Shown here in pieces: positions 1 to 64,000 of a stretch of DNA of 64,000 nucleotides. Numbering within the stretch: the first letter of the stretch is position 1; each line of letters opens with the position of its first letter. The stretch lies in the sequence record NC_049383.1. One strand, given 5' to 3'. A model generated the notes under the pieces. That model made no database searches. It had not been told where the DNA came from and worked only from the letters and a program-made list of their open reading frames with translations. The position numbers and the translations under genes are program-made.

Positions 1-163
1 TTGCTTGTTCTAAACCATATATTTCTTCCTTGGTTATCTCTCCACGCTTAAACATACCGATTCTTTCAACATATTTAGAATAAGACCCCATTTCAAAAGT
101 AGTCCACTTATTATGTTCAGGGTACTTATACATTACTCTGTATTCAGTATCTTGTTTACTCAT
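1..163 (-). CDS. hypothetical protein, partial (runs off window start)
   Basis: Manual translation from ATG at 163: MSKQDTEYRVMYKYPEHNKWTTFEMGSYSKYVERIGMFKRGEITKEEIYGLEQA, open to position 1; starts 1 nt after the stop of 165..785. Confidence 0.6.
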   Translation of the reverse strand, partial: MSKQDTEYRVMYKYPEHNKWTTFEMGSYSKYVERIGMFKRGEITKEEIYGLEQA

Positions 164-164
164 T

Positions 165-785
165 TTAAATCTTTTCTCTAATTGTTAGTATATTCTTATT
201 TTCATTCAAAGAAAATTCCATATCTTTTTTATGGAATATATTGCTTCTACCACCTTTAAAGTAAAGATAATGGAATAACTTACCACACTTGAATCTGAAA
301 CCACCAAAACCATCCGTATCATACTCTACATAATCGAATTTTAGACCTCTAAGTTCTAATCTAAGTTCATGTTTACCATTATCACCTCTATATCGTTTAT
401 TAAATCTAATTAAATCACTATTTATAAGAACACCCATAACACAATCATCACCCATAAAAGAAATATCGAAAAAATCAATAATCTCAATTGAATTTTTAAT
501 ATTCATTATTGATATAATATATTGTGAATTTGGAATTTCATCTATCAATCTACCATTAAGATAGTCTGTATAAATTCTATTCCATTTCTTTAGGTCTTGT
601 TTATATATTTTATTGAATTTTTGTGATATCCTATCACCTTGTTTACGACATATATAACTAAGTGTTGATATAGCTTTAGAAAATATACACATTGTGTCAT
701 AGATACCCCTAACTGGTTTATCATGCGCTTTATGTCTTTCTATTTCATCGAAGAAAAAATCTTCCTTACTTGTGTTTTTTACCAT
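165..785 (-). CDS. hypothetical protein (206 aa)
   Basis: ORF track; tightly packed with minus-strand neighbours; no motif recognised. Confidence 0.75.
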   Translation of the reverse strand: MVKNTSKEDFFFDEIERHKAHDKPVRGIYDTMCIFSKAISTLSYICRKQGDRISQKFNKIYKQDLKKWNRIYTDYLNGRLIDEIPNSQYIISIMNIKNSIEIIDFFDISFMGDDCVMGVLINSDLIRFNKRYRGDNGKHELRLELRGLKFDYVEYDTDGFGGFRFKCGKLFHYLYFKGGRSNIFHKKDMEFSLNENKNILTIREKI

Positions 786-788
786 GAT

Positions 789-944
789 TTATAAATTTTG
801 ATTATATGAACCTTTTTCTAATCTTTCTAAGTTTGATGTATCTAATGAAATAACATATTCTATTGACTCTTCCCAACCATTTAATAATACATTTTTTACA
901 CCTTCATTTTTTAATTGTAGTAATTCTGATTTAATTGATTTCAT
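789..944 (-). CDS. small hypothetical protein (51 aa), not in ORF track
   Basis: Manual translation MKSIKSELLQLKNEGVKNVLLNGWEESIEYVISLDTSNLERLEKGSYNQNL; fills the gap between the promoter at 969-999 and gene 165..785. Confidence 0.65.
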   Translation of the reverse strand: MKSIKSELLQLKNEGVKNVLLNGWEESIEYVISLDTSNLERLEKGSYNQNL

Positions 945-968
945 TTTTAATTATTTTTAAATATTATT

Positions 969-999
969 CAAATATATAACAAAAAATCCGTTCCACAAA
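969..999 (-). promoter_or_regulatory. Bacteroidota sigma-A type promoter
   Basis: Minus strand TTTG (996-999), 19-nt spacer, TATATTTG (969-976); matches TTG-N19-TAnnTTTG; 24 nt upstream of ATG at 944. Confidence 0.75.
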
Positions 1000-1018
1000 A
1001 CGCGGAACGGATTTTTTT
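981..1018. terminator. intrinsic terminator, bidirectional-looking
   Basis: aaaaaatccgttcc-acaaaacgc-ggaacggattttttt inverted repeat at the stop of 1018..2238. Confidence 0.8.
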
Positions 1019-2238
1019 TAAATAAAATATGCCTTTAGGAATTTAGTTGCATCTTCCCTAATACGGTTTTTCTCAACCTTTAGTGTATATTCTAAATATA
1101 AATACTCACCTTTTTGGGCGTATATATTCATATCACAATGCCTTCTATTTTTGTTTACACCATCTAGTTCAATATATCTTTTAAATCCTTTAAAGCTACT
1201 TAAAAAAGTCTTACTAGATGTATTCTGTTTAGATATCTGAGCTTTTAAAAGTTTATCGGTTACAGAATCAACACATTCACCTAAATTTTTTTGTAGTGTT
1301 GTATCATTTGAGTTAACCTTTTCAATCTTTTTAACGAATTTTCTATATTGATTCATAATAGTTATATATCTAGCAACAAAACCACTTTGTGTATTTGCTA
1401 GTTTATATGCTATTTCCATCAATATTGTTCTTGATTTAAGTTCATCACCATGAAGGTCTTTTACAGCGTCTAAATCGAAGCTTATACCTAAATTATGCGA
1501 GAAACAACCATCAATAGTGTGTAACTTTTCCATATCATCAATATACTGAATACTGAAATATGTTCTTTGATTTACTGTATCACCGACACTAATATTTATT
1601 CTAGAATCATCAACATAAGATATTTCGGGTTTTATGTTGTGGATTATGTTTTCATATAAGCTAGAAAGGTTTGCTTTCATAGTACTTATACTTGTTTTGA
1701 TATTATTATGTTCTGATTCTGAAACACTTACACTAATATTAACTTTTGAGTGTAATTGTTTTCTATAAATTATGTAATTAAGGAGTTTATCGATTGAATC
1801 GAATCTCTTTTGGAATTTTACAGCATTTATATATTCGTTAATCGAAACATATCTTTTTGATGTTTTTTCAATCTCTAACACATACCCATTTTTAGAGAAG
1901 TTAACATTTGTTATGAAGTCAATATTGCATGACATACATGACTTAACAACTTCAATTAACTCATCCATTTCAATATTTTTATCGATTGATTCATTTACTG
2001 GAAATGTTATTGTCAATGATGATTGTTTGCCTATTTTAAAGTCTTTATCTTTATAAATAACTTCTGCGAATAGGTTTCTATTGTTATTATTTGGTTTGCT
2101 TAAATTTAGTGAAACTTCCATTCTATTATCCATATAAATGAATACTTTATCGGATTGTGTTTCAGTACCTAAATTAAACATAGCATCCAAACTACCTATA
2201 TTTTTTACTGATTCTATTGCTTTATCTAATCTTATCAC
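1018..2238 (-). CDS. hypothetical protein (406 aa)
   Basis: Long ORF in AT-rich DNA, followed by a terminator; no family recognised. Confidence 0.8.
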   Translation of the reverse strand: MIRLDKAIESVKNIGSLDAMFNLGTETQSDKVFIYMDNRMEVSLNLSKPNNNNRNLFAEVIYKDKDFKIGKQSSLTITFPVNESIDKNIEMDELIEVVKSCMSCNIDFITNVNFSKNGYVLEIEKTSKRYVSINEYINAVKFQKRFDSIDKLLNYIIYRKQLHSKVNISVSVSESEHNNIKTSISTMKANLSSLYENIIHNIKPEISYVDDSRINISVGDTVNQRTYFSIQYIDDMEKLHTIDGCFSHNLGISFDLDAVKDLHGDELKSRTILMEIAYKLANTQSGFVARYITIMNQYRKFVKKIEKVNSNDTTLQKNLGECVDSVTDKLLKAQISKQNTSSKTFLSSFKGFKRYIELDGVNKNRRHCDMNIYAQKGEYLYLEYTLKVEKNRIREDATKFLKAYFI

Positions 2239-2501
2239 GTTTCTTTAGTTTTGTCTTTTGTGAAAATTTTATGTGTATCTAATACCGATTTTCTAATATT
2301 CATTGATTCTCTAGAAATATTTAAAAGTATTTTTCTAACTTTTTGATAATCGGTATGTTTCATCTTATGAAGTTCAGAAAAAAATGGTTCAGCTTCCTCA
2401 ACCATTTTTTTTAAACTCTGAAAATCATTATTTAGGAAGTCTGTTATTAATTTAACATTTTCCTTTAATTCGTTGGTAATTTCAACCTTTGTTCTTCTCA
2501 T
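2235..2501 (-). CDS. hypothetical protein (88 aa)
   Basis: ORF track; 4-nt overlap with the next gene. Confidence 0.7.
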   Translation of the reverse strand: MRRTKVEITNELKENVKLITDFLNNDFQSLKKMVEEAEPFFSELHKMKHTDYQKVRKILLNISRESMNIRKSVLDTHKIFTKDKTKET

Positions 2502-2941
2502 TATTCATACTTCTTTAGTGTTGTTAAAGAAATATAATGATAACACCCCTTTAGGAAATTGGTAAAAGAGCGCGCAATTGCAATCTTTTGAAAAGGTTCT
2601 TTCAATTCAATATCTACAAAATCCGTCCAAATATCATCACCAAACATACTTAAACGATATACTTCTGTATCACCAAACTTTTTTGATTTGATTGATAAAT
2701 TAAGTTCTACATCAGCACCCTTAAAATATTTCGTGAAAACAGAGTATGAATCTTGTGTTTCATATGACATAATGAAAACATTTTCATTTTTAACAACTCT
2801 AACATTCATTGTTTTCCTGAACTCATCCCAATTAGAATGCAGTTCACCCATTTTAAAATCTACTTGTTCAATTAATCGTTCAAGCTCTATTTCCTCACTA
2901 TTTGTTAGTTTACCTGTTTTTGTTTTCAATATTGATATCAT
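2501..2941 (-). CDS. hypothetical protein (146 aa)
   Basis: ORF track; 1-nt stop/start overlap with the next gene. Confidence 0.7.
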   Translation of the reverse strand: MISILKTKTGKLTNSEEIELERLIEQVDFKMGELHSNWDEFRKTMNVRVVKNENVFIMSYETQDSYSVFTKYFKGADVELNLSIKSKKFGDTEVYRLSMFGDDIWTDFVDIELKEPFQKIAIARSFTNFLKGCYHYISLTTLKKYE

Positions 2942-2960
2942 TGTTTAAACATTTTGTTTT

Positions 2961-3212
2961 TTATCTATTCACATTTATCATATCATTAAGTCGTTTCTTG
3001 CTAACAGACCATAGCAATCTATCTGAATTATTGATATTATCTTCAAAAGTATAATGATTCTTATTACCTCTCTTTACAGCCCTTAAAAAGTGATGTACTT
3101 GGATTTCGCTGAAAATACCAAGCACTTCACCATCTATTGTACAAACTTCAATTTCATTTTCATCGTTATAATAAATATAAACGACTAATTCAATTTTATG
3201 AATGTTTTCCAC
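2961..3212 (-). CDS. hypothetical protein (83 aa)
   Basis: ORF track; operon packing. Confidence 0.7.
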   Translation of the reverse strand: MENIHKIELVVYIYYNDENEIEVCTIDGEVLGIFSEIQVHHFLRAVKRGNKNHYTFEDNINNSDRLLWSVSKKRLNDMINVNR

Positions 3213-3873
3213 TATATGTTTCCGATTCCTTTTCTAAGTCTCTTTCTAAAGCTTCTTTCATTGAAAATTTATCAGAGAATCTTGCTCTTAATTTATCAAT
3301 GTTTGTCTGTAAAAGTTCTTCGAATTTAGCAACAACTTCAACATATTCTAACTTATGCCAACCAAGCTCATAAATAATTCCTGCTACAGTTTTTATTGCA
3401 GATTCAACAATCTCTGTGGATTTATATTCAGCTCCATACGCAAATGACTTTTTAATATAATCACCAAAACTAAATCCTTCATAAATTAAGTTTTCTAAAG
3501 GATTAGCATATGTAGGGTAACCAAATACTCTTTTTATCATAGTGATTAAACTCGCATTCTTGTAATCTCTTTCTAATGAACATATATACATATATGCTTG
3601 TGTGAAAATTTCACCAAAATTTATGTTAAGCTCTTCTTTTCTTAACTCACTTTCGACACCAATAAACCACAATATATCACCACATTCCTCATATGCATTA
3701 TCCATATCGTTATTGAATAATGCTTTTAGTAGCTCACCAACTTCACCACTAACTCCTAATCCCATGTGTGTGGAGTTATTTAATGGTGTTCCCAAGTCGT
3801 TGAATGTTCTCATACATAAAGATGTGTAGTTTTCGATATTTACATCATTTTTTGGAAAATTTGTTTTACTCAT
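3196..3873 (-). CDS. mazG: MazG-like nucleotide pyrophosphohydrolase
   Basis: HMGLGVSGEVGELLK...EECGDILWF acidic metal-binding motifs and C-terminal NIDKLRARF typical of phage MazG-like proteins. Confidence 0.8.
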   Translation of the reverse strand: MSKTNFPKNDVNIENYTSLCMRTFNDLGTPLNNSTHMGLGVSGEVGELLKALFNNDMDNAYEECGDILWFIGVESELRKEELNINFGEIFTQAYMYICSLERDYKNASLITMIKRVFGYPTYANPLENLIYEGFSFGDYIKKSFAYGAEYKSTEIVESAIKTVAGIIYELGWHKLEYVEVVAKFEELLQTNIDKLRARFSDKFSMKEALERDLEKESETYSGKHS

Positions 3874-3917
3874 AAAAATTATTGTTTTTAAAAAAATTAT
3901 TGTTTAAATTTTACTAT

Positions 3918-4178
3918 TTATTCTATTGCTAAGTTCATATACATTTGAGCAAAATGTTCAAATTTTGGGTCACATTTTAGAACTTCTTCACACCTTACTA
4001 GAAATAAAACTAGTGGTAATCCCGAAACCTCAACAATCCTAAATAGTGTACCTGTTTTAACATCCTTACTATTCCAAATATTATTCAAGTGTTGTTGAGA
4101 TATTTCTAATTTTTCAGCAATTTCTTTTAATACTATATCATTTTCGACTAGTACTTCGCGTATTATTTTCGCATCCAT
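3918..4178 (-). CDS. XRE/Cro-C1 type helix-turn-helix regulator
   Basis: LKEIAEKLEISQQHLNNIWNSKDVKTGTLFRIVEVSG fits the HTH_XRE pattern. Confidence 0.8.
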   Translation of the reverse strand: MDAKIIREVLVENDIVLKEIAEKLEISQQHLNNIWNSKDVKTGTLFRIVEVSGLPLVLFLVRCEEVLKCDPKFEHFAQMYMNLAIE

Positions 4179-4223
4179 CTATATCACAAGGGGTTTTAAA
4201 TTATTGTAATAGCTTATATTTTG

Positions 4224-4254
4224 CAAATTTATGTATTTTTATCATTTAAACCAA
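4224..4254 (-). promoter_or_regulatory. Bacteroidota sigma-A type promoter
   Basis: Minus strand TTG (4252-4254), 20-nt spacer, TAAATTTG (4224-4231); 45 nt upstream of the HTH gene. Confidence 0.6.
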
Positions 4255-4273
4255 ATTTATTTGTAGAAAATGG

Positions 4274-4309
4274 AAAAGTCCAGTTTTTTAATTAAAAAAC
4301 TGGACTTTT
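4274..4309. terminator. perfect 36-bp palindrome, probable terminator
   Basis: aaaagtccagttttttaattaaaaaactggactttt equals its own reverse complement; lies downstream of 4392..5861. Confidence 0.7.
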
Positions 4310-4310
4310 T

Positions 4311-4375
4311 ATGTGTATTAAAGTTGACATTTTGTATGAAAAAACAGACAAATGTGTATTAAAGTTGACATTTTG
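4311..4375. repeat. two identical 24-bp direct repeats, candidate operators
   Basis: atgtgtattaaagttgacattttg at 4311-4334 and 4352-4375, 17-bp spacer. Confidence 0.85.
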
Positions 4376-4391
4376 ACGGTTTTATCATACA

Positions 4392-5861
4392 TTATTTTTC
4401 AATCCTTTCAATATTACCGTAACTCACAACTATATTATTTTCATCAAGTAAATAATAGGTTTTATCAGTTGTGTAGAATGATTCACTACCAACAGTAAAT
4501 GTTGTTTTACTATCTGTAACATTCTCATAACTAGAATTTCCTATCATAAGTTTAACCTTACTCAATAAACTCAAATCGATATCAGTATTTATTCTCACCG
4601 TCTGTATAAAAGGTGTTAAGGTGATGGTGTTTAATCGACCCTCAACCTTTACGAAAACTGGTCTATCAATATTAACTATTTTAGGTGTATCGTTCTTATA
4701 TACAACCTGTCTAACATCCTTTGTGACATTCCTAGTTAATCTATCTTCTGAAATATCTAAATTTATTTCTTGAACCTTTAAAATATCAGGATTCGCAATA
4801 ACAACTTGACCACTTCTACGAATAGTACTATTATCATTCATTGTGATAACACATTCTATTTCAACATTAATTTGTGAAGATTCGTCTTGTGGATTCAATC
4901 TATATTCAGTAATAGAAAACATATCAATCGGATTAGATAATTTAATAACTCTATTACCTATTAAATCTGAATTTTCTTTATATTCTGAAAACAAAAATGT
5001 ATATTCAACACTTACAGGTGTTGAATCTATTTTAAGCATAGATTCTAAATCAAATCTCTCGTGGATTATCTGAGCAGAAACAGTACCATTAGATTTTACA
5101 CTAGCTTCTAAAACAATTTCATCATTACTAAATCTTGCAGAAAATTGTGAACGTGATTTATCAGCATCATAGAACTTTGTAAATTGCTTACCAAACTCAC
5201 TAAAGTTTACAATTTCAGATATATTAACACCTGCGTGTTCAACAAAAAGTGTATCAATATCATCTGTTCCAAATAAATACTCTTTTATTTCTATAACATC
5301 CGAATTTTCACTAGTAAATAAGTATTGTAAATCCAACATTCTAAACTCAATAGCTGAGTTGAAAACTTGATTATCAAATAATACTTCGGGAATTGCTAAA
5401 ATCTTTGAATTATCATAAGTATCTAAAACACTTAGTAAATCAACCCTTTGATTATTACTTGGTCTTATTGCACTAATATTTAAAGTTGTCATAGCAACAC
5501 CATCACCTACAGTAGAGTATGAAAACCCTTGTGCAAATAACATTCTAACTTTCTTATATTGAATAGTTGGATTTGAAACTAAACTTAGAATTGTGTTTAA
5601 ATCCTTGTTATCATGAAAGTTTGCTGAAATTTTATCATCAGGATAAAAGTTTGGTGTTGATGAAAGGAAAATATTATCCTCACTTATATATGAGTTTTCG
5701 CGGTCTTCATTTTGACCATCTTCAAATAATAACATTTTCCTGTTATAGAAATCAGCACCAAAATCATAAGCTAATAATTTTGGTGACTCATTTATATTTA
5801 TTGACTCAATAGCATCGGTAATCTCTAATACTACATTTTTTGAAATTCGTATTCTATTCAT
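4392..5861 (-). CDS. hypothetical protein, possibly virion structural (489 aa)
   Basis: Long ORF with acidic, beta-rich composition; function inferred only from composition. Confidence 0.6.
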   Translation of the reverse strand: MNRIRISKNVVLEITDAIESININESPKLLAYDFGADFYNRKMLLFEDGQNEDRENSYISEDNIFLSSTPNFYPDDKISANFHDNKDLNTILSLVSNPTIQYKKVRMLFAQGFSYSTVGDGVAMTTLNISAIRPSNNQRVDLLSVLDTYDNSKILAIPEVLFDNQVFNSAIEFRMLDLQYLFTSENSDVIEIKEYLFGTDDIDTLFVEHAGVNISEIVNFSEFGKQFTKFYDADKSRSQFSARFSNDEIVLEASVKSNGTVSAQIIHERFDLESMLKIDSTPVSVEYTFLFSEYKENSDLIGNRVIKLSNPIDMFSITEYRLNPQDESSQINVEIECVITMNDNSTIRRSGQVVIANPDILKVQEINLDISEDRLTRNVTKDVRQVVYKNDTPKIVNIDRPVFVKVEGRLNTITLTPFIQTVRINTDIDLSLLSKVKLMIGNSSYENVTDSKTTFTVGSESFYTTDKTYYLLDENNIVVSYGNIERIEK

Positions 5862-5878
5862 TGTTAATTTATCTTTAT

Positions 5879-6655
5879 TTATTTATCTTTTGAGACTAAA
5901 ACAATTTTATGTTCCATATCACTCATAAGATAAACTCTTATTGATAACACATCTTTAATCTTTTTATATTCTTTAACAGCATTAATTAAATATTCCAAAT
6001 GTTTCTTATCAGGTTTTTGTCTATACTGTTCTTTAATTTTTTCAACAAAGAAATAGATATTGGTATAGTTAGCATAATTATCCTTTGACTGATACCACAT
6101 TATTTTAGAAAAATCACTATAATCATCATCTAATAAAAGTATAGCGTGACCCATTTCATGAGCTAAAACATAAGCTCTACCAGTTGAGTCAAAATATGTC
6201 GCATCTGAAAGAACTATTTCATCAGGGAATAATTCACCATCTATAACATCAAATGTTGTATAAGCTATTGGATAAACTTTATCACCATTTTTATTAATTG
6301 AATATCCCATATTATGAGATTCCTTAACATAGAATAAAATATTATCGTAACGTTCTTGATATTTATCATTCCAAAAACCATTATCAATTCCTATCTGTCT
6401 CCAAATTTCAGCATCCTTTTCGACTTCGGGTGAATCATATTTCATATTGAAATTTCTAGTCTGCATTTCATTTACTGTTTCGATTGTGAAATTTTTACCG
6501 TTATACCAACCAGTATTATAACTAATTCGGAACACTATAACCACCACCAACATGAAAGTTAGTGGTGAGAAAATTAGTCTAAAATCTTCAACACTTCTTA
6601 GTTTGTTTAACACACCTTCTATAACATTTGTACTCTTTTTTGTAAATTTCTTCAT
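5879..6655 (-). CDS. membrane-anchored zincin-like metallopeptidase
   Basis: N-terminal hydrophobic helix LIFSPLTFMLVVVIVF; HEMGH (HExxH) motif followed by a SKIM Met-turn-like segment. Confidence 0.65.
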   Translation of the reverse strand: MKKFTKKSTNVIEGVLNKLRSVEDFRLIFSPLTFMLVVVIVFRISYNTGWYNGKNFTIETVNEMQTRNFNMKYDSPEVEKDAEIWRQIGIDNGFWNDKYQERYDNILFYVKESHNMGYSINKNGDKVYPIAYTTFDVIDGELFPDEIVLSDATYFDSTGRAYVLAHEMGHAILLLDDDYSDFSKIMWYQSKDNYANYTNIYFFVEKIKEQYRQKPDKKHLEYLINAVKEYKKIKDVLSIRVYLMSDMEHKIVLVSKDK

Positions 6656-6798
6656 TATTTTACTGAATTTAATTCGTTATCTATTTCTTTTAAAAGTTCT
6701 TCATTCTTAACACATTCTCTATGAATGTCACCTTCTTTAATCATATTTTTTAAAATGTCTCTATCGACAGACTTACATATATAATCAAATTTGCTCAT
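6655..6798 (-). CDS. small hypothetical protein (47 aa), not in ORF track
   Basis: Manual translation MSKFDYICKSVDRDILKNMIKEGDIHRECVKNEELLKEIDNELNSVK; its stop overlaps the ATG of the next gene and its start is 2 nt after the upstream stop. Confidence 0.65.
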   Translation of the reverse strand: MSKFDYICKSVDRDILKNMIKEGDIHRECVKNEELLKEIDNELNSVK

Positions 6799-6800
6799 AA

Positions 6801-8768
6801 TTAACTCCTTTTATCTGTTGCTACCTTTGTTTTCATTGTTCTTTCAAAATCATTTGATGATTTAATACTCAAAACCTTCTTTGATAAATCATAATTTTGC
6901 TTTATGTTTTCTTCGATAGTTTCATCCAAAATATCATAATTTATATCATTGAATCTAATATTATCGAATGAACTAAAGTCTATAGTATCTATTTTAACTC
7001 CATTATCATTGATATAAGAAATTAAATATCTATCAACATTATGTAACTCATACTCATCATTAACAATATTTATATATTTCTCAGAGCTATGTGTTTTATT
7101 AATAAATAATCTTCCACTTTTCAACAAACTAACAGATTCTGTATAATTATTAATATCAGCATAACCATATTCCCAAATTTGATTAGATAGTTTTTTAGCA
7201 AAATAATCTAAAGAATTTGCTTTAAATATTTTCTCATATCTATTATTGATAATACCCAAAGGTGCGCTGTATTCATTTATTGATAATTTTTTACTTTCAA
7301 TTATGTTGTGATAATCTTTAACAAATTGTTTTGACGAATCATGTTCCAAATCATATAAGATAAAACTAGTATCATTAACTATTTGTTTAAATGTTTCATA
7401 AATCATTCTTTCAAAAAGATTATTACTATTCTTACTTTTAAAGTATTTTGTTACTTCAAAATGTCTATAATTTTCAACCTCACCAACCTTATTGAAATTA
7501 TTATCAAAAAACTCAGCGTGTGAAACTAGTTTATTCTGATATTTTTTAATCTTGTTGCGTCTATATGTTGATACAATATAACCATTTTCAGATTTATAAA
7601 GAAAAGAAACACTACTATCATGTTTATACACCAAATTCGTTAATGTTTGTATTGTCGTTTTGATATATTCATCATACTTTAGTTTTATTTCATATTTTTC
7701 CCTTTTATAATCATCAACCAATTCAGAAAATTCTATTCCGTTTTTAGTTTTACCGCCATTTTTTAACATTAAAATAAATGAATATCTCTCTAACGCTTCA
7801 CTATCAATATTACCATTTAATACACCATCAATGATAGTTTTAATGTTATAATCCCACGAATCCAATACATTTTCGAATGAACCACATTCTATTGAAACCT
7901 TTCTATTTTTAACACTTTTACTCATTTTTGTTGGGAATTTTATATTTTCGCCACCAATATAGTGTTCGTGATTTCTTATTTTGAAATTCTCAATAGACTT
8001 TTTAATATTACCACCAATGTTGTAGGTTTTTGATTCATCAATATCGAACATTAAATCTACTGGCTCATCCTTCATCAATACAGTAAATCTATGACCATCG
8101 AAATATACATCACTTGGTAAATTAATTTTTGAAATGAAATCATTTTCACATTCCTTTATTTCTCTTTGATAATCATAAATTTTACACAATTTATCTGAAT
8201 TAACTCTACCGTAATTTGAATTTTTACTATAATCAAATAAGTCATTTAAGAAACTTATACCATTAACTTTAACCAATTTACTACTTTCCAATGAATTTAT
8301 ATTAACCTCTTCGATTCGTCTTCTAAATTCCAAATCAACAACACCTAATCCAAACCAAAGGTTACATAATGTTCTTTTAGAATATGTTTTTATTGCTTTC
8401 TTACTATAATCATCTAAGAATGCAAAATTAAAAGCATCATCATCTTTAGGAAACTTTTCGAAATCAGATTCATTCAATAATGAAAGTCTAAATATATGTT
8501 GTAATGTAATATCCTTTTTATTTTCAGTATTTCGCAAATAAACTAGATACTTATATACAAATACAGCATTTTGGATAAGTGGTGTGTATAAGAACACCTC
8601 ATCCATATTTCTAAAACATTTTGATTTAACATTATTTATATCATAACCATCAAAGAATCTAACAGGTATATTTTTATTATAATCCTTTATATAATAAGAT
8701 AATGATTTTTTTGGATTGAAATCATCATTATACAATTCCTGAAATAAGTGCTTTTTAATTTTATTCAT
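6801..8768 (-). CDS. hypothetical protein (655 aa)
   Basis: Long ORF; no motif recognised. Confidence 0.8.
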   Translation of the reverse strand: MNKIKKHLFQELYNDDFNPKKSLSYYIKDYNKNIPVRFFDGYDINNVKSKCFRNMDEVFLYTPLIQNAVFVYKYLVYLRNTENKKDITLQHIFRLSLLNESDFEKFPKDDDAFNFAFLDDYSKKAIKTYSKRTLCNLWFGLGVVDLEFRRRIEEVNINSLESSKLVKVNGISFLNDLFDYSKNSNYGRVNSDKLCKIYDYQREIKECENDFISKINLPSDVYFDGHRFTVLMKDEPVDLMFDIDESKTYNIGGNIKKSIENFKIRNHEHYIGGENIKFPTKMSKSVKNRKVSIECGSFENVLDSWDYNIKTIIDGVLNGNIDSEALERYSFILMLKNGGKTKNGIEFSELVDDYKREKYEIKLKYDEYIKTTIQTLTNLVYKHDSSVSFLYKSENGYIVSTYRRNKIKKYQNKLVSHAEFFDNNFNKVGEVENYRHFEVTKYFKSKNSNNLFERMIYETFKQIVNDTSFILYDLEHDSSKQFVKDYHNIIESKKLSINEYSAPLGIINNRYEKIFKANSLDYFAKKLSNQIWEYGYADINNYTESVSLLKSGRLFINKTHSSEKYINIVNDEYELHNVDRYLISYINDNGVKIDTIDFSSFDNIRFNDINYDILDETIEENIKQNYDLSKKVLSIKSSNDFERTMKTKVATDKRS

Positions 8769-9102
8769 AGAGTCTATGTAAATATAAGGTTAATGCATTC
8801 AACATAGCATCCACACGTAGATTATCAGAGAAGTCATAACAATCTTGGGTATAATCAATAGTTATATCATTGTTTGTGTCTTCTATTTTATAATTAACAG
8901 ACTTGTAAAAATTACCCTTACTATCTTTATTACTGGTTACTGAAAAACTAACAGTCACACCAACAGTATTGAAATTCTCATACCTATCATAGAAAACTTC
9001 CAACCAACGAGGGTTTTTATAACTTACACTAACATCAGTATGTTTTGTTATTAAACTGATTTTATCATTAATCGATAATTCGTAAACTTCTTTATTAGTC
9101 AT
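8761..9102 (-). CDS. hypothetical protein (113 aa)
   Basis: ORF track; first gene after the host-type promoter at 9129. Confidence 0.75.
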   Translation of the reverse strand: MTNKEVYELSINDKISLITKHTDVSVSYKNPRWLEVFYDRYENFNTVGVTVSFSVTSNKDSKGNFYKSVNYKIEDTNNDITIDYTQDCYDFSDNLRVDAMLNALTLYLHRLYE

Positions 9103-9128
9103 TTTTATTATTATTTAAAATTGAATTA

Positions 9129-9136
9129 CAAATATA
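9129..9136 (-). promoter_or_regulatory. Bacteroidota -7 promoter element
   Basis: TATATTTG on the minus strand, 26 nt upstream of ATG 9102; no well-spaced -33 TTG. Confidence 0.55.
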
Positions 9137-9152
9137 CATAAATATTTGAAAT

Positions 9153-9187
9153 AAAAAAATTCCAACTATTTTTAGTTGGAATTTTTT
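9153..9187. terminator. intrinsic terminator
   Basis: aaaaaattccaacta-tttt-tagttggaatttttt next to the stop of 9192..9377. Confidence 0.8.
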
Positions 9188-9191
9188 ATTA

Positions 9192-9377
9192 TTATTTCTT
9201 CTTCTTTTTATTTGGTTTACTATCCAAATCAGAACCTGTTTTTGAATCTATGGTATCAGTAACATTAGATGATATATCACCATTTGTTACAGAACCCATA
9301 CCATCAATACCATCAGGTGTACTAGCGAACTCATTTTCACTTATCTTCTCTTCTAAGTATATACTAATCTTCTTCAT
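9192..9377 (-). CDS. small protein with capsid-targeting-like N-terminus (61 aa)
   Basis: MKKISIYLEEKISE start; low-complexity acidic body with Lys tail; followed by a terminator. Confidence 0.65.
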   Translation of the reverse strand: MKKISIYLEEKISENEFASTPDGIDGMGSVTNGDISSNVTDTIDSKTGSDLDSKPNKKKKK

Positions 9378-10227
9378 TCGTCTCAGGTTCTATAACTTTA
9401 ACTTCTATTTTACTACCAGTTTCATCAATTTCTTCCTTATCTTCTAACTCATCTTCATTAACTGTTGTATTTATTTGTTTATCACCTTGACCATCTGAAA
9501 TATAATAAGGAACTTCTTCACTCTTATTCATTATAGCAGGTAAAACTTTAGTTCTTTCTTTACCATCAGCAGTTGTTGTCTTAATGTTTAAATTCATCAT
9601 TTCACCATCCTTAATATATGAATCTAAATCATCAGTTTTAACCAAATCTTTTAAATCATCTTTACGTACAATATCAGAATCATTTAGAGCCTCATTTACA
9701 GCATCATTTACAGCATCATTTAAACCATCATTTAAACCATCATTTAAACCATCACCTATTTTAGATTTTAATGCTTTTGTGAAATCAAGTTCTCCTGCAT
9801 ATGCTTTAATTGTGAATGGAATCATGATTGCAAAAGGAATAGCTATTATCATACTAGACCAATTTACAGCATCAGTTCCCCAAACAGAAATAACATATTT
9901 ATTAGCCCAGTAATAAACGTTTGCGTATATTTCGAATGCAAAGAAAAGCCATACTAACTGTTTTACAACCTTTGAACCACCATTTGAAGCTCGGATTGTA
10001 AAGTAAAGTAATGCACCACTTAAACCGAATGCACCAATTGTCGTTTGAATTAGGTTCAACCAAAAGATATCAAATGATGATAATTGAAAAAATAAGAATC
10101 CATTATGGAAAGTTTGAGTGATTACACCTAATGTTGCTAAAATAAATGCTGTTCCAGTAGAACCGAATTTTTCAGCAAATTCAATGACCTTTAATAAAGG
10201 TACTTTGTTTGTCTGTTGTTTACTCAT
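9364..10227 (-). CDS. multi-pass membrane protein with acidic C-terminal tail (287 aa)
   Basis: About four hydrophobic segments in the first 145 aa; DGLN/DAVN repeats; acidic tail. Confidence 0.75.
   Translation of the reverse strand: MSKQQTNKVPLLKVIEFAEKFGSTGTAFILATLGVITQTFHNGFLFFQLSSFDIFWLNLIQTTIGAFGLSGALLYFTIRASNGGSKVVKQLVWLFFAFEIYANVYYWANKYVISVWGTDAVNWSSMIIAIPFAIMIPFTIKAYAGELDFTKALKSKIGDGLNDGLNDGLNDAVNDAVNEALNDSDIVRKDDLKDLVKTDDLDSYIKDGEMMNLNIKTTTADGKERTKVLPAIMNKSEEVPYYISDGQGDKQINTTVNEDELEDKEEIDETGSKIEVKVIEPETNEED
9680..9751. repeat. in-frame 12-bp tandem repeat, 6 units
   Basis: tcatttagagcc, tcatttacagca x2, tcatttaaacca x3; encodes GLNDGLNDGLNDAVNDAVNEALND. Confidence 0.9.
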
Positions 10228-10266
10228 GTTTGAAAAATGTTTAAAAAATGTTATGTAAAATTGATT

Positions 10267-11220
10267 TTAAGCGTATATAGAGTAATTTTTTTCCCAAGAT
10301 GGTATATAGATATCAACATTACTAGAAAAGTCTCTTAAAACGAATGGTAGAGCTTCTCGTAAAACATCATCTTTATCCATTAGGATTGTCATATTAGTAT
10401 CTTTTAACTTCCTTACAAGTCTATCACTCGATGAAAAAGAATCTTGAATCATCTGAATAGTATCTTCTAGTGAATAATCTAATACATTACTAAATATCAC
10501 TTGTTTATATTTATATATCTTTTTATCCTTAATTACATCATCAAATACTCTACTTGACCCATAAACAGGTGTAGGCATTATTAAAACTTTATGATTTGGG
10601 TTTTTAGACATATAATCTATTAAATCTTTATACTGAGGGCAAATCTTTTGTGATAGTATATCTGAATAAACTTTTTTAGTTAATTCATCCTCATGATGTA
10701 GATTTTCTTTAAACTCAGTAAAAGTCAATGCATTAGTCATACATTGGTCAACATCAGTTACTTTAAAATCTTCATCTGAATCAACAATATCATAAAAACT
10801 ATAATCATCACTTATTCTAGATTCTGATGTATAATCATCGGAATCATTGAATGCGTCCATAATAATCGAATCATTAGTTCCCATTTGCATTTCTTTAGTT
10901 TCGCGATATGTTGTACCATAGCATGAACTAAATCTAAATTCAACATTACCATCCAATAATTCGTTAGTAATCTCTTTTAGAATATCAACATCTGATGGTT
11001 TTGATTTAGCATCCATTACTAAAATAAAATCATCGAACATTGAACGACTATAATAGTATCTAAATAGTGACAATGCTCTAAAAACAGATGGGCATGATAA
11101 AATAGATGGTGTTTCATCTGAAAATTTATAATCCTTGTGTATTGCTATATAAGCAAATGTTTTTGTATTCATATAAAAATATTTTTTTGCAAATAACGTG
11201 ATTAATTTTTGATTATACAA
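10267..11220 (-). CDS. hypothetical protein (317 aa)
   Basis: ORF track; real start may be the second Met (MNTKTF). Confidence 0.75.
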   Translation of the reverse strand: MYNQKLITLFAKKYFYMNTKTFAYIAIHKDYKFSDETPSILSCPSVFRALSLFRYYYSRSMFDDFILVMDAKSKPSDVDILKEITNELLDGNVEFRFSSCYGTTYRETKEMQMGTNDSIIMDAFNDSDDYTSESRISDDYSFYDIVDSDEDFKVTDVDQCMTNALTFTEFKENLHHEDELTKKVYSDILSQKICPQYKDLIDYMSKNPNHKVLIMPTPVYGSSRVFDDVIKDKKIYKYKQVIFSNVLDYSLEDTIQMIQDSFSSSDRLVRKLKDTNMTILMDKDDVLREALPFVLRDFSSNVDIYIPSWEKNYSIYA

Positions 11221-11222
11221 AT

Positions 11223-11257
11223 AAAGTGACTAAATTTTAAAAATCTAGCCACTTTTT
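11223..11257 (-). terminator. intrinsic terminator
   Basis: Imperfect inverted repeat whose two mismatches become G.U pairs on the minus strand (aaagtggctag/ttagtcacttt). Confidence 0.55.
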
Positions 11258-11293
11258 GTAAAATTATAAACAATAATATAATCAACTTATTCT

Positions 11294-11986
11294 TTATACT
11301 ACTTGTTCCGCATCTGTTACTACAACTTCTTCTTCACCTTCATGCTTTTTTATCGGTGCATCAGCATCAACCAATCCCAACTCTAAAATATACTTTTTGA
11401 TTTTACCTTCAATCATGTTCGCGGCTTCTGCAATCATTTTCACCTTAACATCTAAATACCAAACTGACGCGTAAACAGATTTCATGTTTTCACGAATGAT
11501 TTTTAATTCTTTCGCTTCTTTTAATGTTTTGAAAGTTAATTTACTCCATAATTCAGATACTTTTCTAACTTGCTCTAAAGAAAGTGTAATAGCATCTTTT
11601 TCAGGGTCAACACCATCAAACATTTCAGAAATAGTAATGAAATTATCTAAATTCTCAACACCTTTAGAAAATGATTGGTAGTAACGAACATCTTCACATA
11701 AAACCTTTAATGCTTTTAACGGTAAACCTCTTAATAAAATCGGAATAGATTCTGTTGCAACCTTCTCAGAATTATATACCTTATATAATTCATTAATAAC
11801 ATTATCCTTTCCATGTTCTTTAATAAAATCAACACCTGCCATTGGTTCGAAAACCTCTCTTACTTCATCTTCAATATGTTGAATAAGTTCGTTCGCATAC
11901 TCTTGTGTTAATTCTCTTGTTACTTCAATTGCTCCTGTTTCTGCATTAATAACTGGCTCTAAAACAGCCTTTGCTTCTGTACTCAT
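11294..11986 (-). CDS. hypothetical helical protein (230 aa)
   Basis: ORF track; codon usage resembles the highly expressed genes. Confidence 0.8.
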   Translation of the reverse strand: MSTEAKAVLEPVINAETGAIEVTRELTQEYANELIQHIEDEVREVFEPMAGVDFIKEHGKDNVINELYKVYNSEKVATESIPILLRGLPLKALKVLCEDVRYYQSFSKGVENLDNFITISEMFDGVDPEKDAITLSLEQVRKVSELWSKLTFKTLKEAKELKIIRENMKSVYASVWYLDVKVKMIAEAANMIEGKIKKYILELGLVDADAPIKKHEGEEEVVVTDAEQVV

Positions 11987-12065
11987 AATTTAAAAATTTA
12001 ATAAGTTAATAATATAATTTGTTTTTACATATTAATATAACCATTGAAATTAATTTTTACCATAT

Positions 12066-12596
12066 TTAAAATACAAAAAACGACAAAATAAAATACAAAA
12101 ATAGCATACCTGTTGAAAATAAGATACTTACTATAAGTTCATTTAAAGATATTCTAAAAGAGCTTAACCAAGAAGGTATTAAATCAACAATATAAACCTT
12201 TGAACTTGGTTGAATAACTTTCAAACTTGTTTCTCTCGCTAATTCTCTAGCTAGACCTTCTTTAAGCATTTCATTAATACCTTGCATTATATAAACCCTT
12301 TGAGTTCCTGTAGATATATTAGTGACAGCACCTTCAACTAATTGAAAAGATTCTAAAATACCTGTTCTAATCTCATCACCTATAAATGGTATTTTGAAAG
12401 GTAATTTAATAGTATGGTCATAAAACCCATGTTCATACAATTCATTTGTTAAATCATCTGACGAGTTTATCAATCTAAAAATCTTTTTTCGTTGTCTTAA
12501 ATACCTACTAGATGCAAGTATAAAATTAAACAACGCTAACGGTAAAAACCAATATATAAAATATGTTTTCACCTTGTACCAAAATGTTTGCTTCAT
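12066..12596 (-). CDS. membrane protein with N- and C-terminal TM helices (176 aa)
   Basis: YFIYWFLPLALFNFILA and LIVSILFSTGMLFLYFILSFFVF hydrophobic segments. Confidence 0.75.
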   Translation of the reverse strand: MKQTFWYKVKTYFIYWFLPLALFNFILASSRYLRQRKKIFRLINSSDDLTNELYEHGFYDHTIKLPFKIPFIGDEIRTGILESFQLVEGAVTNISTGTQRVYIMQGINEMLKEGLARELARETSLKVIQPSSKVYIVDLIPSWLSSFRISLNELIVSILFSTGMLFLYFILSFFVF

Positions 12597-12609
12597 AATT
12601 TGTTAATTT

Positions 12610-13422
12610 TTATTCGTTTTGTAATTTCTTTTTTAAATTTTCAGGGAAATTATCACCAACAATTAACTCACCAACTGGTTTATTAATTTTTTCTAAATCA
12701 GTATATGAAATTACAGACTTAATAACATCACCTTTTTTTGTCATATTTACTGGAATACCTATACCACCCTCGTAAATACCATCACCACTTTCATCAACAT
12801 CACCACTTAAAGATGAGTTCAAATTAAATGATGGATATTGTAATTTAACATTCATCGCTAAAATAGAATTATGACTAGACATTTCTTCAAAATCCTCAAA
12901 ATTAGTAATCTCATTATATTCAGGGTCATGGTCTGTTGTTTCCATTACAATAGTTCCTTCCATATTCTTACCCATGTATTTGAAATTAAAAGGTTTGTTT
13001 TTATAAACACCGTTCATCATATATTCAACAAATGATAAATACTGAAAAATGTCAGTACCCAAAAATGTACCTTCCATCCTAATTTCACAAGGATAATGTT
13101 GTACTTCACCTGTGTACTCTTGTTCGAAACCATTATGCTTTAGTGTTATAGCACCTTGTGTTTCGTTTGTTTTTTCATCTTCATTTATCGAAACCCCCCT
13201 GAAATGTAAAACCAAAGCAGGAAGTATAATTTTTTCTGTCTTTGAAACTTCTTTAATCTCGTTAGAATGAACTTCCATATAAGCCCTATCACCTGAATTT
13301 TGAATATAAACTGGAAAATCTTGATGTTTGGATAAGTTTGAAACGAAACCGTAATTTTTAAATAATGTTTTCATTTCAGAAACCATAGCTATAATAGCTT
13401 TTTCAAAATATGTGTATTTCAT
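12610..13422 (-). CDS. T4 gp15-like tail terminator / sheath stabiliser
   Basis: YFEKAIIAMVSEMKTLF...LPALVLHFRGVSINE...YPCEIRMEG resembles the gp15 pattern (FGTLF...LPRMSF...PVPYNI); size matches. Confidence 0.55.
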   Translation of the reverse strand: MKYTYFEKAIIAMVSEMKTLFKNYGFVSNLSKHQDFPVYIQNSGDRAYMEVHSNEIKEVSKTEKIILPALVLHFRGVSINEDEKTNETQGAITLKHNGFEQEYTGEVQHYPCEIRMEGTFLGTDIFQYLSFVEYMMNGVYKNKPFNFKYMGKNMEGTIVMETTDHDPEYNEITNFEDFEEMSSHNSILAMNVKLQYPSFNLNSSLSGDVDESGDGIYEGGIGIPVNMTKKGDVIKSVISYTDLEKINKPVGELIVGDNFPENLKKKLQNE

Positions 13423-13445
13423 TGTTGTAATGTTTATTGTTTACT

Positions 13446-13865
13446 CTATTTATCCATAGAGTTTAAATCAATATCCATTCTCCTAGATAAATCATTCACT
13501 AATATGTTTCTATATTGTGAAATTAGCTTCTCGAAATAGTATTGTTCGCCAAAACCGAAATATGTTATAATTACATCGAATATTTCAACAGAATCAATCC
13601 TATTTGAAAAAGCACCATACAAATCACCAAAAATTTGATTTGCAACTAATGGGTTTTTTATCCTAATTTGTTCACTTCGTAAAGTCTCTATATAAGGTGA
13701 ATATCTATAGTCATTCTGTTGTAAATATTCGAATAAAAATGATGTATCACTTTTATCAGAAAAATCACCAACAGTATTACTAATCTCTATATGTGTTGAT
13801 TTATCAAAAGTTTCCGTTATATGTGATAAATCTATGCCATCATCAACTAATTGTTTATGTCTCAT
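13446..13865 (-). CDS. hypothetical protein, weakly gp33-like late transcription co-activator
   Basis: C-terminal SVEIFDVIITYF...EKLISQYRNILVNDL loosely resembles gp33; near the gp32-like gene; weak call. Confidence 0.3.
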   Translation of the reverse strand: MRHKQLVDDGIDLSHITETFDKSTHIEISNTVGDFSDKSDTSFLFEYLQQNDYRYSPYIETLRSEQIRIKNPLVANQIFGDLYGAFSNRIDSVEIFDVIITYFGFGEQYYFEKLISQYRNILVNDLSRRMDIDLNSMDK

Positions 13866-13921
13866 GAAAAAATGTCTTTTTAATTACTATATTAATATAA
13901 CAATTAAAAAGACATTTTACC

Positions 13922-15517
13922 TTATTCTTTTGGTCGCATACATCTTGGAATCTCATTCATGAAATCCGAACGACCTTTAATATCAATCTTCTTTTCTCTT
14001 ACTGGGAATTTTCGTTTTTCATAGATATGCTTCCTTTCAGTTAAGTGTTTAGCATAACTATTTATTCGACTACCACCCCAATTATGATTATGTTTCCTAA
14101 ATAAAACAGAGAAATCATTTACAATAGCTTTTAACTTCTTTGGATGTAATCTCAATACACGACCTATAGACTGTCTAACCCTAGTTACAGAAATAGTAGA
14201 ATCCACTAAATTAATACCACCTAATAACTTAATAGAAACACCAGTTGAAAGGATTTCATACATTGAATATAAATAACAACCTTCATTATTTTTCATGTAA
14301 TTAAGAATGTAATCGCGTTCTTTACGTTTCGTATCACCATGAATGATGAAAACCTTCTTATCAGAACCGATACTATCTAAATACTCCTGCATTTCCGAAG
14401 CCATCTTTTTAAGAAAATCCTTTGTATTAAATAATAATACTTGATTGTAATCACCTTGCGCAACAATCCTATTCACTAATTGACGATACATAGGGATTCC
14501 TTGGATATAGTTTGATTCAAATAAAAATCTCCCTTGCTCATTTTCGTTATCAGGATGCGTGTAAAAGTCTCTACATAAATTATAGTCACCAACAAATTGA
14601 AAAGAATTTATCTCACATGGTGTAATTGTACCTTTTTCTTTCAAGTCTTCAACATACAATTTAATCAAAATAGAACCCAAATATGCATTCTCTGTAACTG
14701 CTTTATACTCGTCATAATTAGACGAACCATTATCTTTTGTTTCGAAAGTACCACTTAATGAAATAATATTTTCACAATTACTACTTAATAACATAGCATT
14801 AAGAACCTTTTGGGTTGAATTATTTTGAACTTTGTGTGCCTCATCAACTATAATAGTTCCGAATTGATTAAACCAAGATAACGGTTTCTTAACAACAGTA
14901 TCAATATTTCCAACAACAACTGTAGAATTTTCATACTCTACACCACCACCCATAACCTCGTCACAAATTGTCAATTCATGCGCACTTGAATAATCTTTAA
15001 AATCTTGTGGTAACTGACGAACTAATTCTGTTCTAGGAACTAAAACTAAAACTTTTAAGTTTCTTTTAGCTTCTTCTTTTTGCCACCTTTCTAGTAAATA
15101 GCGACAGTATAAATAAATTATGAATGACTTACCTGCCGAGGTGTCTAAAAGTAGCCTACAATGTCTATAATTTATTGCAATTTTCAATGCATTAAATTGA
15201 TAGTCATATGGTAAGAAATTCAAATCATCTTTTGATTGTAACCATTCAGTCAACTCATCTGTTTTAACTGTATTTTTAAGGTATTCTCCTATGTTGGTTA
15301 TCTCTACATTATACCCCATCTTTTTAAGACCCAAAACAGATATATAGAACCCTGCGGGTATTAAGTTACCATTGTGAAGAAATTTACAATATTCATCTGA
15401 TTTCTTTTCATATGAATATCGTTTTCCTGTTGTCATTGTTGATAGTTGGTCATATTCTAAAGATGTTGCTTTTATAATTTTTAGAAACTTAAAGTTTCGA
15501 ACAAATTTTAATTTCAT
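13922..15517 (-). CDS. uvsW: UvsW-like SF2 DNA helicase
   Basis: PYDYQ Q-motif, Walker A TSAGKS, Walker B IVDEAH, motif VI QSIGRVLR; 531 aa. Confidence 0.9.
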   Translation of the reverse strand: MKLKFVRNFKFLKIIKATSLEYDQLSTMTTGKRYSYEKKSDEYCKFLHNGNLIPAGFYISVLGLKKMGYNVEITNIGEYLKNTVKTDELTEWLQSKDDLNFLPYDYQFNALKIAINYRHCRLLLDTSAGKSFIIYLYCRYLLERWQKEEAKRNLKVLVLVPRTELVRQLPQDFKDYSSAHELTICDEVMGGGVEYENSTVVVGNIDTVVKKPLSWFNQFGTIIVDEAHKVQNNSTQKVLNAMLLSSNCENIISLSGTFETKDNGSSNYDEYKAVTENAYLGSILIKLYVEDLKEKGTITPCEINSFQFVGDYNLCRDFYTHPDNENEQGRFLFESNYIQGIPMYRQLVNRIVAQGDYNQVLLFNTKDFLKKMASEMQEYLDSIGSDKKVFIIHGDTKRKERDYILNYMKNNEGCYLYSMYEILSTGVSIKLLGGINLVDSTISVTRVRQSIGRVLRLHPKKLKAIVNDFSVLFRKHNHNWGGSRINSYAKHLTERKHIYEKRKFPVREKKIDIKGRSDFMNEIPRCMRPKE

Positions 15518-15533
15518 ATAATAGACCGTTTAT

Positions 15534-15569
15534 AAAAGAAGCTCGCTTAAATATAAGCGAGCTTCTTTT
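15534..15569. terminator. intrinsic terminator
   Basis: aaaagaagctcgctta-aata-taagcgagcttctttt, 16-bp stem downstream of the SSB gene. Confidence 0.85.
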
Positions 15570-15590
15570 TAATTTCAAAAATGTCATTTT

Positions 15591-16739
15591 TTATTGTGCA
15601 TCCATAGCTTGCTCAACAATACTATCTAATTCGGTTTCATTAACCGTTTCACCAGTTGTTTCACCTGCTTGTGTATCACCACTTTCAGAACCTTCTGCAC
15701 CTTCCGCACCTTCATCTGTGGCAACATCACCTGAAATAGTCATTGGTTCACCCGCCTTGAACTTATTAACTAATAAAGTCACGTTTTTAACTTTATCTTC
15801 ACTTGGCTCATTGTAACCATAATCAGCGTGTTTTGGAGTATCTTCGTGACCTAAGTACTTTAATACTCTCTGTAACTTAGCTAATAATGATGGAACACCT
15901 TGGAAGTTCTTTTGAGCGTATGCAGTTCTTTCTTCTGCCGTTAATTCGATTTTTTCATAATCATAAACTTCTTGCTCTTTTTCACCAATAGTTATCTTCT
16001 TTGTAATATAGTTTCCTTCTGCATCTTCTTTTGGTGCAAAGAATACCATATACCCTACAGACTTTGTGAATTTAGAATCTTTAAAGTCGCGACCAGTTAC
16101 TGTAGAACCGTCAGGTTTTGGAATTTGCTTAACTCCTGCAACTAAACGTAATGCTTGACCTTCGAAAATGTCATAAACATTGTTAGCAACTACTCCATCC
16201 TCTTCAATCTCTTCTTTTGTTGGTTCGATTGTTTTCTTGATTAAATCTTCAACCTCTTCAACAATTCTTAAAGGCATGATTTGTCCTTCTAACTCAGGTC
16301 TAGAATCAAATTTGATAACTTGAACTAAAACAACTCTTGGTTTTTTGAATTGGAAGTGCTTTCTGAATCGCTCTTCATCAACCTTGTTACCTTTACAATC
16401 TTTCCATAAATCAGCTACAATACAAGTGTTATCATTCCATCCAAAAGACTTCAATGAATCAAACATAAAGTTTCTGTTTGAACACTCTGTAACGATTTTA
16501 TAAGATACTTTTGATAAGATGTTTTTAGCTTTAGCATCAGGATTCTTAATTAATTTAACATAACAAGAATCTTTATTATCTGCTCTACCTTGTGGGTTTA
16601 ACTCTAAGTAAGGTGTGAAATTTTTAGACTCATATTCATCTTCTTGTAAAGTTTCTGCAATTTCAGAAGCAGTTGTTCCGAACATTGATAAGTCAAATAA
16701 GTTTTCTTCTACTACTGGGTTTGTGTTTTCTGTACTCAT
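15591..16739 (-). CDS. gp32-like single-stranded DNA-binding protein
   Basis: VLVQVIKFDSRPELEGQIMPLR...NNVYDIFEGQALRL parallels the gp32 core (NILVIKDP.NPENEGKV...NPFD..EGANF); acidic C-terminal tail; next to uvsW. Confidence 0.75.
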   Translation of the reverse strand: MSTENTNPVVEENLFDLSMFGTTASEIAETLQEDEYESKNFTPYLELNPQGRADNKDSCYVKLIKNPDAKAKNILSKVSYKIVTECSNRNFMFDSLKSFGWNDNTCIVADLWKDCKGNKVDEERFRKHFQFKKPRVVLVQVIKFDSRPELEGQIMPLRIVEEVEDLIKKTIEPTKEEIEEDGVVANNVYDIFEGQALRLVAGVKQIPKPDGSTVTGRDFKDSKFTKSVGYMVFFAPKEDAEGNYITKKITIGEKEQEVYDYEKIELTAEERTAYAQKNFQGVPSLLAKLQRVLKYLGHEDTPKHADYGYNEPSEDKVKNVTLLVNKFKAGEPMTISGDVATDEGAEGAEGSESGDTQAGETTGETVNETELDSIVEQAMDAQ

Positions 16740-16976
16740 AAAAAATTAATTTAAAAATGTTATTAAAAATGTTTGTTAAAAAATATAAAAAATGTTTGTT
16801 TGATAAGACTTTTCAAGCCTCTTATTATATATAGTTTCACGATTAAAAAATTTGTGAACCTGTTTTTATGTGTTTCAGACTAATCATCGCATCAAACATA
16901 ACTTATTTATTGTTTCGGTTGTAAAGGTAATACTTTTTTCTAGTTTACCAAAATTATTTTTTGTAAAAATTACAAT

Positions 16977-17459
16977 TTATTCACAACAATCTACACATAC
17001 CGAATCATCACCATCCTCTGCTTGTTCTGATATTTCACACCACCAACCACATTCAGCACAATTGAAAATTTCATTATCAATTTTACCCAATTCATCAATG
17101 TTTAATTCAAAACAGTCTATATGTTGAGTTTCACAAGCTTCATCCAAACTCTTACAAGTGCCTTGTAACTCATCAACTAATGTTGTTAAACAAAGATATG
17201 GTTTCCATGTTTCAACATTTTCTGATGGTAAATTATCACCAGTTCCCTCAACACCATGCTCAACAGAATCATCATTTATGTTAGGTATTAATTTGAAAAC
17301 ATCTTCTGTGATGTTATATGTTGCATAGTGCTTATTACCATCTTTAGTTTTAATTTCTACTATGGATGAGTAAACATTGTCTTTTCCTGAAAATAATTCA
17401 AAGTTTGATTCCTCTATAGGATATTCACCATTTTGGTCAAATTTACGCTCTTTAATCAT
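16977..17459 (-). CDS. hypothetical protein with C-terminal Cys-rich zinc ribbon (160 aa)
   Basis: FNCAECGWWC...VCVDCCE at the C-terminus. Confidence 0.75.
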   Translation of the reverse strand: MIKERKFDQNGEYPIEESNFELFSGKDNVYSSIVEIKTKDGNKHYATYNITEDVFKLIPNINDDSVEHGVEGTGDNLPSENVETWKPYLCLTTLVDELQGTCKSLDEACETQHIDCFELNIDELGKIDNEIFNCAECGWWCEISEQAEDGDDSVCVDCCE

Positions 17460-17479
17460 ATCTATATGTTTTTATGTTG

Positions 17480-17509
17480 CAAATATAAAACAATTATTTG
17501 ATTTTACAA
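17480..17509 (-). promoter_or_regulatory. Bacteroidota sigma-A type promoter
   Basis: Minus strand TTG (17507-17509), 19-nt spacer, TATATTTG (17480-17487); 20 nt upstream of ATG 17459. Confidence 0.75.
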
Positions 17510-17558
17510 GTTTTTAATTACAATTTCTATAAGAATTTTTTAAACCTCTCTCCGCGCT

Positions 17559-17712
17559 TTTATTTATGTTATTTGTATTTATAATATATAAAAGAAAATG
17601 CACCTAGGTACATTTTTACTGATTTTCTTTAAATAAAAAATTCGTTTTATTGAGAATATGATAAAGAAATTGTTAAAATATTGTCGCTACAGCAAGGTTT
17701 GTATATGTCGTA
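17559..17712. repeat. dispersed intergenic repeat, copy 1 (154 bp)
   Basis: Gapless match to 56984-57137 with 18 mismatches by manual alignment (2 in the first 72 bp); contains TATTTATA and the near-palindrome aaaatgcacctaggtacatttt. Confidence 0.95.
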
Positions 17713-18028
17713 AATTTTTCGGGTGTAAATGTTTAAAATTAAACAAATTTTAGAAATTTGTTAAATTCTTATAAAACGTTGTAAATCATTTACTTAAAAG
17801 TGTAATTGAAAATGTTAAAAAATTGGTCATGTTAAATATTTTACGTATGTGATTTTTAACAATTTTAACAAAATTTTAACATTTTATTTTTGTGCTAAAA
17901 TAAAAAGTGTCGAAAAATAAAAATCCGTTTTAAGGGATTAAAAATAATATTATATACTAAATATATAAAAATATATTAAAGTGTCTTAAAACGGCTAAAA
18001 TAGCTTTAAATTTTATTATATGGTAAAA

Positions 18029-18052
18029 TAAAAGCCTCGTAAAACGAGGCTT
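18029..18052 (-). terminator. intrinsic terminator
   Basis: aagcctcgt-aaa-acgaggctt with a U-tract on the minus strand, downstream of 18075..18464. Confidence 0.75.
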
Positions 18053-18074
18053 AAACAAATTATTATGAAGCAAA

Positions 18075-18464
18075 TTAGATATGTTTATTTTTTTCCTTAA
18101 AAAGTTTATAAACATTATCTAAATATTCTATAGTTAACTTTTCTTTCTTAACCAATCTATTGGCTACGAATAAAGCCATGATTCTAGTTGAGTAAGTAAA
18201 AATACTTGAATCCATCATTCTAAGTTTACAATAAATTGCTATAACTTCTTCTAAAGGAGTCCAATAGTAAATTCTTACTTGATGATAAGGTAACTTTAAA
18301 AAGTCTATAATATCACTATACCAATCAAATTTCTTGTATAGTGGTCTTTGCGCTTGGTATAATCCGAATACCAAAATAGCTATGAAAGCTAATTTACCTA
18401 AAATTACATACATTGTGTATGGTAGGTAATCTAATATATTGTTAATTAAGTTAATTATTTCCAT
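18075..18464 (-). CDS. hypothetical protein with N-terminal hydrophobic helix (129 aa)
   Basis: MYVILGKLAFIAILVFGLY segment. Confidence 0.7.
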   Translation of the reverse strand: MEIINLINNILDYLPYTMYVILGKLAFIAILVFGLYQAQRPLYKKFDWYSDIIDFLKLPYHQVRIYYWTPLEEVIAIYCKLRMMDSSIFTYSTRIMALFVANRLVKKEKLTIEYLDNVYKLFKEKNKHI

Positions 18465-18934
18465 TCAAAATCTATATTAAAAAATTCATCTTCATTTTCG
18501 TTTATATCAGCGTTATGAGTTCCTTTCATTTTATTAAGAATCTCAATCATTTTTCTACATGGTAGGTTTGTTCTATAAACCTTAACCTCATGGTCGGGAT
18601 TTGATAAAAGAACTGATAAAACACCATGTGTTCCATCAGCAATTCCATAATCTTTTGAAACTAAATATGTTCTATCTAATCCAATTCCTTTTTTAGCCAT
18701 CTTTTTAACCTTTTCCATGTTAACTTCACATTGAATAGGTTTAAGTTTACTTACAGGAACTTTCATTTCCTTAATCTTATATTTCCTAGCAAAATGCATT
18801 AGGAACTGTGGGAAATTTTCTTTAGGTAATTGGGGCATTTTTATACGCTTAATACCTTGACCTTTTTTAAGCCAATCATCAACGTTGAAATCTCCAACTT
18901 TGAGTGCTTCTGTTAAATATTGTATTACATCCAT
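18455..18934 (-). CDS. ParB/Sulfiredoxin-like domain protein
   Basis: VPVSKLKPIQ...YLVSKDYGIADGTHG...VKVY follows the ParB N-terminal fold pattern with a degenerate DGHHR motif. Confidence 0.6.
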   Translation of the reverse strand: MDVIQYLTEALKVGDFNVDDWLKKGQGIKRIKMPQLPKENFPQFLMHFARKYKIKEMKVPVSKLKPIQCEVNMEKVKKMAKKGIGLDRTYLVSKDYGIADGTHGVLSVLLSNPDHEVKVYRTNLPCRKMIEILNKMKGTHNADINENEDEFFNIDFEWK

Positions 18935-18935
18935 T

Positions 18936-19523
18936 TTAACTATTTATTTCTATTAAAGCAACAGCATCAACAATATCATCTATCTTTGCTGTTTTTATTT
19001 TCTGAATTAATTTTGGTAAATGTGGTCTTTTATTATACTCTTCAAACATTTCATCTTTACTAGCTCTACCATTTCCTGTGAATGCCTTCTTTAAACTAGA
19101 AGGTGGATATCCTTTAAAGTTACCTATATTAAAAATAGATAATAACTTGCGTCTGATTATCGCATTTGTTATCGGAATTTCAAGTGATGCTTGACCTTTT
19201 GATTGTAAAGATGGTCTTTCAAAGAATAATAAAACATCATCATTTGAAATTTTATAAATGTCTTTAAACTCTATAATTTTCATTAGTATTTTATCAGCTA
19301 ATGATTCATATGACATTAATTTAACCATATCCATATCAATATGTGAAAAATCTTTTGGTAAACGTCTATTATAAACAATATATTCTACACCTTCTATAAT
19401 TTTATTACCTTTTAATTCTTCATCAACAAAAAGAAATAACTTCTTATAACCATCGATATCTATACAAACCCCTGTTGATTTAATTGACATATCCAAACCA
19501 ACTTTCATAATTTTTTTACCCAT
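18936..19523 (-). CDS. ruvC: RuvC-like Holliday junction resolvase
   Basis: VGLDMSIKSTG, FFERPS, PSSLKKAFTGNGRASKDEM and DDIVDAVAL carry the RuvC acidic tetrad. Confidence 0.85.
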   Translation of the reverse strand: MGKKIMKVGLDMSIKSTGVCIDIDGYKKLFLFVDEELKGNKIIEGVEYIVYNRRLPKDFSHIDMDMVKLMSYESLADKILMKIIEFKDIYKISNDDVLLFFERPSLQSKGQASLEIPITNAIIRRKLLSIFNIGNFKGYPPSSLKKAFTGNGRASKDEMFEEYNKRPHLPKLIQKIKTAKIDDIVDAVALIEINS

Positions 19524-19896
19524 ATAAATTAGTATTTGTGTTTTTCATTATTAATTTCTTAACACTTGTAAAAAATGAATCAATATACTTCAATAATATA
19601 GGATTTTGTTTAAATCTATTATCGAATCGTTCAGGTTTATGTTTATTACAAAACATTGATTTACCAGTTAGCTTATCTATATCGACATAAATACGCGTAT
19701 GACATTCAAAACAACGCCAAGGTAAAAGACCATTACTCTCTTTATGTTTATCAACACAAAGGTTTTGATGTGACCATGAACCAATATTTCTAACAATATC
19801 TTTTCTTATCTCATCAACATCTGTTAACCTTTTTTTGTAATAAACTCTAAATGGTTTAGTCGCAAACCTTTCCTCGTTATCTTCCTTTTGACTCAT
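19516..19896 (-). CDS. hypothetical protein, possible Zn-binding (126 aa)
   Basis: CFECH...FCNKH. Confidence 0.65.
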   Translation of the reverse strand: MSQKEDNEERFATKPFRVYYKKRLTDVDEIRKDIVRNIGSWSHQNLCVDKHKESNGLLPWRCFECHTRIYVDIDKLTGKSMFCNKHKPERFDNRFKQNPILLKYIDSFFTSVKKLIMKNTNTNLYG

Positions 19897-20257
19897 TTAT
19901 ATACTTGTTAATCTTGTTCTTAAAATCAGTACTACTTGTATAATAACCTTTTTCATATTTGTTATTTTCATTCTCATAAACATCATCTGTTGAATTTAAA
20001 ATAATAATAAAATCATAAAACGATTCAGATTCATTTATTGAGAATTGAAGTGTATCTAATTTACTATTAACAGTTAACATACTTTTTATACCGTTATTTC
20101 TAGTACTAAATGTGACAACCTCATCACCGAAAGTTTCACCAACTAATTTTGAAATAGATTCAGAAATCTTTTCACATAGGTTTAACCCTATTTGTATATC
20201 AGAAGTTGATGGATGTGAAATCCGTTCAGCTTTAAAGTATTCTAATATTCCTTTCAT
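19877..20257 (-). CDS. hypothetical protein with capsid-targeting-like N-terminus (126 aa)
   Basis: MKGILEYFKAE start; INES motifs. Confidence 0.7.
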   Translation of the reverse strand: MKGILEYFKAERISHPSTSDIQIGLNLCEKISESISKLVGETFGDEVVTFSTRNNGIKSMLTVNSKLDTLQFSINESESFYDFIIILNSTDDVYENENNKYEKGYYTSSTDFKNKINKYINESKGR

Positions 20258-20268
20258 TTAATTTCTAA

Positions 20269-20652
20269 TTATTTAGTAAATCTATTTATACACATAATAA
20301 TATAACAAATCTTTTCTTTATTTACCTTATTTTCTTCTACAGAAAATCTATTCAAATTAGTCAAAATATTATAAGGTGTTATGAATAAACTGTTTACTAA
20401 AGCTTTACATACTACTTTATATATAGATTTATTACTATGTTTACTTAAAAGTCTATAATAAATATAGTCTGTTCCTAATGAATAACGTTTAGTTTTTAAA
20501 TAACTATAAACGAAATCAACATCACTACATTTAACACATTTTACTTTAAATTCACCATTATCAAAGGCTCTTAAAGCCTCTTTATATAATGGTTTAAAGA
20601 ATGATTCAAATAATTTTTGATTCATTCCCATTGCATTACGGGGATTTTGCAT
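20269..20652 (-). CDS. hypothetical protein (127 aa)
   Basis: ORF track; first gene of the leftward unit, divergent from the tape measure gene. Confidence 0.7.
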   Translation of the reverse strand: MQNPRNAMGMNQKLFESFFKPLYKEALRAFDNGEFKVKCVKCSDVDFVYSYLKTKRYSLGTDYIYYRLLSKHSNKSIYKVVCKALVNSLFITPYNILTNLNRFSVEENKVNKEKICYIIMCINRFTK

Positions 20653-20692
20653 AACTGTTCGATTTTATTTTAAATATTTATCCTTTCAAGGA

Positions 20693-20707
20693 TATATAAT
20701 ATAAATA
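20693..20707 (+). promoter_or_regulatory. T4-like late promoter
   Basis: TATATAATATAAATA; TATAAATA at 20700-20707, 15 nt upstream of the tape measure ATG. Confidence 0.65.
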
Positions 20708-20722
20708 AAGACTGTAATTATT

Positions 20723-23500
20723 ATGGCATTAGAGGAAAGTTTAAATACGGGGAGCAACAGAAGTTCCTCAATTGATTACATATTTAATAATAAAGATGAA
20801 CATACTATAGAAGATGTTTATAAAGCCGTTGTTGGTGATAACGAAACATTATACGAAATAACTAAAAAGTCTGATAAAAAATTGGATATGATAGTTTCTT
20901 CTATTTCCGCTAGTAATTCATATTTAGCAAGTATCGAAGCACATTTAGCTATGGGTCAAAACTTCGATTCTATGGAAGCATTTAAACATGGTGCAATACT
21001 TAGTGTTGATTTAACAGCCGAGGGTGATGCAAAAGATTTTATGCAATCTCTTACAAAATTGGCTGAATTAGATGATATTCAATTAATATCTGTAGCAAAT
21101 GGCTTAGATAATATTGCATTATCACTAGATAAGATATTAGAAAAAGATTATTCAAAATCAAAGCCAATATTAACAACCATTGAAGCAATGGTTACGGGTC
21201 TTGTAAAACTTAATGAATCAATACCAAATTTCAAAATGATTGGTGGTATCGCGGCAGGTCTAGCACTTTTAGGTTTATCAATAGCAGGTTTTACAGCTTT
21301 AGTTGGTTTTGATTCAATCTTATTACTGGGTGCAACTTTTGGTGGATTGGCTTTAGTATCACATTTATTAAATGGTGTTAAGACAGATTTATTAAACGCA
21401 TCATTTGGAATTGCTACAATGGGTCTTTCTATTTGGGCTTTCACAGAACTTGTAAACCCATCAATGTTATTCGAATTTAGTGCATCACTTTTAGGATTAG
21501 GTACAGCAATAGCAATTTATGACGGTGCTTTCGGTAAGAGTTCTATGTCAGTTAGTAAATACCTTTTACAATTAGCTCTAGGTGTTGGCGGTCTTGGGTT
21601 GGCATTAATGCCTTACGATAATGTTGAATGGTCTTCTATTGCAAAAGCTTCTACAGCAATTACAGGTGTTGGTCTTGCAGGTTCTTTACTTAAAAAATCA
21701 AATCCTAAAGACGCTTTAACACTTGGAGCATTAGCATTATCAACAGGTGTTTTAGGTTTATCATTGATGTCTTTTAAAGATATAGCTATAGAAGATGTGA
21801 CTACAGCATTAATTGCTATGACTGGAATGGTTGGTGTTGGATATTTAGCGGGAAAATTAGGTAAAAACTCACTTATAGGTGCTTTAGCACTTGGTGGTAT
21901 AGGTCTTTCAATGATTGCTATAGCAAAAGGTTTAGATTCTATTAAAGGTTTAGGTCTTACATTAGATGATGCAGGTGTTATAGCAGGAACAATTGGATTG
22001 ACGGCAGGGGCTTTTAGTGCTTTGGGTATTCCTGTTGTTGCCGCTCTTATTGGTACTGGTGCTATTGTAGCATTAAGTATGGGTGCAGGTTTAGCAACAT
22101 TATCATGGGGATTGAATAAAGTAGCTACAGTAAACTTAGGTGTTGAACAAGCACAAAACTTCGCTGATAGTGTTATTTTGGTTAAAGATGCTATAGCGCA
22201 AATTGGTGAGAGTGGTGGTTTGACAAGTTTACTTTCGGGTATTGCTCAATCAGCTTTAATAACTGGTGCAACTTTACCACTAGTTTTAGCGGTTAATATG
22301 GTCAATAAAGTGAAAGCACCTAAAGAAGAAACATTAACAGGATTTAGTAATACTGTGATGAGGTTAAAAGATACATTCACACAATTTGGATTCTTAGACC
22401 TTGCTGAACTCGCCGCAGTTACACCAGTTATGCTTTTAATGGCAACAACAACTGTGGCATTAGGTGGTGCTATAAACTTATTCACGAAACTATCAACAAC
22501 AAAGGAAAATGTTGATAGTGCTGTATCTACACTAGATTCTTTCTTAATAGGTATTCATGCATCATTCGCAAAACATGATGATGAAAGTTTTGATGTTCTA
22601 AGAAAGGGTATCGATTCTACTATGAATCTAGGTCTATTACTGAAAAACCTTTCTATGGGTATTAATGAAATTAGTGTTCATATGAAAAATAATACTGATT
22701 TCAAAGGAATAGGTGAAAGTGTTGGTTCAATGTTGATGGCTTTAACAGACCCTTTAGCACAGATTGGAAGTCAAAAAGATAGTATTAGTATTGGTGGTTT
22801 CAATATAACAAATCCTTTTTCAAATAAGGTTGAAAATGGTATTGATGCACTTAGAAATATCGGTTCTGTATTCACTCCATTATCTGATATGGTTAAGATT
22901 TTTGCAAATGATACGGATGGAACATTAGTACAAAAGTTTGGAACAAATATAAGAGGTATTTTAGGAACGTTAAGTGAAGTATTCGTAGAGTTTCAAGATA
23001 CTGAAAATCAAGGAATGGAATTTCTTTATGAGGCTACTGATAACACATCATCATTTATAAAGACTTTAACAGGTGCTAATTATGAGGGTGCTAGTAAGGG
23101 TCTTAAATCTGTTTCAGCATCTACAGTTGTTATGAGAGATTCAATAAATAATATGGATTTGGAAAAGTTGTCTAAATTAAACGATTTATTCCATAATATG
23201 AATATGTTGAATGAGGGTGAAGGAATTGAAAAATTAGTAGAGGCTTTAGGAAATTTTGTTGAAGCATTAATGACAGCAAATAGTTCAACAGTTACTAATA
23301 ACAATAACGAGACAAACAAAACAACTAATAAAACAGAAAAAGGCGAATCTAAAGATATTAAACCTATAAAGGATATGGATGAATTAGCCAACGTTTTATC
23401 TAGTGGTAATACTGATATTGTAGAATCGTTAAGAGAGTTATTAGAATATTTACAAAGTGGTGATTTAACAGCTACTGTAGAAGTAAAAGAAGGTTTTTAA
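20723..23500 (+). CDS. tail tape measure protein (925 aa)
   Basis: Long Ala/Gly/Leu-rich helical central region with hydrophobic repeats, polar ends, late promoter; no other tape measure candidate in the window. Confidence 0.75.
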   Translation: MALEESLNTGSNRSSSIDYIFNNKDEHTIEDVYKAVVGDNETLYEITKKSDKKLDMIVSSISASNSYLASIEAHLAMGQNFDSMEAFKHGAILSVDLTAEGDAKDFMQSLTKLAELDDIQLISVANGLDNIALSLDKILEKDYSKSKPILTTIEAMVTGLVKLNESIPNFKMIGGIAAGLALLGLSIAGFTALVGFDSILLLGATFGGLALVSHLLNGVKTDLLNASFGIATMGLSIWAFTELVNPSMLFEFSASLLGLGTAIAIYDGAFGKSSMSVSKYLLQLALGVGGLGLALMPYDNVEWSSIAKASTAITGVGLAGSLLKKSNPKDALTLGALALSTGVLGLSLMSFKDIAIEDVTTALIAMTGMVGVGYLAGKLGKNSLIGALALGGIGLSMIAIAKGLDSIKGLGLTLDDAGVIAGTIGLTAGAFSALGIPVVAALIGTGAIVALSMGAGLATLSWGLNKVATVNLGVEQAQNFADSVILVKDAIAQIGESGGLTSLLSGIAQSALITGATLPLVLAVNMVNKVKAPKEETLTGFSNTVMRLKDTFTQFGFLDLAELAAVTPVMLLMATTTVALGGAINLFTKLSTTKENVDSAVSTLDSFLIGIHASFAKHDDESFDVLRKGIDSTMNLGLLLKNLSMGINEISVHMKNNTDFKGIGESVGSMLMALTDPLAQIGSQKDSISIGGFNITNPFSNKVENGIDALRNIGSVFTPLSDMVKIFANDTDGTLVQKFGTNIRGILGTLSEVFVEFQDTENQGMEFLYEATDNTSSFIKTLTGANYEGASKGLKSVSASTVVMRDSINNMDLEKLSKLNDLFHNMNMLNEGEGIEKLVEALGNFVEALMTANSSTVTNNNNETNKTTNKTEKGESKDIKPIKDMDELANVLSSGNTDIVESLRELLEYLQSGDLTATVEVKEGF

Positions 23501-23519
23501 TTTTTAAATCGCAAATAAA

Positions 23520-23882
23520 ATGGAAGTAGTAGAATTTATTAAACAACATATACATTATATCCTAGTTTTAGGATATTTTGTATATTTAATGGTTATATTT
23601 AGAAGTAAAGAGTTAAGAAAGAACTTTTTACAAGCACATAAAGAGAAATCCGAGTATAGTTGGACTCGTTTTATGGGTACATTTATAGTTACAACGGCTA
23701 TGGTTATCGCCCTAACATCTTTATTGATGGGTAAAGAAGCTAATGTTACTTTAATTTCTTTAATGTTGGCTACAGCTTTTGGTGGCAAAGTTTTACAGAA
23801 AAGAACAGAAAACGGTGAAAGTATATTTACTTTTACAAAGAATAAAAAAGATAATACAGAAGATGATGAAAATACTAAGTAA
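23520..23882 (+). CDS. putative holin (3 predicted TM helices)
   Basis: Three hydrophobic segments and a charged C-terminal tail; precedes a spanin-like pair. Confidence 0.6.
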   Translation: MEVVEFIKQHIHYILVLGYFVYLMVIFRSKELRKNFLQAHKEKSEYSWTRFMGTFIVTTAMVIALTSLLMGKEANVTLISLMLATAFGGKVLQKRTENGESIFTFTKNKKDNTEDDENTK

Positions 23883-24246
23883 TTTCACAATAAAGGATGT
23901 TCTTTACTTTTTGATACTTTTCGTGATTGGTTATTTTTTATATCAAAACTTAAACGGTGTTGATACTAAATATATGAAATCACTTGAAGACAAAAAAGTA
24001 GAATATCAAAATAGAATCGATTCTTTAAAGAATGTCGTTTCTAAAGGTAAGGACTCAATCAAAGTTTTTGATGAGAAGATTAAACGGTATGAAAAAGTAC
24101 TTGTTGAAAAGAATATTAAAATTAAAACTTTAAAGGATGAAATCAAATATAAAAAAGAAGTCATTAATAACAGCGATGTTAGTTTTTCTTATGACATTGT
24201 TTATAAACACCTCGACAGTATCAGCACAACAAATAAGAAAAATTAA
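23863..24246 (+). CDS. i-spanin-like protein (N-terminal TM plus coiled coil)
   Basis: Probable start MMKILSNF at 23863 or 23866 rather than 23779; VLYFLILFVIGYFLY anchor then a Lys/Glu-rich coiled coil. Confidence 0.55.
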   Translation: MMKILSNFTIKDVLYFLILFVIGYFLYQNLNGVDTKYMKSLEDKKVEYQNRIDSLKNVVSKGKDSIKVFDEKIKRYEKVLVEKNIKIKTLKDEIKYKKEVINNSDVSFSYDIVYKHLDSISTTNKKN

Positions 24247-24574
24247 TAAAAACGAATTTGTAATTGATTCATTAGCATTAAAAGATTACGCTACACAAAT
24301 AGAAACGAATAAACGTTTAGAAAAATTAGTTCTTAGATATAGTTCAAAGGTTTTGACTTTGGAAACTTTAGTTGGTGACCTTAAAACACAAAACAAAATG
24401 TATCTAACAAATCAAAATCATTTAGAAAAAATAATTTCAACGAATGAGAAGAAAAATGATGTTGAAAACGAACTAGCAAAAGAGCGTTTGAGATTAACAC
24501 GAAGACAGCGAAACACCGCATATGTTATTACTGGCGCAACTATTATAGTCGCCACAATTTTACTAACAAAATAA
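24137..24574 (+). CDS. spanin-like partner: signal peptide, coiled coil, C-terminal TM
   Basis: KKK n-region, hydrophobic h-region, VSA/QQ cleavage-like site; AYVITGATIIVATILLTK C-terminal anchor; overlaps the upstream gene by 110 nt; no Cys. Confidence 0.5.
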   Translation: MKSNIKKKSLITAMLVFLMTLFINTSTVSAQQIRKINKNEFVIDSLALKDYATQIETNKRLEKLVLRYSSKVLTLETLVGDLKTQNKMYLTNQNHLEKIISTNEKKNDVENELAKERLRLTRRQRNTAYVITGATIIVATILLTK

Positions 24575-24609
24575 AAAAATCCGATTCAATTTTTGAATCG
24601 GATTTTTTT
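24573..24609. terminator. bidirectional terminator between convergent genes
   Basis: aaaaaaatccgattcaa-ttt-ttgaatcggattttttt. Confidence 0.85.
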
Positions 24610-24610
24610 G

Positions 24611-24889
24611 TTATTGTAACCTTTGCACCATGAATTGAGGCATTCCAATAGGACTATTTGGGTCAATAGCTAAATTTCTAGAAAACTTTTTACATAGTTC
24701 GTTATACTCTCTAACGAACTCGTCGTCTCTAGATTGTTCTAATCTATTTCTTTGAATAGTTCTTTGCTCTTCTTCTGATAGTTGTATTCCTTTAGTCTCT
24801 TCTTGTAGAGCTTCCATTTTCACAACATCATTCTTAGCAACTCTTTTAGCTTTTTGTGTTCCAGTAGCTTTTTCACCTGATTTACTCAT
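24611..24889 (-). CDS. hypothetical protein (92 aa)
   Basis: ORF track; has its own host-type promoter and terminator. Confidence 0.75.
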   Translation of the reverse strand: MSKSGEKATGTQKAKRVAKNDVVKMEALQEETKGIQLSEEEQRTIQRNRLEQSRDDEFVREYNELCKKFSRNLAIDPNSPIGMPQFMVQRLQ

Positions 24890-24918
24890 AATAATAAACG
24901 TTTAAAATTAATAAAGTG

Positions 24919-24949
24919 CAAATATATAACTATTCACACTTTATTCCAA
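24919..24949 (-). promoter_or_regulatory. Bacteroidota sigma-A type promoter
   Basis: TTG (24947-24949), 20-nt spacer, TATATTTG (24919-24926) on the minus strand; 29 nt upstream of ATG 24889. Confidence 0.65.
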
Positions 24950-24966
24950 ATATTTTTGTCGAAAAA

Positions 24967-26013
24967 TTACCAAGTTCTCTCAATTAGTGTCCTAATCCAT
25001 TCGTCTGTATCAATACACTCATATTTATAATTCCCGATAATCCTTATTTCACCCATAACACCTTCACTTGTTGGTGTTGGTACAACATTACTAGAAGTAA
25101 CACCATAAATTTGTGAAGTGTGTGGTGGTAGTGTTGAACTTGAATTTTGTGTTAAATTACCATCCAAATCATGCCTAGTTGTACCATCTGTAGATAAAAA
25201 TTGTAAAGCTCTACTATTTATTATCCTCAAATTGTTACCAAAAATAACTTCTCTTGTTGTATTAAAATACACATCTTCTGTTAAAAACTCAATTCGATTA
25301 TCAGAAGATGATGCACCTTTTCTAAGCAGTATCGAATTATCCCAACTTAAACCAAAACCTAATATATCAGAATCCGTGTTGAATTTATCCCAATATGGAA
25401 ATTCATGAGGAACAGCTAAAGCACCTAACGCAACTAAAGCATCACCCATTTTTTGAAAATCGTTTAAAGCTGTATGTGTTGTTGACATTAAACCATACAT
25501 TCCACTTAATGTTTGAGTTAATGCAGGGTCGTTCGAAATAACACCATCAACATCTTTTCCAACTAGTATAATATCTAAATCAGTATAATCCGAATTTGTA
25601 GCAAAGTGAATATAATTTTCACGTTCAGTTCCATCAACTTTTCCCCTTTTCCATGATATTAATAATGATTCATCATCATGCATGAATTGACCCATTATGT
25701 TAACAGTTCCCAAGTTATGCTCAACTTCAATAATTGTACTAGCTACGGTATCAACTGTAGCCTCGAACGTTTTAGTTCCTTGAAAATTTATTACAGGTTT
25801 GAAATCGCTATTTGTGATACCACCATCAAAGAAGTAGTATTTTCTAATATTTTCGACATAAACTAACATACCATCATACCTAATACTTTCAGGTAATTGA
25901 GTATCAATTTGGTCTAATGCCGAGATATTATCATATTTATCTATAGGTTCAGCATTCGTTCTTTGAAAAGAAACTTTTAAATCCCTAACCTTTGTATTAT
26001 TATATCCTGCCAT
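24967..26013 (-). CDS. tail fibre / virion appendage-like protein (348 aa)
   Basis: N-terminal PID...RYDGMLVYV...YYFFDGGI domain shared with 27289..27849; C-terminal PTSEGVMGEIRIIGNYKYECIDTDEWIR fibre-tip-like motif. Confidence 0.55.
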   Translation of the reverse strand: MAGYNNTKVRDLKVSFQRTNAEPIDKYDNISALDQIDTQLPESIRYDGMLVYVENIRKYYFFDGGITNSDFKPVINFQGTKTFEATVDTVASTIIEVEHNLGTVNIMGQFMHDDESLLISWKRGKVDGTERENYIHFATNSDYTDLDIILVGKDVDGVISNDPALTQTLSGMYGLMSTTHTALNDFQKMGDALVALGALAVPHEFPYWDKFNTDSDILGFGLSWDNSILLRKGASSSDNRIEFLTEDVYFNTTREVIFGNNLRIINSRALQFLSTDGTTRHDLDGNLTQNSSSTLPPHTSQIYGVTSSNVVPTPTSEGVMGEIRIIGNYKYECIDTDEWIRTLIERTW

Positions 26014-27287
26014 TATTCTATAATTTTTGTTGATTGTGTTGGTGTAAGCGAATTAACAACCCAAACCCTAAATTTATAATTTGTTGTAATATTTTCATAA
26101 TCAGAATGTTCTATACCTAAATCGATTGTTACATCATTTGAATAGAACTTTGTTTGTTTGAACGGTCTTCCGTGTTCAACTTTAGTTATAAAACCAACAT
26201 TTGAAACAATCCTAATTTGATTTGTTCCGACTTTATACACATCGAAATCACCATTCGGAACAACCAAAGCAGATTCACCATTTATTGAAACTTCATTTGT
26301 TGTTGATGAAAACATTATATCATTTATAGAATCGAAAGTTTTTTCAAATATCACCACCTCTAAAGTTTTAGCCTCTGTTAATACAGATGTTGTATTCATA
26401 TTAAAAACTGTATATGTGAAACCTGAACCAACACCCCAAGGTTTTATATTACTAACGGTTTGTGTATCGAAAGCACTTGAAATATCTTCACCATCCATCA
26501 TAATTGCAATATCTGCATTTTCTAATGGTAAAGCGAAGTTGATATCTGTAACATCTTTATCAATTTCCAAATAGAATTTATTAGCGAAGTCCAAAACATT
26601 CGGTACAGATTCTAGAATTTCTACATCTGTCATACTTGTAAAGTTAATACCGCTATTTCTAGAAATATTTGTTAAAATTGGTGGTTTTAAATCTAATGAT
26701 ACATCACTATTAATATCATTCGCATCACCAAAAATTCCAGTATTATCATCATTCCCGTGTGAATCTTCTTTAATTACAGAGCCTTGATAACTTATATTAA
26801 CATCCCATGATTGAATCCCTTCTAAAAGTTCAAAATTTGAAACAGTAAATATATTACCTGCTTGAACAACTGGTGTGTTTATACCACTACCCGAAAATGT
26901 ATAACTTGTTATACCTTCTGAATCATTTAATGTAACTATTGCTTCTAATACAACATCAACTTGTTTACCTGATTGTTTTAACTCATCTAAATTTTGTATA
27001 GAAAGTTGAACAGTTGGTTTTGTGTATGTTGGTGCAATCAGAGGGTTAAAAACCTCATCTAATATTTCATTAACAGTCTTACCATCAATATCTGTTCCTG
27101 CGGGAATACCACCGACATCATTAACTGTTGTTGTTGCTGAAAGGTTTTTTACTTTTAGTTTTTCTTCGACAAATTTTCTATTAATAGCATCTTCATCATG
27201 CTCTTCTCCTGAATTTACATCAGGAATCCTAGCATTTTTAATACTATTTTTGTTAAAATCTTTATGTTGTCTTACTTGTATATCCAT
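26013..27287 (-). CDS. virion structural protein, fibre-associated (424 aa)
   Basis: DAINRKFVE knot-like motif, VGGIPAGT...PTYTKPTVQLS Ig-like start; in a late-promoter operon. Confidence 0.5.
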   Translation of the reverse strand: MDIQVRQHKDFNKNSIKNARIPDVNSGEEHDEDAINRKFVEEKLKVKNLSATTTVNDVGGIPAGTDIDGKTVNEILDEVFNPLIAPTYTKPTVQLSIQNLDELKQSGKQVDVVLEAIVTLNDSEGITSYTFSGSGINTPVVQAGNIFTVSNFELLEGIQSWDVNISYQGSVIKEDSHGNDDNTGIFGDANDINSDVSLDLKPPILTNISRNSGINFTSMTDVEILESVPNVLDFANKFYLEIDKDVTDINFALPLENADIAIMMDGEDISSAFDTQTVSNIKPWGVGSGFTYTVFNMNTTSVLTEAKTLEVVIFEKTFDSINDIMFSSTTNEVSINGESALVVPNGDFDVYKVGTNQIRIVSNVGFITKVEHGRPFKQTKFYSNDVTIDLGIEHSDYENITTNYKFRVWVVNSLTPTQSTKIIE

Positions 27288-27288
27288 C

Positions 27289-27849
27289 TTATGAAATTAT
27301 TATAGTTCCACTTAAATCACCGTTCCATGTTAAAACGAATTGTGATGCGCTTGTTTTCTGTATTCCAACTTCCACATTCATACCATTTTCATCATAGATA
27401 TTACAAATAGCATCATTAATAGCATGGTCTATTGTGATAGTTCCTGTTACATCATTGAAATCAGATTTATATTTTGAAGTTGCACCTAATTGAAGCCATT
27501 TTTCGGGTGATGTTATCGGTGTTTCGGATGCTGTTGTGTTACTTATACATATGAACATATTAGCACCAACAGAAGCTGTCTCACCAAGTGTATATGCTTT
27601 TGCTGTGAATGGTTCAAATGTTGAAAGTGAATTACCATCACCTAATTTTGCCCAATGACTTATATCATCACCAATAGCACCATCTTTAAGATAATAAAGT
27701 GTTTTTTCATCTTTTACAAAGATAACCATGTTCGGTATGTTATAATCGGGGTCATTATTGACCGCAACAGATAAACTATCAACGTGTGTTTTTCCGTCCA
27801 TTGGTTGATTACTTTTAGACTCAACCCCACTAAATCCTAATGTTGACAT
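27289..27849 (-). CDS. structural protein with CBM5/12-like motif (186 aa)
   Basis: AKAYTLGETASVGANMFICISNTT...PEKW resembles the chitin-binding type-3 pattern; N-terminal domain paralogous to 24967..26013. Confidence 0.5.
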   Translation of the reverse strand: MSTLGFSGVESKSNQPMDGKTHVDSLSVAVNNDPDYNIPNMVIFVKDEKTLYYLKDGAIGDDISHWAKLGDGNSLSTFEPFTAKAYTLGETASVGANMFICISNTTASETPITSPEKWLQLGATSKYKSDFNDVTGTITIDHAINDAICNIYDENGMNVEVGIQKTSASQFVLTWNGDLSGTIIIS

Positions 27850-27883
27850 ATATTATATTTTTTGGTTTAATAATCTTTTACTT

Positions 27884-27891
27884 TATTTATA
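27884..27891 (-). promoter_or_regulatory. T4-like late promoter
   Basis: TATAAATA on the minus strand, 34 nt upstream of ATG 27849. Confidence 0.6.
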
Positions 27892-27913
27892 CTTCGGAAC
27901 TTATTTAACAAAG

Positions 27914-27940
27914 AAAAGTCCATGCTAAACATGGACTTTT
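27914..27940. terminator. intrinsic terminator
   Basis: aaaagtccatg-ctaaa-catggactttt. Confidence 0.8.
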
Positions 27941-27991
27941 CCTTAGATACGTTAAACGGTACACCGCCCTCCTTTCAGTTAAGGTTAAAAT

Positions 27992-28780
27992 TTATTTATT
28001 TTCTCTTTTTGCTCTATTATTTAATTGTTCTCTTAACATTGCTTGTTGCTTTTCGAACTCCTTTAAAGTTCCTTGACAATAAACAAATCCTGACTTTACA
28101 TTAAATTCAGCTTTAAATTTATTATAATGTGGTGCTAAAGCCATTAATTTAGCTTTAATTTCCTCACCTTTAAATTCTTCACCCATTTCAATATAAGTAC
28201 TTGCTGAAAAATCAATCATCATCATAACAGCAAACTCTTGAATACTTTCTCTAACCTCTGATGCGAAAGCAGATTCATCACTTTTTTTAATACCTAAAGT
28301 TTTAAGAATCATTTTTTGTGTTTTCTTCTCTAATGATGCATACAATTTATTACTTTCTTCTGTAAACATAGAGGTATAATTTGTCATACCTTCAACTGCA
28401 TCAAAAAGTGGTTGTAATAAGTTTTTTGCTTTTGAATTTCCTTTGAAAACGTGTTGTAATAAAATTCTAGGAGCATCATGAGCATTGTAAATATCACAAT
28501 CTTCATACATAGCTCGCATAGTTTTATCTAAACCAGTTCTCTCAAAAACATCTTTAAATAACTTTACAATAAATACACGTCTTAAATATGGTTCTAGTGT
28601 TTTCAATTGATTGATATCTTTGAAAGCATCTTCCATACCTTCACCAATCATTTTTGTTAATCCCGAATTTTCAATTTCTCCAATACATTCGTTTACTGAA
28701 CTTTCAAAAACAGCATCAACTTTTTTAAAATTTGCAGAACCTTCCAAAGATTCCTTAATATAGTCTCTAATATCTCTCAT
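27992..28780 (-). CDS. putative capsid-internal protein (262 aa)
   Basis: Probable start at 28780 (MRDIRDYIKES), 1 nt after the upstream stop; several xxES motifs. Confidence 0.7.
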   Translation of the reverse strand: MRDIRDYIKESLEGSANFKKVDAVFESSVNECIGEIENSGLTKMIGEGMEDAFKDINQLKTLEPYLRRVFIVKLFKDVFERTGLDKTMRAMYEDCDIYNAHDAPRILLQHVFKGNSKAKNLLQPLFDAVEGMTNYTSMFTEESNKLYASLEKKTQKMILKTLGIKKSDESAFASEVRESIQEFAVMMMIDFSASTYIEMGEEFKGEEIKAKLMALAPHYNKFKAEFNVKSGFVYCQGTLKEFEKQQAMLREQLNNRAKRENK

Positions 28781-28781
28781 T

Positions 28782-29594
28782 TTATTTATCCTCTTTAAAT
28801 CTTTCAATTAATCTTAATGTTTCGAATGATTCACCAGTACCCAATTTACCATGTGTATTGAAATCATCTGCAACCTCTTGTGCAACCTTTTTAGTTTTCC
28901 ACGCATTTAAAGCGTGTTCAGGTTTATATTTTTCACTATCATCAAAAATATCAATGATAACAAACTCGTTCCTATGGGTATCAAAAACACCAAAACCTTT
29001 AGGTTCATAATATCCAATCTTTTCACCTTTAGTGTTATAAGCTTGAACCTTAACACCACTCATTTTTTTGGCAACAAATCGTTTTCTATCTTTTGCACTT
29101 TCCAACATATCTAAAAGCTCATAACCGTTTACATTTCTATAAGCCTCATTTTGATAATATGTTTTTGTTGCATCGAACTCAAAAACATTTGAGTTTTCAT
29201 AGTTCTCAGCTATTTTAATAGCTTCTGAGCGACTTTCAGCGACCAAGTAAGGTAAATCTATACCATTTTCATTTTTAATCGTTATAACGTGTGATTTTGC
29301 TTCCAAAATAGCATCATTAATTGATTCTACAATATTGATATTGTAACCTCTTACATACATAAAGAAATCCTTTTTCGTAAGGTCTGTATAAACCATATAC
29401 TCAAATTCCTTATGATAATACTTAGCGATTACCTCTTTTTTGTTTTTAAGATAAACTAAATCATGATATTGACCTTCTTCATCTTTAGCCTCAACAGCTT
29501 TAACACCTTTTTCCTTAACAACTCTTTTAAGAAATAAATCCCAATCATATGTGTCAACAGGGAAGCTATATTTTAAAATATTTGATTTTTTCAT
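28782..29594 (-). CDS. hypothetical protein, possibly capsid-internal (270 aa)
   Basis: Internal IVES, ILEA and MLES motifs that may separate small domains; late operon. Confidence 0.7.
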   Translation of the reverse strand: MKKSNILKYSFPVDTYDWDLFLKRVVKEKGVKAVEAKDEEGQYHDLVYLKNKKEVIAKYYHKEFEYMVYTDLTKKDFFMYVRGYNINIVESINDAILEAKSHVITIKNENGIDLPYLVAESRSEAIKIAENYENSNVFEFDATKTYYQNEAYRNVNGYELLDMLESAKDRKRFVAKKMSGVKVQAYNTKGEKIGYYEPKGFGVFDTHRNEFVIIDIFDDSEKYKPEHALNAWKTKKVAQEVADDFNTHGKLGTGESFETLRLIERFKEDK

Positions 29595-30397
29595 TATATG
29601 CGTATTTTATCGAAGTTAATTAATGGTACTTTTAATCCGTTTGATTTGGCTAAAGACCTTAGTTTCTTTTGGTATCTGTTTTTGAAAGTAGCCACAAGTG
29701 TTGCTAATTCTTTATCATTTTTAGCAATCTTCATAAGTTGCGCCTTTTCGTCTCTCGCCTTTTTAGCTCTACCAGTTAGCTTTTTTGGTCTTGCACCCTC
29801 TGTAACTTCTTCCATTTCACATTCACAGTCTTCCATTTTACAAATTTCACAATCCATTTCCTCTCCTTCCATTACTGCCTTGCCTGATTTCACCATAATA
29901 TCATTTGATAACATACCTTTAATTACTATATCTAAAAGCTCATCATCAGATAAGTCATTTAAAGAATTATCTATACCTAAAGTTGTGTCTAAACCTTTAA
30001 CGTATTTTGCGATACTATATATAGTTGCGAAAATCAATCTATCAGTTTTTAAGTGCTTTTTAAACACTTTATGAACATTATCATTTTTCGGTTTTTTAAT
30101 AGCTCTTAACTCATCCATCATTTCGGGATATGCTAAATCATATACCCCTGATTTAAGGAAGTTTAAGAAAAGACCGTCTGTAAACACCATTCTCATGGAT
30201 GCTTCTTTAACAACTTTTATTAATTTCTGACTCTCTTCTTCTGAATATCTCTCGGAAATAGCGTCTAGAATCCGTTGTGGTTGTTCACCATTTGAAAAGT
30301 CTTCCATAATAGCTACAGACTCTTCAATACTAAATTTATTTTCCAACTCAGCACCTTTTAATGCTTTGTTGAAATTAACATATGTTTTTAAACTCAT
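29594..30397 (-). CDS. hypothetical protein, possibly capsid-internal (267 aa)
   Basis: IEES and VTEG motifs, CEICKMEDCEC segment, basic C-terminal helix; late operon. Confidence 0.7.
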   Translation of the reverse strand: MSLKTYVNFNKALKGAELENKFSIEESVAIMEDFSNGEQPQRILDAISERYSEEESQKLIKVVKEASMRMVFTDGLFLNFLKSGVYDLAYPEMMDELRAIKKPKNDNVHKVFKKHLKTDRLIFATIYSIAKYVKGLDTTLGIDNSLNDLSDDELLDIVIKGMLSNDIMVKSGKAVMEGEEMDCEICKMEDCECEMEEVTEGARPKKLTGRAKKARDEKAQLMKIAKNDKELATLVATFKNRYQKKLRSLAKSNGLKVPLINFDKIRI

Positions 30398-30399
30398 TT

Positions 30400-30738
30400 T
30401 TATTTCAATTTTTTGAACTTTGATAATTTCGATTCTTCGCGCCTCATTGTAGTAACAAGATAACTTATAACACTCTGTAATTTACCTCTTACAGATACAC
30501 TTCTAAAATAAACCACGAACTCATCATCACCGACTTGTTCTATTAAATATGGTAAACTTATTGCGATAGTTACTGTTGAAATCTTAACAACCACCGAAGC
30601 GAATTTCCCCGAAAAAGTAAAAACATCATATTGAACAAAACGAGCGTGTAATCTAGACTTTAACTCAGAAAAAATTTTATTTGAGAAGTCATTTTTCTCG
30701 AACATTTCATCATCCGATTTTACCTTATAGTTGTTCAT
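30400..30738 (-). CDS. hypothetical protein (112 aa)
   Basis: ORF track; operon packing. Confidence 0.7.
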   Translation of the reverse strand: MNNYKVKSDDEMFEKNDFSNKIFSELKSRLHARFVQYDVFTFSGKFASVVVKISTVTIAISLPYLIEQVGDDEFVVYFRSVSVRGKLQSVISYLVTTMRREESKLSKFKKLK

Positions 30739-30739
30739 G

Positions 30740-30994
30740 TTATTTGTGTATTGTTAATTTAAGTGTTTTATCATCATAGGTTAATTCATAATCTGAATCA
30801 GTAATTTCATCAGCAATTGACATTGCAACTTCTTCGGAAGTTGCATACATTCCACCATCCTTACCTTTCTTGAAATCTTCACCTTTTTTGAAACCTAGAC
30901 CTTTAAGAACTTCTTTCGCATCTTTAAAAGAAAGTTCTTTTGAAGATTCCGAAATTTCTAACTCTTCTTTAATGTAATGTGTTATGTCTCGCAT
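30740..30994 (-). CDS. putative capsid-internal protein (84 aa)
   Basis: MRDITHYIKEELEISES start; first gene after TATAAATA. Confidence 0.7.
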   Translation of the reverse strand: MRDITHYIKEELEISESSKELSFKDAKEVLKGLGFKKGEDFKKGKDGGMYATSEEVAMSIADEITDSDYELTYDDKTLKLTIHK

Positions 30995-31017
30995 TTTAAT
31001 ATAATTTTGGTTTTAAG

Positions 31018-31025
31018 TATTTATA
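31018..31025 (-). promoter_or_regulatory. T4-like late promoter
   Basis: TATAAATA on the minus strand, 23 nt upstream of ATG 30994. Confidence 0.65.
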
Positions 31026-31036
31026 GTTTCAACTTA

Positions 31037-31074
31037 AAAAAGCCACACAAATATACATAATTTATGTGACTTTT
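31037..31074 (-). terminator. intrinsic terminator
   Basis: Inverted repeat whose mismatches are G.U pairs on the minus strand (aaaagtcacataaat/atttgtgtggctttt). Confidence 0.65.
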
Positions 31075-31076
31075 CA

Positions 31077-31298
31077 TTACTTTTTCCTACCAAATAAACG
31101 AGGCATTTTCCATTTTCTACTTTGTTGCTGTCTTTGTTGTTCCTCATAAGACTTTTTCTTTGCTTTAAGTTCCTCACTAACAGACTCAAAATACATACGA
31201 AATTTATAATATGGCATTTCAAGTAATTCAGATGGTTGAATACCTCTCGCTTTGTTTATTTCAATCTCACTTTTATAATAAGAAGTTGTCGTCTTCAA
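31077..31298 (-). CDS. gp51-like baseplate hub assembly protein
   Basis: SYYKSEIEINKARGIQPSELLEMPYYKFRMYF resembles gp51 (NYY.....LM......LSELE.M.PWE); probable TTG start at 31298 overlapping the gp26-like stop. Confidence 0.6.
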   Translation of the reverse strand: MKTTTSYYKSEIEINKARGIQPSELLEMPYYKFRMYFESVSEELKAKKKSYEEQQRQQQSRKWKMPRLFGRKK

Positions 31299-32193
31299 TC
31301 TTATCAAAGACAATAGTTTTGATTCCGTAGGGAAACCGCATTGGTACACCCTCCGAGTGACCACATTTTTCACATACGTTAATAATTTCATTCTTATTAG
31401 TCAATGAAACCTTTTCAGCTAATTTAGCCATATTGATTACATCTTCTTTTGCTAATTCTCTAAATGCATGGAAACAATCTTCCCAATTCTTACTATCACC
31501 TAAATGATTTCTCATGAATGGGAATAACTTAATAAATGCTTTTAATTGATGTTGTTCGATATCGTCTCTTTTAGAAATCATAAATTCCATGATTTCTGAA
31601 TTTTCTTTGATTGTTAAAGGGAAATAACCGTATGTTCTTTTCCCATCACTTGATTTAACATCAATATTAAATTTCCCATCTTTTTCATCATAATACTTAT
31701 CAATTAATGATTCTGTAAATGATAAATTTTGAGGTATAATTTTAATAGTTTGTGTATGACCACATACCTTTCCATCTGCAATATTTTCACATTTATGTTC
31801 GAATGTTAAATCTGTTTTCAAATCAGAATATGTCCTTGCAATAAGTACTAAAGCAAATCTATCAAACTGATAAATAAAAGACGATGTATCTTTAACCTCA
31901 ACATTTCCAACTCTAACTTTAACAACTTCTGAAACTAAGTATTTAAAAGCTTGGTCAACTTCCAAAGGGTTATTTTCATTTAAAGAAGTGAAATAAACAA
32001 CTTCTTTTGTTGAAAATGGTCTAATAGAAATTTGAGTTCCTTTTGGATAAAATCTACCACCATATCCTAATAAATCCATTATGATATCAAGGTGACCACT
32101 TTCTGCTATGTTTTTAGGTGTTAATTGTTTAACTCCATTTTCTTGTTTAGTCACTTCCCCAAGTGCTGAACTATAATCATTTTTTTGCTCCAT
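31273..32193 (-). CDS. gp26-like baseplate hub subunit
   Basis: IRPFSTKEV motif, two CxxC-type pairs (HKC...VCGH, CEKCGH); between the tail tube and the gp51-like gene. Confidence 0.7.
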   Translation of the reverse strand: MEQKNDYSSALGEVTKQENGVKQLTPKNIAESGHLDIIMDLLGYGGRFYPKGTQISIRPFSTKEVVYFTSLNENNPLEVDQAFKYLVSEVVKVRVGNVEVKDTSSFIYQFDRFALVLIARTYSDLKTDLTFEHKCENIADGKVCGHTQTIKIIPQNLSFTESLIDKYYDEKDGKFNIDVKSSDGKRTYGYFPLTIKENSEIMEFMISKRDDIEQHQLKAFIKLFPFMRNHLGDSKNWEDCFHAFRELAKEDVINMAKLAEKVSLTNKNEIINVCEKCGHSEGVPMRFPYGIKTIVFDKIEDDNFLL

Positions 32194-32238
32194 TTTAAAC
32201 TAATTTATTTGTTTACTTTAATATAACAATATAAAACA

Positions 32239-32271
32239 AAAAATTGGTAACATTTTTTGTTACCAATTTTT
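32239..32271. terminator. intrinsic terminator
   Basis: aaaaattggtaaca-ttttt-tgttaccaattttt downstream of the tail tube gene. Confidence 0.8.
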
Positions 32272-32276
32272 ATATA

Positions 32277-32819
32277 TTATTGTTCAGAGGTTTCTACACC
32301 ATTACCGATAACAGTAAATGCTAATTGGATAGGTTCATGGTTCGTGATATCATAATCATCGATACCCGAAATATCACCTTTTACCCACGCATCTTTTAAA
32401 GTTTTCGTAGAAATAGTGTTACCTTTTTTGTCTAAACGCTCAACGATTAAAGTTGCCATGTATTCAGAAGCTGTACCATATTCACCTGTTTCTGAGTTAT
32501 ATGCCGCTTTATGCCATTCTCTAATCTTTTTATAAACGTAATTTTGATTTGTTTTATTTAAGTTTAACGACATTGTTATCTCAATTTCTTGGGTGTTATC
32601 AACATCAGTAGAAGCATAATTTCTTTTAGCTCCAAAAGACTGTTGCTGAACATTTTCTACACCAACATCACGAAATCCTGTAACAGAAATTGCGTGTTCC
32701 GTTAATCTTTCATCAGGTGTGATATTGTCAGGTAACAAAAAAGTTAATCTAAAAAGTGAGTTTAAAACAGGTTCATACTTTAATCTACCTGCTTCGCTAT
32801 TTTCAATATGTGCTAACAT
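32277..32819 (-). CDS. tail tube protein (gp19-like)
   Basis: 180 aa; YKKIREWHKAAYNSETG...Y...IVERLDKKG...LKDAW pattern of T4-type tube proteins; follows the sheath gene. Confidence 0.85.
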   Translation of the reverse strand: MLAHIENSEAGRLKYEPVLNSLFRLTFLLPDNITPDERLTEHAISVTGFRDVGVENVQQQSFGAKRNYASTDVDNTQEIEITMSLNLNKTNQNYVYKKIREWHKAAYNSETGEYGTASEYMATLIVERLDKKGNTISTKTLKDAWVKGDISGIDDYDITNHEPIQLAFTVIGNGVETSEQ

Positions 32820-32833
32820 TGTTATAATTGTTT

Positions 32834-33319
32834 TTAAGTTTGTACATCATCAACAAATTCTCTCGAAATTATAATGAATTGTTGAATTAAATTTTTGATT
32901 TGAAAATCGTTTGAATATCCTTGCATCGTATCTCCATCGAATTTCTTAAATACTTTATAAAAGTTTTTCCATTCGTCAGTTCTACGTATAATTGTTGCTA
33001 ATTTTTTACCCTTCATAAAATCATCATCGAAATATTCAAAAGCAAAATCTTTTGGATTCTTTGAATAATCATCGAGTAAATAAACATAAATCGAACTTAT
33101 TGCCTTTTCAGCTATCTTGAAAAGCTTATCTGTTTCCTCTCGAATAGCTCTCGAATTTGGTGTTGATTTATTGTTTCTATGCCATTGAATCTCAACGGAG
33201 TTAAAATAATCAGCATATTTACAAAGTATTGTAAAGTTTTCAATCACATCATCTTTAACCAAACTTTCATTTATATTCGATTCCAATAAAGGATTATAAT
33301 AACTTATTAATGACTTCAT
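32834..33319 (-). CDS. hypothetical protein, capsid-targeting-like N-terminus (161 aa)
   Basis: MKSLISYYNPLLESNINES; inserted between sheath and tube genes. Confidence 0.7.
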   Translation of the reverse strand: MKSLISYYNPLLESNINESLVKDDVIENFTILCKYADYFNSVEIQWHRNNKSTPNSRAIREETDKLFKIAEKAISSIYVYLLDDYSKNPKDFAFEYFDDDFMKGKKLATIIRRTDEWKNFYKVFKKFDGDTMQGYSNDFQIKNLIQQFIIISREFVDDVQT

Positions 33320-33332
33320 AAAAATATCTTAT

Positions 33333-33356
33333 AAAACCACCCTCGAAAGGGTGGTG
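33333..33356 (-). terminator. intrinsic terminator
   Basis: accaccct-TTCG loop (minus strand)-agggtggt then TTT, just after the sheath stop. Confidence 0.8.
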
Positions 33357-33363
33357 TAAATTA

Positions 33364-36198
33364 TTATAATATCTCGTTTGTAATCTCGCTTGTAGTTCTA
33401 TTAACAACTAAACGGTGAACAACTTTTTCATTCACATATGAAGGAACAATAATTGTGTCCATAACACCTAAAGCGTTAGAAATAATCTCACCCGTGTTGT
33501 TTTTATCATTTACAATATTCTCATAATAATCAACTGCACCTTGTGCTTGGATTGGTCGCATAACGTTATCCATTCTAGTTTTAACAGTTAATCTATTTTG
33601 AGCTGTGTTTTTCTTACCTAATAAGAATAACGCGATTGGTCGCATTTGCTCATAAATCTGAATCATTAATTCATTTACGTGAGCATATTTTAAAGCAGTA
33701 TTTTGTGTAAATCCTGTTCTATTTCCTAAGATAATGTTTCCACCACCTGCACGGAATAAGATAGGATTAATACCTGACTTTTCTAACCATTTTCTATCTT
33801 CATCTGTAAAGTCATACTCTAAAGATTTGATATTAGTTCCAATCACAGTTCCATAGTCAGTTCCGAAAACAGCTTCATATGGATTTCCACTATTTGATTT
33901 AGCGATGAAATTGTTTGATACGAATGGTGCAGGTGGCATAATCATATCAGAACCGTTATCATTCACATTAAACCAAGGAGCATAGTAATAACCATGATTA
34001 GCACCTTGCTTTGGTGAAGCTAAACTAAATGTCTGTGTATAAGGTAAAGATGTATTACCACCTCTAAATATATACTCTGCATTGAACTTACCATCAACTG
34101 TTTGTTTAAAATATGGGTCTGTAGAATTTCTAAATTCATTTATTGAAGGAGCGTTTATTATTGTAGCACCAACATTTCTATTTTTAATAACTTGTGTAAA
34201 TTCGCTCTTTAAGTTATTTTCAATATAAGATTTGAAACCATCTACTAAATATCTGAAATCGATACGCTCTCTATCAGCTAAAGCATCACCTAATTCACTT
34301 ACCAACACATTTAAAACCTCTCTTTGTCTAGAAGCTGTGTTATTAACAAATTGCTCTCTACGTTGTTTATAAGCTCTCATTTTAAAAGGCTTATAAGCAG
34401 AAACCATTTCTTCTAATTCTAATTGTGAGATAACTTGACTAGTAGAACTATAAAAAATCTGTAATGTTTCAGAATTGTTTAGTTCAATTGTTAATTCAGG
34501 TCTTTCAGCAACATTTGTCTCACTAACATTAACACCCATATATAACGGTTTATCAAAACTCACTAAATAAACATTTTTATCAGTACCGTGAGAAGCTTTT
34601 AAAGCATCGATTTGTGCTTGTGTTAATGTTGGTCTTGCTATTACAGAACCACCATCAGATAAAGGAGCATCTAAAGGCGCACCACTTGAATCAAATTCAA
34701 CTAATTGACCCGCTTGCGCGTGACCAACTGGGTAAATAAATTCACCTTGTGCATCTTGTGGGAAAATAGTTCCATCAGCTTGTAAAGGCATTAAGTTTGT
34801 ATGAACACCAACTAAAATTTTAGTTGTACCTTTATATTCTAAGGATGTTACTGATGATAAGTTAGAATCTTTACCAACATATTTATCACCAATCCTAATA
34901 GGCATTAAGTCAACCATATACATCTTTGATGTTTCAGCTAAACTATAATCAAAGTTTGAACCATTTGGTGTTACATTACCAACTAACCAAGGATTCACAA
35001 TATTAATAGCTGTGATATCAATATCTCTACTTAAATCTTCTAACTTGATATCATTATAATCAACTGTCTTATGTTTAGTTGTCTTAACATAAGACGCTGT
35101 TTCTATTACTTGATTATCATAGTTTGATACATCAATTGAACCATCAACCTCAGTATTCCATAAGTTATGACCGTTAAAGTCTATTGGTAATACTTGTTTA
35201 CCACCATTTGATGCATAAACAATGTTATCATCAACATCAACAGTTGGAGTCCAACGACTTGCATTATCTAATACAGTTTTGTTTATACCTGCCATTAAAC
35301 CTACAGTTGTGAAATCTAAATTGATTTGATTAACAACAGAAATATTATTTCCTGCACTATCAGTTAAATCAGGAATTAAAGAACCAGTATAAACACCAAC
35401 AAATCCACTTTCAGAAATTTGAGATAATTGTGTTAAACCATCTGTCGCCTCACTTAAAGTTCCAGTTGTTGAACGAACAATACCTTCATCAGTAAATAAG
35501 TAACCATACTGAGAATTTGCTTTATTATCATCCATGTTAGTTAAATCCTTATCGAAAACAAAAATATCAACGAAAGTATCATTTATTTTATCTTTTGGAT
35601 ATAAGTAACTAGGAACAGTTTTATTTAATGTATTCGCGTAATAAGATTCAATAGTTACATCATCAATACCACTATCAAATGATTTTCTAATGAAAATAGA
35701 TTTACGACTTGAACCAACGTTAGCGATAGAGAAAAAAGCATCTAATTCAGTATTATCAACAACAGCATCAATATCAACCTTCCAAAAACGTTCCGTATTG
35801 AAAAGACTTCTAAATGGTACTGTGGTTTCACCTAAATTGTTTTTATCAGAAGATAATGCTAATTGCAATTTACCCGATAAATCTTGCTCATCATCAAATG
35901 AACGTAAGTTAATACAAGCGATTGGTACACCAGTATTCAACATTTCGAATGCCGAACGATGGAAGTAAGAACCATCACGCTCTAATGTTCTGTCAATATC
36001 ACCATAATAAGACTTAAAATTAGTCCATGTATCATGATATGTTAATGTGTTAACAGCACCTACACGAGATTGACCAACTAGGATTCTAAGACCACTAGAA
36101 GATACTAACTCAGGTACTAAACTTCTGTCATAGTACAAAAAGTAAGTTCCCGCAGGCTTGTTGTTTACTATGTTTGCTAAATCTAAATTTAATGCCAT
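33364..36198 (-). CDS. tail sheath protein (gp18-like, 944 aa)
   Basis: N-terminal PAGTYF...D.S, G.SRVG..N motifs; C-terminal PPAPFV...GINPI...ILGNRT...HVNELM typical of contractile sheath. Confidence 0.9.
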   Translation of the reverse strand: MALNLDLANIVNNKPAGTYFLYYDRSLVPELVSSSGLRILVGQSRVGAVNTLTYHDTWTNFKSYYGDIDRTLERDGSYFHRSAFEMLNTGVPIACINLRSFDDEQDLSGKLQLALSSDKNNLGETTVPFRSLFNTERFWKVDIDAVVDNTELDAFFSIANVGSSRKSIFIRKSFDSGIDDVTIESYYANTLNKTVPSYLYPKDKINDTFVDIFVFDKDLTNMDDNKANSQYGYLFTDEGIVRSTTGTLSEATDGLTQLSQISESGFVGVYTGSLIPDLTDSAGNNISVVNQINLDFTTVGLMAGINKTVLDNASRWTPTVDVDDNIVYASNGGKQVLPIDFNGHNLWNTEVDGSIDVSNYDNQVIETASYVKTTKHKTVDYNDIKLEDLSRDIDITAINIVNPWLVGNVTPNGSNFDYSLAETSKMYMVDLMPIRIGDKYVGKDSNLSSVTSLEYKGTTKILVGVHTNLMPLQADGTIFPQDAQGEFIYPVGHAQAGQLVEFDSSGAPLDAPLSDGGSVIARPTLTQAQIDALKASHGTDKNVYLVSFDKPLYMGVNVSETNVAERPELTIELNNSETLQIFYSSTSQVISQLELEEMVSAYKPFKMRAYKQRREQFVNNTASRQREVLNVLVSELGDALADRERIDFRYLVDGFKSYIENNLKSEFTQVIKNRNVGATIINAPSINEFRNSTDPYFKQTVDGKFNAEYIFRGGNTSLPYTQTFSLASPKQGANHGYYYAPWFNVNDNGSDMIMPPAPFVSNNFIAKSNSGNPYEAVFGTDYGTVIGTNIKSLEYDFTDEDRKWLEKSGINPILFRAGGGNIILGNRTGFTQNTALKYAHVNELMIQIYEQMRPIALFLLGKKNTAQNRLTVKTRMDNVMRPIQAQGAVDYYENIVNDKNNTGEIISNALGVMDTIIVPSYVNEKVVHRLVVNRTTSEITNEIL

Positions 36199-36285
36199 TT
36201 TAATAATTAATTTTAAACGTTAAAATTTTACTAACCAAAATATACTTTTGGTTTATTTTATATATACTTTTACATCAAAAAATGA

Positions 36286-38154
36286 CTAATTTTCAATCAT
36301 TTTTTGTGCATATTTACTATCATCTTTTAAATCAACCAAGTAGTTTATTTCATTGAAATTAAAACCATTAGAGGCTAAATAATCTTCTATCAACTCTCGC
36401 AAACTAGGTGGATTAACGGAAACCAACCAAGCTAAATGTAATAGAGGTGTTACCAAATCATCATGACCAACTTCGGCACAAAAATTACCCTTTTCATCTT
36501 TTTGAAAATTGGTTATTTGTCTAATAGTTTTAGAATCATAAATCCTAAATAGCCCCTTTTCCATTGATTTTTTGAACGCTTTTACACTCAAAGGTTTAAT
36601 TGCTCTGTTTGTTAAAAGTCCTACAGTCATTCTATTACTATCAGCACTACGTCTGAATTTAAAGAATGTTTCGGGGTATAATTCCCTATCAAAATTCTCA
36701 TCACCAATATTTAGGATTGTAAGTCTATGATAATCCCCATATTTATTTGCTTCGAATAAATATCTTGTTTGTTCTTGGTTTAAAATCTTTGTATGTAAAT
36801 CACACATAAATTCAGAAAAATCATCTAAACTAGTTGTATTGGATTCAAAAACCATATCTTGAACAAAATAAATATATGGTTTTCCATCAATCATTTTGTG
36901 AGTTATTCTCATAGTATGGTTTGTTGTATAATCAGAATCACCACCCAATCCCTCAGCCAAATCAGCAATATTGATATAGTAGTTTTTATTTTCCTTGTGT
37001 TCAATTTTCTTTGCAATGAATGGTGAAATACGAAGCGCATTTATACCATCACAAACATAATCATTAAGGAAATCATGTTGAAATCTATGTCTCCAATCAA
37101 CAAAATCTCTACTTATTTTATCAAGCTTTCTCATTGTTGATGGGTTCAACAATTTATCCATTGTTGCATCAAATGATAATTCGAATTGTACTTTGAACTT
37201 TTCTAGCCCAATTTCCGAAATCATTCTCTTTGCCCATTCTTTATCTCTTTTAGGAATTTGCCACCAATAAACTTTTGAAGGTTTAAATGTTGTAAGACCT
37301 TTTTCAGCTTTATTATAAAGCTCGAAAAATAAATCCTTACCATTAGGTGTTGATGTAATTATAAGTATGGAGTTATCTACTGCGGCGAGTGTCGGTTGTG
37401 CTTGTGATAAAAACTCTTCCTGTTTCTGTCTATCACCATCGAAACAAAACGCAAATTCATCAATATAAAGAATATAAACAGATAAACCATTCAATGCGTC
37501 TTTTGTACATGGTCTAGCTATAATAACACACTTATTATCAAATGATATAACCTTCTCATTCCAACCAACTATTCCCGCTTTCATATAAAACGGTAACAAT
37601 TCGTAAATTTCTTTTATCTTTGTTAAAACTTCCTTTGAAGTATCAAGTTTATTACCTAATATTGCAGTAAGTTTATTGTTCTGAAAAGTCATTTCCCAAA
37701 GTATATAAATACATGAGGAAGTGGTCTTTGCCGCCTGTCTAGACCATAACATTATATGTCTTCTACTAGGCTCTTCCAAAAATGCCCTTAATTGAGCATC
37801 CTGATAATCTCTTAATTTTATATGTCCTACACCACTACCATTTTTTAATTTACATTGTTCTTCAGCAAAATGATGTAAATTATTCATACAAATAAAATAC
37901 TCTTCTACTTCTTCTTTGGTAGGCTTAAATACTACATCAGCTTTTTTACGATTTATGTTCCAATCAAAAAATGGAGAATGTGTTTTACGACCGTTTTTTA
38001 TATTATCTGTCGCTATATCAACAGTTTCTGTAGTCCAAACCATATCAATAGGCGAATCAGCACCTTTCTGAATAATGGTTGGGTCGAACTTAGCGGGTTG
38101 TTGTGGCTTAGACTTCTTTTTAGACACTTTTTTATGTGCTTGAACTCTTTGCAT
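36286..38154 (-). CDS. terminase large subunit (gp17-like)
   Basis: LRDYQ Q-motif, SRQAAKTT Walker A region, ILYIDEFAF Walker B, ITSTPNG coupling motif, RNase H-like DLAEG...HDDLV. Confidence 0.92.
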   Translation of the reverse strand: MQRVQAHKKVSKKKSKPQQPAKFDPTIIQKGADSPIDMVWTTETVDIATDNIKNGRKTHSPFFDWNINRKKADVVFKPTKEEVEEYFICMNNLHHFAEEQCKLKNGSGVGHIKLRDYQDAQLRAFLEEPSRRHIMLWSRQAAKTTSSCIYILWEMTFQNNKLTAILGNKLDTSKEVLTKIKEIYELLPFYMKAGIVGWNEKVISFDNKCVIIARPCTKDALNGLSVYILYIDEFAFCFDGDRQKQEEFLSQAQPTLAAVDNSILIITSTPNGKDLFFELYNKAEKGLTTFKPSKVYWWQIPKRDKEWAKRMISEIGLEKFKVQFELSFDATMDKLLNPSTMRKLDKISRDFVDWRHRFQHDFLNDYVCDGINALRISPFIAKKIEHKENKNYYINIADLAEGLGGDSDYTTNHTMRITHKMIDGKPYIYFVQDMVFESNTTSLDDFSEFMCDLHTKILNQEQTRYLFEANKYGDYHRLTILNIGDENFDRELYPETFFKFRRSADSNRMTVGLLTNRAIKPLSVKAFKKSMEKGLFRIYDSKTIRQITNFQKDEKGNFCAEVGHDDLVTPLLHLAWLVSVNPPSLRELIEDYLASNGFNFNEINYLVDLKDDSKYAQKMIEN

Positions 38155-38216
38155 ATCATTTAATTTAAAAATACCTTAAAACGCATTTAAATAAGTTTTT
38201 AAGGTGCGGTTTAAGG

Positions 38217-38224
38217 TATTTATA
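38217..38224 (-). promoter_or_regulatory. T4-like late promoter
   Basis: TATAAATA on the minus strand, 62 nt upstream of the terminase ATG. Confidence 0.6.
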
Positions 38225-38227
38225 GTT

Positions 38228-38719
38228 TTATTCTTGAATTTCAGAGTTTATGCGGTCTAAATACTCGTTTTCAAACTCCCAATCATCATTTCCAGTATTG
38301 AAAACTGTTGAAGCCTTTGTGAGAACAAGTAAAGCCATATCTTGAAGTTTCTTTTCAAATTCCCATAAATCATCATCTGTAAAAGGAACAGTTAACTTAA
38401 TAGCTTGATATGATAAGTTATACTCTTCTTTACCAATAGATTTAATCTGAACTCTATCTTTTTGGTCAATAACCTCGACAAAGTTTATATATTTAACCTC
38501 TTGTGTAATAATTTCATTACCAAACCCATCTATTTCGACTTTATCGACAAAAATAGGTTTGTTTTCGTTTAATCTAACACGTTCAGTTAATATGTGATAG
38601 TACTTTTTGTTATTTCTTGTGTGAACATTTGTTATTGTTCGTCTCAATCTACATGGATTTCCGTCAAAATCAACATCCACGTTTTTATTCGTTATAATTC
38701 TAGAAGGAATAAATGACAT
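38228..38719 (-). CDS. hypothetical protein (163 aa), possibly tail-fibre associated
   Basis: Directly downstream of the giant fibre gene; function from position only. Confidence 0.7.
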   Translation of the reverse strand: MSFIPSRIITNKNVDVDFDGNPCRLRRTITNVHTRNNKKYYHILTERVRLNENKPIFVDKVEIDGFGNEIITQEVKYINFVEVIDQKDRVQIKSIGKEEYNLSYQAIKLTVPFTDDDLWEFEKKLQDMALLVLTKASTVFNTGNDDWEFENEYLDRINSEIQE

Positions 38720-38733
38720 ATTTTTGTGTTTTT

Positions 38734-38759
38734 AAAAGCGGGGCTTTGAAACCCCGCTT
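38734..38759 (-). terminator. intrinsic terminator
   Basis: aagcgggg-ctttgaaa-ccccgctt just after the fibre gene stop. Confidence 0.8.
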
Positions 38760-38771
38760 GGTTTATATTAT

Positions 38772-41700
38772 TTATAGTATGTTTGTAAATCTTGTATCAT
38801 TATTTACAATCTCTCTACCATCAGCATAATTTGCATTAACAGCGTTGTGCATTATCTTACCGTTATTTACTAAAGCTTTAACAGTATATGCATCAGCAGT
38901 AGCATCAGGTGAAGCCTGTAAAAGATAAGTTGCTGTATTAACCATTAAGAACTTATTAGTTCCCCTAAATTCAATTACAGGGTTTGTTCTAGTAATTGGA
39001 TAATTATTAACACTATCAGCATCAACGATAATTGCATTTGTCGCATTCGCACTTTCAAAATCAACATTCTCAATAATTAATCTTAATGGGTCATACAAAG
39101 TTCCTGAATAATCACGTTGACCAAATCTAGTTCTTGCAACTCTAGCATTAACACTATCATTTTTATAAACTAAATCTTTTAAGTGTACAAAAGACTTATC
39201 GAAATCACCAGTTGTTCCCCTAGTTTGGTCTTGACAATCAAACAAATAACGTGTATTGTTTGTAGATTCTATATAACCAGTAGCAGTAAAATGCAATCTA
39301 AAGAAACTGTTTGTATGTAATAAAATACCCGCGTTTATATGGTCTATAGTACCATGCATTTTAAAGTTAAAAATACCACTTTGTAAACCATTAAAAACTC
39401 TAAAATCGTGGAAATTAGTACCACCTTTTATATCACCCAATTCAATATTAAATGTACCACCATACTTTACAGAATAATCACCATTTGTCATTGCAATAGG
39501 GCTTAAACCACAGTTATTAAATAAAACAACATATCCACCAGTAACACCAGTTACGTCAACTTCACCGATATTGAAATTATAAGTTCCGATTTGACCCTCT
39601 CTAGGAGCGTGCTGAATCATGTATAAAGACGATGATGTTGTTTGTGTACAAATTAATTTCCCAATAGTTAAATTAATTTCATCAAAACCAAATCCTGACA
39701 TTATACCTTGACCGCCTAAATCTCTATTAATTTCATATTCTGCAACATTTACATTAACAATATTTATCTTGCTATCATCACCACTTGTTGCCATTGTGAT
39801 AGGATTATTATTACCCGCACCACCTGTAACATTTCTAACCTTCTTAGCTATAATATCTATACTATCATACATTTTTAAACTCTTAGGTGATAAAACCTCA
39901 ATAATACCATCATTTATTAATATTTTACTATCATAAAGATTTGTATTTGTTTCAATTCTTAATGTTACAGGACTACTAGATTGAATTGTTATACCTCTAT
40001 AGTTATAAGACTCATCATTATTAATTGTAAACGTGTTATTATTACCAACTAATATAATTTTGAAATCAGAATAATCATACTTAGTTGTATTCGTTCTAAT
40101 CTCATCTAAAACATCATTAATATCATTGAAGTATTTATTAATGTTACCAAAAGCAGGTGTATGTGTAATCGCGCCCGATTTTACGATAGCAAAATTACCA
40201 TCATTAGGAACATTTTCTAAATATTCAACAGTAACTAAATGTTTATCTTCTGTTATTTCCGAAACACTAGCATTAGACTTAAAAACACCATCAGAATAAA
40301 CTTCTGTAACAATATTATCACCTAAAACAACTTGATTTGATTTAGTTGGTTGTGCATTATGACCGATTGCCGTTGAATTTTGGAACGAATATAATAAACT
40401 AAATGTATGTGTACCCGAACCTATACTATTAATCGTATTATCAACAAACTCAAATGTATTTGCATCAATAATCTCAATTCTTATTGGAACAGATGGTGAT
40501 AAACCACTTATAGAAGTACCACCACTACTAACAGAATATTGAATCAAAGTAACAGAGCCATTAGCACCGAAACCATGTGAATTTATAGTTATTCTATCAT
40601 TAGCAATATCAATATCTGTATTATTATCAGCAATACTTTTATCATTATATGTTATGATATCATTAAATGCATCTTGACCAAGTGCTGTATTAGAATCACC
40701 TACGGCATATTTTAATGAATTTCTACCTATAGCAGTATTGTTATTACCTGTTGACCTTTCACCTGCATTAGAACCTATTGCAATACCATATTCGTTTGAT
40801 GAGTAAGCACCTGAACTATAACCAATACTTATAGATTGTTGACCCTTATTAGAGTAACCCGCATTATTACCAATACCAATCAAATAATTCGCATCAGCAC
40901 TAAATATTGAAGCTGAACCGATACCAATACCTGCATAAGAGTTAGCATCACGACCAGCATGATAACCAACTAATGTTGCACTTTGACCTGTGTTATTTCT
41001 ACCTGCTTGATATCCGATACCAATAGTATATGCAACAGTATTATAATATATTGATTGGAAACCAATACCTATAGAACCTGTACCTGTATTATTCCCACCT
41101 GATTGATAACCAATACCTATAGCATTTTGACCCGAATTGGAAAATAGTGATTGATGTCCTATACCAATAGAGTTACTACCTGTATTACTTTGAGCTGATG
41201 AACCACCAATCGCAACAACATTATCAGCAGAATTTGCATAAAGTGCTGAACTACCAATACCTATAGAATTGTGACCAGTATTATTAACACCTGATGAACC
41301 ACCAATTGCAACAGCATAATTACCTGTGTTATTTTGTAACGCATAATCACCAATACCAGTACCACCTAAACCTTTACTTCCACTCAATGCTTCAAGTCCT
41401 AAACCAACTCCCGAAGTACTACCCCAAGAAGAACCATTCCAGTATTCTGATTGGAAACGCAACCTAATTTCATTATTTTTAACTCTTAAAGGTGCGTAGT
41501 GTCTAGCAAAATTCGTTCTTTCAGTAATATTATTTGATAATAAATATCTATCACCTAAATTAACATCATTTATAGCACCAGTATAAGGTACTGCATCATT
41601 AGATGTGACAAATCCTTGGTCATTCTCAAAACTAGATAATGAATCAATTTGTTTCCAAGTTAAAACCTCAACTTCATCACCATTATCTAACTTATATTTA

Positions 41701-44700
41701 ACTAAACTATCATCAGAAGTGTTTTCTACTTTGATTGTTTGTAACGTCATTGGTTCACTTGTGTAACCAACAAAGTTAGTTGTAGTAGTATTTGATGTTA
41801 TTAAACTTCCACTACTTGAAACAGTATGTAAACTTTCGAATAATGTATAATTATAAGTAGAACCATAACCAGTATTAGGTATAACTAAACTATTGCTGTC
41901 AATTTTCCAAGTTCTCCAATCAGGTAATGTAACACCTACATTAGTTTCAAAGAACTCATATAATCTCTTAAACCAAACTTTAGGGTCTTCGGTATTTGAA
42001 TAAATTTCACCTGTTTCTGTACCGTATGTAAAATCTGTTGCGCTAGAACCACCATGTAAGAAATAATCTGTACCATTATAAACAAATCCAGTAACTGCAT
42101 AATTTGATGATTTATTCATGTTAGTTGTAATAACATTAGTATCACCCATATCATAATGAACACCTGTAGATTCACCTATTAAAGCATTAGTATCTTTAAC
42201 ACTAGTTGATGGTAACATATCATTTTCAGATAATGTAGCTGAATTTGTAATGTTACCAAACCTTTTGGTGGTAAATGTTATATTTTCATATAAATCATCT
42301 ATATATGATGTTACATTTGTTGAAAAACTTGAAGGTGTGAAAGTTAATCTTTCGACAACAACTTGTGAATATGCATCTAGTGCGTCTGTTGTTGTGTTTA
42401 TATTTATACACAAATATGTTAAACCATTCCATGTTGATAATGTACCATTAAATTGACCTATTTCAAGTATGTAATTTGTATTACTACTTGTTAATAAAAT
42501 AGCATTAGCATCACTTACTGTAACAGATGGTGTACTTTCATTCATCGAAACAGCGAACTTAGTACTGAATTTAACAGGGTGATTTCCAGTTTGGTTACTA
42601 AATACACTAAAATCAACCTCAAATTTTCCACCAGTTGTTAATGTTAATGGAATTAAAATCATAGGCGAATTGTTCGAGGCAACTGACGTATCTTGAAAAA
42701 CACTATTTTTTGGAATCATACTAAATTTATTAGTTAATGGCTTCCAAATATTTTTACCACCGTTTGCTAAAACAAATTCTCTCGTTGCTAAATGTTTATC
42801 ATCAGTTATTTCAGCTATCTCAACATTAGATTTGAATAATCCCTCAGAATAAACCTCTTCTGTAAAATCACCACCCAAAACAACTTGATTTGACTTTGTT
42901 GGTTTCGAACGGAAACCAAGTGCAACAGAATTAGTTATTTTTAATTGAGGTATCAATGTTAAATCACCAGTACCTGCATCGTTCATAACATGATTTTTAA
43001 ACTCTAAAGTATTAGCATCTATGATTTCCATTGGGAAAACTGTAGTTGAGTTTAAACCACTTGGGAATGTTCCCGCAGTAGTAAACTTAACCAAAATTGT
43101 TTTACCTGTAGAACCTAAACCATGTGATGTAACTGTTAACCTTTCATTTGCATGGTCGATATTAGCATTCGAAATAACTTTATGGTTTGTTGTATCTTCG
43201 GTAAATTCATACCAAGCCTCGTGACCGATAAATGTATTACTTGAACCCTCAACATATCGTCCACTTCTATAACCTATACCAATATTATTATCACCGACAT
43301 TCTTTTCCAAAGATTGTTCACCCATACCTATCGTATTATCACCCAAGTTAGTAGCACCTGCGGTATAACCGATAAATATAGCTCTATCACCTGTATTATT
43401 TTGACCTGTATATGAACCTATACCAACAAATCTAAGACCTGTATTATTTTGTCCTGAATAATCACCTATAAATGTTGAGTTAGAACCACTATTACTAAAA
43501 CCTGCACTTTCACCAATACCTATAGAATTACTTGCGGTGTTATCATGTAAAGCCCTAGAACCTAAAGCGATTACAAAATTAGAGTTATTATTCATACCTG
43601 CTCTATAACCGAATCCTAAAACAGTAGTACCAGTATTTCCTTTTAATGCATCATGTCCTATACCGTTTACATAATTTCCAGTATTAGATTGCCCTGATTG
43701 ATATCCAACAAATACGCTACTTGTACCCGTGTTATTTGCACCCGCAGAACCACCGATAGCAACTAAATAACCACCAGTATTATTAGTACCTGCATTAACA
43801 CCCATACCAGTAGCTCTTAAACCAGTATTATTTCTTAATACATTATGTCCGAATCCTGAAACTTCTATACCTGAATTACTTTCTAAAGCCCAGTTACCAA
43901 AACCTGCAACATTAGAACCTGTATTATTCTTTAGTGCTTGATACCCATATGCATTTGAATCACCACCTGTGTTATTCATTGCAGATTCTATACCGTAAGC
44001 ACTAACCCTAGCACCTTTATTATTTAAAAGTGTATTCTGTCCTATACCATACGCCAACGCATTAACCCAAGATGAACCACCCCAGTATTTGTTTTGTACT
44101 CTAAAAGGAACTACATCATTAACCGTGAAAGGTTCGAAATGTATTGCTGTATCATTTATAAAGTTTGAATTATTTGAATTTAGAATATTTTCACCTAAAT
44201 CTAAATTTTGATTTGAACCATGTGATTTGTTGAATAAATCTGTTAATTGTAATTCATTCTCAACACTAACTTCTAAACCATCATCAAGCTTATATGTAAT
44301 ACTATTATCTTTTTTATTTAAAATTTTAGTTACTAAACCTCTTATTCTTTCTGTCTCGAATATGTTATTAGAACCATCAGTACCAATACTTTCAACCAAT
44401 GAATTTGCTGTATTTTTTGTTGATATCTTGGTTAATAATGACATATCAGCAGTAACACCAAAACCACTAGAAGGAATTTTTAATGTATTTCCGTCAACTT
44501 TCCAATATCTCCAATCAGGTAACTTTAAACCTGTTTTGGTTTCAAATACTTCATAGAACTTAGCAAACCAATATTCTGTATCATCTGTATTTGGATATAA
44601 TTCACCAACATGAGTATCATATCTAAATGTTGTTACTGTTCCACTTGGTAAAACGTGGGTTACACCATTATATTCAAAAGAAACTAAAGCATTACCTAAT

Positions 44701-47700
44701 GACTTATAAATATTAAAGTCTCTAGTATCAATATTTTCTAAACTTTGATAATATCCATCTGTTAAAATCTTTGTTTCAACAGTATCATTACTATTTGATT
44801 CTAAATACTCAATAGTAACTAAATGTTTAGGGTCTGATATTTCATTAACATCAGCTTCTGATTTAAAAACACCATATGAATATACTTCATCAACATTTGC
44901 ATCACCTAACATTACTTGATTAGATTTCGTTGCGTAAGAATTAGCACCTAAAGATGTTGTGTTTGTAAATTCTTTTAATGTTTCGAATTGATGTGTTGAA
45001 CCACTAGTACCTGCACTAGATAGTGTAAATGTTACTGGTCTTAAAGTATTAGCATCAATAACCTCAAATTGTGATATTGTACCACTAGATGAGTGAGGAA
45101 TACCAATATTATCAGAGCCAACAATTCTCTTATATCTCAAATAAACAATCCTAGATATAGAACCTAGACCGTGACCAGTTATTGTAATTAAATTATTACT
45201 TACATCAAAATCATTAGTGTTGTTTGTCGTAAATGTGTTTTCTGTAATAAAATCAGACATTGAACCATACCCAATTGCTGTATTTGTGTCTGAACCTTCA
45301 TTTAAGTATGTCAATGTATGAGAACCAATAGCAACATTATTATTAGATAAAGACCACCATGATGAGCTATGACCAATACCAATATTGTTTGAACCTGTAG
45401 CTCTGTTTAAAACACTATGACCGATACCAATACTCTGTGTTGCAGAACCACCATTATCAGACATTACATTATAACCTAAAGCAACATTGAAATTCCCTTG
45501 GTTACCATATAAAGACCTATAACCTAAACCAGTATTACTACTACCTGTATTACCTCTACCACTTTCATGACCTATGAAAGTAGAATTAACACCACTATTT
45601 GTATAACCTGCTCTATAACCAACCGCAACTAATCTACTACCTGAGTTACTAAATCCTGCCGAAGCACCATATGCTACTGTTTGAACACCTGAGTTAGAAG
45701 AACCTGCACTATGACCAACAAATGTACTTTGATTTCCAGTATTTGCATTACCCGCATTAGTACCTATTCCGATACTACTGTCACCATTATTGTTAGACAT
45801 TGCATAATTACCGATAGCAATAACAGAATCACCACTATTTGAGTGTGCTGAATTTTCACCAATCCCGATACCACTAGGCGCGCTAGTATTAATTAAAGCA
45901 TTATTACCCAATCCGATACCATTAGTTGTAGCCCAATCTGAACCATTCCAATATTCTCTTTGGAATCTCAAATAGTTTGGCGCACCATTATATAAGAATG
46001 GTACAAAATATTTAGATTTGGTAGAAACCTCTTCAATATAACCCAATTCAAGTTCTTGTGTTCCTAAATTAAGTTTTTGTGTTGCCCCAGTATATGGAAC
46101 ACCTTTATCTTCAAAATATTCTTTAGAAATCAAATGTTTATCTTCTGTTATTTCTGTAACATCAGCATTTGACTTGAATACACCTTGTGAATATACTTCA
46201 TTAATATTCTCATCACCCAACATTATTTGATTGGATTTTGTGAAATTAGAGTTTGCGCCTAAAGCTGTTGAATTTTCTATAACAAATTGAGCAGTTAATG
46301 TGTGAGTACCAGTATTATCACCTGTAGATGTTATACCATTAGCATTTAAAAACTCAATAGTATTTGCATCAATAATTTCAAATGTATTTGCTTCTGAATC
46401 ATTATTAAAATAAACAGTTAAACCACCGATAGCAGTTCCACCACCACTTAAATTATATTTTAAATTCACAATATCACCAACATTACCAAAACCATGTGAT
46501 GTAATTGTAATTCTATTCGTAGCAACATCAACATCTGTGGTTACATCATTTATTTGTTTTTCAGTTGATGCGTCTGTATTGAAATCACCAACCGAATTGT
46601 AACCAATAGCTGTGTTATTATTGAATGTGTTATATCTAAGTGTATTAGCACCTATACCTAAAGTATTAGCACCTTTATTATCTTTTAATGATTTGAAACC
46701 TATACCAATCGAATATTCACCAGTATTCCTATGCGCAGTCCAGTAACCAATACCAATACTATGTAAACCAGTATTTGAATAACCTGTTGTGTCACCTATA
46801 AAAACACCACCATTTGCAGTATTATCATGACCTGCTTGATACCCAAGTAATGTTGCACCAACCCCTGAGTTATTAACACCAGTTGCATACCCTGATATTA
46901 AAGATTGTGAACCTGTATTGTTTTGACCTGCCGCATAACCAATACCAACGACTCTATGACCCGTGTTATTAAATAAAACACCATTACCAATACCTACAGT
47001 ATCATCCCCTTGATTTTGACCACCCGCATTTATACCAATACCTAAAAATCTATAACCTTTATTGGCATTACCTGAACCACTACCAATTAAAAATGACTCA
47101 GAAGGATGCCAAGCACCAATCACAAACCTTTCTTTTTGTGTTTTAATTATATCAGTTCCATTAGAAAGTATAACTTTATTAAACCTAGCTGTGTTTAATA
47201 CTTCAACTTCTTTACCCGCATCCAAATAGTTATCACCTAATACAACATTATCTTTAGCACCTGTATATGGTACAGCATCACCTTCTTGTAAATACTCAAT
47301 ATCTTGCTCTAAGTGTGATAATTTAGTTATCAAACTCCACTCTGTAGGAGTTGGCTCTATTTTATAATCACCTTTAAAGAACTCCCTTGTAATTGTACCA
47401 TTATTATCCTCAACTTTCATCAAGGCTATTAAATTAGTTTCAATAGATTCGTATGTTGATACATTATCATCTTGGAATGACGGAATTGATTGTTGAACAC
47501 CATCATATATATTCACACTACCCATTAATGAAAAATCAACAGTAGAACCGTAACCACCTTTAGGCATTATAATTATAGTATTATTAGATTGGTCGTTAGA
47601 CCATGTTTCCCAATGAGGTAGTCTAACACCTGTTTTTAATAAGAAAATGTCATAGAATCCCTTAAATATGTCTTTTGCATCAATGCTTGTACCGTATTGA

Positions 47701-48461
47701 ACTTCACCAGTATTCTCCCCAATAGTAACATCAAATAAACTAGAACCATCATGTGTTATATATTGTGTACCATCATAAGTAAAACCAACGATAGCACCAT
47801 CTGAAATAGCACTAGGTACTGATAGTTTAAAAACATCTAAATTTAAAGCTATTACTTTATAATCTTCTAAAACAACAGTTTCCTCGTATTTGTCAATAAA
47901 TGTAAATGTTTGCTCTTCTGCAACACTAACACCACCATCAGCATCGATAACTAAACGTCTATTTGCATTACCTTCACCAAATTCAGAATCTAATTTTTTA
48001 TCAATATCACTTTTCAAATCAGAAGCAGTACCTTCATAAGTACCTTTATCCAATTTATTACCAATTTCATTGATATTATTGATTTGCTCTGCTGTTAAAT
48101 TAACATCATTTGAAATTACGTTCCAATCTGAACCATCATATAATTTAAGGCTTTTATCACTTAAATCATACCATAATGACCCAATTGCTAAATTCGTTGT
48201 CGGTGCTGTGTTTGAATAGTACACAACACTTGATGAATTTGAATCATCTTGCGCATCCTCAATATCCTGTAAATCGGCTATTTTAGTAAGAGTACCCATG
48301 ATGTTAAGGTAAATACCATCATTAACTACATATCCGAATAAAGCGTCTTCATTAAGCTCTTGTGTAGCCTCTTCAACGCTTCCGAATCTTTGTAATTTTT
48401 GACCAATAATAGTACCTTTTTTCTGTAGGTTTATGTCTTGACCTGTTTTAATTTGTTTCAT
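38772..48461 (-). CDS. giant modular tail fibre / adhesin (3229 aa)
   Basis: Four arrays of 14-residue GxxAGxxNTGxxxxxIG repeats (YadA/Hia head-like), each followed by ITSHG and TKSNQxxLGD...KHL segments; unique N- and C-terminal domains. Confidence 0.85.
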   Translation of the reverse strand: MKQIKTGQDINLQKKGTIIGQKLQRFGSVEEATQELNEDALFGYVVNDGIYLNIMGTLTKIADLQDIEDAQDDSNSSSVVYYSNTAPTTNLAIGSLWYDLSDKSLKLYDGSDWNVISNDVNLTAEQINNINEIGNKLDKGTYEGTASDLKSDIDKKLDSEFGEGNANRRLVIDADGGVSVAEEQTFTFIDKYEETVVLEDYKVIALNLDVFKLSVPSAISDGAIVGFTYDGTQYITHDGSSLFDVTIGENTGEVQYGTSIDAKDIFKGFYDIFLLKTGVRLPHWETWSNDQSNNTIIIMPKGGYGSTVDFSLMGSVNIYDGVQQSIPSFQDDNVSTYESIETNLIALMKVEDNNGTITREFFKGDYKIEPTPTEWSLITKLSHLEQDIEYLQEGDAVPYTGAKDNVVLGDNYLDAGKEVEVLNTARFNKVILSNGTDIIKTQKERFVIGAWHPSESFLIGSGSGNANKGYRFLGIGINAGGQNQGDDTVGIGNGVLFNNTGHRVVGIGYAAGQNNTGSQSLISGYATGVNNSGVGATLLGYQAGHDNTANGGVFIGDTTGYSNTGLHSIGIGYWTAHRNTGEYSIGIGFKSLKDNKGANTLGIGANTLRYNTFNNNTAIGYNSVGDFNTDASTEKQINDVTTDVDVATNRITITSHGFGNVGDIVNLKYNLSGGGTAIGGLTVYFNNDSEANTFEIIDANTIEFLNANGITSTGDNTGTHTLTAQFVIENSTALGANSNFTKSNQIMLGDENINEVYSQGVFKSNADVTEITEDKHLISKEYFEDKGVPYTGATQKLNLGTQELELGYIEEVSTKSKYFVPFLYNGAPNYLRFQREYWNGSDWATTNGIGLGNNALINTSAPSGIGIGENSAHSNSGDSVIAIGNYAMSNNNGDSSIGIGTNAGNANTGNQSTFVGHSAGSSNSGVQTVAYGASAGFSNSGSRLVAVGYRAGYTNSGVNSTFIGHESGRGNTGSSNTGLGYRSLYGNQGNFNVALGYNVMSDNGGSATQSIGIGHSVLNRATGSNNIGIGHSSSWWSLSNNNVAIGSHTLTYLNEGSDTNTAIGYGSMSDFITENTFTTNNTNDFDVSNNLITITGHGLGSISRIVYLRYKRIVGSDNIGIPHSSSGTISQFEVIDANTLRPVTFTLSSAGTSGSTHQFETLKEFTNTTSLGANSYATKSNQVMLGDANVDEVYSYGVFKSEADVNEISDPKHLVTIEYLESNSNDTVETKILTDGYYQSLENIDTRDFNIYKSLGNALVSFEYNGVTHVLPSGTVTTFRYDTHVGELYPNTDDTEYWFAKFYEVFETKTGLKLPDWRYWKVDGNTLKIPSSGFGVTADMSLLTKISTKNTANSLVESIGTDGSNNIFETERIRGLVTKILNKKDNSITYKLDDGLEVSVENELQLTDLFNKSHGSNQNLDLGENILNSNNSNFINDTAIHFEPFTVNDVVPFRVQNKYWGGSSWVNALAYGIGQNTLLNNKGARVSAYGIESAMNNTGGDSNAYGYQALKNNTGSNVAGFGNWALESNSGIEVSGFGHNVLRNNTGLRATGMGVNAGTNNTGGYLVAIGGSAGANNTGTSSVFVGYQSGQSNTGNYVNGIGHDALKGNTGTTVLGFGYRAGMNNNSNFVIALGSRALHDNTASNSIGIGESAGFSNSGSNSTFIGDYSGQNNTGLRFVGIGSYTGQNNTGDRAIFIGYTAGATNLGDNTIGMGEQSLEKNVGDNNIGIGYRSGRYVEGSSNTFIGHEAWYEFTEDTTNHKVISNANIDHANERLTVTSHGLGSTGKTILVKFTTAGTFPSGLNSTTVFPMEIIDANTLEFKNHVMNDAGTGDLTLIPQLKITNSVALGFRSKPTKSNQVVLGGDFTEEVYSEGLFKSNVEIAEITDDKHLATREFVLANGGKNIWKPLTNKFSMIPKNSVFQDTSVASNNSPMILIPLTLTTGGKFEVDFSVFSNQTGNHPVKFSTKFAVSMNESTPSVTVSDANAILLTSSNTNYILEIGQFNGTLSTWNGLTYLCININTTTDALDAYSQVVVERLTFTPSSFSTNVTSYIDDLYENITFTTKRFGNITNSATLSENDMLPSTSVKDTNALIGESTGVHYDMGDTNVITTNMNKSSNYAVTGFVYNGTDYFLHGGSSATDFTYGTETGEIYSNTEDPKVWFKRLYEFFETNVGVTLPDWRTWKIDSNSLVIPNTGYGSTYNYTLFESLHTVSSSGSLITSNTTTTNFVGYTSEPMTLQTIKVENTSDDSLVKYKLDNGDEVEVLTWKQIDSLSSFENDQGFVTSNDAVPYTGAINDVNLGDRYLLSNNITERTNFARHYAPLRVKNNEIRLRFQSEYWNGSSWGSTSGVGLGLEALSGSKGLGGTGIGDYALQNNTGNYAVAIGGSSGVNNTGHNSIGIGSSALYANSADNVVAIGGSSAQSNTGSNSIGIGHQSLFSNSGQNAIGIGYQSGGNNTGTGSIGIGFQSIYYNTVAYTIGIGYQAGRNNTGQSATLVGYHAGRDANSYAGIGIGSASIFSADANYLIGIGNNAGYSNKGQQSISIGYSSGAYSSNEYGIAIGSNAGERSTGNNNTAIGRNSLKYAVGDSNTALGQDAFNDIITYNDKSIADNNTDIDIANDRITINSHGFGANGSVTLIQYSVSSGGTSISGLSPSVPIRIEIIDANTFEFVDNTINSIGSGTHTFSLLYSFQNSTAIGHNAQPTKSNQVVLGDNIVTEVYSDGVFKSNASVSEITEDKHLVTVEYLENVPNDGNFAIVKSGAITHTPAFGNINKYFNDINDVLDEIRTNTTKYDYSDFKIILVGNNNTFTINNDESYNYRGITIQSSSPVTLRIETNTNLYDSKILINDGIIEVLSPKSLKMYDSIDIIAKKVRNVTGGAGNNNPITMATSGDDSKINIVNVNVAEYEINRDLGGQGIMSGFGFDEINLTIGKLICTQTTSSSLYMIQHAPREGQIGTYNFNIGEVDVTGVTGGYVVLFNNCGLSPIAMTNGDYSVKYGGTFNIELGDIKGGTNFHDFRVFNGLQSGIFNFKMHGTIDHINAGILLHTNSFFRLHFTATGYIESTNNTRYLFDCQDQTRGTTGDFDKSFVHLKDLVYKNDSVNARVARTRFGQRDYSGTLYDPLRLIIENVDFESANATNAIIVDADSVNNYPITRTNPVIEFRGTNKFLMVNTATYLLQASPDATADAYTVKALVNNGKIMHNAVNANYADGREIVNNDTRFTNIL

Positions 48462-48561
48462 ATTAAAATATATGTTTAATTTGTTAAAACTTTTTGAAAT
48501 ATTTAAGTATTTCTGTTAGTTTATATATCGTTTCAAGCCAAAAATATTGACTTTTAGGAAT

Positions 48562-48594
48562 AAAAAAAGTTGCATCATTTGATGCAACTTTTTT
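48562..48594. terminator. intrinsic terminator after the capsid gene
   Basis: aaaaaaagttgcatca-ttt-gatgcaactttttt. Confidence 0.85.
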
Positions 48595-48615
48595 AATATT
48601 AGTGTTTTAGTTAGA

Positions 48616-50388
48616 TTATATCCAACTTCCAAATCCAGTTTCTAATGCGATAGTTAAGTAATTTAACTCAGGGTGGAATCCAGCAGGTAAAAGAGCATAT
48701 CTAGAAGCTACTAAGAACTTGATAGACATTGTTCCCTCTGGAATAGTAGTTACAGTACTTACTAAATCGTAAGGCATGAACTTTAATCCTGAATCACTTT
48801 CGTTACCTTTACGCCCAATTAATACACGAGTATCAGTCCAATCCATATTAGGGTCACAGAATACCTCTAAGTTAGCGATTTTACCTAATCTATATAATCC
48901 CGCAGTATTACCTGAAATAGTACTAGCGTGGCTGTTCACTTCTGTTAAAGAGTCAACTAATGCCGCCTTTACTTGTGAGTTAACTACAGCAAAATCACCT
49001 TCTCCCTTACGAGATAAGTTGTTGATTAATGCTTGTGCCGCAAGTAATTTAGATTGAATCTTTCTTGCTCTTGTTAATTGGTTTTCAGCAGAACTATTTG
49101 TCTCAGAATTTTTAACAGCTCCAAAAACTCCTGAACGGTCAACATCCATAATATCTTTAAACTCTCCTGTCTCAGAAGCTAAGAATCCGAATGTATTCAT
49201 TGCCTTTGTTCCTACAGATGCAGGTGCTGTAAATAAGTTCAAATCAGCACCTTTAGATACTGCCGCGCTCGCCGCAGTTGTTACACCTAACTTGAATAAA
49301 GTCTTGGTAATGTGCTTGTTAATAGATTGAGATAACTCATTTTGCGCAGCCTTAAATAACTCTGTATAAACATCGATACCATAAGCTCCTAAGTCAGTTA
49401 CTTGGTGTCTTGTAGATTCACCTTCAATTGCATATTCAACAGGAGCAACTTGCTTAGTATAGAAACGTAAACCGATTCTAGAAGTAGTTCCTTTCTCTGC
49501 AACTTCTCTTGGGTCAGGATTCTCAGTAACTTGGTCAACAGTACTTGCCGCTTGAATGTGATTATCTAAAGCAGATACGTGTTTTGCTAAGAAAGCAGAA
49601 CCTAAATGTTGGATATCTCCTGCAACAACATCACCCGCTTCATCAGTTGGTGCTAAACCTGCCTCTGCTACAGCATTCATTACAGATAATACAGAATTAG
49701 TAGTATCAGCAACGAAAGCATTAGTTGTAGCGTTATAAGAACCCGCATTTACAACTTTTAAGATTAAACTTGCATCGATACGAGATTTACCCATATAAAT
49801 ACCCTCGATAGCTAAACCGTCTTGTAAAGCTGTTCCGTTAGAAGGAGTGATATATAAAGTATTACCCTTTACTAACTTGCTATAATCTAATCCCTCAGTT
49901 CCGATGATACCACCACTTACAGAGATATAAGAAATTTTGTGTTCAGCAGAATCTAAACGACCGCCCGCATAAACGATATCTAAGAAACCGTAAGTTGTTA
50001 AAGGCATATCGATTGGAATAGTAGGTACTAAATCTAATCCGATAGTTTGCGCGGCAACGTTCATAGCGATTCCTAAACGAGCAGTTGTGAAATCAGAACC
50101 ACCTTGATAAGCCTTATCCATAGATTGACCAACTGTACCATTTGGATTTTGTGGGTTTACAAAACTACCCATAGTTGGCATCTGTGCAGGAGTTGTTGCA
50201 CCGTAAGATTCTAAAATGTTCTGTCCTTGTAATAACGGACTTCCGTTAGCGTGGATAGATTCTGTAATTGCACAAATTTTAGCAATTGTTTCTAATTTTT
50301 GTTGATTCTCAACACCTGTAGATTCAGTAATTAATGCACCGAATTTTTCCTTTGCTACAGATGGATTAATTTTTTGATATTTTACCAT
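48616..50388 (-). CDS. major capsid protein (T4 gp23-like, 590 aa)
   Basis: AQTIGLDLVPTIPIDMP, GIDVYTELFKAAQNELSQSINKHI, GRKG..SDSGLKFMPY and SRYAL follow gp23; strongly biased codon usage. Confidence 0.92.
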   Translation of the reverse strand: MVKYQKINPSVAKEKFGALITESTGVENQQKLETIAKICAITESIHANGSPLLQGQNILESYGATTPAQMPTMGSFVNPQNPNGTVGQSMDKAYQGGSDFTTARLGIAMNVAAQTIGLDLVPTIPIDMPLTTYGFLDIVYAGGRLDSAEHKISYISVSGGIIGTEGLDYSKLVKGNTLYITPSNGTALQDGLAIEGIYMGKSRIDASLILKVVNAGSYNATTNAFVADTTNSVLSVMNAVAEAGLAPTDEAGDVVAGDIQHLGSAFLAKHVSALDNHIQAASTVDQVTENPDPREVAEKGTTSRIGLRFYTKQVAPVEYAIEGESTRHQVTDLGAYGIDVYTELFKAAQNELSQSINKHITKTLFKLGVTTAASAAVSKGADLNLFTAPASVGTKAMNTFGFLASETGEFKDIMDVDRSGVFGAVKNSETNSSAENQLTRARKIQSKLLAAQALINNLSRKGEGDFAVVNSQVKAALVDSLTEVNSHASTISGNTAGLYRLGKIANLEVFCDPNMDWTDTRVLIGRKGNESDSGLKFMPYDLVSTVTTIPEGTMSIKFLVASRYALLPAGFHPELNYLTIALETGFGSWI

Positions 50389-50435
50389 TTGTTTTTTAAA
50401 ATTTAGTGTCCTTTCAGACTTTGTTTATAATTTAC

Positions 50436-52019
50436 TTATTTTTGTAGTGATTTAGCCCATTGCACTAATGGATTGTTCACAACTTCACTCGACTTTGATT
50501 CGTTAATGTTTTCTTGAATCGCTTTAACGTTATTATTATTAAAACGTCCAATCCAAAAACGTGTCATTTGACTTTCATTTACGAACTCTCTACTCTCAGC
50601 TTGCTCAAAAACAAAGTTTTTAAACTCTTCTGTAGAAGATTCCCATAAATGTTTAACGGTGTTTGGCATTGCTTCAAGTAACGTTTGTTTTTTCTCTTCG
50701 GCTTCCGTGATTTGCTTTTGCTTCTCAACTTCAACAGCCTCATTCACTAAACGCTCCTTTTCTTTAGCTCTAGTCATAGATTCAAGTTGCTCTTCAATTC
50801 TTTCAGATAATGACTTCTGTTCACCACCCTCATTGATTTGCTCTTCTTGATTCTCATTTATTGATTCATCAACTTGTTTACCATCGTTTGGTTTATCGTC
50901 TTCTTTAGACTTATCACCACCATCGTTAGTATCTACTTCTTCTTTAGCTTTATCACCATTTTTAGTATCTTCATTTGCATTTTCTTCTTCTTCTTCCTCA
51001 GTCTCATTTTTAGACTCTAATAATGCTTTAAAATCATCATTTAGAGACTCTAAGAACCAACCTTGGATAGCAGGCGCAAACTCATTTACAGTCCATTTTT
51101 GATAAGCCATCGCAGACTCATTTTGTGCTTCCATAACCTCTTCCATAATCTGAGGTCGGAAATGCTCATTTAAGTAGTTTAATTGATTTGGTGCAAATTC
51201 TTTGATTACCCAGTTTTGAGTAGCTCTACCAAATTTAACCATTGACTCGTGAAGTAAGTTTTGCATCTTTAATTCAGATTTCTCGATAATCTTTGTTAAG
51301 TTTTCATTGAAGAATTTCTCAACAATATCTAAATCTAAATTTTGTGAACTCTCAGTAACTAACTCAGCTTTTAACTCAGCTTTTAACGACTCCTTTAATG
51401 CCTCAACATCAATAGACTCTGTTACTTGTTTTTCTTCACCATCCAATGAATAACAAGCTGTCTCAATTATATATGTTTCACCTTCAACTTCTGACTCCAT
51501 TACATCAACCACAGCTTGTGAAAACCCTGGTTTGTAAACTAAATCAAACGTCTCTAAAACACTCAATTTCACCTCTTTAGATTCGGTTACAACACCTTTA
51601 CCTCTAGATGAAATCTTTAATTTAAGACCTCTTTTTACAAGCTTTTGCATTAACTTACCTTTATCAGTATCTAATAAAAGAATAGTTCCTGTTACAACAC
51701 CACTTTCACTAATATTAATAGATTCAAGTTTGTGTGATACATTATCCCATGTTAATTGCATTGTTTTTGGATGCTCAACTTCACCAAAAACAGCTTCATT
51801 TTGCATTCTAGCTTGTAATGACTCAACAACAGACTTGTAATTATCATAAGAATAAAAACGATTGTTGTTGTTCATAACTCCTGTTACACCAAATACACCA
51901 CTTAAACGCATACATCCATCAGGAACTTCACCTAGTGATTCATTGAATTTCGAATCTTTAGCACTCTCTAAAATTAAAGAGTTGGTCTTATTCAATGAAA
52001 TAATTACTTGTTCTTTCAT
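50436..52019 (-). CDS. prohead core protease (gp21-like) fused to scaffold-like coiled coil
   Basis: LSGVFG...NNNNRFY...FGEVEHP...ISSRGKG...FDLVYKPGFSQA protease motifs in the first ~175 aa; acidic helical remainder with many xxES sites. Confidence 0.88.
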   Translation of the reverse strand: MKEQVIISLNKTNSLILESAKDSKFNESLGEVPDGCMRLSGVFGVTGVMNNNNRFYSYDNYKSVVESLQARMQNEAVFGEVEHPKTMQLTWDNVSHKLESINISESGVVTGTILLLDTDKGKLMQKLVKRGLKLKISSRGKGVVTESKEVKLSVLETFDLVYKPGFSQAVVDVMESEVEGETYIIETACYSLDGEEKQVTESIDVEALKESLKAELKAELVTESSQNLDLDIVEKFFNENLTKIIEKSELKMQNLLHESMVKFGRATQNWVIKEFAPNQLNYLNEHFRPQIMEEVMEAQNESAMAYQKWTVNEFAPAIQGWFLESLNDDFKALLESKNETEEEEEENANEDTKNGDKAKEEVDTNDGGDKSKEDDKPNDGKQVDESINENQEEQINEGGEQKSLSERIEEQLESMTRAKEKERLVNEAVEVEKQKQITEAEEKKQTLLEAMPNTVKHLWESSTEEFKNFVFEQAESREFVNESQMTRFWIGRFNNNNVKAIQENINESKSSEVVNNPLVQWAKSLQK

Positions 52020-52113
52020 GTATAATACTTTTTAAGTTTATATATTTGTTTATTATATATATGGTAGAAAGAACAAATGTACCGAGAAGATATAGGGGCG
52101 ATTTTTAGACAAT

Positions 52114-52145
52114 AAAAAACCGTAGAACTTTTTGTTCTACGGTTT
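52114..52145. terminator. intrinsic terminator
   Basis: aaaccgtagaac-ttttt-gttctacggttt with A-tract on the left. Confidence 0.8.
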
Positions 52146-52199
52146 GAAGTAAACATAATCAATTTTTAACCCCTAATAAAAAATGAAATGTTATTTGAA

Positions 52200-52304
52200 T
52201 TAGTTTCCTAATGCGTAAGAAGCACCTTTACCACAATCTTTTAAAAATTCTTTAAATGCTTTAAAAACTCTTCTTAATTCAATGTTAAATTTTTTCATAA
52301 TCAT
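52200..52304 (-). CDS. small peptide (34 aa), not in ORF track
   Basis: Manual translation MIMKKFNIELRRVFKAFKEFLKDCGKGASYALGN; has its own promoter (52350) and terminator (52114). Confidence 0.7.
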   Translation of the reverse strand: MIMKKFNIELRRVFKAFKEFLKDCGKGASYALGN

Positions 52305-52349
52305 TTAATTTTAATGTTTTTAATCCCCGTAATTAAAATAATTACAGTA

Positions 52350-52357
52350 CAAATATA
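52350..52357 (-). promoter_or_regulatory. Bacteroidota -7 promoter element
   Basis: TATATTTG on the minus strand, 45 nt upstream of the small ORF; -33 TTG missing, tandem repeats begin in that region. Confidence 0.6.
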
Positions 52358-52378
52358 TTAACTATTTATTATTTAAAG

Positions 52379-52417
52379 TGTTAAATAAATGTTAAATAAA
52401 TGTTAAATAAATGTTAA
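52379..52417. repeat. 11-bp tandem repeat (tgttaaataaa x3 plus tgttaa)
   Basis: TGTTAA at 52379, 52390, 52401 and 52412. Confidence 0.9.
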
Positions 52418-52424
52418 AGTTAAA

Positions 52425-52442
52425 AAGCCCCTTTCGGGGCTT
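52425..52442 (-). terminator. intrinsic terminator
   Basis: aagcccc-GAAA-ggggctt plus U-tract on the minus strand, after the stop of 52446..54182. Confidence 0.85.
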
Positions 52443-52445
52443 GTT

Positions 52446-54182
52446 TTATAATAATCCTGATAATGAATAATCATCACCAAAAATTAAAAGCTGTCTTTTA
52501 CCAGTATCATGAATAATATCATGTGCGTGTGCATGACTAGACATACCTTTTCTTGTATAATGTTGTTTTAAAGTAGCACTTAAACCTACACAATGACTAC
52601 CATTCATAATTGACGGACTGTGAGTGTGTGCAGTAGTTGTCTTACTACCCGATGATGCGAATTGTTTAACAGTTCCTTTAGAACCATTTGTGCCACTCTC
52701 ACCATGAGACGATATAACAATACCATTAATACGAACAGTTCTACCACATTCAATATAGTCAACATACTTTTTATTTTCATACCTCTTATTAACAAGATAT
52801 CCAAATAAGCACCCGTGTTCTGTTAAATCAGTAGATTGCATTATACTAGCATATTCTAAATATGTTGCGGAATTGTGTAAATCCTTCTTCCAATCCATAT
52901 CATTAATGTGTCTATCTAAGAACCAATCGTGATTCGATTCAATAACCAATATCTTATCACATTTGAAATCCTTCTTAACCATTTTCGGAAACTCTACAGC
53001 TTGCTCAACCTCATCTTTAATTAAGAATTTGCCTTGTAAAATCTTTTGACGCTGTAAATAATAATCACGTCTCTCATGTGGATTAAACCTATAACCATCT
53101 AAAACATCATGTAAAACAACATTTTTAGGTCTTAAAGATTTTGTTAATCTCTTTGTAGCTTCATATAACTTCATATCTAAAAGCTCTCTATGAATATCAC
53201 CCATTACCAAACCATCAACTTTTTTAATGATTGTGTGTTCACCATCCTTAATTCTAATATTCAAATCTGTGAATGTTCCATCAGTATCAGCAGAAACAGA
53301 ACGAGGAATATAACAAGTGTCTTTATCCTTCTTTTCAATGATTGTAAATCCATATGTGTGATTAAAGAATCCATCATCACCAGTTAATGAACGAGAATAA
53401 TTCTTAACACTTAATGCACCTGTAGATGCTCTAACTCTCAATGCATCACCTCTAAAACGTGGTGCTGTTTCTAAATGTATTCTAGGTGAACCAACAACTA
53501 AATGGTTATTTCCTGCGTGTGATGGCATACCTTTTAATGGTTCTTTCTTTGTTGGTCTAATATGTGAATCAGAAGAAATTACACAATCACCAAATTGAAT
53601 TTTATTATAGAATAAATATTTATCAACTTCAACATCCCACCATTGCATCCTAGCGTGTTTCTTAGATAATTGTTCAGCAGGACTCGTTGGATTTCTGTAT
53701 CTAGTAGGTATTACAATAATTTGAGCTTTCTTGTTAAATTTTTCTTTAAGAACTTCAATATATGTTTTGATATTTCCCCAAAGCTTATAATTTAAAGCTG
53801 TGGTGTTTTGTGCGGATGTAACGATTAAAATATCAGTATCTTCATCTATATTTCTTAATTGCGCTCGTTGTAGTTGAGGTGGTAATTTTGAAGCAGGTTT
53901 TGATAATTCTAGTTTAACCCACCATTCTCTAATGGTTCTGTCAGTAACACCAAATTTCTTTGTGAGTTTCTCACACTTCTCAACATGATTCAAATCATCA
54001 GAATAATAAATGGTTGTTATATACTGTATATCTTCATCTGTAAGTTTTCTGAAACCTTTCTTTGCGGTCTTTGAAATCTTAACATCATTTTCAATTCCGT
54101 TATTTGATTCTTTAGATTTTTTAGCCTTGGCTTTATTGTTATTTGATTTAACTTTAGCCTTGCTATCAGTCTTTTTACTCAT
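52446..54182 (-). CDS. HTH-fused calcineurin-like metallophosphoesterase (578 aa)
   Basis: N-terminal HTH (CEKLTKKFGVTDRTIREW); C-terminal GDIH, HDVLDG, SNHD, SHGE and HTHS motifs. Confidence 0.75.
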   Translation of the reverse strand: MSKKTDSKAKVKSNNNKAKAKKSKESNNGIENDVKISKTAKKGFRKLTDEDIQYITTIYYSDDLNHVEKCEKLTKKFGVTDRTIREWWVKLELSKPASKLPPQLQRAQLRNIDEDTDILIVTSAQNTTALNYKLWGNIKTYIEVLKEKFNKKAQIIVIPTRYRNPTSPAEQLSKKHARMQWWDVEVDKYLFYNKIQFGDCVISSDSHIRPTKKEPLKGMPSHAGNNHLVVGSPRIHLETAPRFRGDALRVRASTGALSVKNYSRSLTGDDGFFNHTYGFTIIEKKDKDTCYIPRSVSADTDGTFTDLNIRIKDGEHTIIKKVDGLVMGDIHRELLDMKLYEATKRLTKSLRPKNVVLHDVLDGYRFNPHERRDYYLQRQKILQGKFLIKDEVEQAVEFPKMVKKDFKCDKILVIESNHDWFLDRHINDMDWKKDLHNSATYLEYASIMQSTDLTEHGCLFGYLVNKRYENKKYVDYIECGRTVRINGIVISSHGESGTNGSKGTVKQFASSGSKTTTAHTHSPSIMNGSHCVGLSATLKQHYTRKGMSSHAHAHDIIHDTGKRQLLIFGDDYSLSGLL

Positions 54183-54226
54183 ATTTTATATTTGTTTTTT
54201 GATTTTACATATTCGTAATTTTTTTA

Positions 54227-54258
54227 CAAAAGTATAATAAAAATCTATATAAAACAAA
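54227..54258 (-). promoter_or_regulatory. Bacteroidota sigma-A type promoter
   Basis: TTTG (54255-54258), 20-nt spacer, TACTTTTG (54227-54234) on the minus strand; 44 nt upstream of ATG 54182. Confidence 0.65.
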
Positions 54259-54287
54259 AAAGATTGTAGAATTTCTACAATCTTTTT
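54256..54287. terminator. intrinsic terminator after the portal gene
   Basis: aaaaagattgtagaa-t-ttctacaatcttttt. Confidence 0.75.
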
Positions 54288-54331
54288 AAGACATACACCA
54301 AAAACGAAATATATTTCATTTTATGTTTTTA

Positions 54332-56083
54332 TTAGAATCCGAAGTTTAAATCATCACCACCACCACCATCAGGATTGTCAGGGTCTTCATTAAATTCGTC
54401 AAACTCTATTTCAAGACCAAACTTTGCTCTTGTTTGTTTTATTTTACGTTCCATTAATAATTTCTTTTCGATTGACTCCAATCTCAATTTATCAATGTAT
54501 TTTATTTCTTCTTCTGTAAAACCTGCATATTCCTTCATAGCATACTCAATAGGCATCCAAGGAATAGTATCTCCATCAGGTGTATCTATTGTTAACTTAT
54601 CAGTAATTTCAGAAATGAAATCAAATTTAGCCTTTAATAATTCCTGTCTAATCATCATTGATAATTCAGAATCGGAATTAAAATCCAAATATATGTTTTC
54701 AGCTAAATCAGGCTCATTATGTAAATAAGGATATTCCAAAATAAGTTGATAAGTTAAAGGTATCAATAATATCTTACCATATATGTTTTGAATTTTCCTT
54801 TTGAATTTATCAAATCCTATTTCCTCGATATAAACTGATGTAGGGTCATAGTTCCAAGTGTCCTGACCACCTTTTTCAAATCTATTAAAAGGCATCATTG
54901 TTGAACTATAAAACTTATTTTTCATATACTCATTCGGTTCCATATTCTGCATATCGAATCCCTCACCACCTAATACAGTAACTTCGGGTGTACCACTATC
55001 ACCATTAGATAAGAAAATATCTTTACTCATTGGTAAATTTGTAGTACCGTTCACAGATACATCACCTGAATATGAGTCGAAATTATAATCATCTTTGTAT
55101 AATTCCATAGTCATACTTACAGTTTGTTCTGAACGGTTACGACCTTGTGTTTGTGTAGGAATAGAATACATTGTCCTATATGTAGAATTAGTAACAGCCC
55201 AAATAATCTTTGTCTCATCAATAACACGCATCATGTTATATGGCTTAATAAGACCTTCCAAATAAGATGTTGTTTCATTTTCTTCCATATCATCAGACCA
55301 ACTCAAATAGATAATCTCATGGTCGAATAATACAGTACCATCACCCGAATAATTATTAAGGAAATTTGAAGCACCCATCACATTTTGTTGAATATCTGTA
55401 GTCGATTTGGGTCTATGAATCCAAAATCTTTGACCCCTTTCATAATAAGGTTCTAAAGTGTTAACATCAACCTCTACAAAGTGATGAATCTTTTTTGGAT
55501 TTGTTGGGTTATCATAAATTATGAACCATGCCTTTCTCCCATACTTTAGGAATTGATACATTTTTTGCCAAGCACCATCACCACTCAATCCCATTTTACG
55601 AACAAAATCAGAGAAGTTTAAATCTAGGTTTTCTTTAACCTTTTCTAAAACTTCCTTTTTAAAACCTAACTGTCTAAGTCTATCATCATGAATTTTTGGT
55701 TCAGCGAATGAAGGAATTTCTTTTGAAGTTATGATAAGCTCATTACATAATTTTGTTAAAACCTCTTTAATTTCAGGTTTTGATGCAATATCATCATAAT
55801 AGTTAGTCTTTCTTTCGTGTTCAAGGTTTTGAAAACCTTTGTTTTTATTTCTTTCAGATAGTAATTTTTTATGGCGAATTAATGTAGAATAAATTTCTTC
55901 ATCTTCTATACGAAAATCCTTTGCTTGAACTCCTTGCTTATCTTTTCTATGTAAATCCTTTTTTGAGTATGATGTCATATCAGTATTGAAATTACTAAAT
56001 AACTTACTCAATTTCTCTCTACGGTTGTCTCTAAGTTTATCTAGATTACTAACCCCCGCAAGTAAATGTTGTTTATTACTCAA
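54332..56083 (-). CDS. portal protein (T4 gp20-like, 583 aa)
   Basis: SYLEGLIKPYNMMRVIDETKIIWAVTNS...SKDIFL...GTPEVTVLGG...YMKNKFYSSTMMPFNRF...EEIGFDKF follows gp20 conserved blocks. Confidence 0.9.
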   Translation of the reverse strand: MSNKQHLLAGVSNLDKLRDNRREKLSKLFSNFNTDMTSYSKKDLHRKDKQGVQAKDFRIEDEEIYSTLIRHKKLLSERNKNKGFQNLEHERKTNYYDDIASKPEIKEVLTKLCNELIITSKEIPSFAEPKIHDDRLRQLGFKKEVLEKVKENLDLNFSDFVRKMGLSGDGAWQKMYQFLKYGRKAWFIIYDNPTNPKKIHHFVEVDVNTLEPYYERGQRFWIHRPKSTTDIQQNVMGASNFLNNYSGDGTVLFDHEIIYLSWSDDMEENETTSYLEGLIKPYNMMRVIDETKIIWAVTNSTYRTMYSIPTQTQGRNRSEQTVSMTMELYKDDYNFDSYSGDVSVNGTTNLPMSKDIFLSNGDSGTPEVTVLGGEGFDMQNMEPNEYMKNKFYSSTMMPFNRFEKGGQDTWNYDPTSVYIEEIGFDKFKRKIQNIYGKILLIPLTYQLILEYPYLHNEPDLAENIYLDFNSDSELSMMIRQELLKAKFDFISEITDKLTIDTPDGDTIPWMPIEYAMKEYAGFTEEEIKYIDKLRLESIEKKLLMERKIKQTRAKFGLEIEFDEFNEDPDNPDGGGGDDLNFGF

Positions 56084-56138
56084 TTTGATTAATTTTTATG
56101 ATTAATATTTCTTTTTGGTGTCTTAGTGTATATATAGT

Positions 56139-56885
56139 TTATACGTTAAAACCTTGTTTTGATGCAAGTCGTCTAGTTGCTGATGTCTTACCCTTAGTTA
56201 TAAATTTCTTCCATTCCCTCTCCAATTCAATCTCGTTAATTTTTTTATATTCTTTAGACGGTAACCAAATAGCACGCTCCCATTCAATATGAGGAAACTT
56301 CACAGTCTTTTTTCGCAAACTAGGTATATACATTCTCACAGCAAATTCAACACCTAACTGTTTAGTCATACTTTTTATAGTTCTCCAATCTAGATAAAAA
56401 ACAGTATCAACACCTTGTTTCATTGCTTTATTATACTGAATCTTATACATTTTATAAACCATAAACAATACAGACTGTCTAATTTTAGGTGGTAATAAAT
56501 GTAAATTAATCCCAACTTCCCTAACACCCAACTTTGTTTTCTTTTGTCCGATACACAAAACCAAAGGTTGAGTATCATAGAAATCCAAAACATCCTCATA
56601 TTTCGGGGTATCATAATTAAACATATAAAGCATTGAAGGTTCTAACATTTTACCTTGATACTTCGCTTTAGGGTCTGTTCTAAGATATTTATTGAACCAT
56701 TCAACAGCTTTTCTATTCCTTTGCGCTCTATTTCGAATAGAACCGATTTCATTATTATGCATAGAATCCCACATATTGTAATCATCAGTATATCCCTTTT
56801 GATTGAAATACTGAGAAACTGCATTTATAAATCTATCAAATCTAGAACGTATATTTTTTATTCCACTAAATCGTTTTTTAGCCAT
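56139..56885 (-). CDS. DNA end protector protein (T4 gp2-like)
   Basis: LYMFNYDTPK...FYDTQPLV...GINLHLLPP...EWERAIWLPS matches the gp2 pattern. Confidence 0.8.
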   Translation of the reverse strand: MAKKRFSGIKNIRSRFDRFINAVSQYFNQKGYTDDYNMWDSMHNNEIGSIRNRAQRNRKAVEWFNKYLRTDPKAKYQGKMLEPSMLYMFNYDTPKYEDVLDFYDTQPLVLCIGQKKTKLGVREVGINLHLLPPKIRQSVLFMVYKMYKIQYNKAMKQGVDTVFYLDWRTIKSMTKQLGVEFAVRMYIPSLRKKTVKFPHIEWERAIWLPSKEYKKINEIELEREWKKFITKGKTSATRRLASKQGFNV

Positions 56886-56983
56886 TGTGTTTTTTTTGTT
56901 TTAATTAATATAACAATTGAAATCAAATTTTATCCTAATTTTATGTATTTTCAAATGTTAATTTATCTATGAAAAATATTAAG

Positions 56984-57137
56984 TTTATTTATGTTATTTG
57001 TATTTATAATATATAAAGGAAAATGCACCTAGGTACATTTTCACTGATTTTCTTTCAACGAAAAATGCGTTTTACTGAGAATCTTCCAAAGAATTTGTTA
57101 AAATATTGTCACTACAATAAAGTTTGCATATGTTGTA
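56984..57137. repeat. dispersed intergenic repeat, copy 2 (154 bp)
   Basis: Gapless ~88% match to 17559-17712, same orientation, also ~100 bp upstream of a minus-strand start codon. Confidence 0.95.
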
Positions 57138-57367
57138 TCGTTTACCAGTATAAACCACGAAAAAAATTACACTAAGTTTACGTTCCCTTAACATTAAATT
57201 TACATTAAACGACTTAAACATTTAATAATCAAATAATTATGAAAATTGTTAAAAATGTTAAAATTTTTCACTTATTAACATTAACTTAACATTCGCTAGA
57301 ATTTCGCTATTTTCTTAACATTAAATTAACATTGGAAAATGGTCGTTTTTGGGTCATTTTTTATATA

Positions 57368-57405
57368 AAAAGTGGCTTTACGAATTAAATCAGAAAGCCA
57401 CTTTT
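57368..57405. terminator. intrinsic terminator
   Basis: aaaagtggcttt-14-nt loop-aaagccactttt downstream of 57429..61865. Confidence 0.7.
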
Positions 57406-57428
57406 AAGATACAAAAAGTATCGACAAA

Positions 57429-60400
57429 TTAAACCCTATCAATTAAAATTTTAAGATTTTCATTCAAATCAACATTATCAAAAAGTTCTAAAGATGATGG
57501 ATTTTCAGAATAAAAATCAATTTCAACATCACCTTTCAAAACTTTAGAAATCACATAAATTTTGCTAAATTCTGAATCAAAAAATCTTCTTAAAATAATA
57601 TCTTCAAAATCGAATTGTGATATATTTTGAGAATTGGTGTTATTATCGACTCCTAAAATATCAATCTTATCTTGTTCTGTAAAGTTCTTTAAATCGAATC
57701 CATAATTTTCTAAAATTCTTTTCAAGTAATCCTTTACATTTGAATAAACATCAATTATATCAGAGTCTGTTTTAATAACATCAAACTCAATAACCTTTTT
57801 ACTGGATAAAACCAAACTTATATCATGTTTGTATTCCATAGGATTACTAAACCAATGCAAGTTCTTAAAATCCTTCTTATCACTATAAACTCTATAATGT
57901 TTTGATAAAATAGTTTCTGAAAAATCCTTCCTATAAAACCAAACCTTATCATTCAATCTATCACTATTATTTTTAGATGATGGTAAAATATTATATTTAC
58001 TTGTTTTATATGAATATCCATAATCAGTATAATTTATACTAAAGAAATAACTAGATTTCCTTAATTGCTTAGTAATAGGTGTATAAAGACCATTTTGCCT
58101 AATCATATTAATAGTGTACTTATCAGACCTATTAAGTATATCATTATTCACGTTTTTAAGACCTATAACAGCCATCTTTGCTACAGGTTCAATTGGGTAA
58201 ATATCTAATAATGATGTGTTACCATAAATGTCAGTAACAGTTGTATTATTTGACTTAATCCAATCCATGATATCAGATGTTGAAATTAATGAAAAACGTT
58301 CAATAGCACCTACATTTTTTAATACCCTATCATATTCAGCATTTTCCAAAAGAATAGCTTCAACAATATCCATCTTATTTTGTTCATAAAATACATTATT
58401 ATTTGCTAAATACTCAGCCAACATATCATATTCTATTGTTGTTGTTACACCCGACTCTGTTTCTTTTATTTTTACATGAATTTCTGTACACCAAAAATGG
58501 TCTTTTCCAATTTCCTGTATATCCATAAATGTTATTAACATACCGAAATTTGTTGTTTCAGAATCATCAGTATCACCAAAGTAAACTTCAAAATTTTGTC
58601 TAAGTTCTAAAAATGATGTGAAATCAACATCAAACCTTTCTAATAAACCTTTACCAACATGAACATAATTAATACCATTTTGTTGAAAGTACCAATCATT
58701 TGTTTTGAAGTTCCCTAAATATGTTTTTGGTGAAGATGAATCATTAATACGTAATGAAATATTCTTTCTACCGAAACTTGATAAACTTGTTTCTGTTGCA
58801 TAATCACCATCAGAAAAATATAATAATGACCTATCCAACCAATAAACACCTTCTTGCTCCAATCCTGTTAAAACAGGTTCAGGAACATACATTGTAACAT
58901 ATAATGTGATTGATTTGAAAGCCTCATTTTCTAAAAGTTCTATATCTCTATCCTTACTTTCAGGTGCTGTACTTGTATTTAGAATTGCTGAGAATTTCCA
59001 TCCTTCATATTTGGAATCTAAAACAATCTTAACACCTCTAAAGAAGCATGAGTATAAATCATCTTCCTTCTTTATAATAGAATGTGACCTTATATAATTG
59101 TAAACATCGAAATCAGTACTTAAAACATCTTCTTTAGTAATATGCTTTACTGTGTAACTTGTTAAAATATCATTAATATGTCTATCAAAACCTTTTATTG
59201 AATCATTAATCTTAATTTCAGGATTATAAACAGGTAATGTTAATGTAGTTTTATGAAAATTCAAATCATAAATAGTCAAATCAGATGTATGACCATAAGA
59301 CAAACTAATACGAATTTCATTATTTTCACCAACAGCACTACCACCCAATGATAAAACTTTTGTATCTATTATATTTTCGGAAACACCACCAATCAAATTA
59401 ACATCAACATTCCAACTATCTATAACAACCATATTATCTAAATCAACAATTTCAATAAGTGTTCTAACACTCGTGTTTGCTGAATTTTCTAATGAAAAAT
59501 TGAATGAAAATTTAATATCACTATTAATTCCTTGTTCTCTTATATCTAACTTTCTTGAAATATAATTTTGACTATTATTAGGACTAAACTTTATACCACC
59601 ATCACCCGAATCAATCAAATCACCGTTAAGAACAAACCATTCGGAAATTTCATCAGGTTCATTTATATCTGTGTAAAATCTTTGAATTATATTTGTTGGT
59701 TGTTCTGTATCAATCTCAACATCCTTAATAGCAGGAATTTTACCAACGTTCAAATCCCTCATATAAGGTGGTAAACCTGTACCAATAACTAACCATGAAT
59801 GTGTAGCGTTTCTCAAATCCCTATCTTTAATATCCAAAGATGGTGCAAAATTACTATATCTAAAAGGTTGAGCTAAATTCAATGTGTATGGTCTATTATA
59901 AACATCTAAACCATCCTTATACATGAATTTATTAATAGACTGATTTATCATTGAATTTGATATCAAATCGTGGTTTAAATTTTCTGATAGTCTATTAAAT
60001 TCATTATCAATACTAGTTGCTTCAAAACTACTAGTATTTACATCACCTATTAACATACCCCTTTCTAATGAAATAGAATCAAAATATCTTGAAATAATCG
60101 ATACTAATTCAGCTTTATATTCACTCATTTCAGATTCGGAAGGCATAACATCATATTTCCCTAAAAAGTTTTCATCACTAACTTGGTTTAATAACCATTG
60201 TTTATATGTGTTTAATTCGAAATCAAAAACATCACCATGATATGTATTTTCTCTATCAAAATCAAATGCTCTATGCTCACAAGTCTTTAATCTATATAAT
60301 TTTGACTTTTCTGTTTTAATAACATTAATTATATCACCATTTGGATTATCTTCTCTAATTGAACTTTCCAAATTAAAGAAGTAATAACCCAACCATTTAC

Positions 60401-61865
60401 CCATTTCAATAACTTTAGATGTGTTTTCTTTATAATTTAAACTATCACCACCATTTACATCTAAAGGTATTGGAAAAGCTGTTAAAACCGAGTCAGATGA
60501 TGGACTATAGAATGTGTTTTCATATACAGAAACATTATCTGTGAATTTTAAAGGTATAATAGAGTAATTACGTGGTTTTTCAACCAATTTTATATTTTTA
60601 TAAGACTCATCATTTATAAGACTCTTTATAACCAAGTATTCATTTTCGAAAATTAAAGCATCTACAAATAAATTAGAAATATTTGTTCTAGCATATAATG
60701 TAAAAGACTTTGCTATATTTTCAGCAGTTTTCATTATATCATTAACAACGATATCATCCTCACTAATAGTATATTCAATCTCTGTTACACCATCCAATTC
60801 AAGTATTAATTTTTCACCAACACTAGGAAGAAAATTTGGCTTAATCATTATTAATGGTGTAAAATCACCACTATGTGTAAATGATGTGAATTGTATTGCA
60901 TTCAATGTATCAACAACCACAGGATTATCATTTAAATCACTTTCCGTTAAAACATCTTGTGACATTGTGATAGTTCCTTTGTTTTCTATTATTTTGAAAT
61001 GAGCTTCTGTATCATTAAATTCATTAAGACTTTCTAACTCATCCATTGTTGTATAAAAACCTATTAAATCTACAAATGTATCGTTTAAATCATCATTTGA
61101 TAAATCTAAATCAAAACAAAATTCCAAGTTTAAGAATCTTGAATCTATCATTTCATTTTTCCTGAAACCATCAACAATATCATGATTAAATTCAGTCAAT
61201 GTTCTTTCGTTTGCCAAAACATTAACCATATTATTATCATATTTCGTTTCTAGCAAACCACTATTTAAACTAGTACCAGTAAAGCTAAAACCCTCTTCAA
61301 AATTAGCAAATACACCGATATCATCGATATTATCCTTCATATACTTGATATGTCTATCTAATTGTTTACCCATTTCAGAACTTCTAAAATCATGTACATG
61401 AACTAATTCTTTTATAAATGGTTTTCCTTTATTAAAGTCATTCCTATTAACTCTATAAACAACAAATAAATCAGGTTTTGTAGCCTCTTTATCTATGTAA
61501 ATAGGTGCAAAAAATCTAAATCGTTTTGTTATAAGTTCTGAAACATCAGAGTAAGCACCATAATTATAAATTCTTTCATGTTGTTCTGAAAGCTCTTTTG
61601 TAACTAGATTTGAATCACTCTTTACATCAAAAATATTATCTTTTATGTCGAATAAATCAGCATAATTTTTAAGATTCACCATTAAATTACTTGTAGTGTT
61701 CAATTTATAAGCTTTATAAAGTGACCTAGCAAGTTCAGAATTTGAATTTATTGAATCCAAATATATGTTATCCTCATCACAAACAAACTTTATATTCCCA
61801 CTTAAACGCGGATTACATTTATTAAGTGTATAAAAACTGTTTGATATTTTATTGTCTTTTGCCAT
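57429..61865 (-). CDS. large protein, probably virion structural (1478 aa)
   Basis: Very long ORF, late-type promoter upstream, located among head and neck genes; no family recognised. Confidence 0.6.
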   Translation of the reverse strand: MAKDNKISNSFYTLNKCNPRLSGNIKFVCDEDNIYLDSINSNSELARSLYKAYKLNTTSNLMVNLKNYADLFDIKDNIFDVKSDSNLVTKELSEQHERIYNYGAYSDVSELITKRFRFFAPIYIDKEATKPDLFVVYRVNRNDFNKGKPFIKELVHVHDFRSSEMGKQLDRHIKYMKDNIDDIGVFANFEEGFSFTGTSLNSGLLETKYDNNMVNVLANERTLTEFNHDIVDGFRKNEMIDSRFLNLEFCFDLDLSNDDLNDTFVDLIGFYTTMDELESLNEFNDTEAHFKIIENKGTITMSQDVLTESDLNDNPVVVDTLNAIQFTSFTHSGDFTPLIMIKPNFLPSVGEKLILELDGVTEIEYTISEDDIVVNDIMKTAENIAKSFTLYARTNISNLFVDALIFENEYLVIKSLINDESYKNIKLVEKPRNYSIIPLKFTDNVSVYENTFYSPSSDSVLTAFPIPLDVNGGDSLNYKENTSKVIEMGKWLGYYFFNLESSIREDNPNGDIINVIKTEKSKLYRLKTCEHRAFDFDRENTYHGDVFDFELNTYKQWLLNQVSDENFLGKYDVMPSESEMSEYKAELVSIISRYFDSISLERGMLIGDVNTSSFEATSIDNEFNRLSENLNHDLISNSMINQSINKFMYKDGLDVYNRPYTLNLAQPFRYSNFAPSLDIKDRDLRNATHSWLVIGTGLPPYMRDLNVGKIPAIKDVEIDTEQPTNIIQRFYTDINEPDEISEWFVLNGDLIDSGDGGIKFSPNNSQNYISRKLDIREQGINSDIKFSFNFSLENSANTSVRTLIEIVDLDNMVVIDSWNVDVNLIGGVSENIIDTKVLSLGGSAVGENNEIRISLSYGHTSDLTIYDLNFHKTTLTLPVYNPEIKINDSIKGFDRHINDILTSYTVKHITKEDVLSTDFDVYNYIRSHSIIKKEDDLYSCFFRGVKIVLDSKYEGWKFSAILNTSTAPESKDRDIELLENEAFKSITLYVTMYVPEPVLTGLEQEGVYWLDRSLLYFSDGDYATETSLSSFGRKNISLRINDSSSPKTYLGNFKTNDWYFQQNGINYVHVGKGLLERFDVDFTSFLELRQNFEVYFGDTDDSETTNFGMLITFMDIQEIGKDHFWCTEIHVKIKETESGVTTTIEYDMLAEYLANNNVFYEQNKMDIVEAILLENAEYDRVLKNVGAIERFSLISTSDIMDWIKSNNTTVTDIYGNTSLLDIYPIEPVAKMAVIGLKNVNNDILNRSDKYTINMIRQNGLYTPITKQLRKSSYFFSINYTDYGYSYKTSKYNILPSSKNNSDRLNDKVWFYRKDFSETILSKHYRVYSDKKDFKNLHWFSNPMEYKHDISLVLSSKKVIEFDVIKTDSDIIDVYSNVKDYLKRILENYGFDLKNFTEQDKIDILGVDNNTNSQNISQFDFEDIILRRFFDSEFSKIYVISKVLKGDVEIDFYSENPSSLELFDNVDLNENLKILIDRV

Positions 61866-61889
61866 ATTGTATTTTAAATAAGGTTTAAA

Positions 61890-63617
61890 ATGATAAATAG
61901 AGTAAAGAGTTTAACGAGAAACGTTAAAAAATTACTTAATATATTTATACTTTCATATATGGTATTCGAAATGACAAATACTGGTAAAAGAGTTCTATAC
62001 CTAGACCCAATTACAAATAACGACATAACAAGTATTGAAATAGATACAGAAAAGGAAGGTTCTTTAATAGCATCTTATCTTTTTTCATACTCATTCGATA
62101 ATGTTAATTGGTCTGATTATGCATCAAAAAGTGATACTTTATCATATCTAAATTCAGAAGAAACACAATCACTATCAACATATTTAAGAGTTCTTTTAAG
62201 TGTTGATGTTGACCCAAATGTTACACAATCATCTTTAATTAGTAACTATATAGGTATTGAAAATATCATGGTTAATGGTTCATCAATAAATGTTTGTGGT
62301 ATGGAATACTACCAAGATATAAATATTGTCGCATCAAACATAACAAATAATGCATTAAACCCATTTAGGAACTTAGATAATGCACACCATATGAGGGAAC
62401 AGATTTCTAAGTCAATTGCTATGACTATTGGATATGACGGTGTTTACTTTAAACGTGTTCCGAATGAGGAAACAAAATCAATTATTTTCAAGTCATATAA
62501 AATGTATCAAACTTTACCTGCACGAGCGATTAAAGTAGTTATTCCACCTGATGCAAACAATAATGAAAATATCAACTCATTCCAGTTCTTTATGAATAGA
62601 GAAAATATCGAAGTTGAAATTTTATTATCTCAATGGCATGATATATACGGTGTTGATGTTTATCCGAATGCAAAAGACGCTATTTACATCAATGTTTTCG
62701 ATAGAATGTACACTATATCATCGGCTAAAAAGAAAAGAGATTTTATGCATAGGGCTGTTGCTTATAAATTATATCTAGGAGTGTTTAAAGAAGGTGTTGA
62801 GATTGATAATTCACAAGCAGAAGAGGAAATTACAGATTTTAGTGATTTCACAGCATATGATATAGAAAATTCAGACCAAGCATATGATGAGATAGAAAAT
62901 GCAACTGGCAATGGTGATGATATTGAGTTTAGCTTATCAGAAGAAGAATCAGAATTTCAAAGCATTGATTCCAAATTATTAGATTTTCACAAAGGTATTA
63001 GAAATATTAAAACTGGTTTACTATTCAATGATGTTGAGTTCCAAAGATATATGTATAAAAGCGATACAGATGTTGACTTCTTAACAAGATATGATTTATC
63101 AAAAATGGATGATAACGAATATAGTGTTTCGGCTTGGTTTAAAATTTCGGAAGTTGGTAAAAGTGTAATGTTATTTAGTCTTGGTGATGGTATAAATTAT
63201 GCAGAATTGATTTATGTAAATTCAAACGGATTCATAACCTTGCACACAAAAGCCTCAGAAATAAACAAATATGTAACAGCTACAGGTGAAGCTATTAAAG
63301 AAAATGGTTATTATTCTGTTGTTTTGTCTAGAAGAGGTAAAAATATTTCAATTTCATTGTTATATTATAATGATGGTTCAATTGATTTTGTACAAAACAT
63401 ATTAGCAAGTGTTGAAATACCAGTTAATAAAAAAGTATTGGAAATTAAAGGAAATCATAAAACATCAATAGGAAATATTAGAGTAAATAAAAAATCAGTA
63501 CCTAAACAACAAATTATACCAATGATAACAAACTGGTCATTGGATGCAAACGATTATTTAGTAATTGATAATTGTCAAACTGGTATTGATTCAATAAAAG
63601 TTCAATCAAACGCGTAA
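61890..63617 (+). CDS. gp14-like neck/head-closure protein with extra N- and C-terminal domains
   Basis: Central GYDGVYFKR...PNAKDAIYINVFDRMYTI...YKLYL resembles gp14; C-terminal YSVSAWFK...YYSVVLSR is LamG-like; real start may be 61959 or 61971. Confidence 0.6.
   Translation: MINRVKSLTRNVKKLLNIFILSYMVFEMTNTGKRVLYLDPITNNDITSIEIDTEKEGSLIASYLFSYSFDNVNWSDYASKSDTLSYLNSEETQSLSTYLRVLLSVDVDPNVTQSSLISNYIGIENIMVNGSSINVCGMEYYQDINIVASNITNNALNPFRNLDNAHHMREQISKSIAMTIGYDGVYFKRVPNEETKSIIFKSYKMYQTLPARAIKVVIPPDANNNENINSFQFFMNRENIEVEILLSQWHDIYGVDVYPNAKDAIYINVFDRMYTISSAKKKRDFMHRAVAYKLYLGVFKEGVEIDNSQAEEEITDFSDFTAYDIENSDQAYDEIENATGNGDDIEFSLSEEESEFQSIDSKLLDFHKGIRNIKTGLLFNDVEFQRYMYKSDTDVDFLTRYDLSKMDDNEYSVSAWFKISEVGKSVMLFSLGDGINYAELIYVNSNGFITLHTKASEINKYVTATGEAIKENGYYSVVLSRRGKNISISLLYYNDGSIDFVQNILASVEIPVNKKVLEIKGNHKTSIGNIRVNKKSVPKQQIIPMITNWSLDANDYLVIDNCQTGIDSIKVQSNA
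61942..61949 (-). promoter_or_regulatory. T4-like late promoter for the 1478-aa gene
   Basis: TATAAATA on the minus strand, 76 nt upstream of ATG 61865. Confidence 0.5.
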
Positions 63618-63621
63618 TAAA

Positions 63622-64000
63622 ATGAATAAAGATTTTGAATTTAATGAAAATAACGCAAATTTCGATTCACTAATTCCAAAAGATATAACAGGGCATTCAA
63701 TTTATGAAGGTGGTAGCCTACAAGGTCTTAGTGAGTATAAAGAATTTGGCGTTGAGGAACAAAAGACGAAAATAGAAAAAGAAGCTAAAGACCTAGTTAA
63801 ATCATTACTAGGCGTTTACTTCGATGTTGACCTAATCAATAATGACGACCATTTAAAAGCAATTCAAGCTGTTGAAACATCAAACCTTTTAGGTTTATTG
63901 GAGTCAGCACGATATGCACAACACGCTGTATCAACATTGATGTTGAAAATAGATGCAGGTATGCACGCTGATATACAGATATATAGTATATTAATAGAGC
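63622..64000 (+). CDS. partial CDS, possibly terminase small subunit (gp16-like)
   Basis: Manual translation MNKDFEFNENNANFDSLIPKD...ESARYAQHAVSTLMLKIDAGMHADIQIYSILIE, open at the window end; helical, follows the gp14-like gene; the gp16 call is weak. Confidence 0.45.
   Translation, partial: MNKDFEFNENNANFDSLIPKDITGHSIYEGGSLQGLSEYKEFGVEEQKTKIEKEAKDLVKSLLGVYFDVDLINNDDHLKAIQAVETSNLLGLLESARYAQHAVSTLMLKIDAGMHADIQIYSILIE

Follow-up and report, generated by a model that had tools for sequence, protein, structure and literature searches.

Proteins that begin alike and are otherwise unrelated raise the question of whether their common start is a targeting signal and, if so, where it sends them. This question is posed by pT24, a giant (jumbo) Tenacibaculum phage of about 235 kb whose host is a marine member of the Bacteroidota and whose lineage is Kungbxnavirus. 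The window analysed here is a 64,000-nucleotide stretch of its genome (LC168164 bases 62001-126000), and counts and statistics on the leader use the whole 234,670-bp genome, which has a G+C content of 29%. An earlier note had read the shared start as a T4-like signal on a set of packaged proteins. We think it probable that it is a T4-type prohead (capsid) targeting leader, and below we set out the evidence for and against this reading.

A shared N-terminus across the proteome

All six N-termini quoted in the earlier note were found on the minus strand, with starts at 9377, 18934, 20257, 28780, 30994 and 33319. The strict pattern proposed for them, M-(K/R)-x-I-x-x-Y-(I/L)-x-E, holds at 9377, 28780 and 30994, and the other three are looser variants. 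What had been described as a feature of this region is instead genome-wide, with at least 14 carriers.

Across the whole genome the strict pattern is seen four times, compared with about 0.02 expected from position-specific residue frequencies. The 73,428 residues of the pT24 proteome contain 66 copies of the core, Y-[IL]-x-E, whose Tyr stands at residue 6, 7 and 8 in 4, 6 and 2 proteins, respectively, where 0.30 would be expected at each position (12 proteins vs 0.9 overall; Poisson P = 2e-10). A leader profile was run over every position of the proteome in a leave-one-out scan, as the earlier note had advised, and nine of the 25 top sites lay at N-terminal residue 6-7. Unbiased clustering of all N-terminal 12-mers returned the leader family as the biggest cluster, with 23 similar pairs, compared with two in a control set of 12-mers that follow Met residues inside proteins. 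Equivalent counts and clustering did not find the same enrichment in PTm1, a Tenacibaculum phage of similar AT-richness.

The leader is spread in a modular way over proteins that are otherwise unrelated, as had been proposed, and similarity among carriers stops after 16-21 residues. Its conserved residues are encoded by differing codons, the closest pair differing at several synonymous sites, and together with the lack of likeness further on this indicates that the signal acts at the protein level. The same observations bear on a chance or by-product origin through AT-rich codon bias at N-termini, a nucleotide-level translation-start element or plain paralogy. At this base composition K, I, Y, L and E are each frequent, and three of the six quoted examples are loose; however, the excess over expectation and the lack of such a cluster both in the internal-Met controls and in PTm1 speak against chance, the synonymous differences mean that the DNA itself is not conserved, and paralogy sits badly with cargo folds that differ and share no similarity past about 20 residues. 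This explanation was rejected on excess counts, controls, codons and cargo comparison, and we find it hardly credible; that the motif arose by chance is excluded.

Several features of the family count against head targeting. The Glu lies three residues past the Tyr in 10 of the 14 carriers and I/L directly follows the Tyr in 10 of 14, but several carriers are loose, with the Glu displaced by one or with F, Y or V after the Tyr. Orthologues in two close relatives and PTm1 retain the leader pattern; between orthologues, however, leader residues are no better conserved than other N-termini, so that the pattern stays while residues drift. PTm1 has at most two or three carriers despite having the same protease family, and the carrier genes of pT24 are dispersed among replication and nucleotide-metabolism genes, although the ip genes of T4 are likewise dispersed.

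Carriers and cargo in the window

Outside the five-gene unit treated below, the carriers in the window are as follows.

9192..9377, minus strand: BPT24_102, 61 aa, leader carrier
9348-9377, minus strand: BPT24_102 leader, residues 1-10, strict motif
18455..18934, minus strand: BPT24_113, 159 aa, leader-like N-terminus followed by a predicted ParB-N/sulfiredoxin-fold domain
18908-18934, minus strand: BPT24_113 leader-like N-terminus, residues 1-9, loose variant
19877..20257, minus strand: BPT24_116, 126 aa, loose leader
20225-20257, minus strand: BPT24_116 leader, residues 1-11, loose variant
32834..33319, minus strand: BPT24_134, 161 aa, between the sheath and tube genes, loose leader

The cargo domains had all been thought unrecognisable, which did not hold. 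The body of BPT24_113 has a ParB-N/sulfiredoxin (Srx) fold: its AF2 model has a pLDDT of 89.3 and the top PDB matches in Foldseek are all ParB-N, Noc or Srx (probability ~1, TM ~0.4 over ~90 residues). The conserved domain starts past about residue 10-25. It contains an Asp-Gly-x-His motif in which D100 and H103 are invariant across the family; the motif Gly is followed by Thr in pT24 but by His in most of the family. Matches of the family to Pfam ParBc_2 and ParB_N are weak and limited to 4 of 45 members, and an enzyme role is putative. Homologues adjoin the portal gene in PTm1 and in phage PAU, and many stand-alone homologues of this ParB/Srx module in other phages also begin with such leaders. 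Outside the window, one pT24 carrier is an ART-PolyVal ADP-ribosyltransferase and another a SprT-like protease.

BPT24_102 has an acidic body and a Lys-rich tail and gave no match in a family search; its orthologue in relative 1 retains aromatic-L-x-E-K-[IL]-x-E, displaced by two residues. BPT24_116 and its relative 1 orthologue are near-identical over the first 15 residues and 41% identical over the remainder. BPT24_134, for which searches gave neither a PDB nor a family match, has a loose leader at nt 33266-33319 that holds two [IL]-x-E-S sites, one closing at residue 13 and the other at 18; the leader at the start of its relative 2 orthologue fits the pattern, and its relative 1 orthologue shows L-N-E-S at residues 13-16.

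The five-gene unit and its flanking elements are listed in order of position.

27907..27940, minus strand: hairpin with T-rich tail directly after the BPT24_126 stop, read directly from the sequence
27992..28780, minus strand: BPT24_126, 262 aa from ATG 28780, last gene of the unit
28751-28780, minus strand: BPT24_126 leader, residues 1-10, strict motif
28782..29594, minus strand: BPT24_127, 270 aa, operon member without leader
29594..30397, minus strand: BPT24_128, 267 aa, operon member with conserved variant N-terminus, M-S-L-x-x-aromatic
30400..30738, minus strand: BPT24_129, 112 aa, operon member without leader
30740..30994, minus strand: BPT24_130, 84 aa, first gene of the unit
30965-30994, minus strand: BPT24_130 leader, residues 1-10, strict motif
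31018..31025, minus strand: TATAAATA, candidate promoter element of the unit, 23 nt upstream of the BPT24_130 start

The proposal that this unit as a whole encodes a packaged set stands in part: the first and last genes have the leader and the third has the conserved variant, but the leader is absent from the genes at 28782-29594 and 30400-30738 in all three phages compared. The deposited start of BPT24_126 is TTG 28807, 28780 being an internal ATG of the deposited ORF. ATG 28780 is the better start, because the upstream gene stops one base before it and because the equivalent Met opens the orthologues in a close relative and PTm1. These orthologues (relative 1, and ORF-188 in PTm1) show the same starting pattern with His replacing Tyr; a word-indexed search of 5.8 billion proteins gave no further homologue, and a single-sequence AF2 model was not usable. 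BPT24_128 has an I-E-E-S stretch around residue 24-27 and a C-terminal part paralogous to the carrier at record position 172914. BPT24_130 has another I-x-E-S site, whose last residue is 16, and its orthologues in relatives 1 and 2 retain I-x-x-aromatic-I-x-E-E and a later I-x-E-[SA].

Upstream of the orthologous unit, [C/T]ATAAATA is kept at 25 nt in relative 1 and 31 nt in relative 2. The pT24 element also occurs 25 nt upstream of BPT24_116, which opens a tightly packed unit extending down to BPT24_112. The hairpin is likely the terminator closing the five-gene unit, and it was absent from the output of a consensus scanner.

Protease, scaffold, capsid and the PAU leader family

The window also holds a T4-type head module.

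48616..50388, minus strand: major capsid protein (gp23 family), 590 aa, Pfam Gp23
50209-50388, minus strand: predicted capsid propeptide, residues 1-60, I-x-E-S sites ending at 22, 43 and 60
50436..52019, minus strand: BPT24_140, 527 aa, prohead protease fused to a scaffold-like C-terminal part
51549-51941, minus strand: gp21/S77 domain of BPT24_140, residues 27-157, Pfam Peptidase_S77 and S80
54332..56083, minus strand: T4 gp20-like portal protein, Pfam Portal_T4, E = 6e-93

BPT24_140 belongs to the protease family of T4 gp21 (PF03420 at 31.9 bits vs a cutoff of 27; BLASTP E = 1e-5, with alignment of the motifs for the catalytic His and Ser). Its [IL]-x-E sites number 21 where 7.7 are expected, which ranks it first of 329 proteins, and site counts bear out the earlier statement that x-x-E-S sites recur in scaffold and capsid propeptide. 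E43 and E60 of the capsid protein are invariant in pT24, relative 2, PTm1 and PAU, a relative of pT24 (PMC5502841) with a capsid propeptide that can be aligned to the pT24 one. N-terminal sequencing showed the mature PAU capsid protein to be 64-65 residues shorter (PMC5646251), and the point of shortening adjoins L-M-E64, so the predicted maturation Glu of the pT24 capsid agrees to within one residue with the experimentally shortened protein.

The PAU protease is 41% identical to that of pT24 over the N-terminal domain, and its protease and scaffold are separate genes rather than a fusion. In PAU, 19 proteins begin with a near-identical leader of the same kind and length as that of pT24, in which positions 1, 2 and 9 are always M, K and E and position 7 is L in 18 of 19. 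The PAU leader is far more uniform than that of pT24 and reaches its Glu one residue earlier (L-[Y/F]-E at 7-9, compared with Y-[I/L]-x-E at 7-10). It is found on four of the five proteins labelled 'internal capsid protein' in GenBank JQ362498 (P = 6e-5), labels known from the GenBank annotation alone and for which no published basis was found in the literature searched. Counting against head targeting, the fifth labelled protein (gp70) lacks the leader and 15 leader proteins lack the label. No carrier bodies are orthologous between the two phages, and the ParB/Srx protein of PAU, beside the portal gene, has no leader.

An alternative is that the leader does target the prohead core, but that carriers are mainly core or scaffold parts, degraded or expelled at maturation rather than delivered. 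The PAU scaffolding protein gp152 bears the leader, and in T4 gp21 also cleaves gp67, gp68 and gp22, which are core proteins (PMC5694885). Small size, acidity and the lack of a recognisable fold mark several of the pT24 carriers, and BPT24_134 sits among tail genes. Against this, the folds of three carriers (ART-PolyVal, SprT-like and ParB/Srx) are enzyme folds of a kind typical of effectors that are delivered, the PAU record labels four leader proteins as internal capsid proteins, and most carrier bodies, leader aside, are not enriched in [IL]-x-E, unlike the scaffold-like domain. We consider this alternative unlikely.

The N-terminal helix might also be a tag for a process outside the head, such as recognition by a chaperone or AAA+ translocase, attachment to a membrane or regulated turnover. 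pT24 encodes a BCS1-like AAA+ protein, BPT24_286, of a type for which transport of folded proteins has been suggested in jumbo phages (PMC7824862); moreover, it is by inference that we place the pT24 carriers in the head. However, the motif at the end of the tag is the one in which the scaffold-like domain and capsid propeptide are rich, the PAU equivalent of the tag is on the scaffold and annotated internal capsid proteins, the genes for many PAU carriers lie beside those for portal, protease, scaffold and capsid, and the layout agrees with that of T4 leaders. A tag of this sort seems very unlikely.

A probable T4-type leader in a jumbo phage lineage

The likeness to T4 holds at the level of layout. 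The leaders of IPII, IPIII and Alt (NC_000866) have a hydrophobic residue at 4, an aromatic or hydrophobic one at 7, I/F at 8 and E at 10, and pT24 agrees at positions 1, 2, 4, 7, 8 and 10 with IPII and IPIII and at 1, 4, 7, 8 and 10 with Alt; significance cannot be assessed over as few as ten residues, so that descent from a common ancestor and convergence are not separable. In T4, where such leaders have a described role (PMC3012670, PMC5694885), a short N-terminal leader removed by gp21 likewise stands on unrelated proteins (IPI, IPII, IPIII and Alt), the ip genes are scattered among non-structural genes, and Alt is an ADP-ribosyltransferase, as is one pT24 carrier. As in T4, the cleavage-type motif [I/L]-x-E also marks capsid propeptide and scaffold. 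The differences are that pT24 belongs to a separate lineage, is a jumbo phage of 235 kb and has a host in the Bacteroidota; that its leader Tyr is invariant where T4 has Phe or Leu; that about 14 or more carriers (19 in PAU) compare with about 4-6 in T4; that the T4 internal proteins are unrelated to the pT24 cargo; and that the pT24 protease is fused to a scaffold-like domain.

The phiKZ-like phages phiKZ, 201phi2-1 and SPN3US have a related protease (Pfam S80 also matches BPT24_140) that cuts after Glu, and their propeptides are thought to direct prohead incorporation (PMC5694885). Their cuts have A/S/G at the third position before the site and their propeptides often exceed 100 residues (PMC5694885), whereas pT24 and PAU use I/L and a T4-like leader of 9-16 residues. 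A phiKZ-type propeptide system was rejected on these grounds, that position being I/L in leaders and capsid propeptide alike and at most sites of the scaffold.

The cargo recalls the polyvalent proteins of phages and conjugative elements, which are injected with the DNA according to Iyer et al. 2017 as cited in PMC7824862. ART-PolyVal and the ParB/Srx-like module are common to both repertoires and a SprT-like peptidase is also present in pT24; the ParB/Srx-like module occurs in large multidomain proteins with NUDIX, ART, GNAT and SNF2 domains. Polyvalent proteins are single giant polypeptides, whereas in pT24 the domains are spread over small individual proteins, all of which start with a leader or leader-like N-terminus.

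Under the T4-type reading, the first 9-10 or so residues would form a short amphipathic helix, with an aliphatic residue three before the invariant Tyr, I/L directly after it and Glu three after it, that docks the carrier on the scaffolding core during prohead assembly. BPT24_140 would then cut after the Glu of [I/L]-x-E, in some carriers a second time at such a site about 4-8 residues further on, and would also trim the capsid propeptide and break up the scaffold-like domain. The PAU labels and the shortened PAU capsid protein suggest indirectly that carriers may be present in the virion with the leader removed, and the mature cargo would be retained in the head beside the DNA. It is the type of cargo that suggests ejection into the host with the DNA, probably at least for the enzymatic cargoes (ParB/Srx-fold, ART-PolyVal and SprT-like), where they may have an anti-defence role.

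We thus regard the head-targeting leader as a real T4-type feature in a new lineage, from which we infer packaging, cleavage and injection. The proteins that bear it are candidates for packaging and may also be injected.

A common N-terminus on unrelated proteins

The window matches positions 62001-126000 of the Tenacibaculum phage pT24 (LC168164 / NC_049383) base for base. This phage is a lytic myovirus of Flavobacteriaceae (234,670 bp, 29% G+C, genus Kungbxnavirus), several of whose otherwise unrelated proteins begin with a similar short sequence, here called the leader, with the core Y-[I/L]-x-E; proteins bearing it are referred to as carriers. This shared N-terminus is real, and the case for it is stronger than the earlier note knew when it described the pattern. 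All six N-termini quoted there are present at their starts, those at window 9377, 28780 and 30994 fitting the strict pattern M-(K/R)-x-I-x-x-Y-(I/L)-x-E and the other three following it more loosely. The ATG at 28780 is internal to the deposited CDS of BPT24_126, which begins at TTG 28807 and in that form shares 26 nt with the upstream gene. This ATG appears the more likely true start, since it lies one base past the upstream stop and agrees with the starts of the orthologues.

Statistics were computed over the whole pT24 genome, in which 329 ORFs were called. The strict pattern, for which position-specific residue frequencies across the genome predict about 0.02 occurrences, is seen four times. 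Of the 66 occurrences of the core Y-[IL]-x-E among the 73,428 residues of the whole proteome, 12 have the tyrosine as residue 6-8 of the protein (0.9 expected; P = 2e-10). When a leader profile was run over every position of the proteome with leave-one-out scoring, nine of the 25 best sites were N-terminal, at residue 6-7. Unbiased clustering of all N-terminal 12-mers gave the leader family as the largest cluster, while 12-mers that follow internal Met residues, used as controls, yielded almost no similar pairs. The excess of 12 over 0.9 and these controls rule out chance as the source of the leader. Base composition is not the cause either, since no such N-terminal cluster is present in PTm1, a Tenacibaculum jumbo phage that resembles pT24 in composition.

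Carriers are 61-262 aa long and their genes are spread all over the genome, with starts at record nucleotides 6585, 43075, 71192, 80455, 81877, 89992, 92740, 132122, 132904, 148875, 172914, 173362, 179416 and 179862.

Residues at the conserved leader positions in 14 pT24 carriers, aligned on Tyr
Tyr minus 3: I 10, V 2, L 2
Aromatic position: Y 14
Tyr plus 1: L 6, I 4, F 2, Y 1, V 1
Tyr plus 3: E 10, A 2, N 1, P 1

Such a family could have arisen from gene duplication, or could reflect a DNA or RNA element. In an all-against-all BLAST of the carriers, similarity stops after the first 16-21 residues, which rules out paralogy, and the conserved leader residues are encoded by differing codons, even in the most similar pair, which rules out a nucleic acid element. 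Together these two results identify the leader as a modular tag acting at the protein level.

An IMG/VR search for close relatives with the sheath protein returned pT24 itself alone. Two uncultured pT24-like phages were reached via homologues of BPT24_113 (a carrier with a ParB-N/sulfiredoxin fold) and the tube protein. One, relative 1, is represented by a contig of 231,974 bp from assembly GCA_020630575.1, and the other, relative 2, by one of 14.7 kb from run SRR25010645; both are syntenic with pT24 at 30-74% protein identity. All orthologues found of BPT24_102, _113, _116, _126, _130 and _134 keep a leader-type N-terminus. BPT24_134, encoded between the sheath and tube genes, was the loosest case in the earlier note, and its orthologue in relative 2 starts with a well-fitting leader. 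In relative 1, BPT24_126 corresponds to two adjacent ORFs with one break (L022:13627-14344), which may be genuine or an assembly error in this metagenome-assembled contig. The PTm1 orthologue of BPT24_126 has the same start pattern with His replacing Tyr; we had expected PTm1 to possess the leader family, which it does not, only two or three orthologues keeping the leader. Nor are leaders more conserved between orthologues than other N-termini (41% versus 38% identity over the first 14 residues): the pattern is kept, the letters are not.

The head module and its predicted protease sites

Almost all genes in the window lie on the minus strand, and a T4-type head module is present.

Head-module features of pT24 (window coordinates)
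48616-50388: major capsid protein, gp23-like
50436-52019: 527-aa protein BPT24_140, residues 27-157 of the T4 gp21 protease family (Pfam Peptidase_S77, weaker S80)
54332-56083: portal, gp20-like
Also in the window: genes for a gp2-like DNA end protector, large terminase, sheath and tube

BPT24_140 aligns with gp21, the T4 prohead protease, and the two match in the stretches …E-H-P and …S-S-R-G, which we take to hold the catalytic His and Ser of gp21, respectively. The C-terminal 350 residues of BPT24_140 look like a fused scaffold, and the protein contains 21 [IL]-x-E sites (7.7 expected; P = 4e-5), ranking first of the 329 proteins. The Sphingomonas phage PAU (JQ362498), described as the one that pT24 resembles most, encodes its protease gp151 and its scaffold gp152 in separate genes, and gp152 bears a leader of its own.

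Within residues 1-60 of the pT24 capsid protein there are three I-x-E-S sites, and the 530 residues that follow hold only two of the form [IL]-x-E. Glu43 and Glu60 of pT24 are invariant in a capsid N-terminal alignment that also includes a close relative, PAU and PTm1; Glu60 stands in the context [ILV]-x-E followed by [S/N](-G)-Y. Residues 63-66 of T4 gp23 read L-T-E-A, which is presumably the maturation cut. By N-terminal sequencing, the PAU capsid protein is shortened from 585 to 520 residues (Hua et al. 2017, PMC5646251), which places its cut within one residue of L62-M63-E64. Densities on the inner side, beneath the vertices, are seen in empty PAU capsids (PMC5646251). The invariant capsid sites, the PAU shortening and the T4 sequence lend good support to a predicted cut after [I/L]-x-E in the pT24/PAU lineage.

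As translated from the annotated genes of the T4 record, T4 IPII and IPIII start M-K-T-Y-Q-E-F-I-A-E, Alt starts M-E-L-I-T-E-L-F-D-E, and IPI, whose leader is longer, starts M-K-T-F-K-E-F. In layout the T4 and pT24/PAU leaders are alike, with Met, often followed by Lys, a hydrophobic residue at position 4, an aromatic or hydrophobic one at 7, I, L or F at 8 and Glu at 10. In T4, a sequence of this kind, 10-20 residues long, brings every internal head protein into the scaffolding core; gp21 cleaves on the C-terminal side of Glu, and the internal proteins form a varied group that counters host defences (PMC3012670, PMC5694885). Phages of the giant phiKZ type have A/S/G-x-E sites and propeptides often longer than 100 residues (PMC3012670, PMC5694885); because both features differ, the leader style of pT24 and PAU, themselves jumbo phages, is T4-like. 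In the T4 record the ip genes sit among early and metabolic genes, so the scattered location of the pT24 carriers is no argument against the leader model.

In PAU, 19 proteins form one tight N-terminal cluster, and [IL]-x-E starting from residue 7 is found in 26 N-termini (4.6 expected; P = 4e-12).

Residues of the PAU leader (n = 19)
Positions 1-4: M 19; K 19; T 15; L 13 / I 6
After two variable positions: L 18; Y 14 / F 5; E 19
Position 10: small residue in 16 of 19 (A 8, S 7, G 1)

Four of the five proteins labelled 'internal capsid protein' in the PAU GenBank record belong to this cluster (hypergeometric P = 6e-5), as does a protein labelled 'scaffolding', and many further leader proteins are encoded beside the portal, protease, scaffold and capsid genes. 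Since the label was given to only four of these 19 and also to one protein that has no leader, it was probably assigned independently of the motif. Literature searches found no paper on PAU internal capsid proteins or on any pT24 virion proteome.

Several other features of the region were recorded. A 578-aa gene without a leader lies between portal and protease (52446-54182), matches phrog_1745 'DNA transfer protein' and is deposited as 'A1-like protein'; its product may be another head-resident or ejection protein. A 3229-aa ORF (38772-48461), annotated 'chlorovirus glyco repeat domain-containing', separates a terminase-adjacent gene from the capsid gene; its counterpart in relative 1 has at least 2967 residues and runs off the locus end, and in relative 2 only a 254-aa gene occupies its place. 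Directly 3' of the tube gene, a perfect 14-bp inverted repeat flanked by runs of T and A (32239-32271) is likely a bidirectional terminator. The largest plus-strand island within the minus-strand gene array (20723-24574) encodes a 925-aa Gly/Ala/Leu-rich protein, which looks multi-pass membrane-like or tape-measure-like, and then three small membrane-like ORFs; it is kept in relative 1 at 60% identity and gave no family match. pT24 also encodes a BCS1-like AAA+ protein (record 226024-227508), a type for which translocation of folded proteins in jumbo phages has been proposed (PMC7824862).

The five-gene unit and the cargo

Five minus-strand genes, BPT24_130, _129, _128, _127 and _126 (window 30994 to 27992), are tightly packed, neighbours either overlapping or lying no more than 2 bases apart, and a hairpin with a T-rich tail lies 3' of the last stop. 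The earlier note had read the whole unit as a set of packaged, injected proteins. BPT24_126 and BPT24_130 carry the leader, and BPT24_128 has a conserved variant of it; BPT24_127 and BPT24_129 lack it in every phage compared.

The octamer TATAAATA, which we take to be the T4 late promoter motif, is found at 31018-31025, 23 nt before the first start codon of the unit, and it or the form [C/T]ATAAATA occurs also at 27884-27891. [C/T]ATAAATA is kept upstream of the orthologous unit in two relatives, at 25 nt and 31 nt, and either form stands 8-40 nt upstream of many start codons genome-wide. The octamer itself lies within 120 nt upstream of 24 pT24 genes, among them those for the terminase, the gp2-like protein and a 1478-aa protein, as well as BPT24_125 and five carriers. 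Enrichment is seen ahead of starts and ahead of carriers (P = 0.0025 for the carriers); the octamer is not over-represented genome-wide (89 occurrences versus about 118 expected by our estimate from base composition). Matches to sigma-70-type promoters around the unit were no commoner than in shuffled sequence. As a lead, [C/T]ATAAATA looks like a T4-late-type promoter element, and it is plausible that the unit is a late operon.

The earlier note had found no recognisable cargo domain, and for most carriers searches of PHROGs and Pfam agreed; BPT24_113, BPT24_156 and BPT24_155 are exceptions. An exhaustive search with BPT24_113 (18455-18934) gave 725 relatives, with homology starting past residue 10-25, that is, past the leader. 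The same domain occurs inside proteins of 500-1750 aa together with NUDIX, ART, ART-PolyVal, SNF2 and GNAT domains. An AF2 model from a 45-sequence alignment was confident (pLDDT 89), its top PDB matches were all ParB N-domains, Noc or sulfiredoxin, and the leader formed a separate, less confident helix (residues 3-11). The homologues in PAU and PTm1 adjoin the portal gene, and among stand-alone homologues from other phages many have a T4-kind leader start while others run straight into the domain.

BPT24_156, encoded outside the window, consists of a leader and an ART-PolyVal domain (E = 3e-20) and so parallels T4 Alt in joining a leader to an ADP-ribosyltransferase domain. The preceding gene, BPT24_155, encodes a SprT-like peptidase with a leader-like start. 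These two belong to a run of three consecutive genes at record 132122-134008, for the SprT-like peptidase and then a pair of ART-PolyVal paralogues, with a leader-type N-terminus on the first two products and none on the third; together the three resemble a polyvalent protein divided among separate genes. Injection along with the phage DNA has been described for polyvalent proteins bearing domains of this kind (PMC7824862).

The remaining carriers matched no recognisable family in PHROGs or Pfam. PDB sequence searches gave nothing meaningful for the protease, BPT24_134, _116, _128 and _127, or for a three-sequence profile of BPT24_113 with its PAU and PTm1 homologues. BPT24_126 retrieved only itself in a word-indexed homologue search, and its single-sequence AF2 model was unusable (pLDDT 38).

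Candidate packaged proteins and their possible role

The best explanation of the shared N-terminus is a T4-type prohead-targeting leader that would be removed by the gp21-family protease. It would single out, across the whole genome, proteins that are candidates for packaging and in part probably injected. For the carriers we infer packaging, cleavage, ejection and any anti-defence function. The mechanism would be the known one of T4; the lineage and the cargo are new.

Proteins carried in the head and delivered with phage DNA act ahead of any phage gene expression, and several known examples, such as T4 IPI* and Alt, are counter-defence factors. We advance tentatively, as a possibility somewhat short of an even chance, that in PAU- and pT24-like Bacteroidota jumbo phages one portable tag loads 15-20 small, separate, fast-changing proteins into the head, to be injected with the DNA as a take-over and anti-defence kit for the first minute. 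If so, the kit would amount to a polyvalent protein broken up into pieces with a tag on each, among them an ADP-ribosyltransferase, a SprT-like protease, a ParB/Srx NTPase or nuclease and many without known relatives, and the tag would predict injected effectors from sequence in any phage with a gp21-family protease.

To our knowledge, head-delivered proteins are usually found by virion proteomics only, and the early infection biology of Bacteroidota phages is almost unknown. A sequence tag would allow candidate injected proteins to be listed straight from the genome, here for Bacteroidota phages, with at least 14 candidates in pT24 and 19 in PAU. The result also places a short T4-style leader, rather than a long phiKZ-style propeptide, in a lineage of jumbo phages distant from the T-even group, and links that leader with domains otherwise known from polyvalent proteins.

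Follow-up and report, generated by a model that had tools for sequence, protein, structure and literature searches.

A seven-copy intergenic cassette of Tenacibaculum phage pT24 resembles a protein-binding and promoter control element

In T4, oriF and oriG consist of a middle promoter with a downstream unwinding element, oriE contains iterons, genes of the replication type carry several promoter classes, and 8 bp suffice for a late promoter. The homologous regions (hrs) of baculoviruses, which are enhancers and putative origins, are built as tandem arrays of ~70-bp units. Dispersed elements have also been described in T4-type phages, where PeSLs and PmSLs, small motifs composed of a terminator and a promoter, mark the points at which relatives differ by indels (PMC2839356, PMC4122927), and in the Campylobacter group II phages CP21 and CP220, whose T4-related genomes carry closely similar, dispersed non-coding repeats suspected to be recombination targets (PMC4546147). 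In the jumbo phages of Bacteroidota the control of transcription and replication is essentially unmapped. Tenacibaculum phage pT24 (NC_049383.1; 234,670 bp, 28.85% G+C) is a T4-related jumbo myovirus, and its group has no RNA polymerase of its own and encodes sigma factors together with an orthologue of gp33, the late co-activator of T4 (PMC7824862). The announcement of the pT24 genome does not mention intergenic repeats. Here we analyzed a window of 64,000 nt that corresponds to genome positions 62001–126000; coordinates refer to this window unless they are given as genome positions.

A preliminary description of the window had singled out two intergenic gaps, thought to be its largest, as a paralogous, co-oriented and non-coding pair with the same architecture, and on all these points it stands: no ORF-free gap of the window is larger than these two, and positions 17559–17729 align without gaps to positions 56984–57154 at 85% identity. 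The gapless block of 154 nt that it reported does have 18 mismatches, most of which (12 of 18) are transitions, and with 136 matches it exceeds every one of 200 shuffles, which average 74 and reach at most 81. The observation is genuine, though not complete; both models proposed at the time (two related non-coding RNAs, or T4-style origins) missed the size of the family, which has seven members and not two, as well as its absence from close relatives. Searches of the whole genome by blastn and with a profile yielded exactly seven copies in pT24 and no degenerate additional ones, and a blastn search against 50,697 phage records matched pT24 only.

Every one of the seven cassettes occupies one of the largest intergenic gaps of the genome. 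Four copies lie in the left, minus-strand half and three in the right, plus-strand half, the two sets being mutually inverted, and all seven are co-oriented with the next gene (two-sided p ~0.016 for a shared orientation). Each has the upstream gene's terminator before it and, after it, a promoter that belongs to the downstream gene and follows the Bacteroidota consensus TTG-N19/20-TAnnTTTG at six sites and takes the form GTTATATTA at the seventh, in front of gp144. The downstream genes belong mostly to replication, repair and nucleotide metabolism: they comprise the SSB-like gp110 and a helicase (both following copy 1, whose position near replication genes had been noted correctly), the DNA polymerase, a clamp-loader operon, DHFR, RNA ligase, a 1310-aa metallophosphoesterase and the gp2-like end protector gp144. 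Two of the copies are found in divergent gene junctions. The genes that neighbor the cassettes show no paralogy among themselves, a joint duplication of cassette and gene was rejected, and neither a transposase nor an initiator gene is linked to any copy. By sequence, four copies (copy 1 and those at genome 60.3, 139 and 182 k) form subfamily A, with ~90% identity over 400–450 nt, and two (copy 2 and the one at 211.5 k) form subfamily B, with 95% identity over 393 nt; what the 19 k copy has in common with subfamily A is limited to the core and ~30 nt upstream of it.

Along the direction of transcription, the upstream terminator, which lies outside the cassette, is followed by a box field of 200–250 nt, a core stretch of ~100 nt with a single invariant box (positions 17671–17676 in copy 1, unchanged in all seven copies), a 22-nt near-palindrome centered on CCTAGG, a T-run and an AT-rich stretch that contains TATAAATA and CATAAATA. 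A G+C-rich GCGCGCGGAGAGAGG, found in subfamily A alone, and a variable segment of 50–250 nt then lead to the promoter of the downstream gene (Table 1). The hairpin described earlier as AAAAUGUAC-CUAG-GUGCAUUUU, with its U-run and the ensuing TATAAATA, is present in both copies of the window. A TATATAA-like motif, proposed near 17950 and 57362, did not hold up as a shared feature: the two sites are not homologous, lie outside the conserved units and are ordinary AT-rich sequence.

Table 1 Features of the pT24 cassettes and of their immediate surroundings (window coordinates unless marked as genome positions).
Feature	Coordinates	Strand	Remarks
Seven cassette copies	genome 19.1 k, 60.3 k, 79.5 k (copy 1), 118.9 k (copy 2), 139 k, 182 k, 211.5 k		
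gp112 intrinsic terminator, G+C-rich stem	18032..18052	-	-13.2 kcal/mol; outside and upstream of the cassette
Copy 1, full subfamily-A unit (~446 nt)	17508..17953	-	89–91% identical to the 60.3 k, 139 k and 182 k copies (blastn, alignment)
Three direct TGTTAA boxes (consensus WWTGTTAAAAT)	17856..17881	-	9–11 bp spacing; distal end of copy 1
Four inverted boxes (minus strand: TTAACA)	17671..17835	-	
Copy 1 core, 170 nt	17559..17728	-	common to all seven copies, non-coding; nhmmer E 1e-46 to 1e-51
22-nt near-palindrome/hairpin AAAATGTACCTAGGTGCATTTT, then CTTTTATATATT	17595..17616	-	-8.1 kcal/mol as RNA
51-nt nearly invariant block ACCTAGGTGCATTTTCYTTTATATATTATAAATACAAATAAMATAAATAAA	17559..17609	-	2 variable positions among seven copies
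Candidate T4-type late-promoter octamer TATAAATA	17576..17583	-	
Second octamer CATAAATA	17561..17568	-	
G+C-rich island GCGCGGAGAGAGG	17545..17557	-	just 3' of the invariant block; confined to the four subfamily-A copies
gp111 host-type (Bacteroidota sigma-A) promoter: TTG, 19 nt, TATATTTG	17480..17509	-	outside the cassette
gp145 terminator hairpin	57371..57403	-	outside the cassette
Copy 2, full subfamily-B unit, 393 nt	56979..57371	-	95% identical to the 211.3–211.7 k copy (blastn)
Copy 2 box field: five TGTTAA (two pairs, 11-bp spacing), two TTAACA (57247, 57256)	57188..57331	-	
Copy 2, additional TTAACA boxes	57096 (in core), 56956		
Copy 2 core, 170 nt	56984..57153	-	profile search
Copy 2 hairpin/palindrome	57020..57041	-	-12.0 kcal/mol as RNA
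Copy 2 nearly invariant block, 51 nt	56984..57034	-	TATAAATA at 57001–57008
Promoter-like element GTTATATTA of gp144 (T4 gp2-like DNA end protector)	56906..56914	-	
gp141 box array: four tandem TTTAACATTTA units, 11-bp period	52379..52417	-	sole other box array in the genome; without core

The boxes of the field share the consensus WWTGTTAAAAT and occur in both orientations, as triplets or pairs at a spacing of 9–12 bp (three TGTTAA boxes 9–12 bp apart in subfamily A, pairs 11 bp apart in subfamily B). The arrangement has the hallmarks of iterons, that is, at least three direct repeats with helical spacing beside AT-rich DNA. The preliminary description had remarked on these TGTTAA boxes, and the density of the hexamer across the genome confirms them: the six 250-nt windows richest in it all fall on cassettes, one on each of six, with 6–8 boxes apiece (genome-wide mean 0.58, s.d. 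0.85), and the 19 k copy has three boxes per 250 nt. A-tracts are phased at 10–12 bp in every copy. Apart from the cassettes, the genome contains a single box array, located just upstream of the promoter (ATAAATA and TATATTTG) of the 32-aa gp141, and its position next to a promoter suggests that the boxes are linked to promoter control. Host-type promoters are clearly in use in pT24, since no 8-mer is more enriched upstream of its genes than TATATTTG, which shows an orientation bias of 28:5. We also considered TTAACA as a -35-like promoter element and rejected it, as no consistent -10/-7 partner was found at any spacing; lone TTAACA sites upstream of other genes follow no pattern.

Comparison of the two subfamilies shows a steep, ordered gradient of conservation, with identities of 57–61% in the box field, 75–79% in the 5' part of the core and 95–100% over the 63 nt from the hairpin onward, after which identity drops to ~50%. 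The box fields of A and B have thus diverged almost to randomness and yet have kept the same box arrays, which argues for selection on the boxes. At the other end of the scale, the 51-nt block starts in the 3' arm of the hairpin and ends 35 nt past it (40 nt past the center of the palindrome). The octamer TATAAATA is invariant in all seven copies, as is the presence of the stem-loop and the T-run, and it also occurs 16–84 nt upstream of 18 other genes, among them the genes of the large terminase and gp137. Upstream of genes, not counting the cassettes, its orientation bias is 12:5, and this modest bias and enrichment are suggestive but not strong as a sign of a late promoter. A rival candidate for that role is GTTATATTA, which has an orientation bias of 7:0.

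As stated in the preliminary description, no ORF is conserved. The longest frame shared by the copies (on the plus strand, MHLGTF...) is interrupted by TGA or TAA stops in four of the seven, its ratio of synonymous to non-synonymous changes is 8:41 and its variable sites are spread evenly over the codon positions. Another candidate frame is broken by a frameshift between the two B copies, and a six-frame scan also argues against coding. Amber suppression would not rescue the shared frame, given that the suppressor-like tRNA of pT24 reads TAG. We therefore rejected a protein-coding gene.

To place the cassette in an evolutionary context, three syntenic junctions were compared in metagenomic relatives whose flanking proteins are 42–73% identical to those of pT24; these relatives are contigs of 232 kb (JAHDBD010000006.1) and 202 kb, together with several shorter contigs. 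The cassette is absent from all three. Between gp145 and gp2 the relatives have 77–78 nt, made up of a terminator followed by a motif of the GTTATATTA type, against 543 nt in pT24; between gp112 and the next gene, before the SSB-like gene, they have 48–153 nt, with a terminator and then TTG...TATATTTG, against 615 nt; and the divergent junction between a baseplate gene and the DNA polymerase operon measures 3–92 nt, against 643 nt. The relatives thus have the same type of promoter as gp111, or a conserved GTTATATTA, directly after the terminator, and the cassette appears as an insertion between two elements that work without it elsewhere. A search with nhmmer of ~150 kb from four relatives did not find the core, and the closest relative (the 232-kb contig) shows no comparable dispersed repeat in the 63 kb (27%) covered. 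Three exact or degenerate signatures retrieved only pT24's own seven sites from IMG/VR, two signatures gave no match in GTDB genomes, and one signature gave two chance matches in JGI metagenomes (in contexts of 41% and 35% G+C, with nhmmer scores of 9–11); these scans rely on exact patterns, which strongly diverged homologues would escape. In Tenacibaculum phage PTm1 we examined one gap of 1.2 kb, which is not a multi-copy family.

The architecture of the family, meaning its copy number, orientation, position, absence from relatives, non-coding nature, box arrays and conservation gradient, is established, and the cassette looks more like a protein-binding and promoter control element than like a structured RNA gene. 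The best explanation, to which we assign a probability of roughly 40%, is that the cassette constitutes a composite cis-regulatory module of DNA, restricted to the pT24 lineage, that would combine phased boxes for protein binding with a stem-loop and a phage-specific promoter and would have been copied into seven terminator/promoter junctions. The helically phased WWTGTTAAAAT field would bind a sequence-specific protein, or bend the DNA for one; the stem-loop and T-run, of which the stem is weak and variable, may insulate the module from upstream transcription; and the 51-nt block would act as a phage-specific promoter organized around the late octamer TATAAATA. Such a promoter would be read by the host RNA polymerase with a phage sigma factor and a gp33-type co-activator, and its class is probably late and sigma/gp33-dependent. 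Downstream genes that have a host-type early promoter would gain a second, phage-controlled wave of transcription. Several observations fit this module less well. As 8 bp are enough for a T4 late promoter, the 51 invariant nucleotides exceed what the promoter model requires, and the model assigns no role to the 5' part of the core (100 nt). The relatives express the same genes without the cassette, which would make it dispensable for the basic programme, and the high identity among the copies could in part reflect recent copying or gene conversion instead of selection.

Three other explanations have to be weighed against the regulatory module. Seven small non-coding RNA genes are an unlikely possibility; transcription of each would begin at a phage-specific promoter within the box region and stop at the hairpin and U-run, and the RNA would act by sequence (as antisense, sponge or decoy) instead of by a conserved fold. 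Such genes are consistent with the conserved hairpin and U-run, significant against shuffles in three of the four copies folded, with the co-orientation of every copy with transcription and with the free-standing position of the units between a terminator and the next promoter. The U.G pairs of the main hairpin are compatible only with RNA of the minus strand, as is a small 4-bp hairpin that has U.G pairs and one G-C to A-U double change. The argument for an RNA strand drawn earlier from the G.U pair is weak: the pair is U.G in six of the seven copies and C-G in the other, and the 139 k copy has in addition an A.C mismatch at the adjoining pair and a nearly destroyed hairpin. The RNA energies of the hairpin in four copies are -8.1, -12.0, -13.5 and -1.6 kcal/mol, the last being that of the 139 k copy. 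An invariant 3' arm combined with a 5' arm that varies at three positions, and with this varying stability, is a pattern unexpected under selection for a stem. The stem is A+U-rich and has a U-run, but the terminator scan called the gp112 terminator and not this stem. Rfam gave no match at gathering score in the whole window, in agreement with the earlier remark that no known RNA family is recognizable; a permissive scan of 17400–18150 returned only chance-level matches (E 0.03–9, far below gathering) and none in the core, two weak matches to CRISPR-repeat models at 17908–17945 (E 1.2 and 9.2) lie outside the core and were set aside as chance, and no tRNA or tmRNA was found. The fold energy is no better than that of shuffles (z -0.56 for the minus strand, +0.91 for the plus strand). 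Covariation, to which the preliminary description had looked as a check, does not speak for an RNA: RNAalifold gave -14.2 kcal/mol with an unfavorable covariation term of +0.88 and one compensatory pair out of 49, in a data set of limited power comprising seven copies with 25 variable columns. On neither strand is a host-type promoter (TAnnTTTG) conserved, be it upstream of the core or inside the cassette. Finally, the best-conserved 51 nt lie mostly outside and downstream of the proposed RNA end, unlike what is expected of an RNA that ends at the U-run, and fit a promoter-sized DNA element. The initial model of two RNAs of ~340 nt with a conserved 3' domain is thus unsupported by Rfam, fold z, covariation, promoter search, hairpin stability and the position of the 51-nt block alike.

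A multi-copy origin or enhancer of replication (a 'homologous region'), at which a phage initiator would bind the phased TGTTAA iterons and the AT-rich core or palindrome would melt, strikes us as unlikely to the same degree; replication would then start at up to seven sites, which may double as transcriptional enhancers like the baculovirus hr elements. The iteron-like boxes, present in both orientations and at 9–12-bp spacing in both subfamilies despite the low identity of the box fields (which implies selection), speak for it, and so do the phased A-tracts, the palindrome (22 bp) that adjoins very AT-rich DNA, and the copies beside the SSB-like gene and helicase, the DNA polymerase and the clamp-loader operon. 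The two copies at divergent junctions, where insulation from upstream transcription is unneeded, point the same way, and T4 too uses several origins, among them the iteron-bearing oriE. Against an origin, no copy is accompanied by an initiator gene and the neighboring proteins are mutually unrelated, an origin would not need strict co-orientation with transcription, the relatives manage to replicate with no cassette at any of the three sites compared, and boxes of this type are also found ahead of an ordinary promoter, that of gp141. The host -10-type element that oriF and oriG carry in their middle promoter, next to an unwinding element, has no counterpart in the form of a conserved TAnnTTTG in the cassette, and its AT-rich DNA is not distinctive in a genome of 29% G+C. 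GC skew, which had been suggested as a test of origin activity, reaches its cumulative minimum at genome position 123807, where gene orientation switches, and not at any cassette; since the skew tracks gene orientation and is confounded by the coding strand, we discarded it as an origin marker. A more specific version, in which the seven cassettes would be the 'homologous regions' of a tailed phage, with iterons bound by a dedicated phage protein, serving as early origins and as enhancers or insulators for neighboring replication operons after a recent gain in a single lineage, is in our judgment quite improbable. Most doubtful of all is a selfish or neutral dispersed repeat, which could be a non-autonomous mobile element or have arisen when terminator/promoter junctions recombined, and whose conservation would stem from recent spread and gene conversion without a function for the phage. 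It would agree with the presence of the cassette in pT24 and its absence from the syntenic junctions of the relatives, with the lack of matches in IMG/VR (beyond pT24), GTDB genomes and JGI metagenomes, and with the mosaic of sequence patches common to the copies, as well as with a 19-nt inverted repeat in copy 2 (56947–56965 and 57322–57340). This single inverted repeat, however, contains the box motif and is missing from the sister copy; no terminal inverted repeats of the kind that mark a MITE are shared among the copies, the junctions compared with empty sites in the relatives have no target-site duplications, and a linked transposase is absent. The conservation gradient and the box arrays retained in diverged subfamilies point to selection instead, and the single orientation in all seven copies is likewise at odds with a selfish repeat.

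The regulatory module and its rivals would differ in what they imply. Should the cassette drive a phage-specific class of transcription, the promoters of that class would be defined by it for this phage group. Should it be an origin or enhancer, pT24 would be unusual among phages in having many identical origins, and the 'homologous region' reading, if true, would make the cassette the counterpart in a bacterial virus of the baculovirus hrs. A selfish cassette would illustrate how non-coding DNA can spread from one terminator/promoter junction to another in the genomes of T4-related phages. In any of these cases the seven copies are a ready set of candidate promoters or origins, the WWTGTTAAAAT arrays provide a bait motif for a binding protein, and the relatives that lack the cassette offer a natural comparison of presence and absence.

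Of the described systems, the baculovirus hrs and the T4 origins are at most functional analogies. Like the hrs, the cassettes are dispersed AT-rich repeats of a large double-stranded DNA virus with an imperfect palindrome and repeats, which bind protein in the hrs and putatively do so in the cassette; the hrs, in contrast, belong to eukaryotic viruses, are unrelated in sequence and consist of tandem units. With the T4 origins they share an intergenic location beside replication and recombination genes, a promoter-like element with AT-rich DNA and the occurrence of several per genome, and with oriE iteron-like repeats. Unlike the cassettes, the T4 origins share no single sequence, and a MotA-type or host-type promoter was not found in the conserved part of the cassette. 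The dispersed regions of CP21 and CP220 resemble the pT24 family as closely similar non-coding repeats of a T4-related genome and, like it, as suspected targets of recombination, but they form long arrays, bipartite and with as many as 18 units of 72–86 bp, that separate genome modules and sometimes enclose genes (PMC4546147), whereas the pT24 cassettes are single, non-tandem units. The nearest known kind are the PeSL and PmSL elements, which likewise are multi-copy and intergenic in T4-related myoviruses, place a stem-loop beside a promoter-like element and differ in presence or absence between related phages; with PmSL, a variant on a non-early promoter class has already been described. PeSLs are small and numerous, have sigma-70-type early promoters and lie in hyperplastic regions where they flank variable ORFs. 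The pT24 units differ in that they measure 390–450 nt, five to ten times more, occur in seven copies, have no ORF and are found in conserved core junctions whose flanking genes are kept in relatives; they also possess the extra 100-nt core and the TGTTAA box field, and their promoter-like part carries the late-type TATAAATA and not the host consensus. Judged by these features, the cassette may be regarded as, in kind, an enlarged, late-promoter relative of the T4-type PeSL cassettes.

The (T)TGTTATATTA(A) motif lies 27-79 nt upstream of approximately ten genes, several of which are virion genes, and shows an orientation bias of 7:0. It is kept upstream of the gp2 homologue in the relatives, and at divergent junctions the motif is palindromic. 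It is a candidate for a second phage-specific promoter or operator class.

Features in pT24 and its metagenomic relatives (L numbers, fetched DNA stretches; L002 and L005, pT24 genome outside the window)
Feature	Location	Strand	Remarks
(T)TGTTATATTA(A) motif	window 56899-56920; genome 75899, 138745, 148369, 159769; L015:9954-9980; L018:9960-9975; L025:9590-9610		
Four tandem TTTAACATTTA units	window 52370-52440	minus	11-bp period
G+C-rich island (A)GCGCGCGGAGAGAGG	window 17545-17557		also in three other subfamily-A copies
19-nt inverted repeat	window 56947-56965 and 57322-57340		95% complementary; brackets copy 2
Two near-identical small hairpins, ATTCCGCTTTTATGGAAT and ATTCCACTTTTATGGAAT	L002:38770-38850 (genome ~138.8 k)		
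3229-aa ORF	window 38772-48461	minus	annotated 'chlorovirus glyco repeat domain-containing'
TnpB/IS605-OrfB-type gene	L018:1025-2212		Cas12f-like TNB domain; ENA contig c_000001072143 (202 kb), pT24 relative
Perfect 503-nt tandem duplication	L021:5591-6603 (units 5591-6093, 6101-6603)		closest relative
tRNA, anticodon CUA	L005:41520-41594 (genome 191520-191594)		amber-suppressor type; beyond window

The tandem TTTAACATTTA units carry a TGTTAA box identical to that of the cassettes, and the core is absent there. The array is flanked on its upstream side by a G+C-rich terminator and on the other by the ATAAATA / TATATTTG promoter of gp141, which is 32 aa long. Within the cassettes themselves, the G+C-rich island directly follows the invariant block, in a genomic setting of 29% G+C, and is found neither in subfamily B nor in the 19 k copy. 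The inverted repeat around copy 2 includes a TGTTAA box and is absent from the sister copy at 211 k. The two small hairpins, separated by ~30 nt, are located in the divergent junction upstream of the 139 k cassette.

The 3229-aa ORF is packed with 48-nt-periodic repeats and contains four 181-nt repeats spaced ~1.3-2.6 kb apart; its repeats were grouped as families D1-D13. The 503-nt tandem duplication of the closest relative sits within a 1093-aa gene that is the homologue of pT24 gp118. The TnpB/IS605-OrfB-type gene lies a few kb from the gp2 homologue of its contig; the syntenic region of pT24 lacks any equivalent gene.

Two tRNA-Ile(UAU) genes adjoin the CUA-anticodon tRNA of pT24, which is designated 'Pyl' by ARAGORN and tRNA-Sup in the record annotation. 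Despite the presence of this tRNA, TAG serves as the stop codon of 35 of the 289 ORFs called in this analysis, the others ending in TAA (245) or TGA (9).
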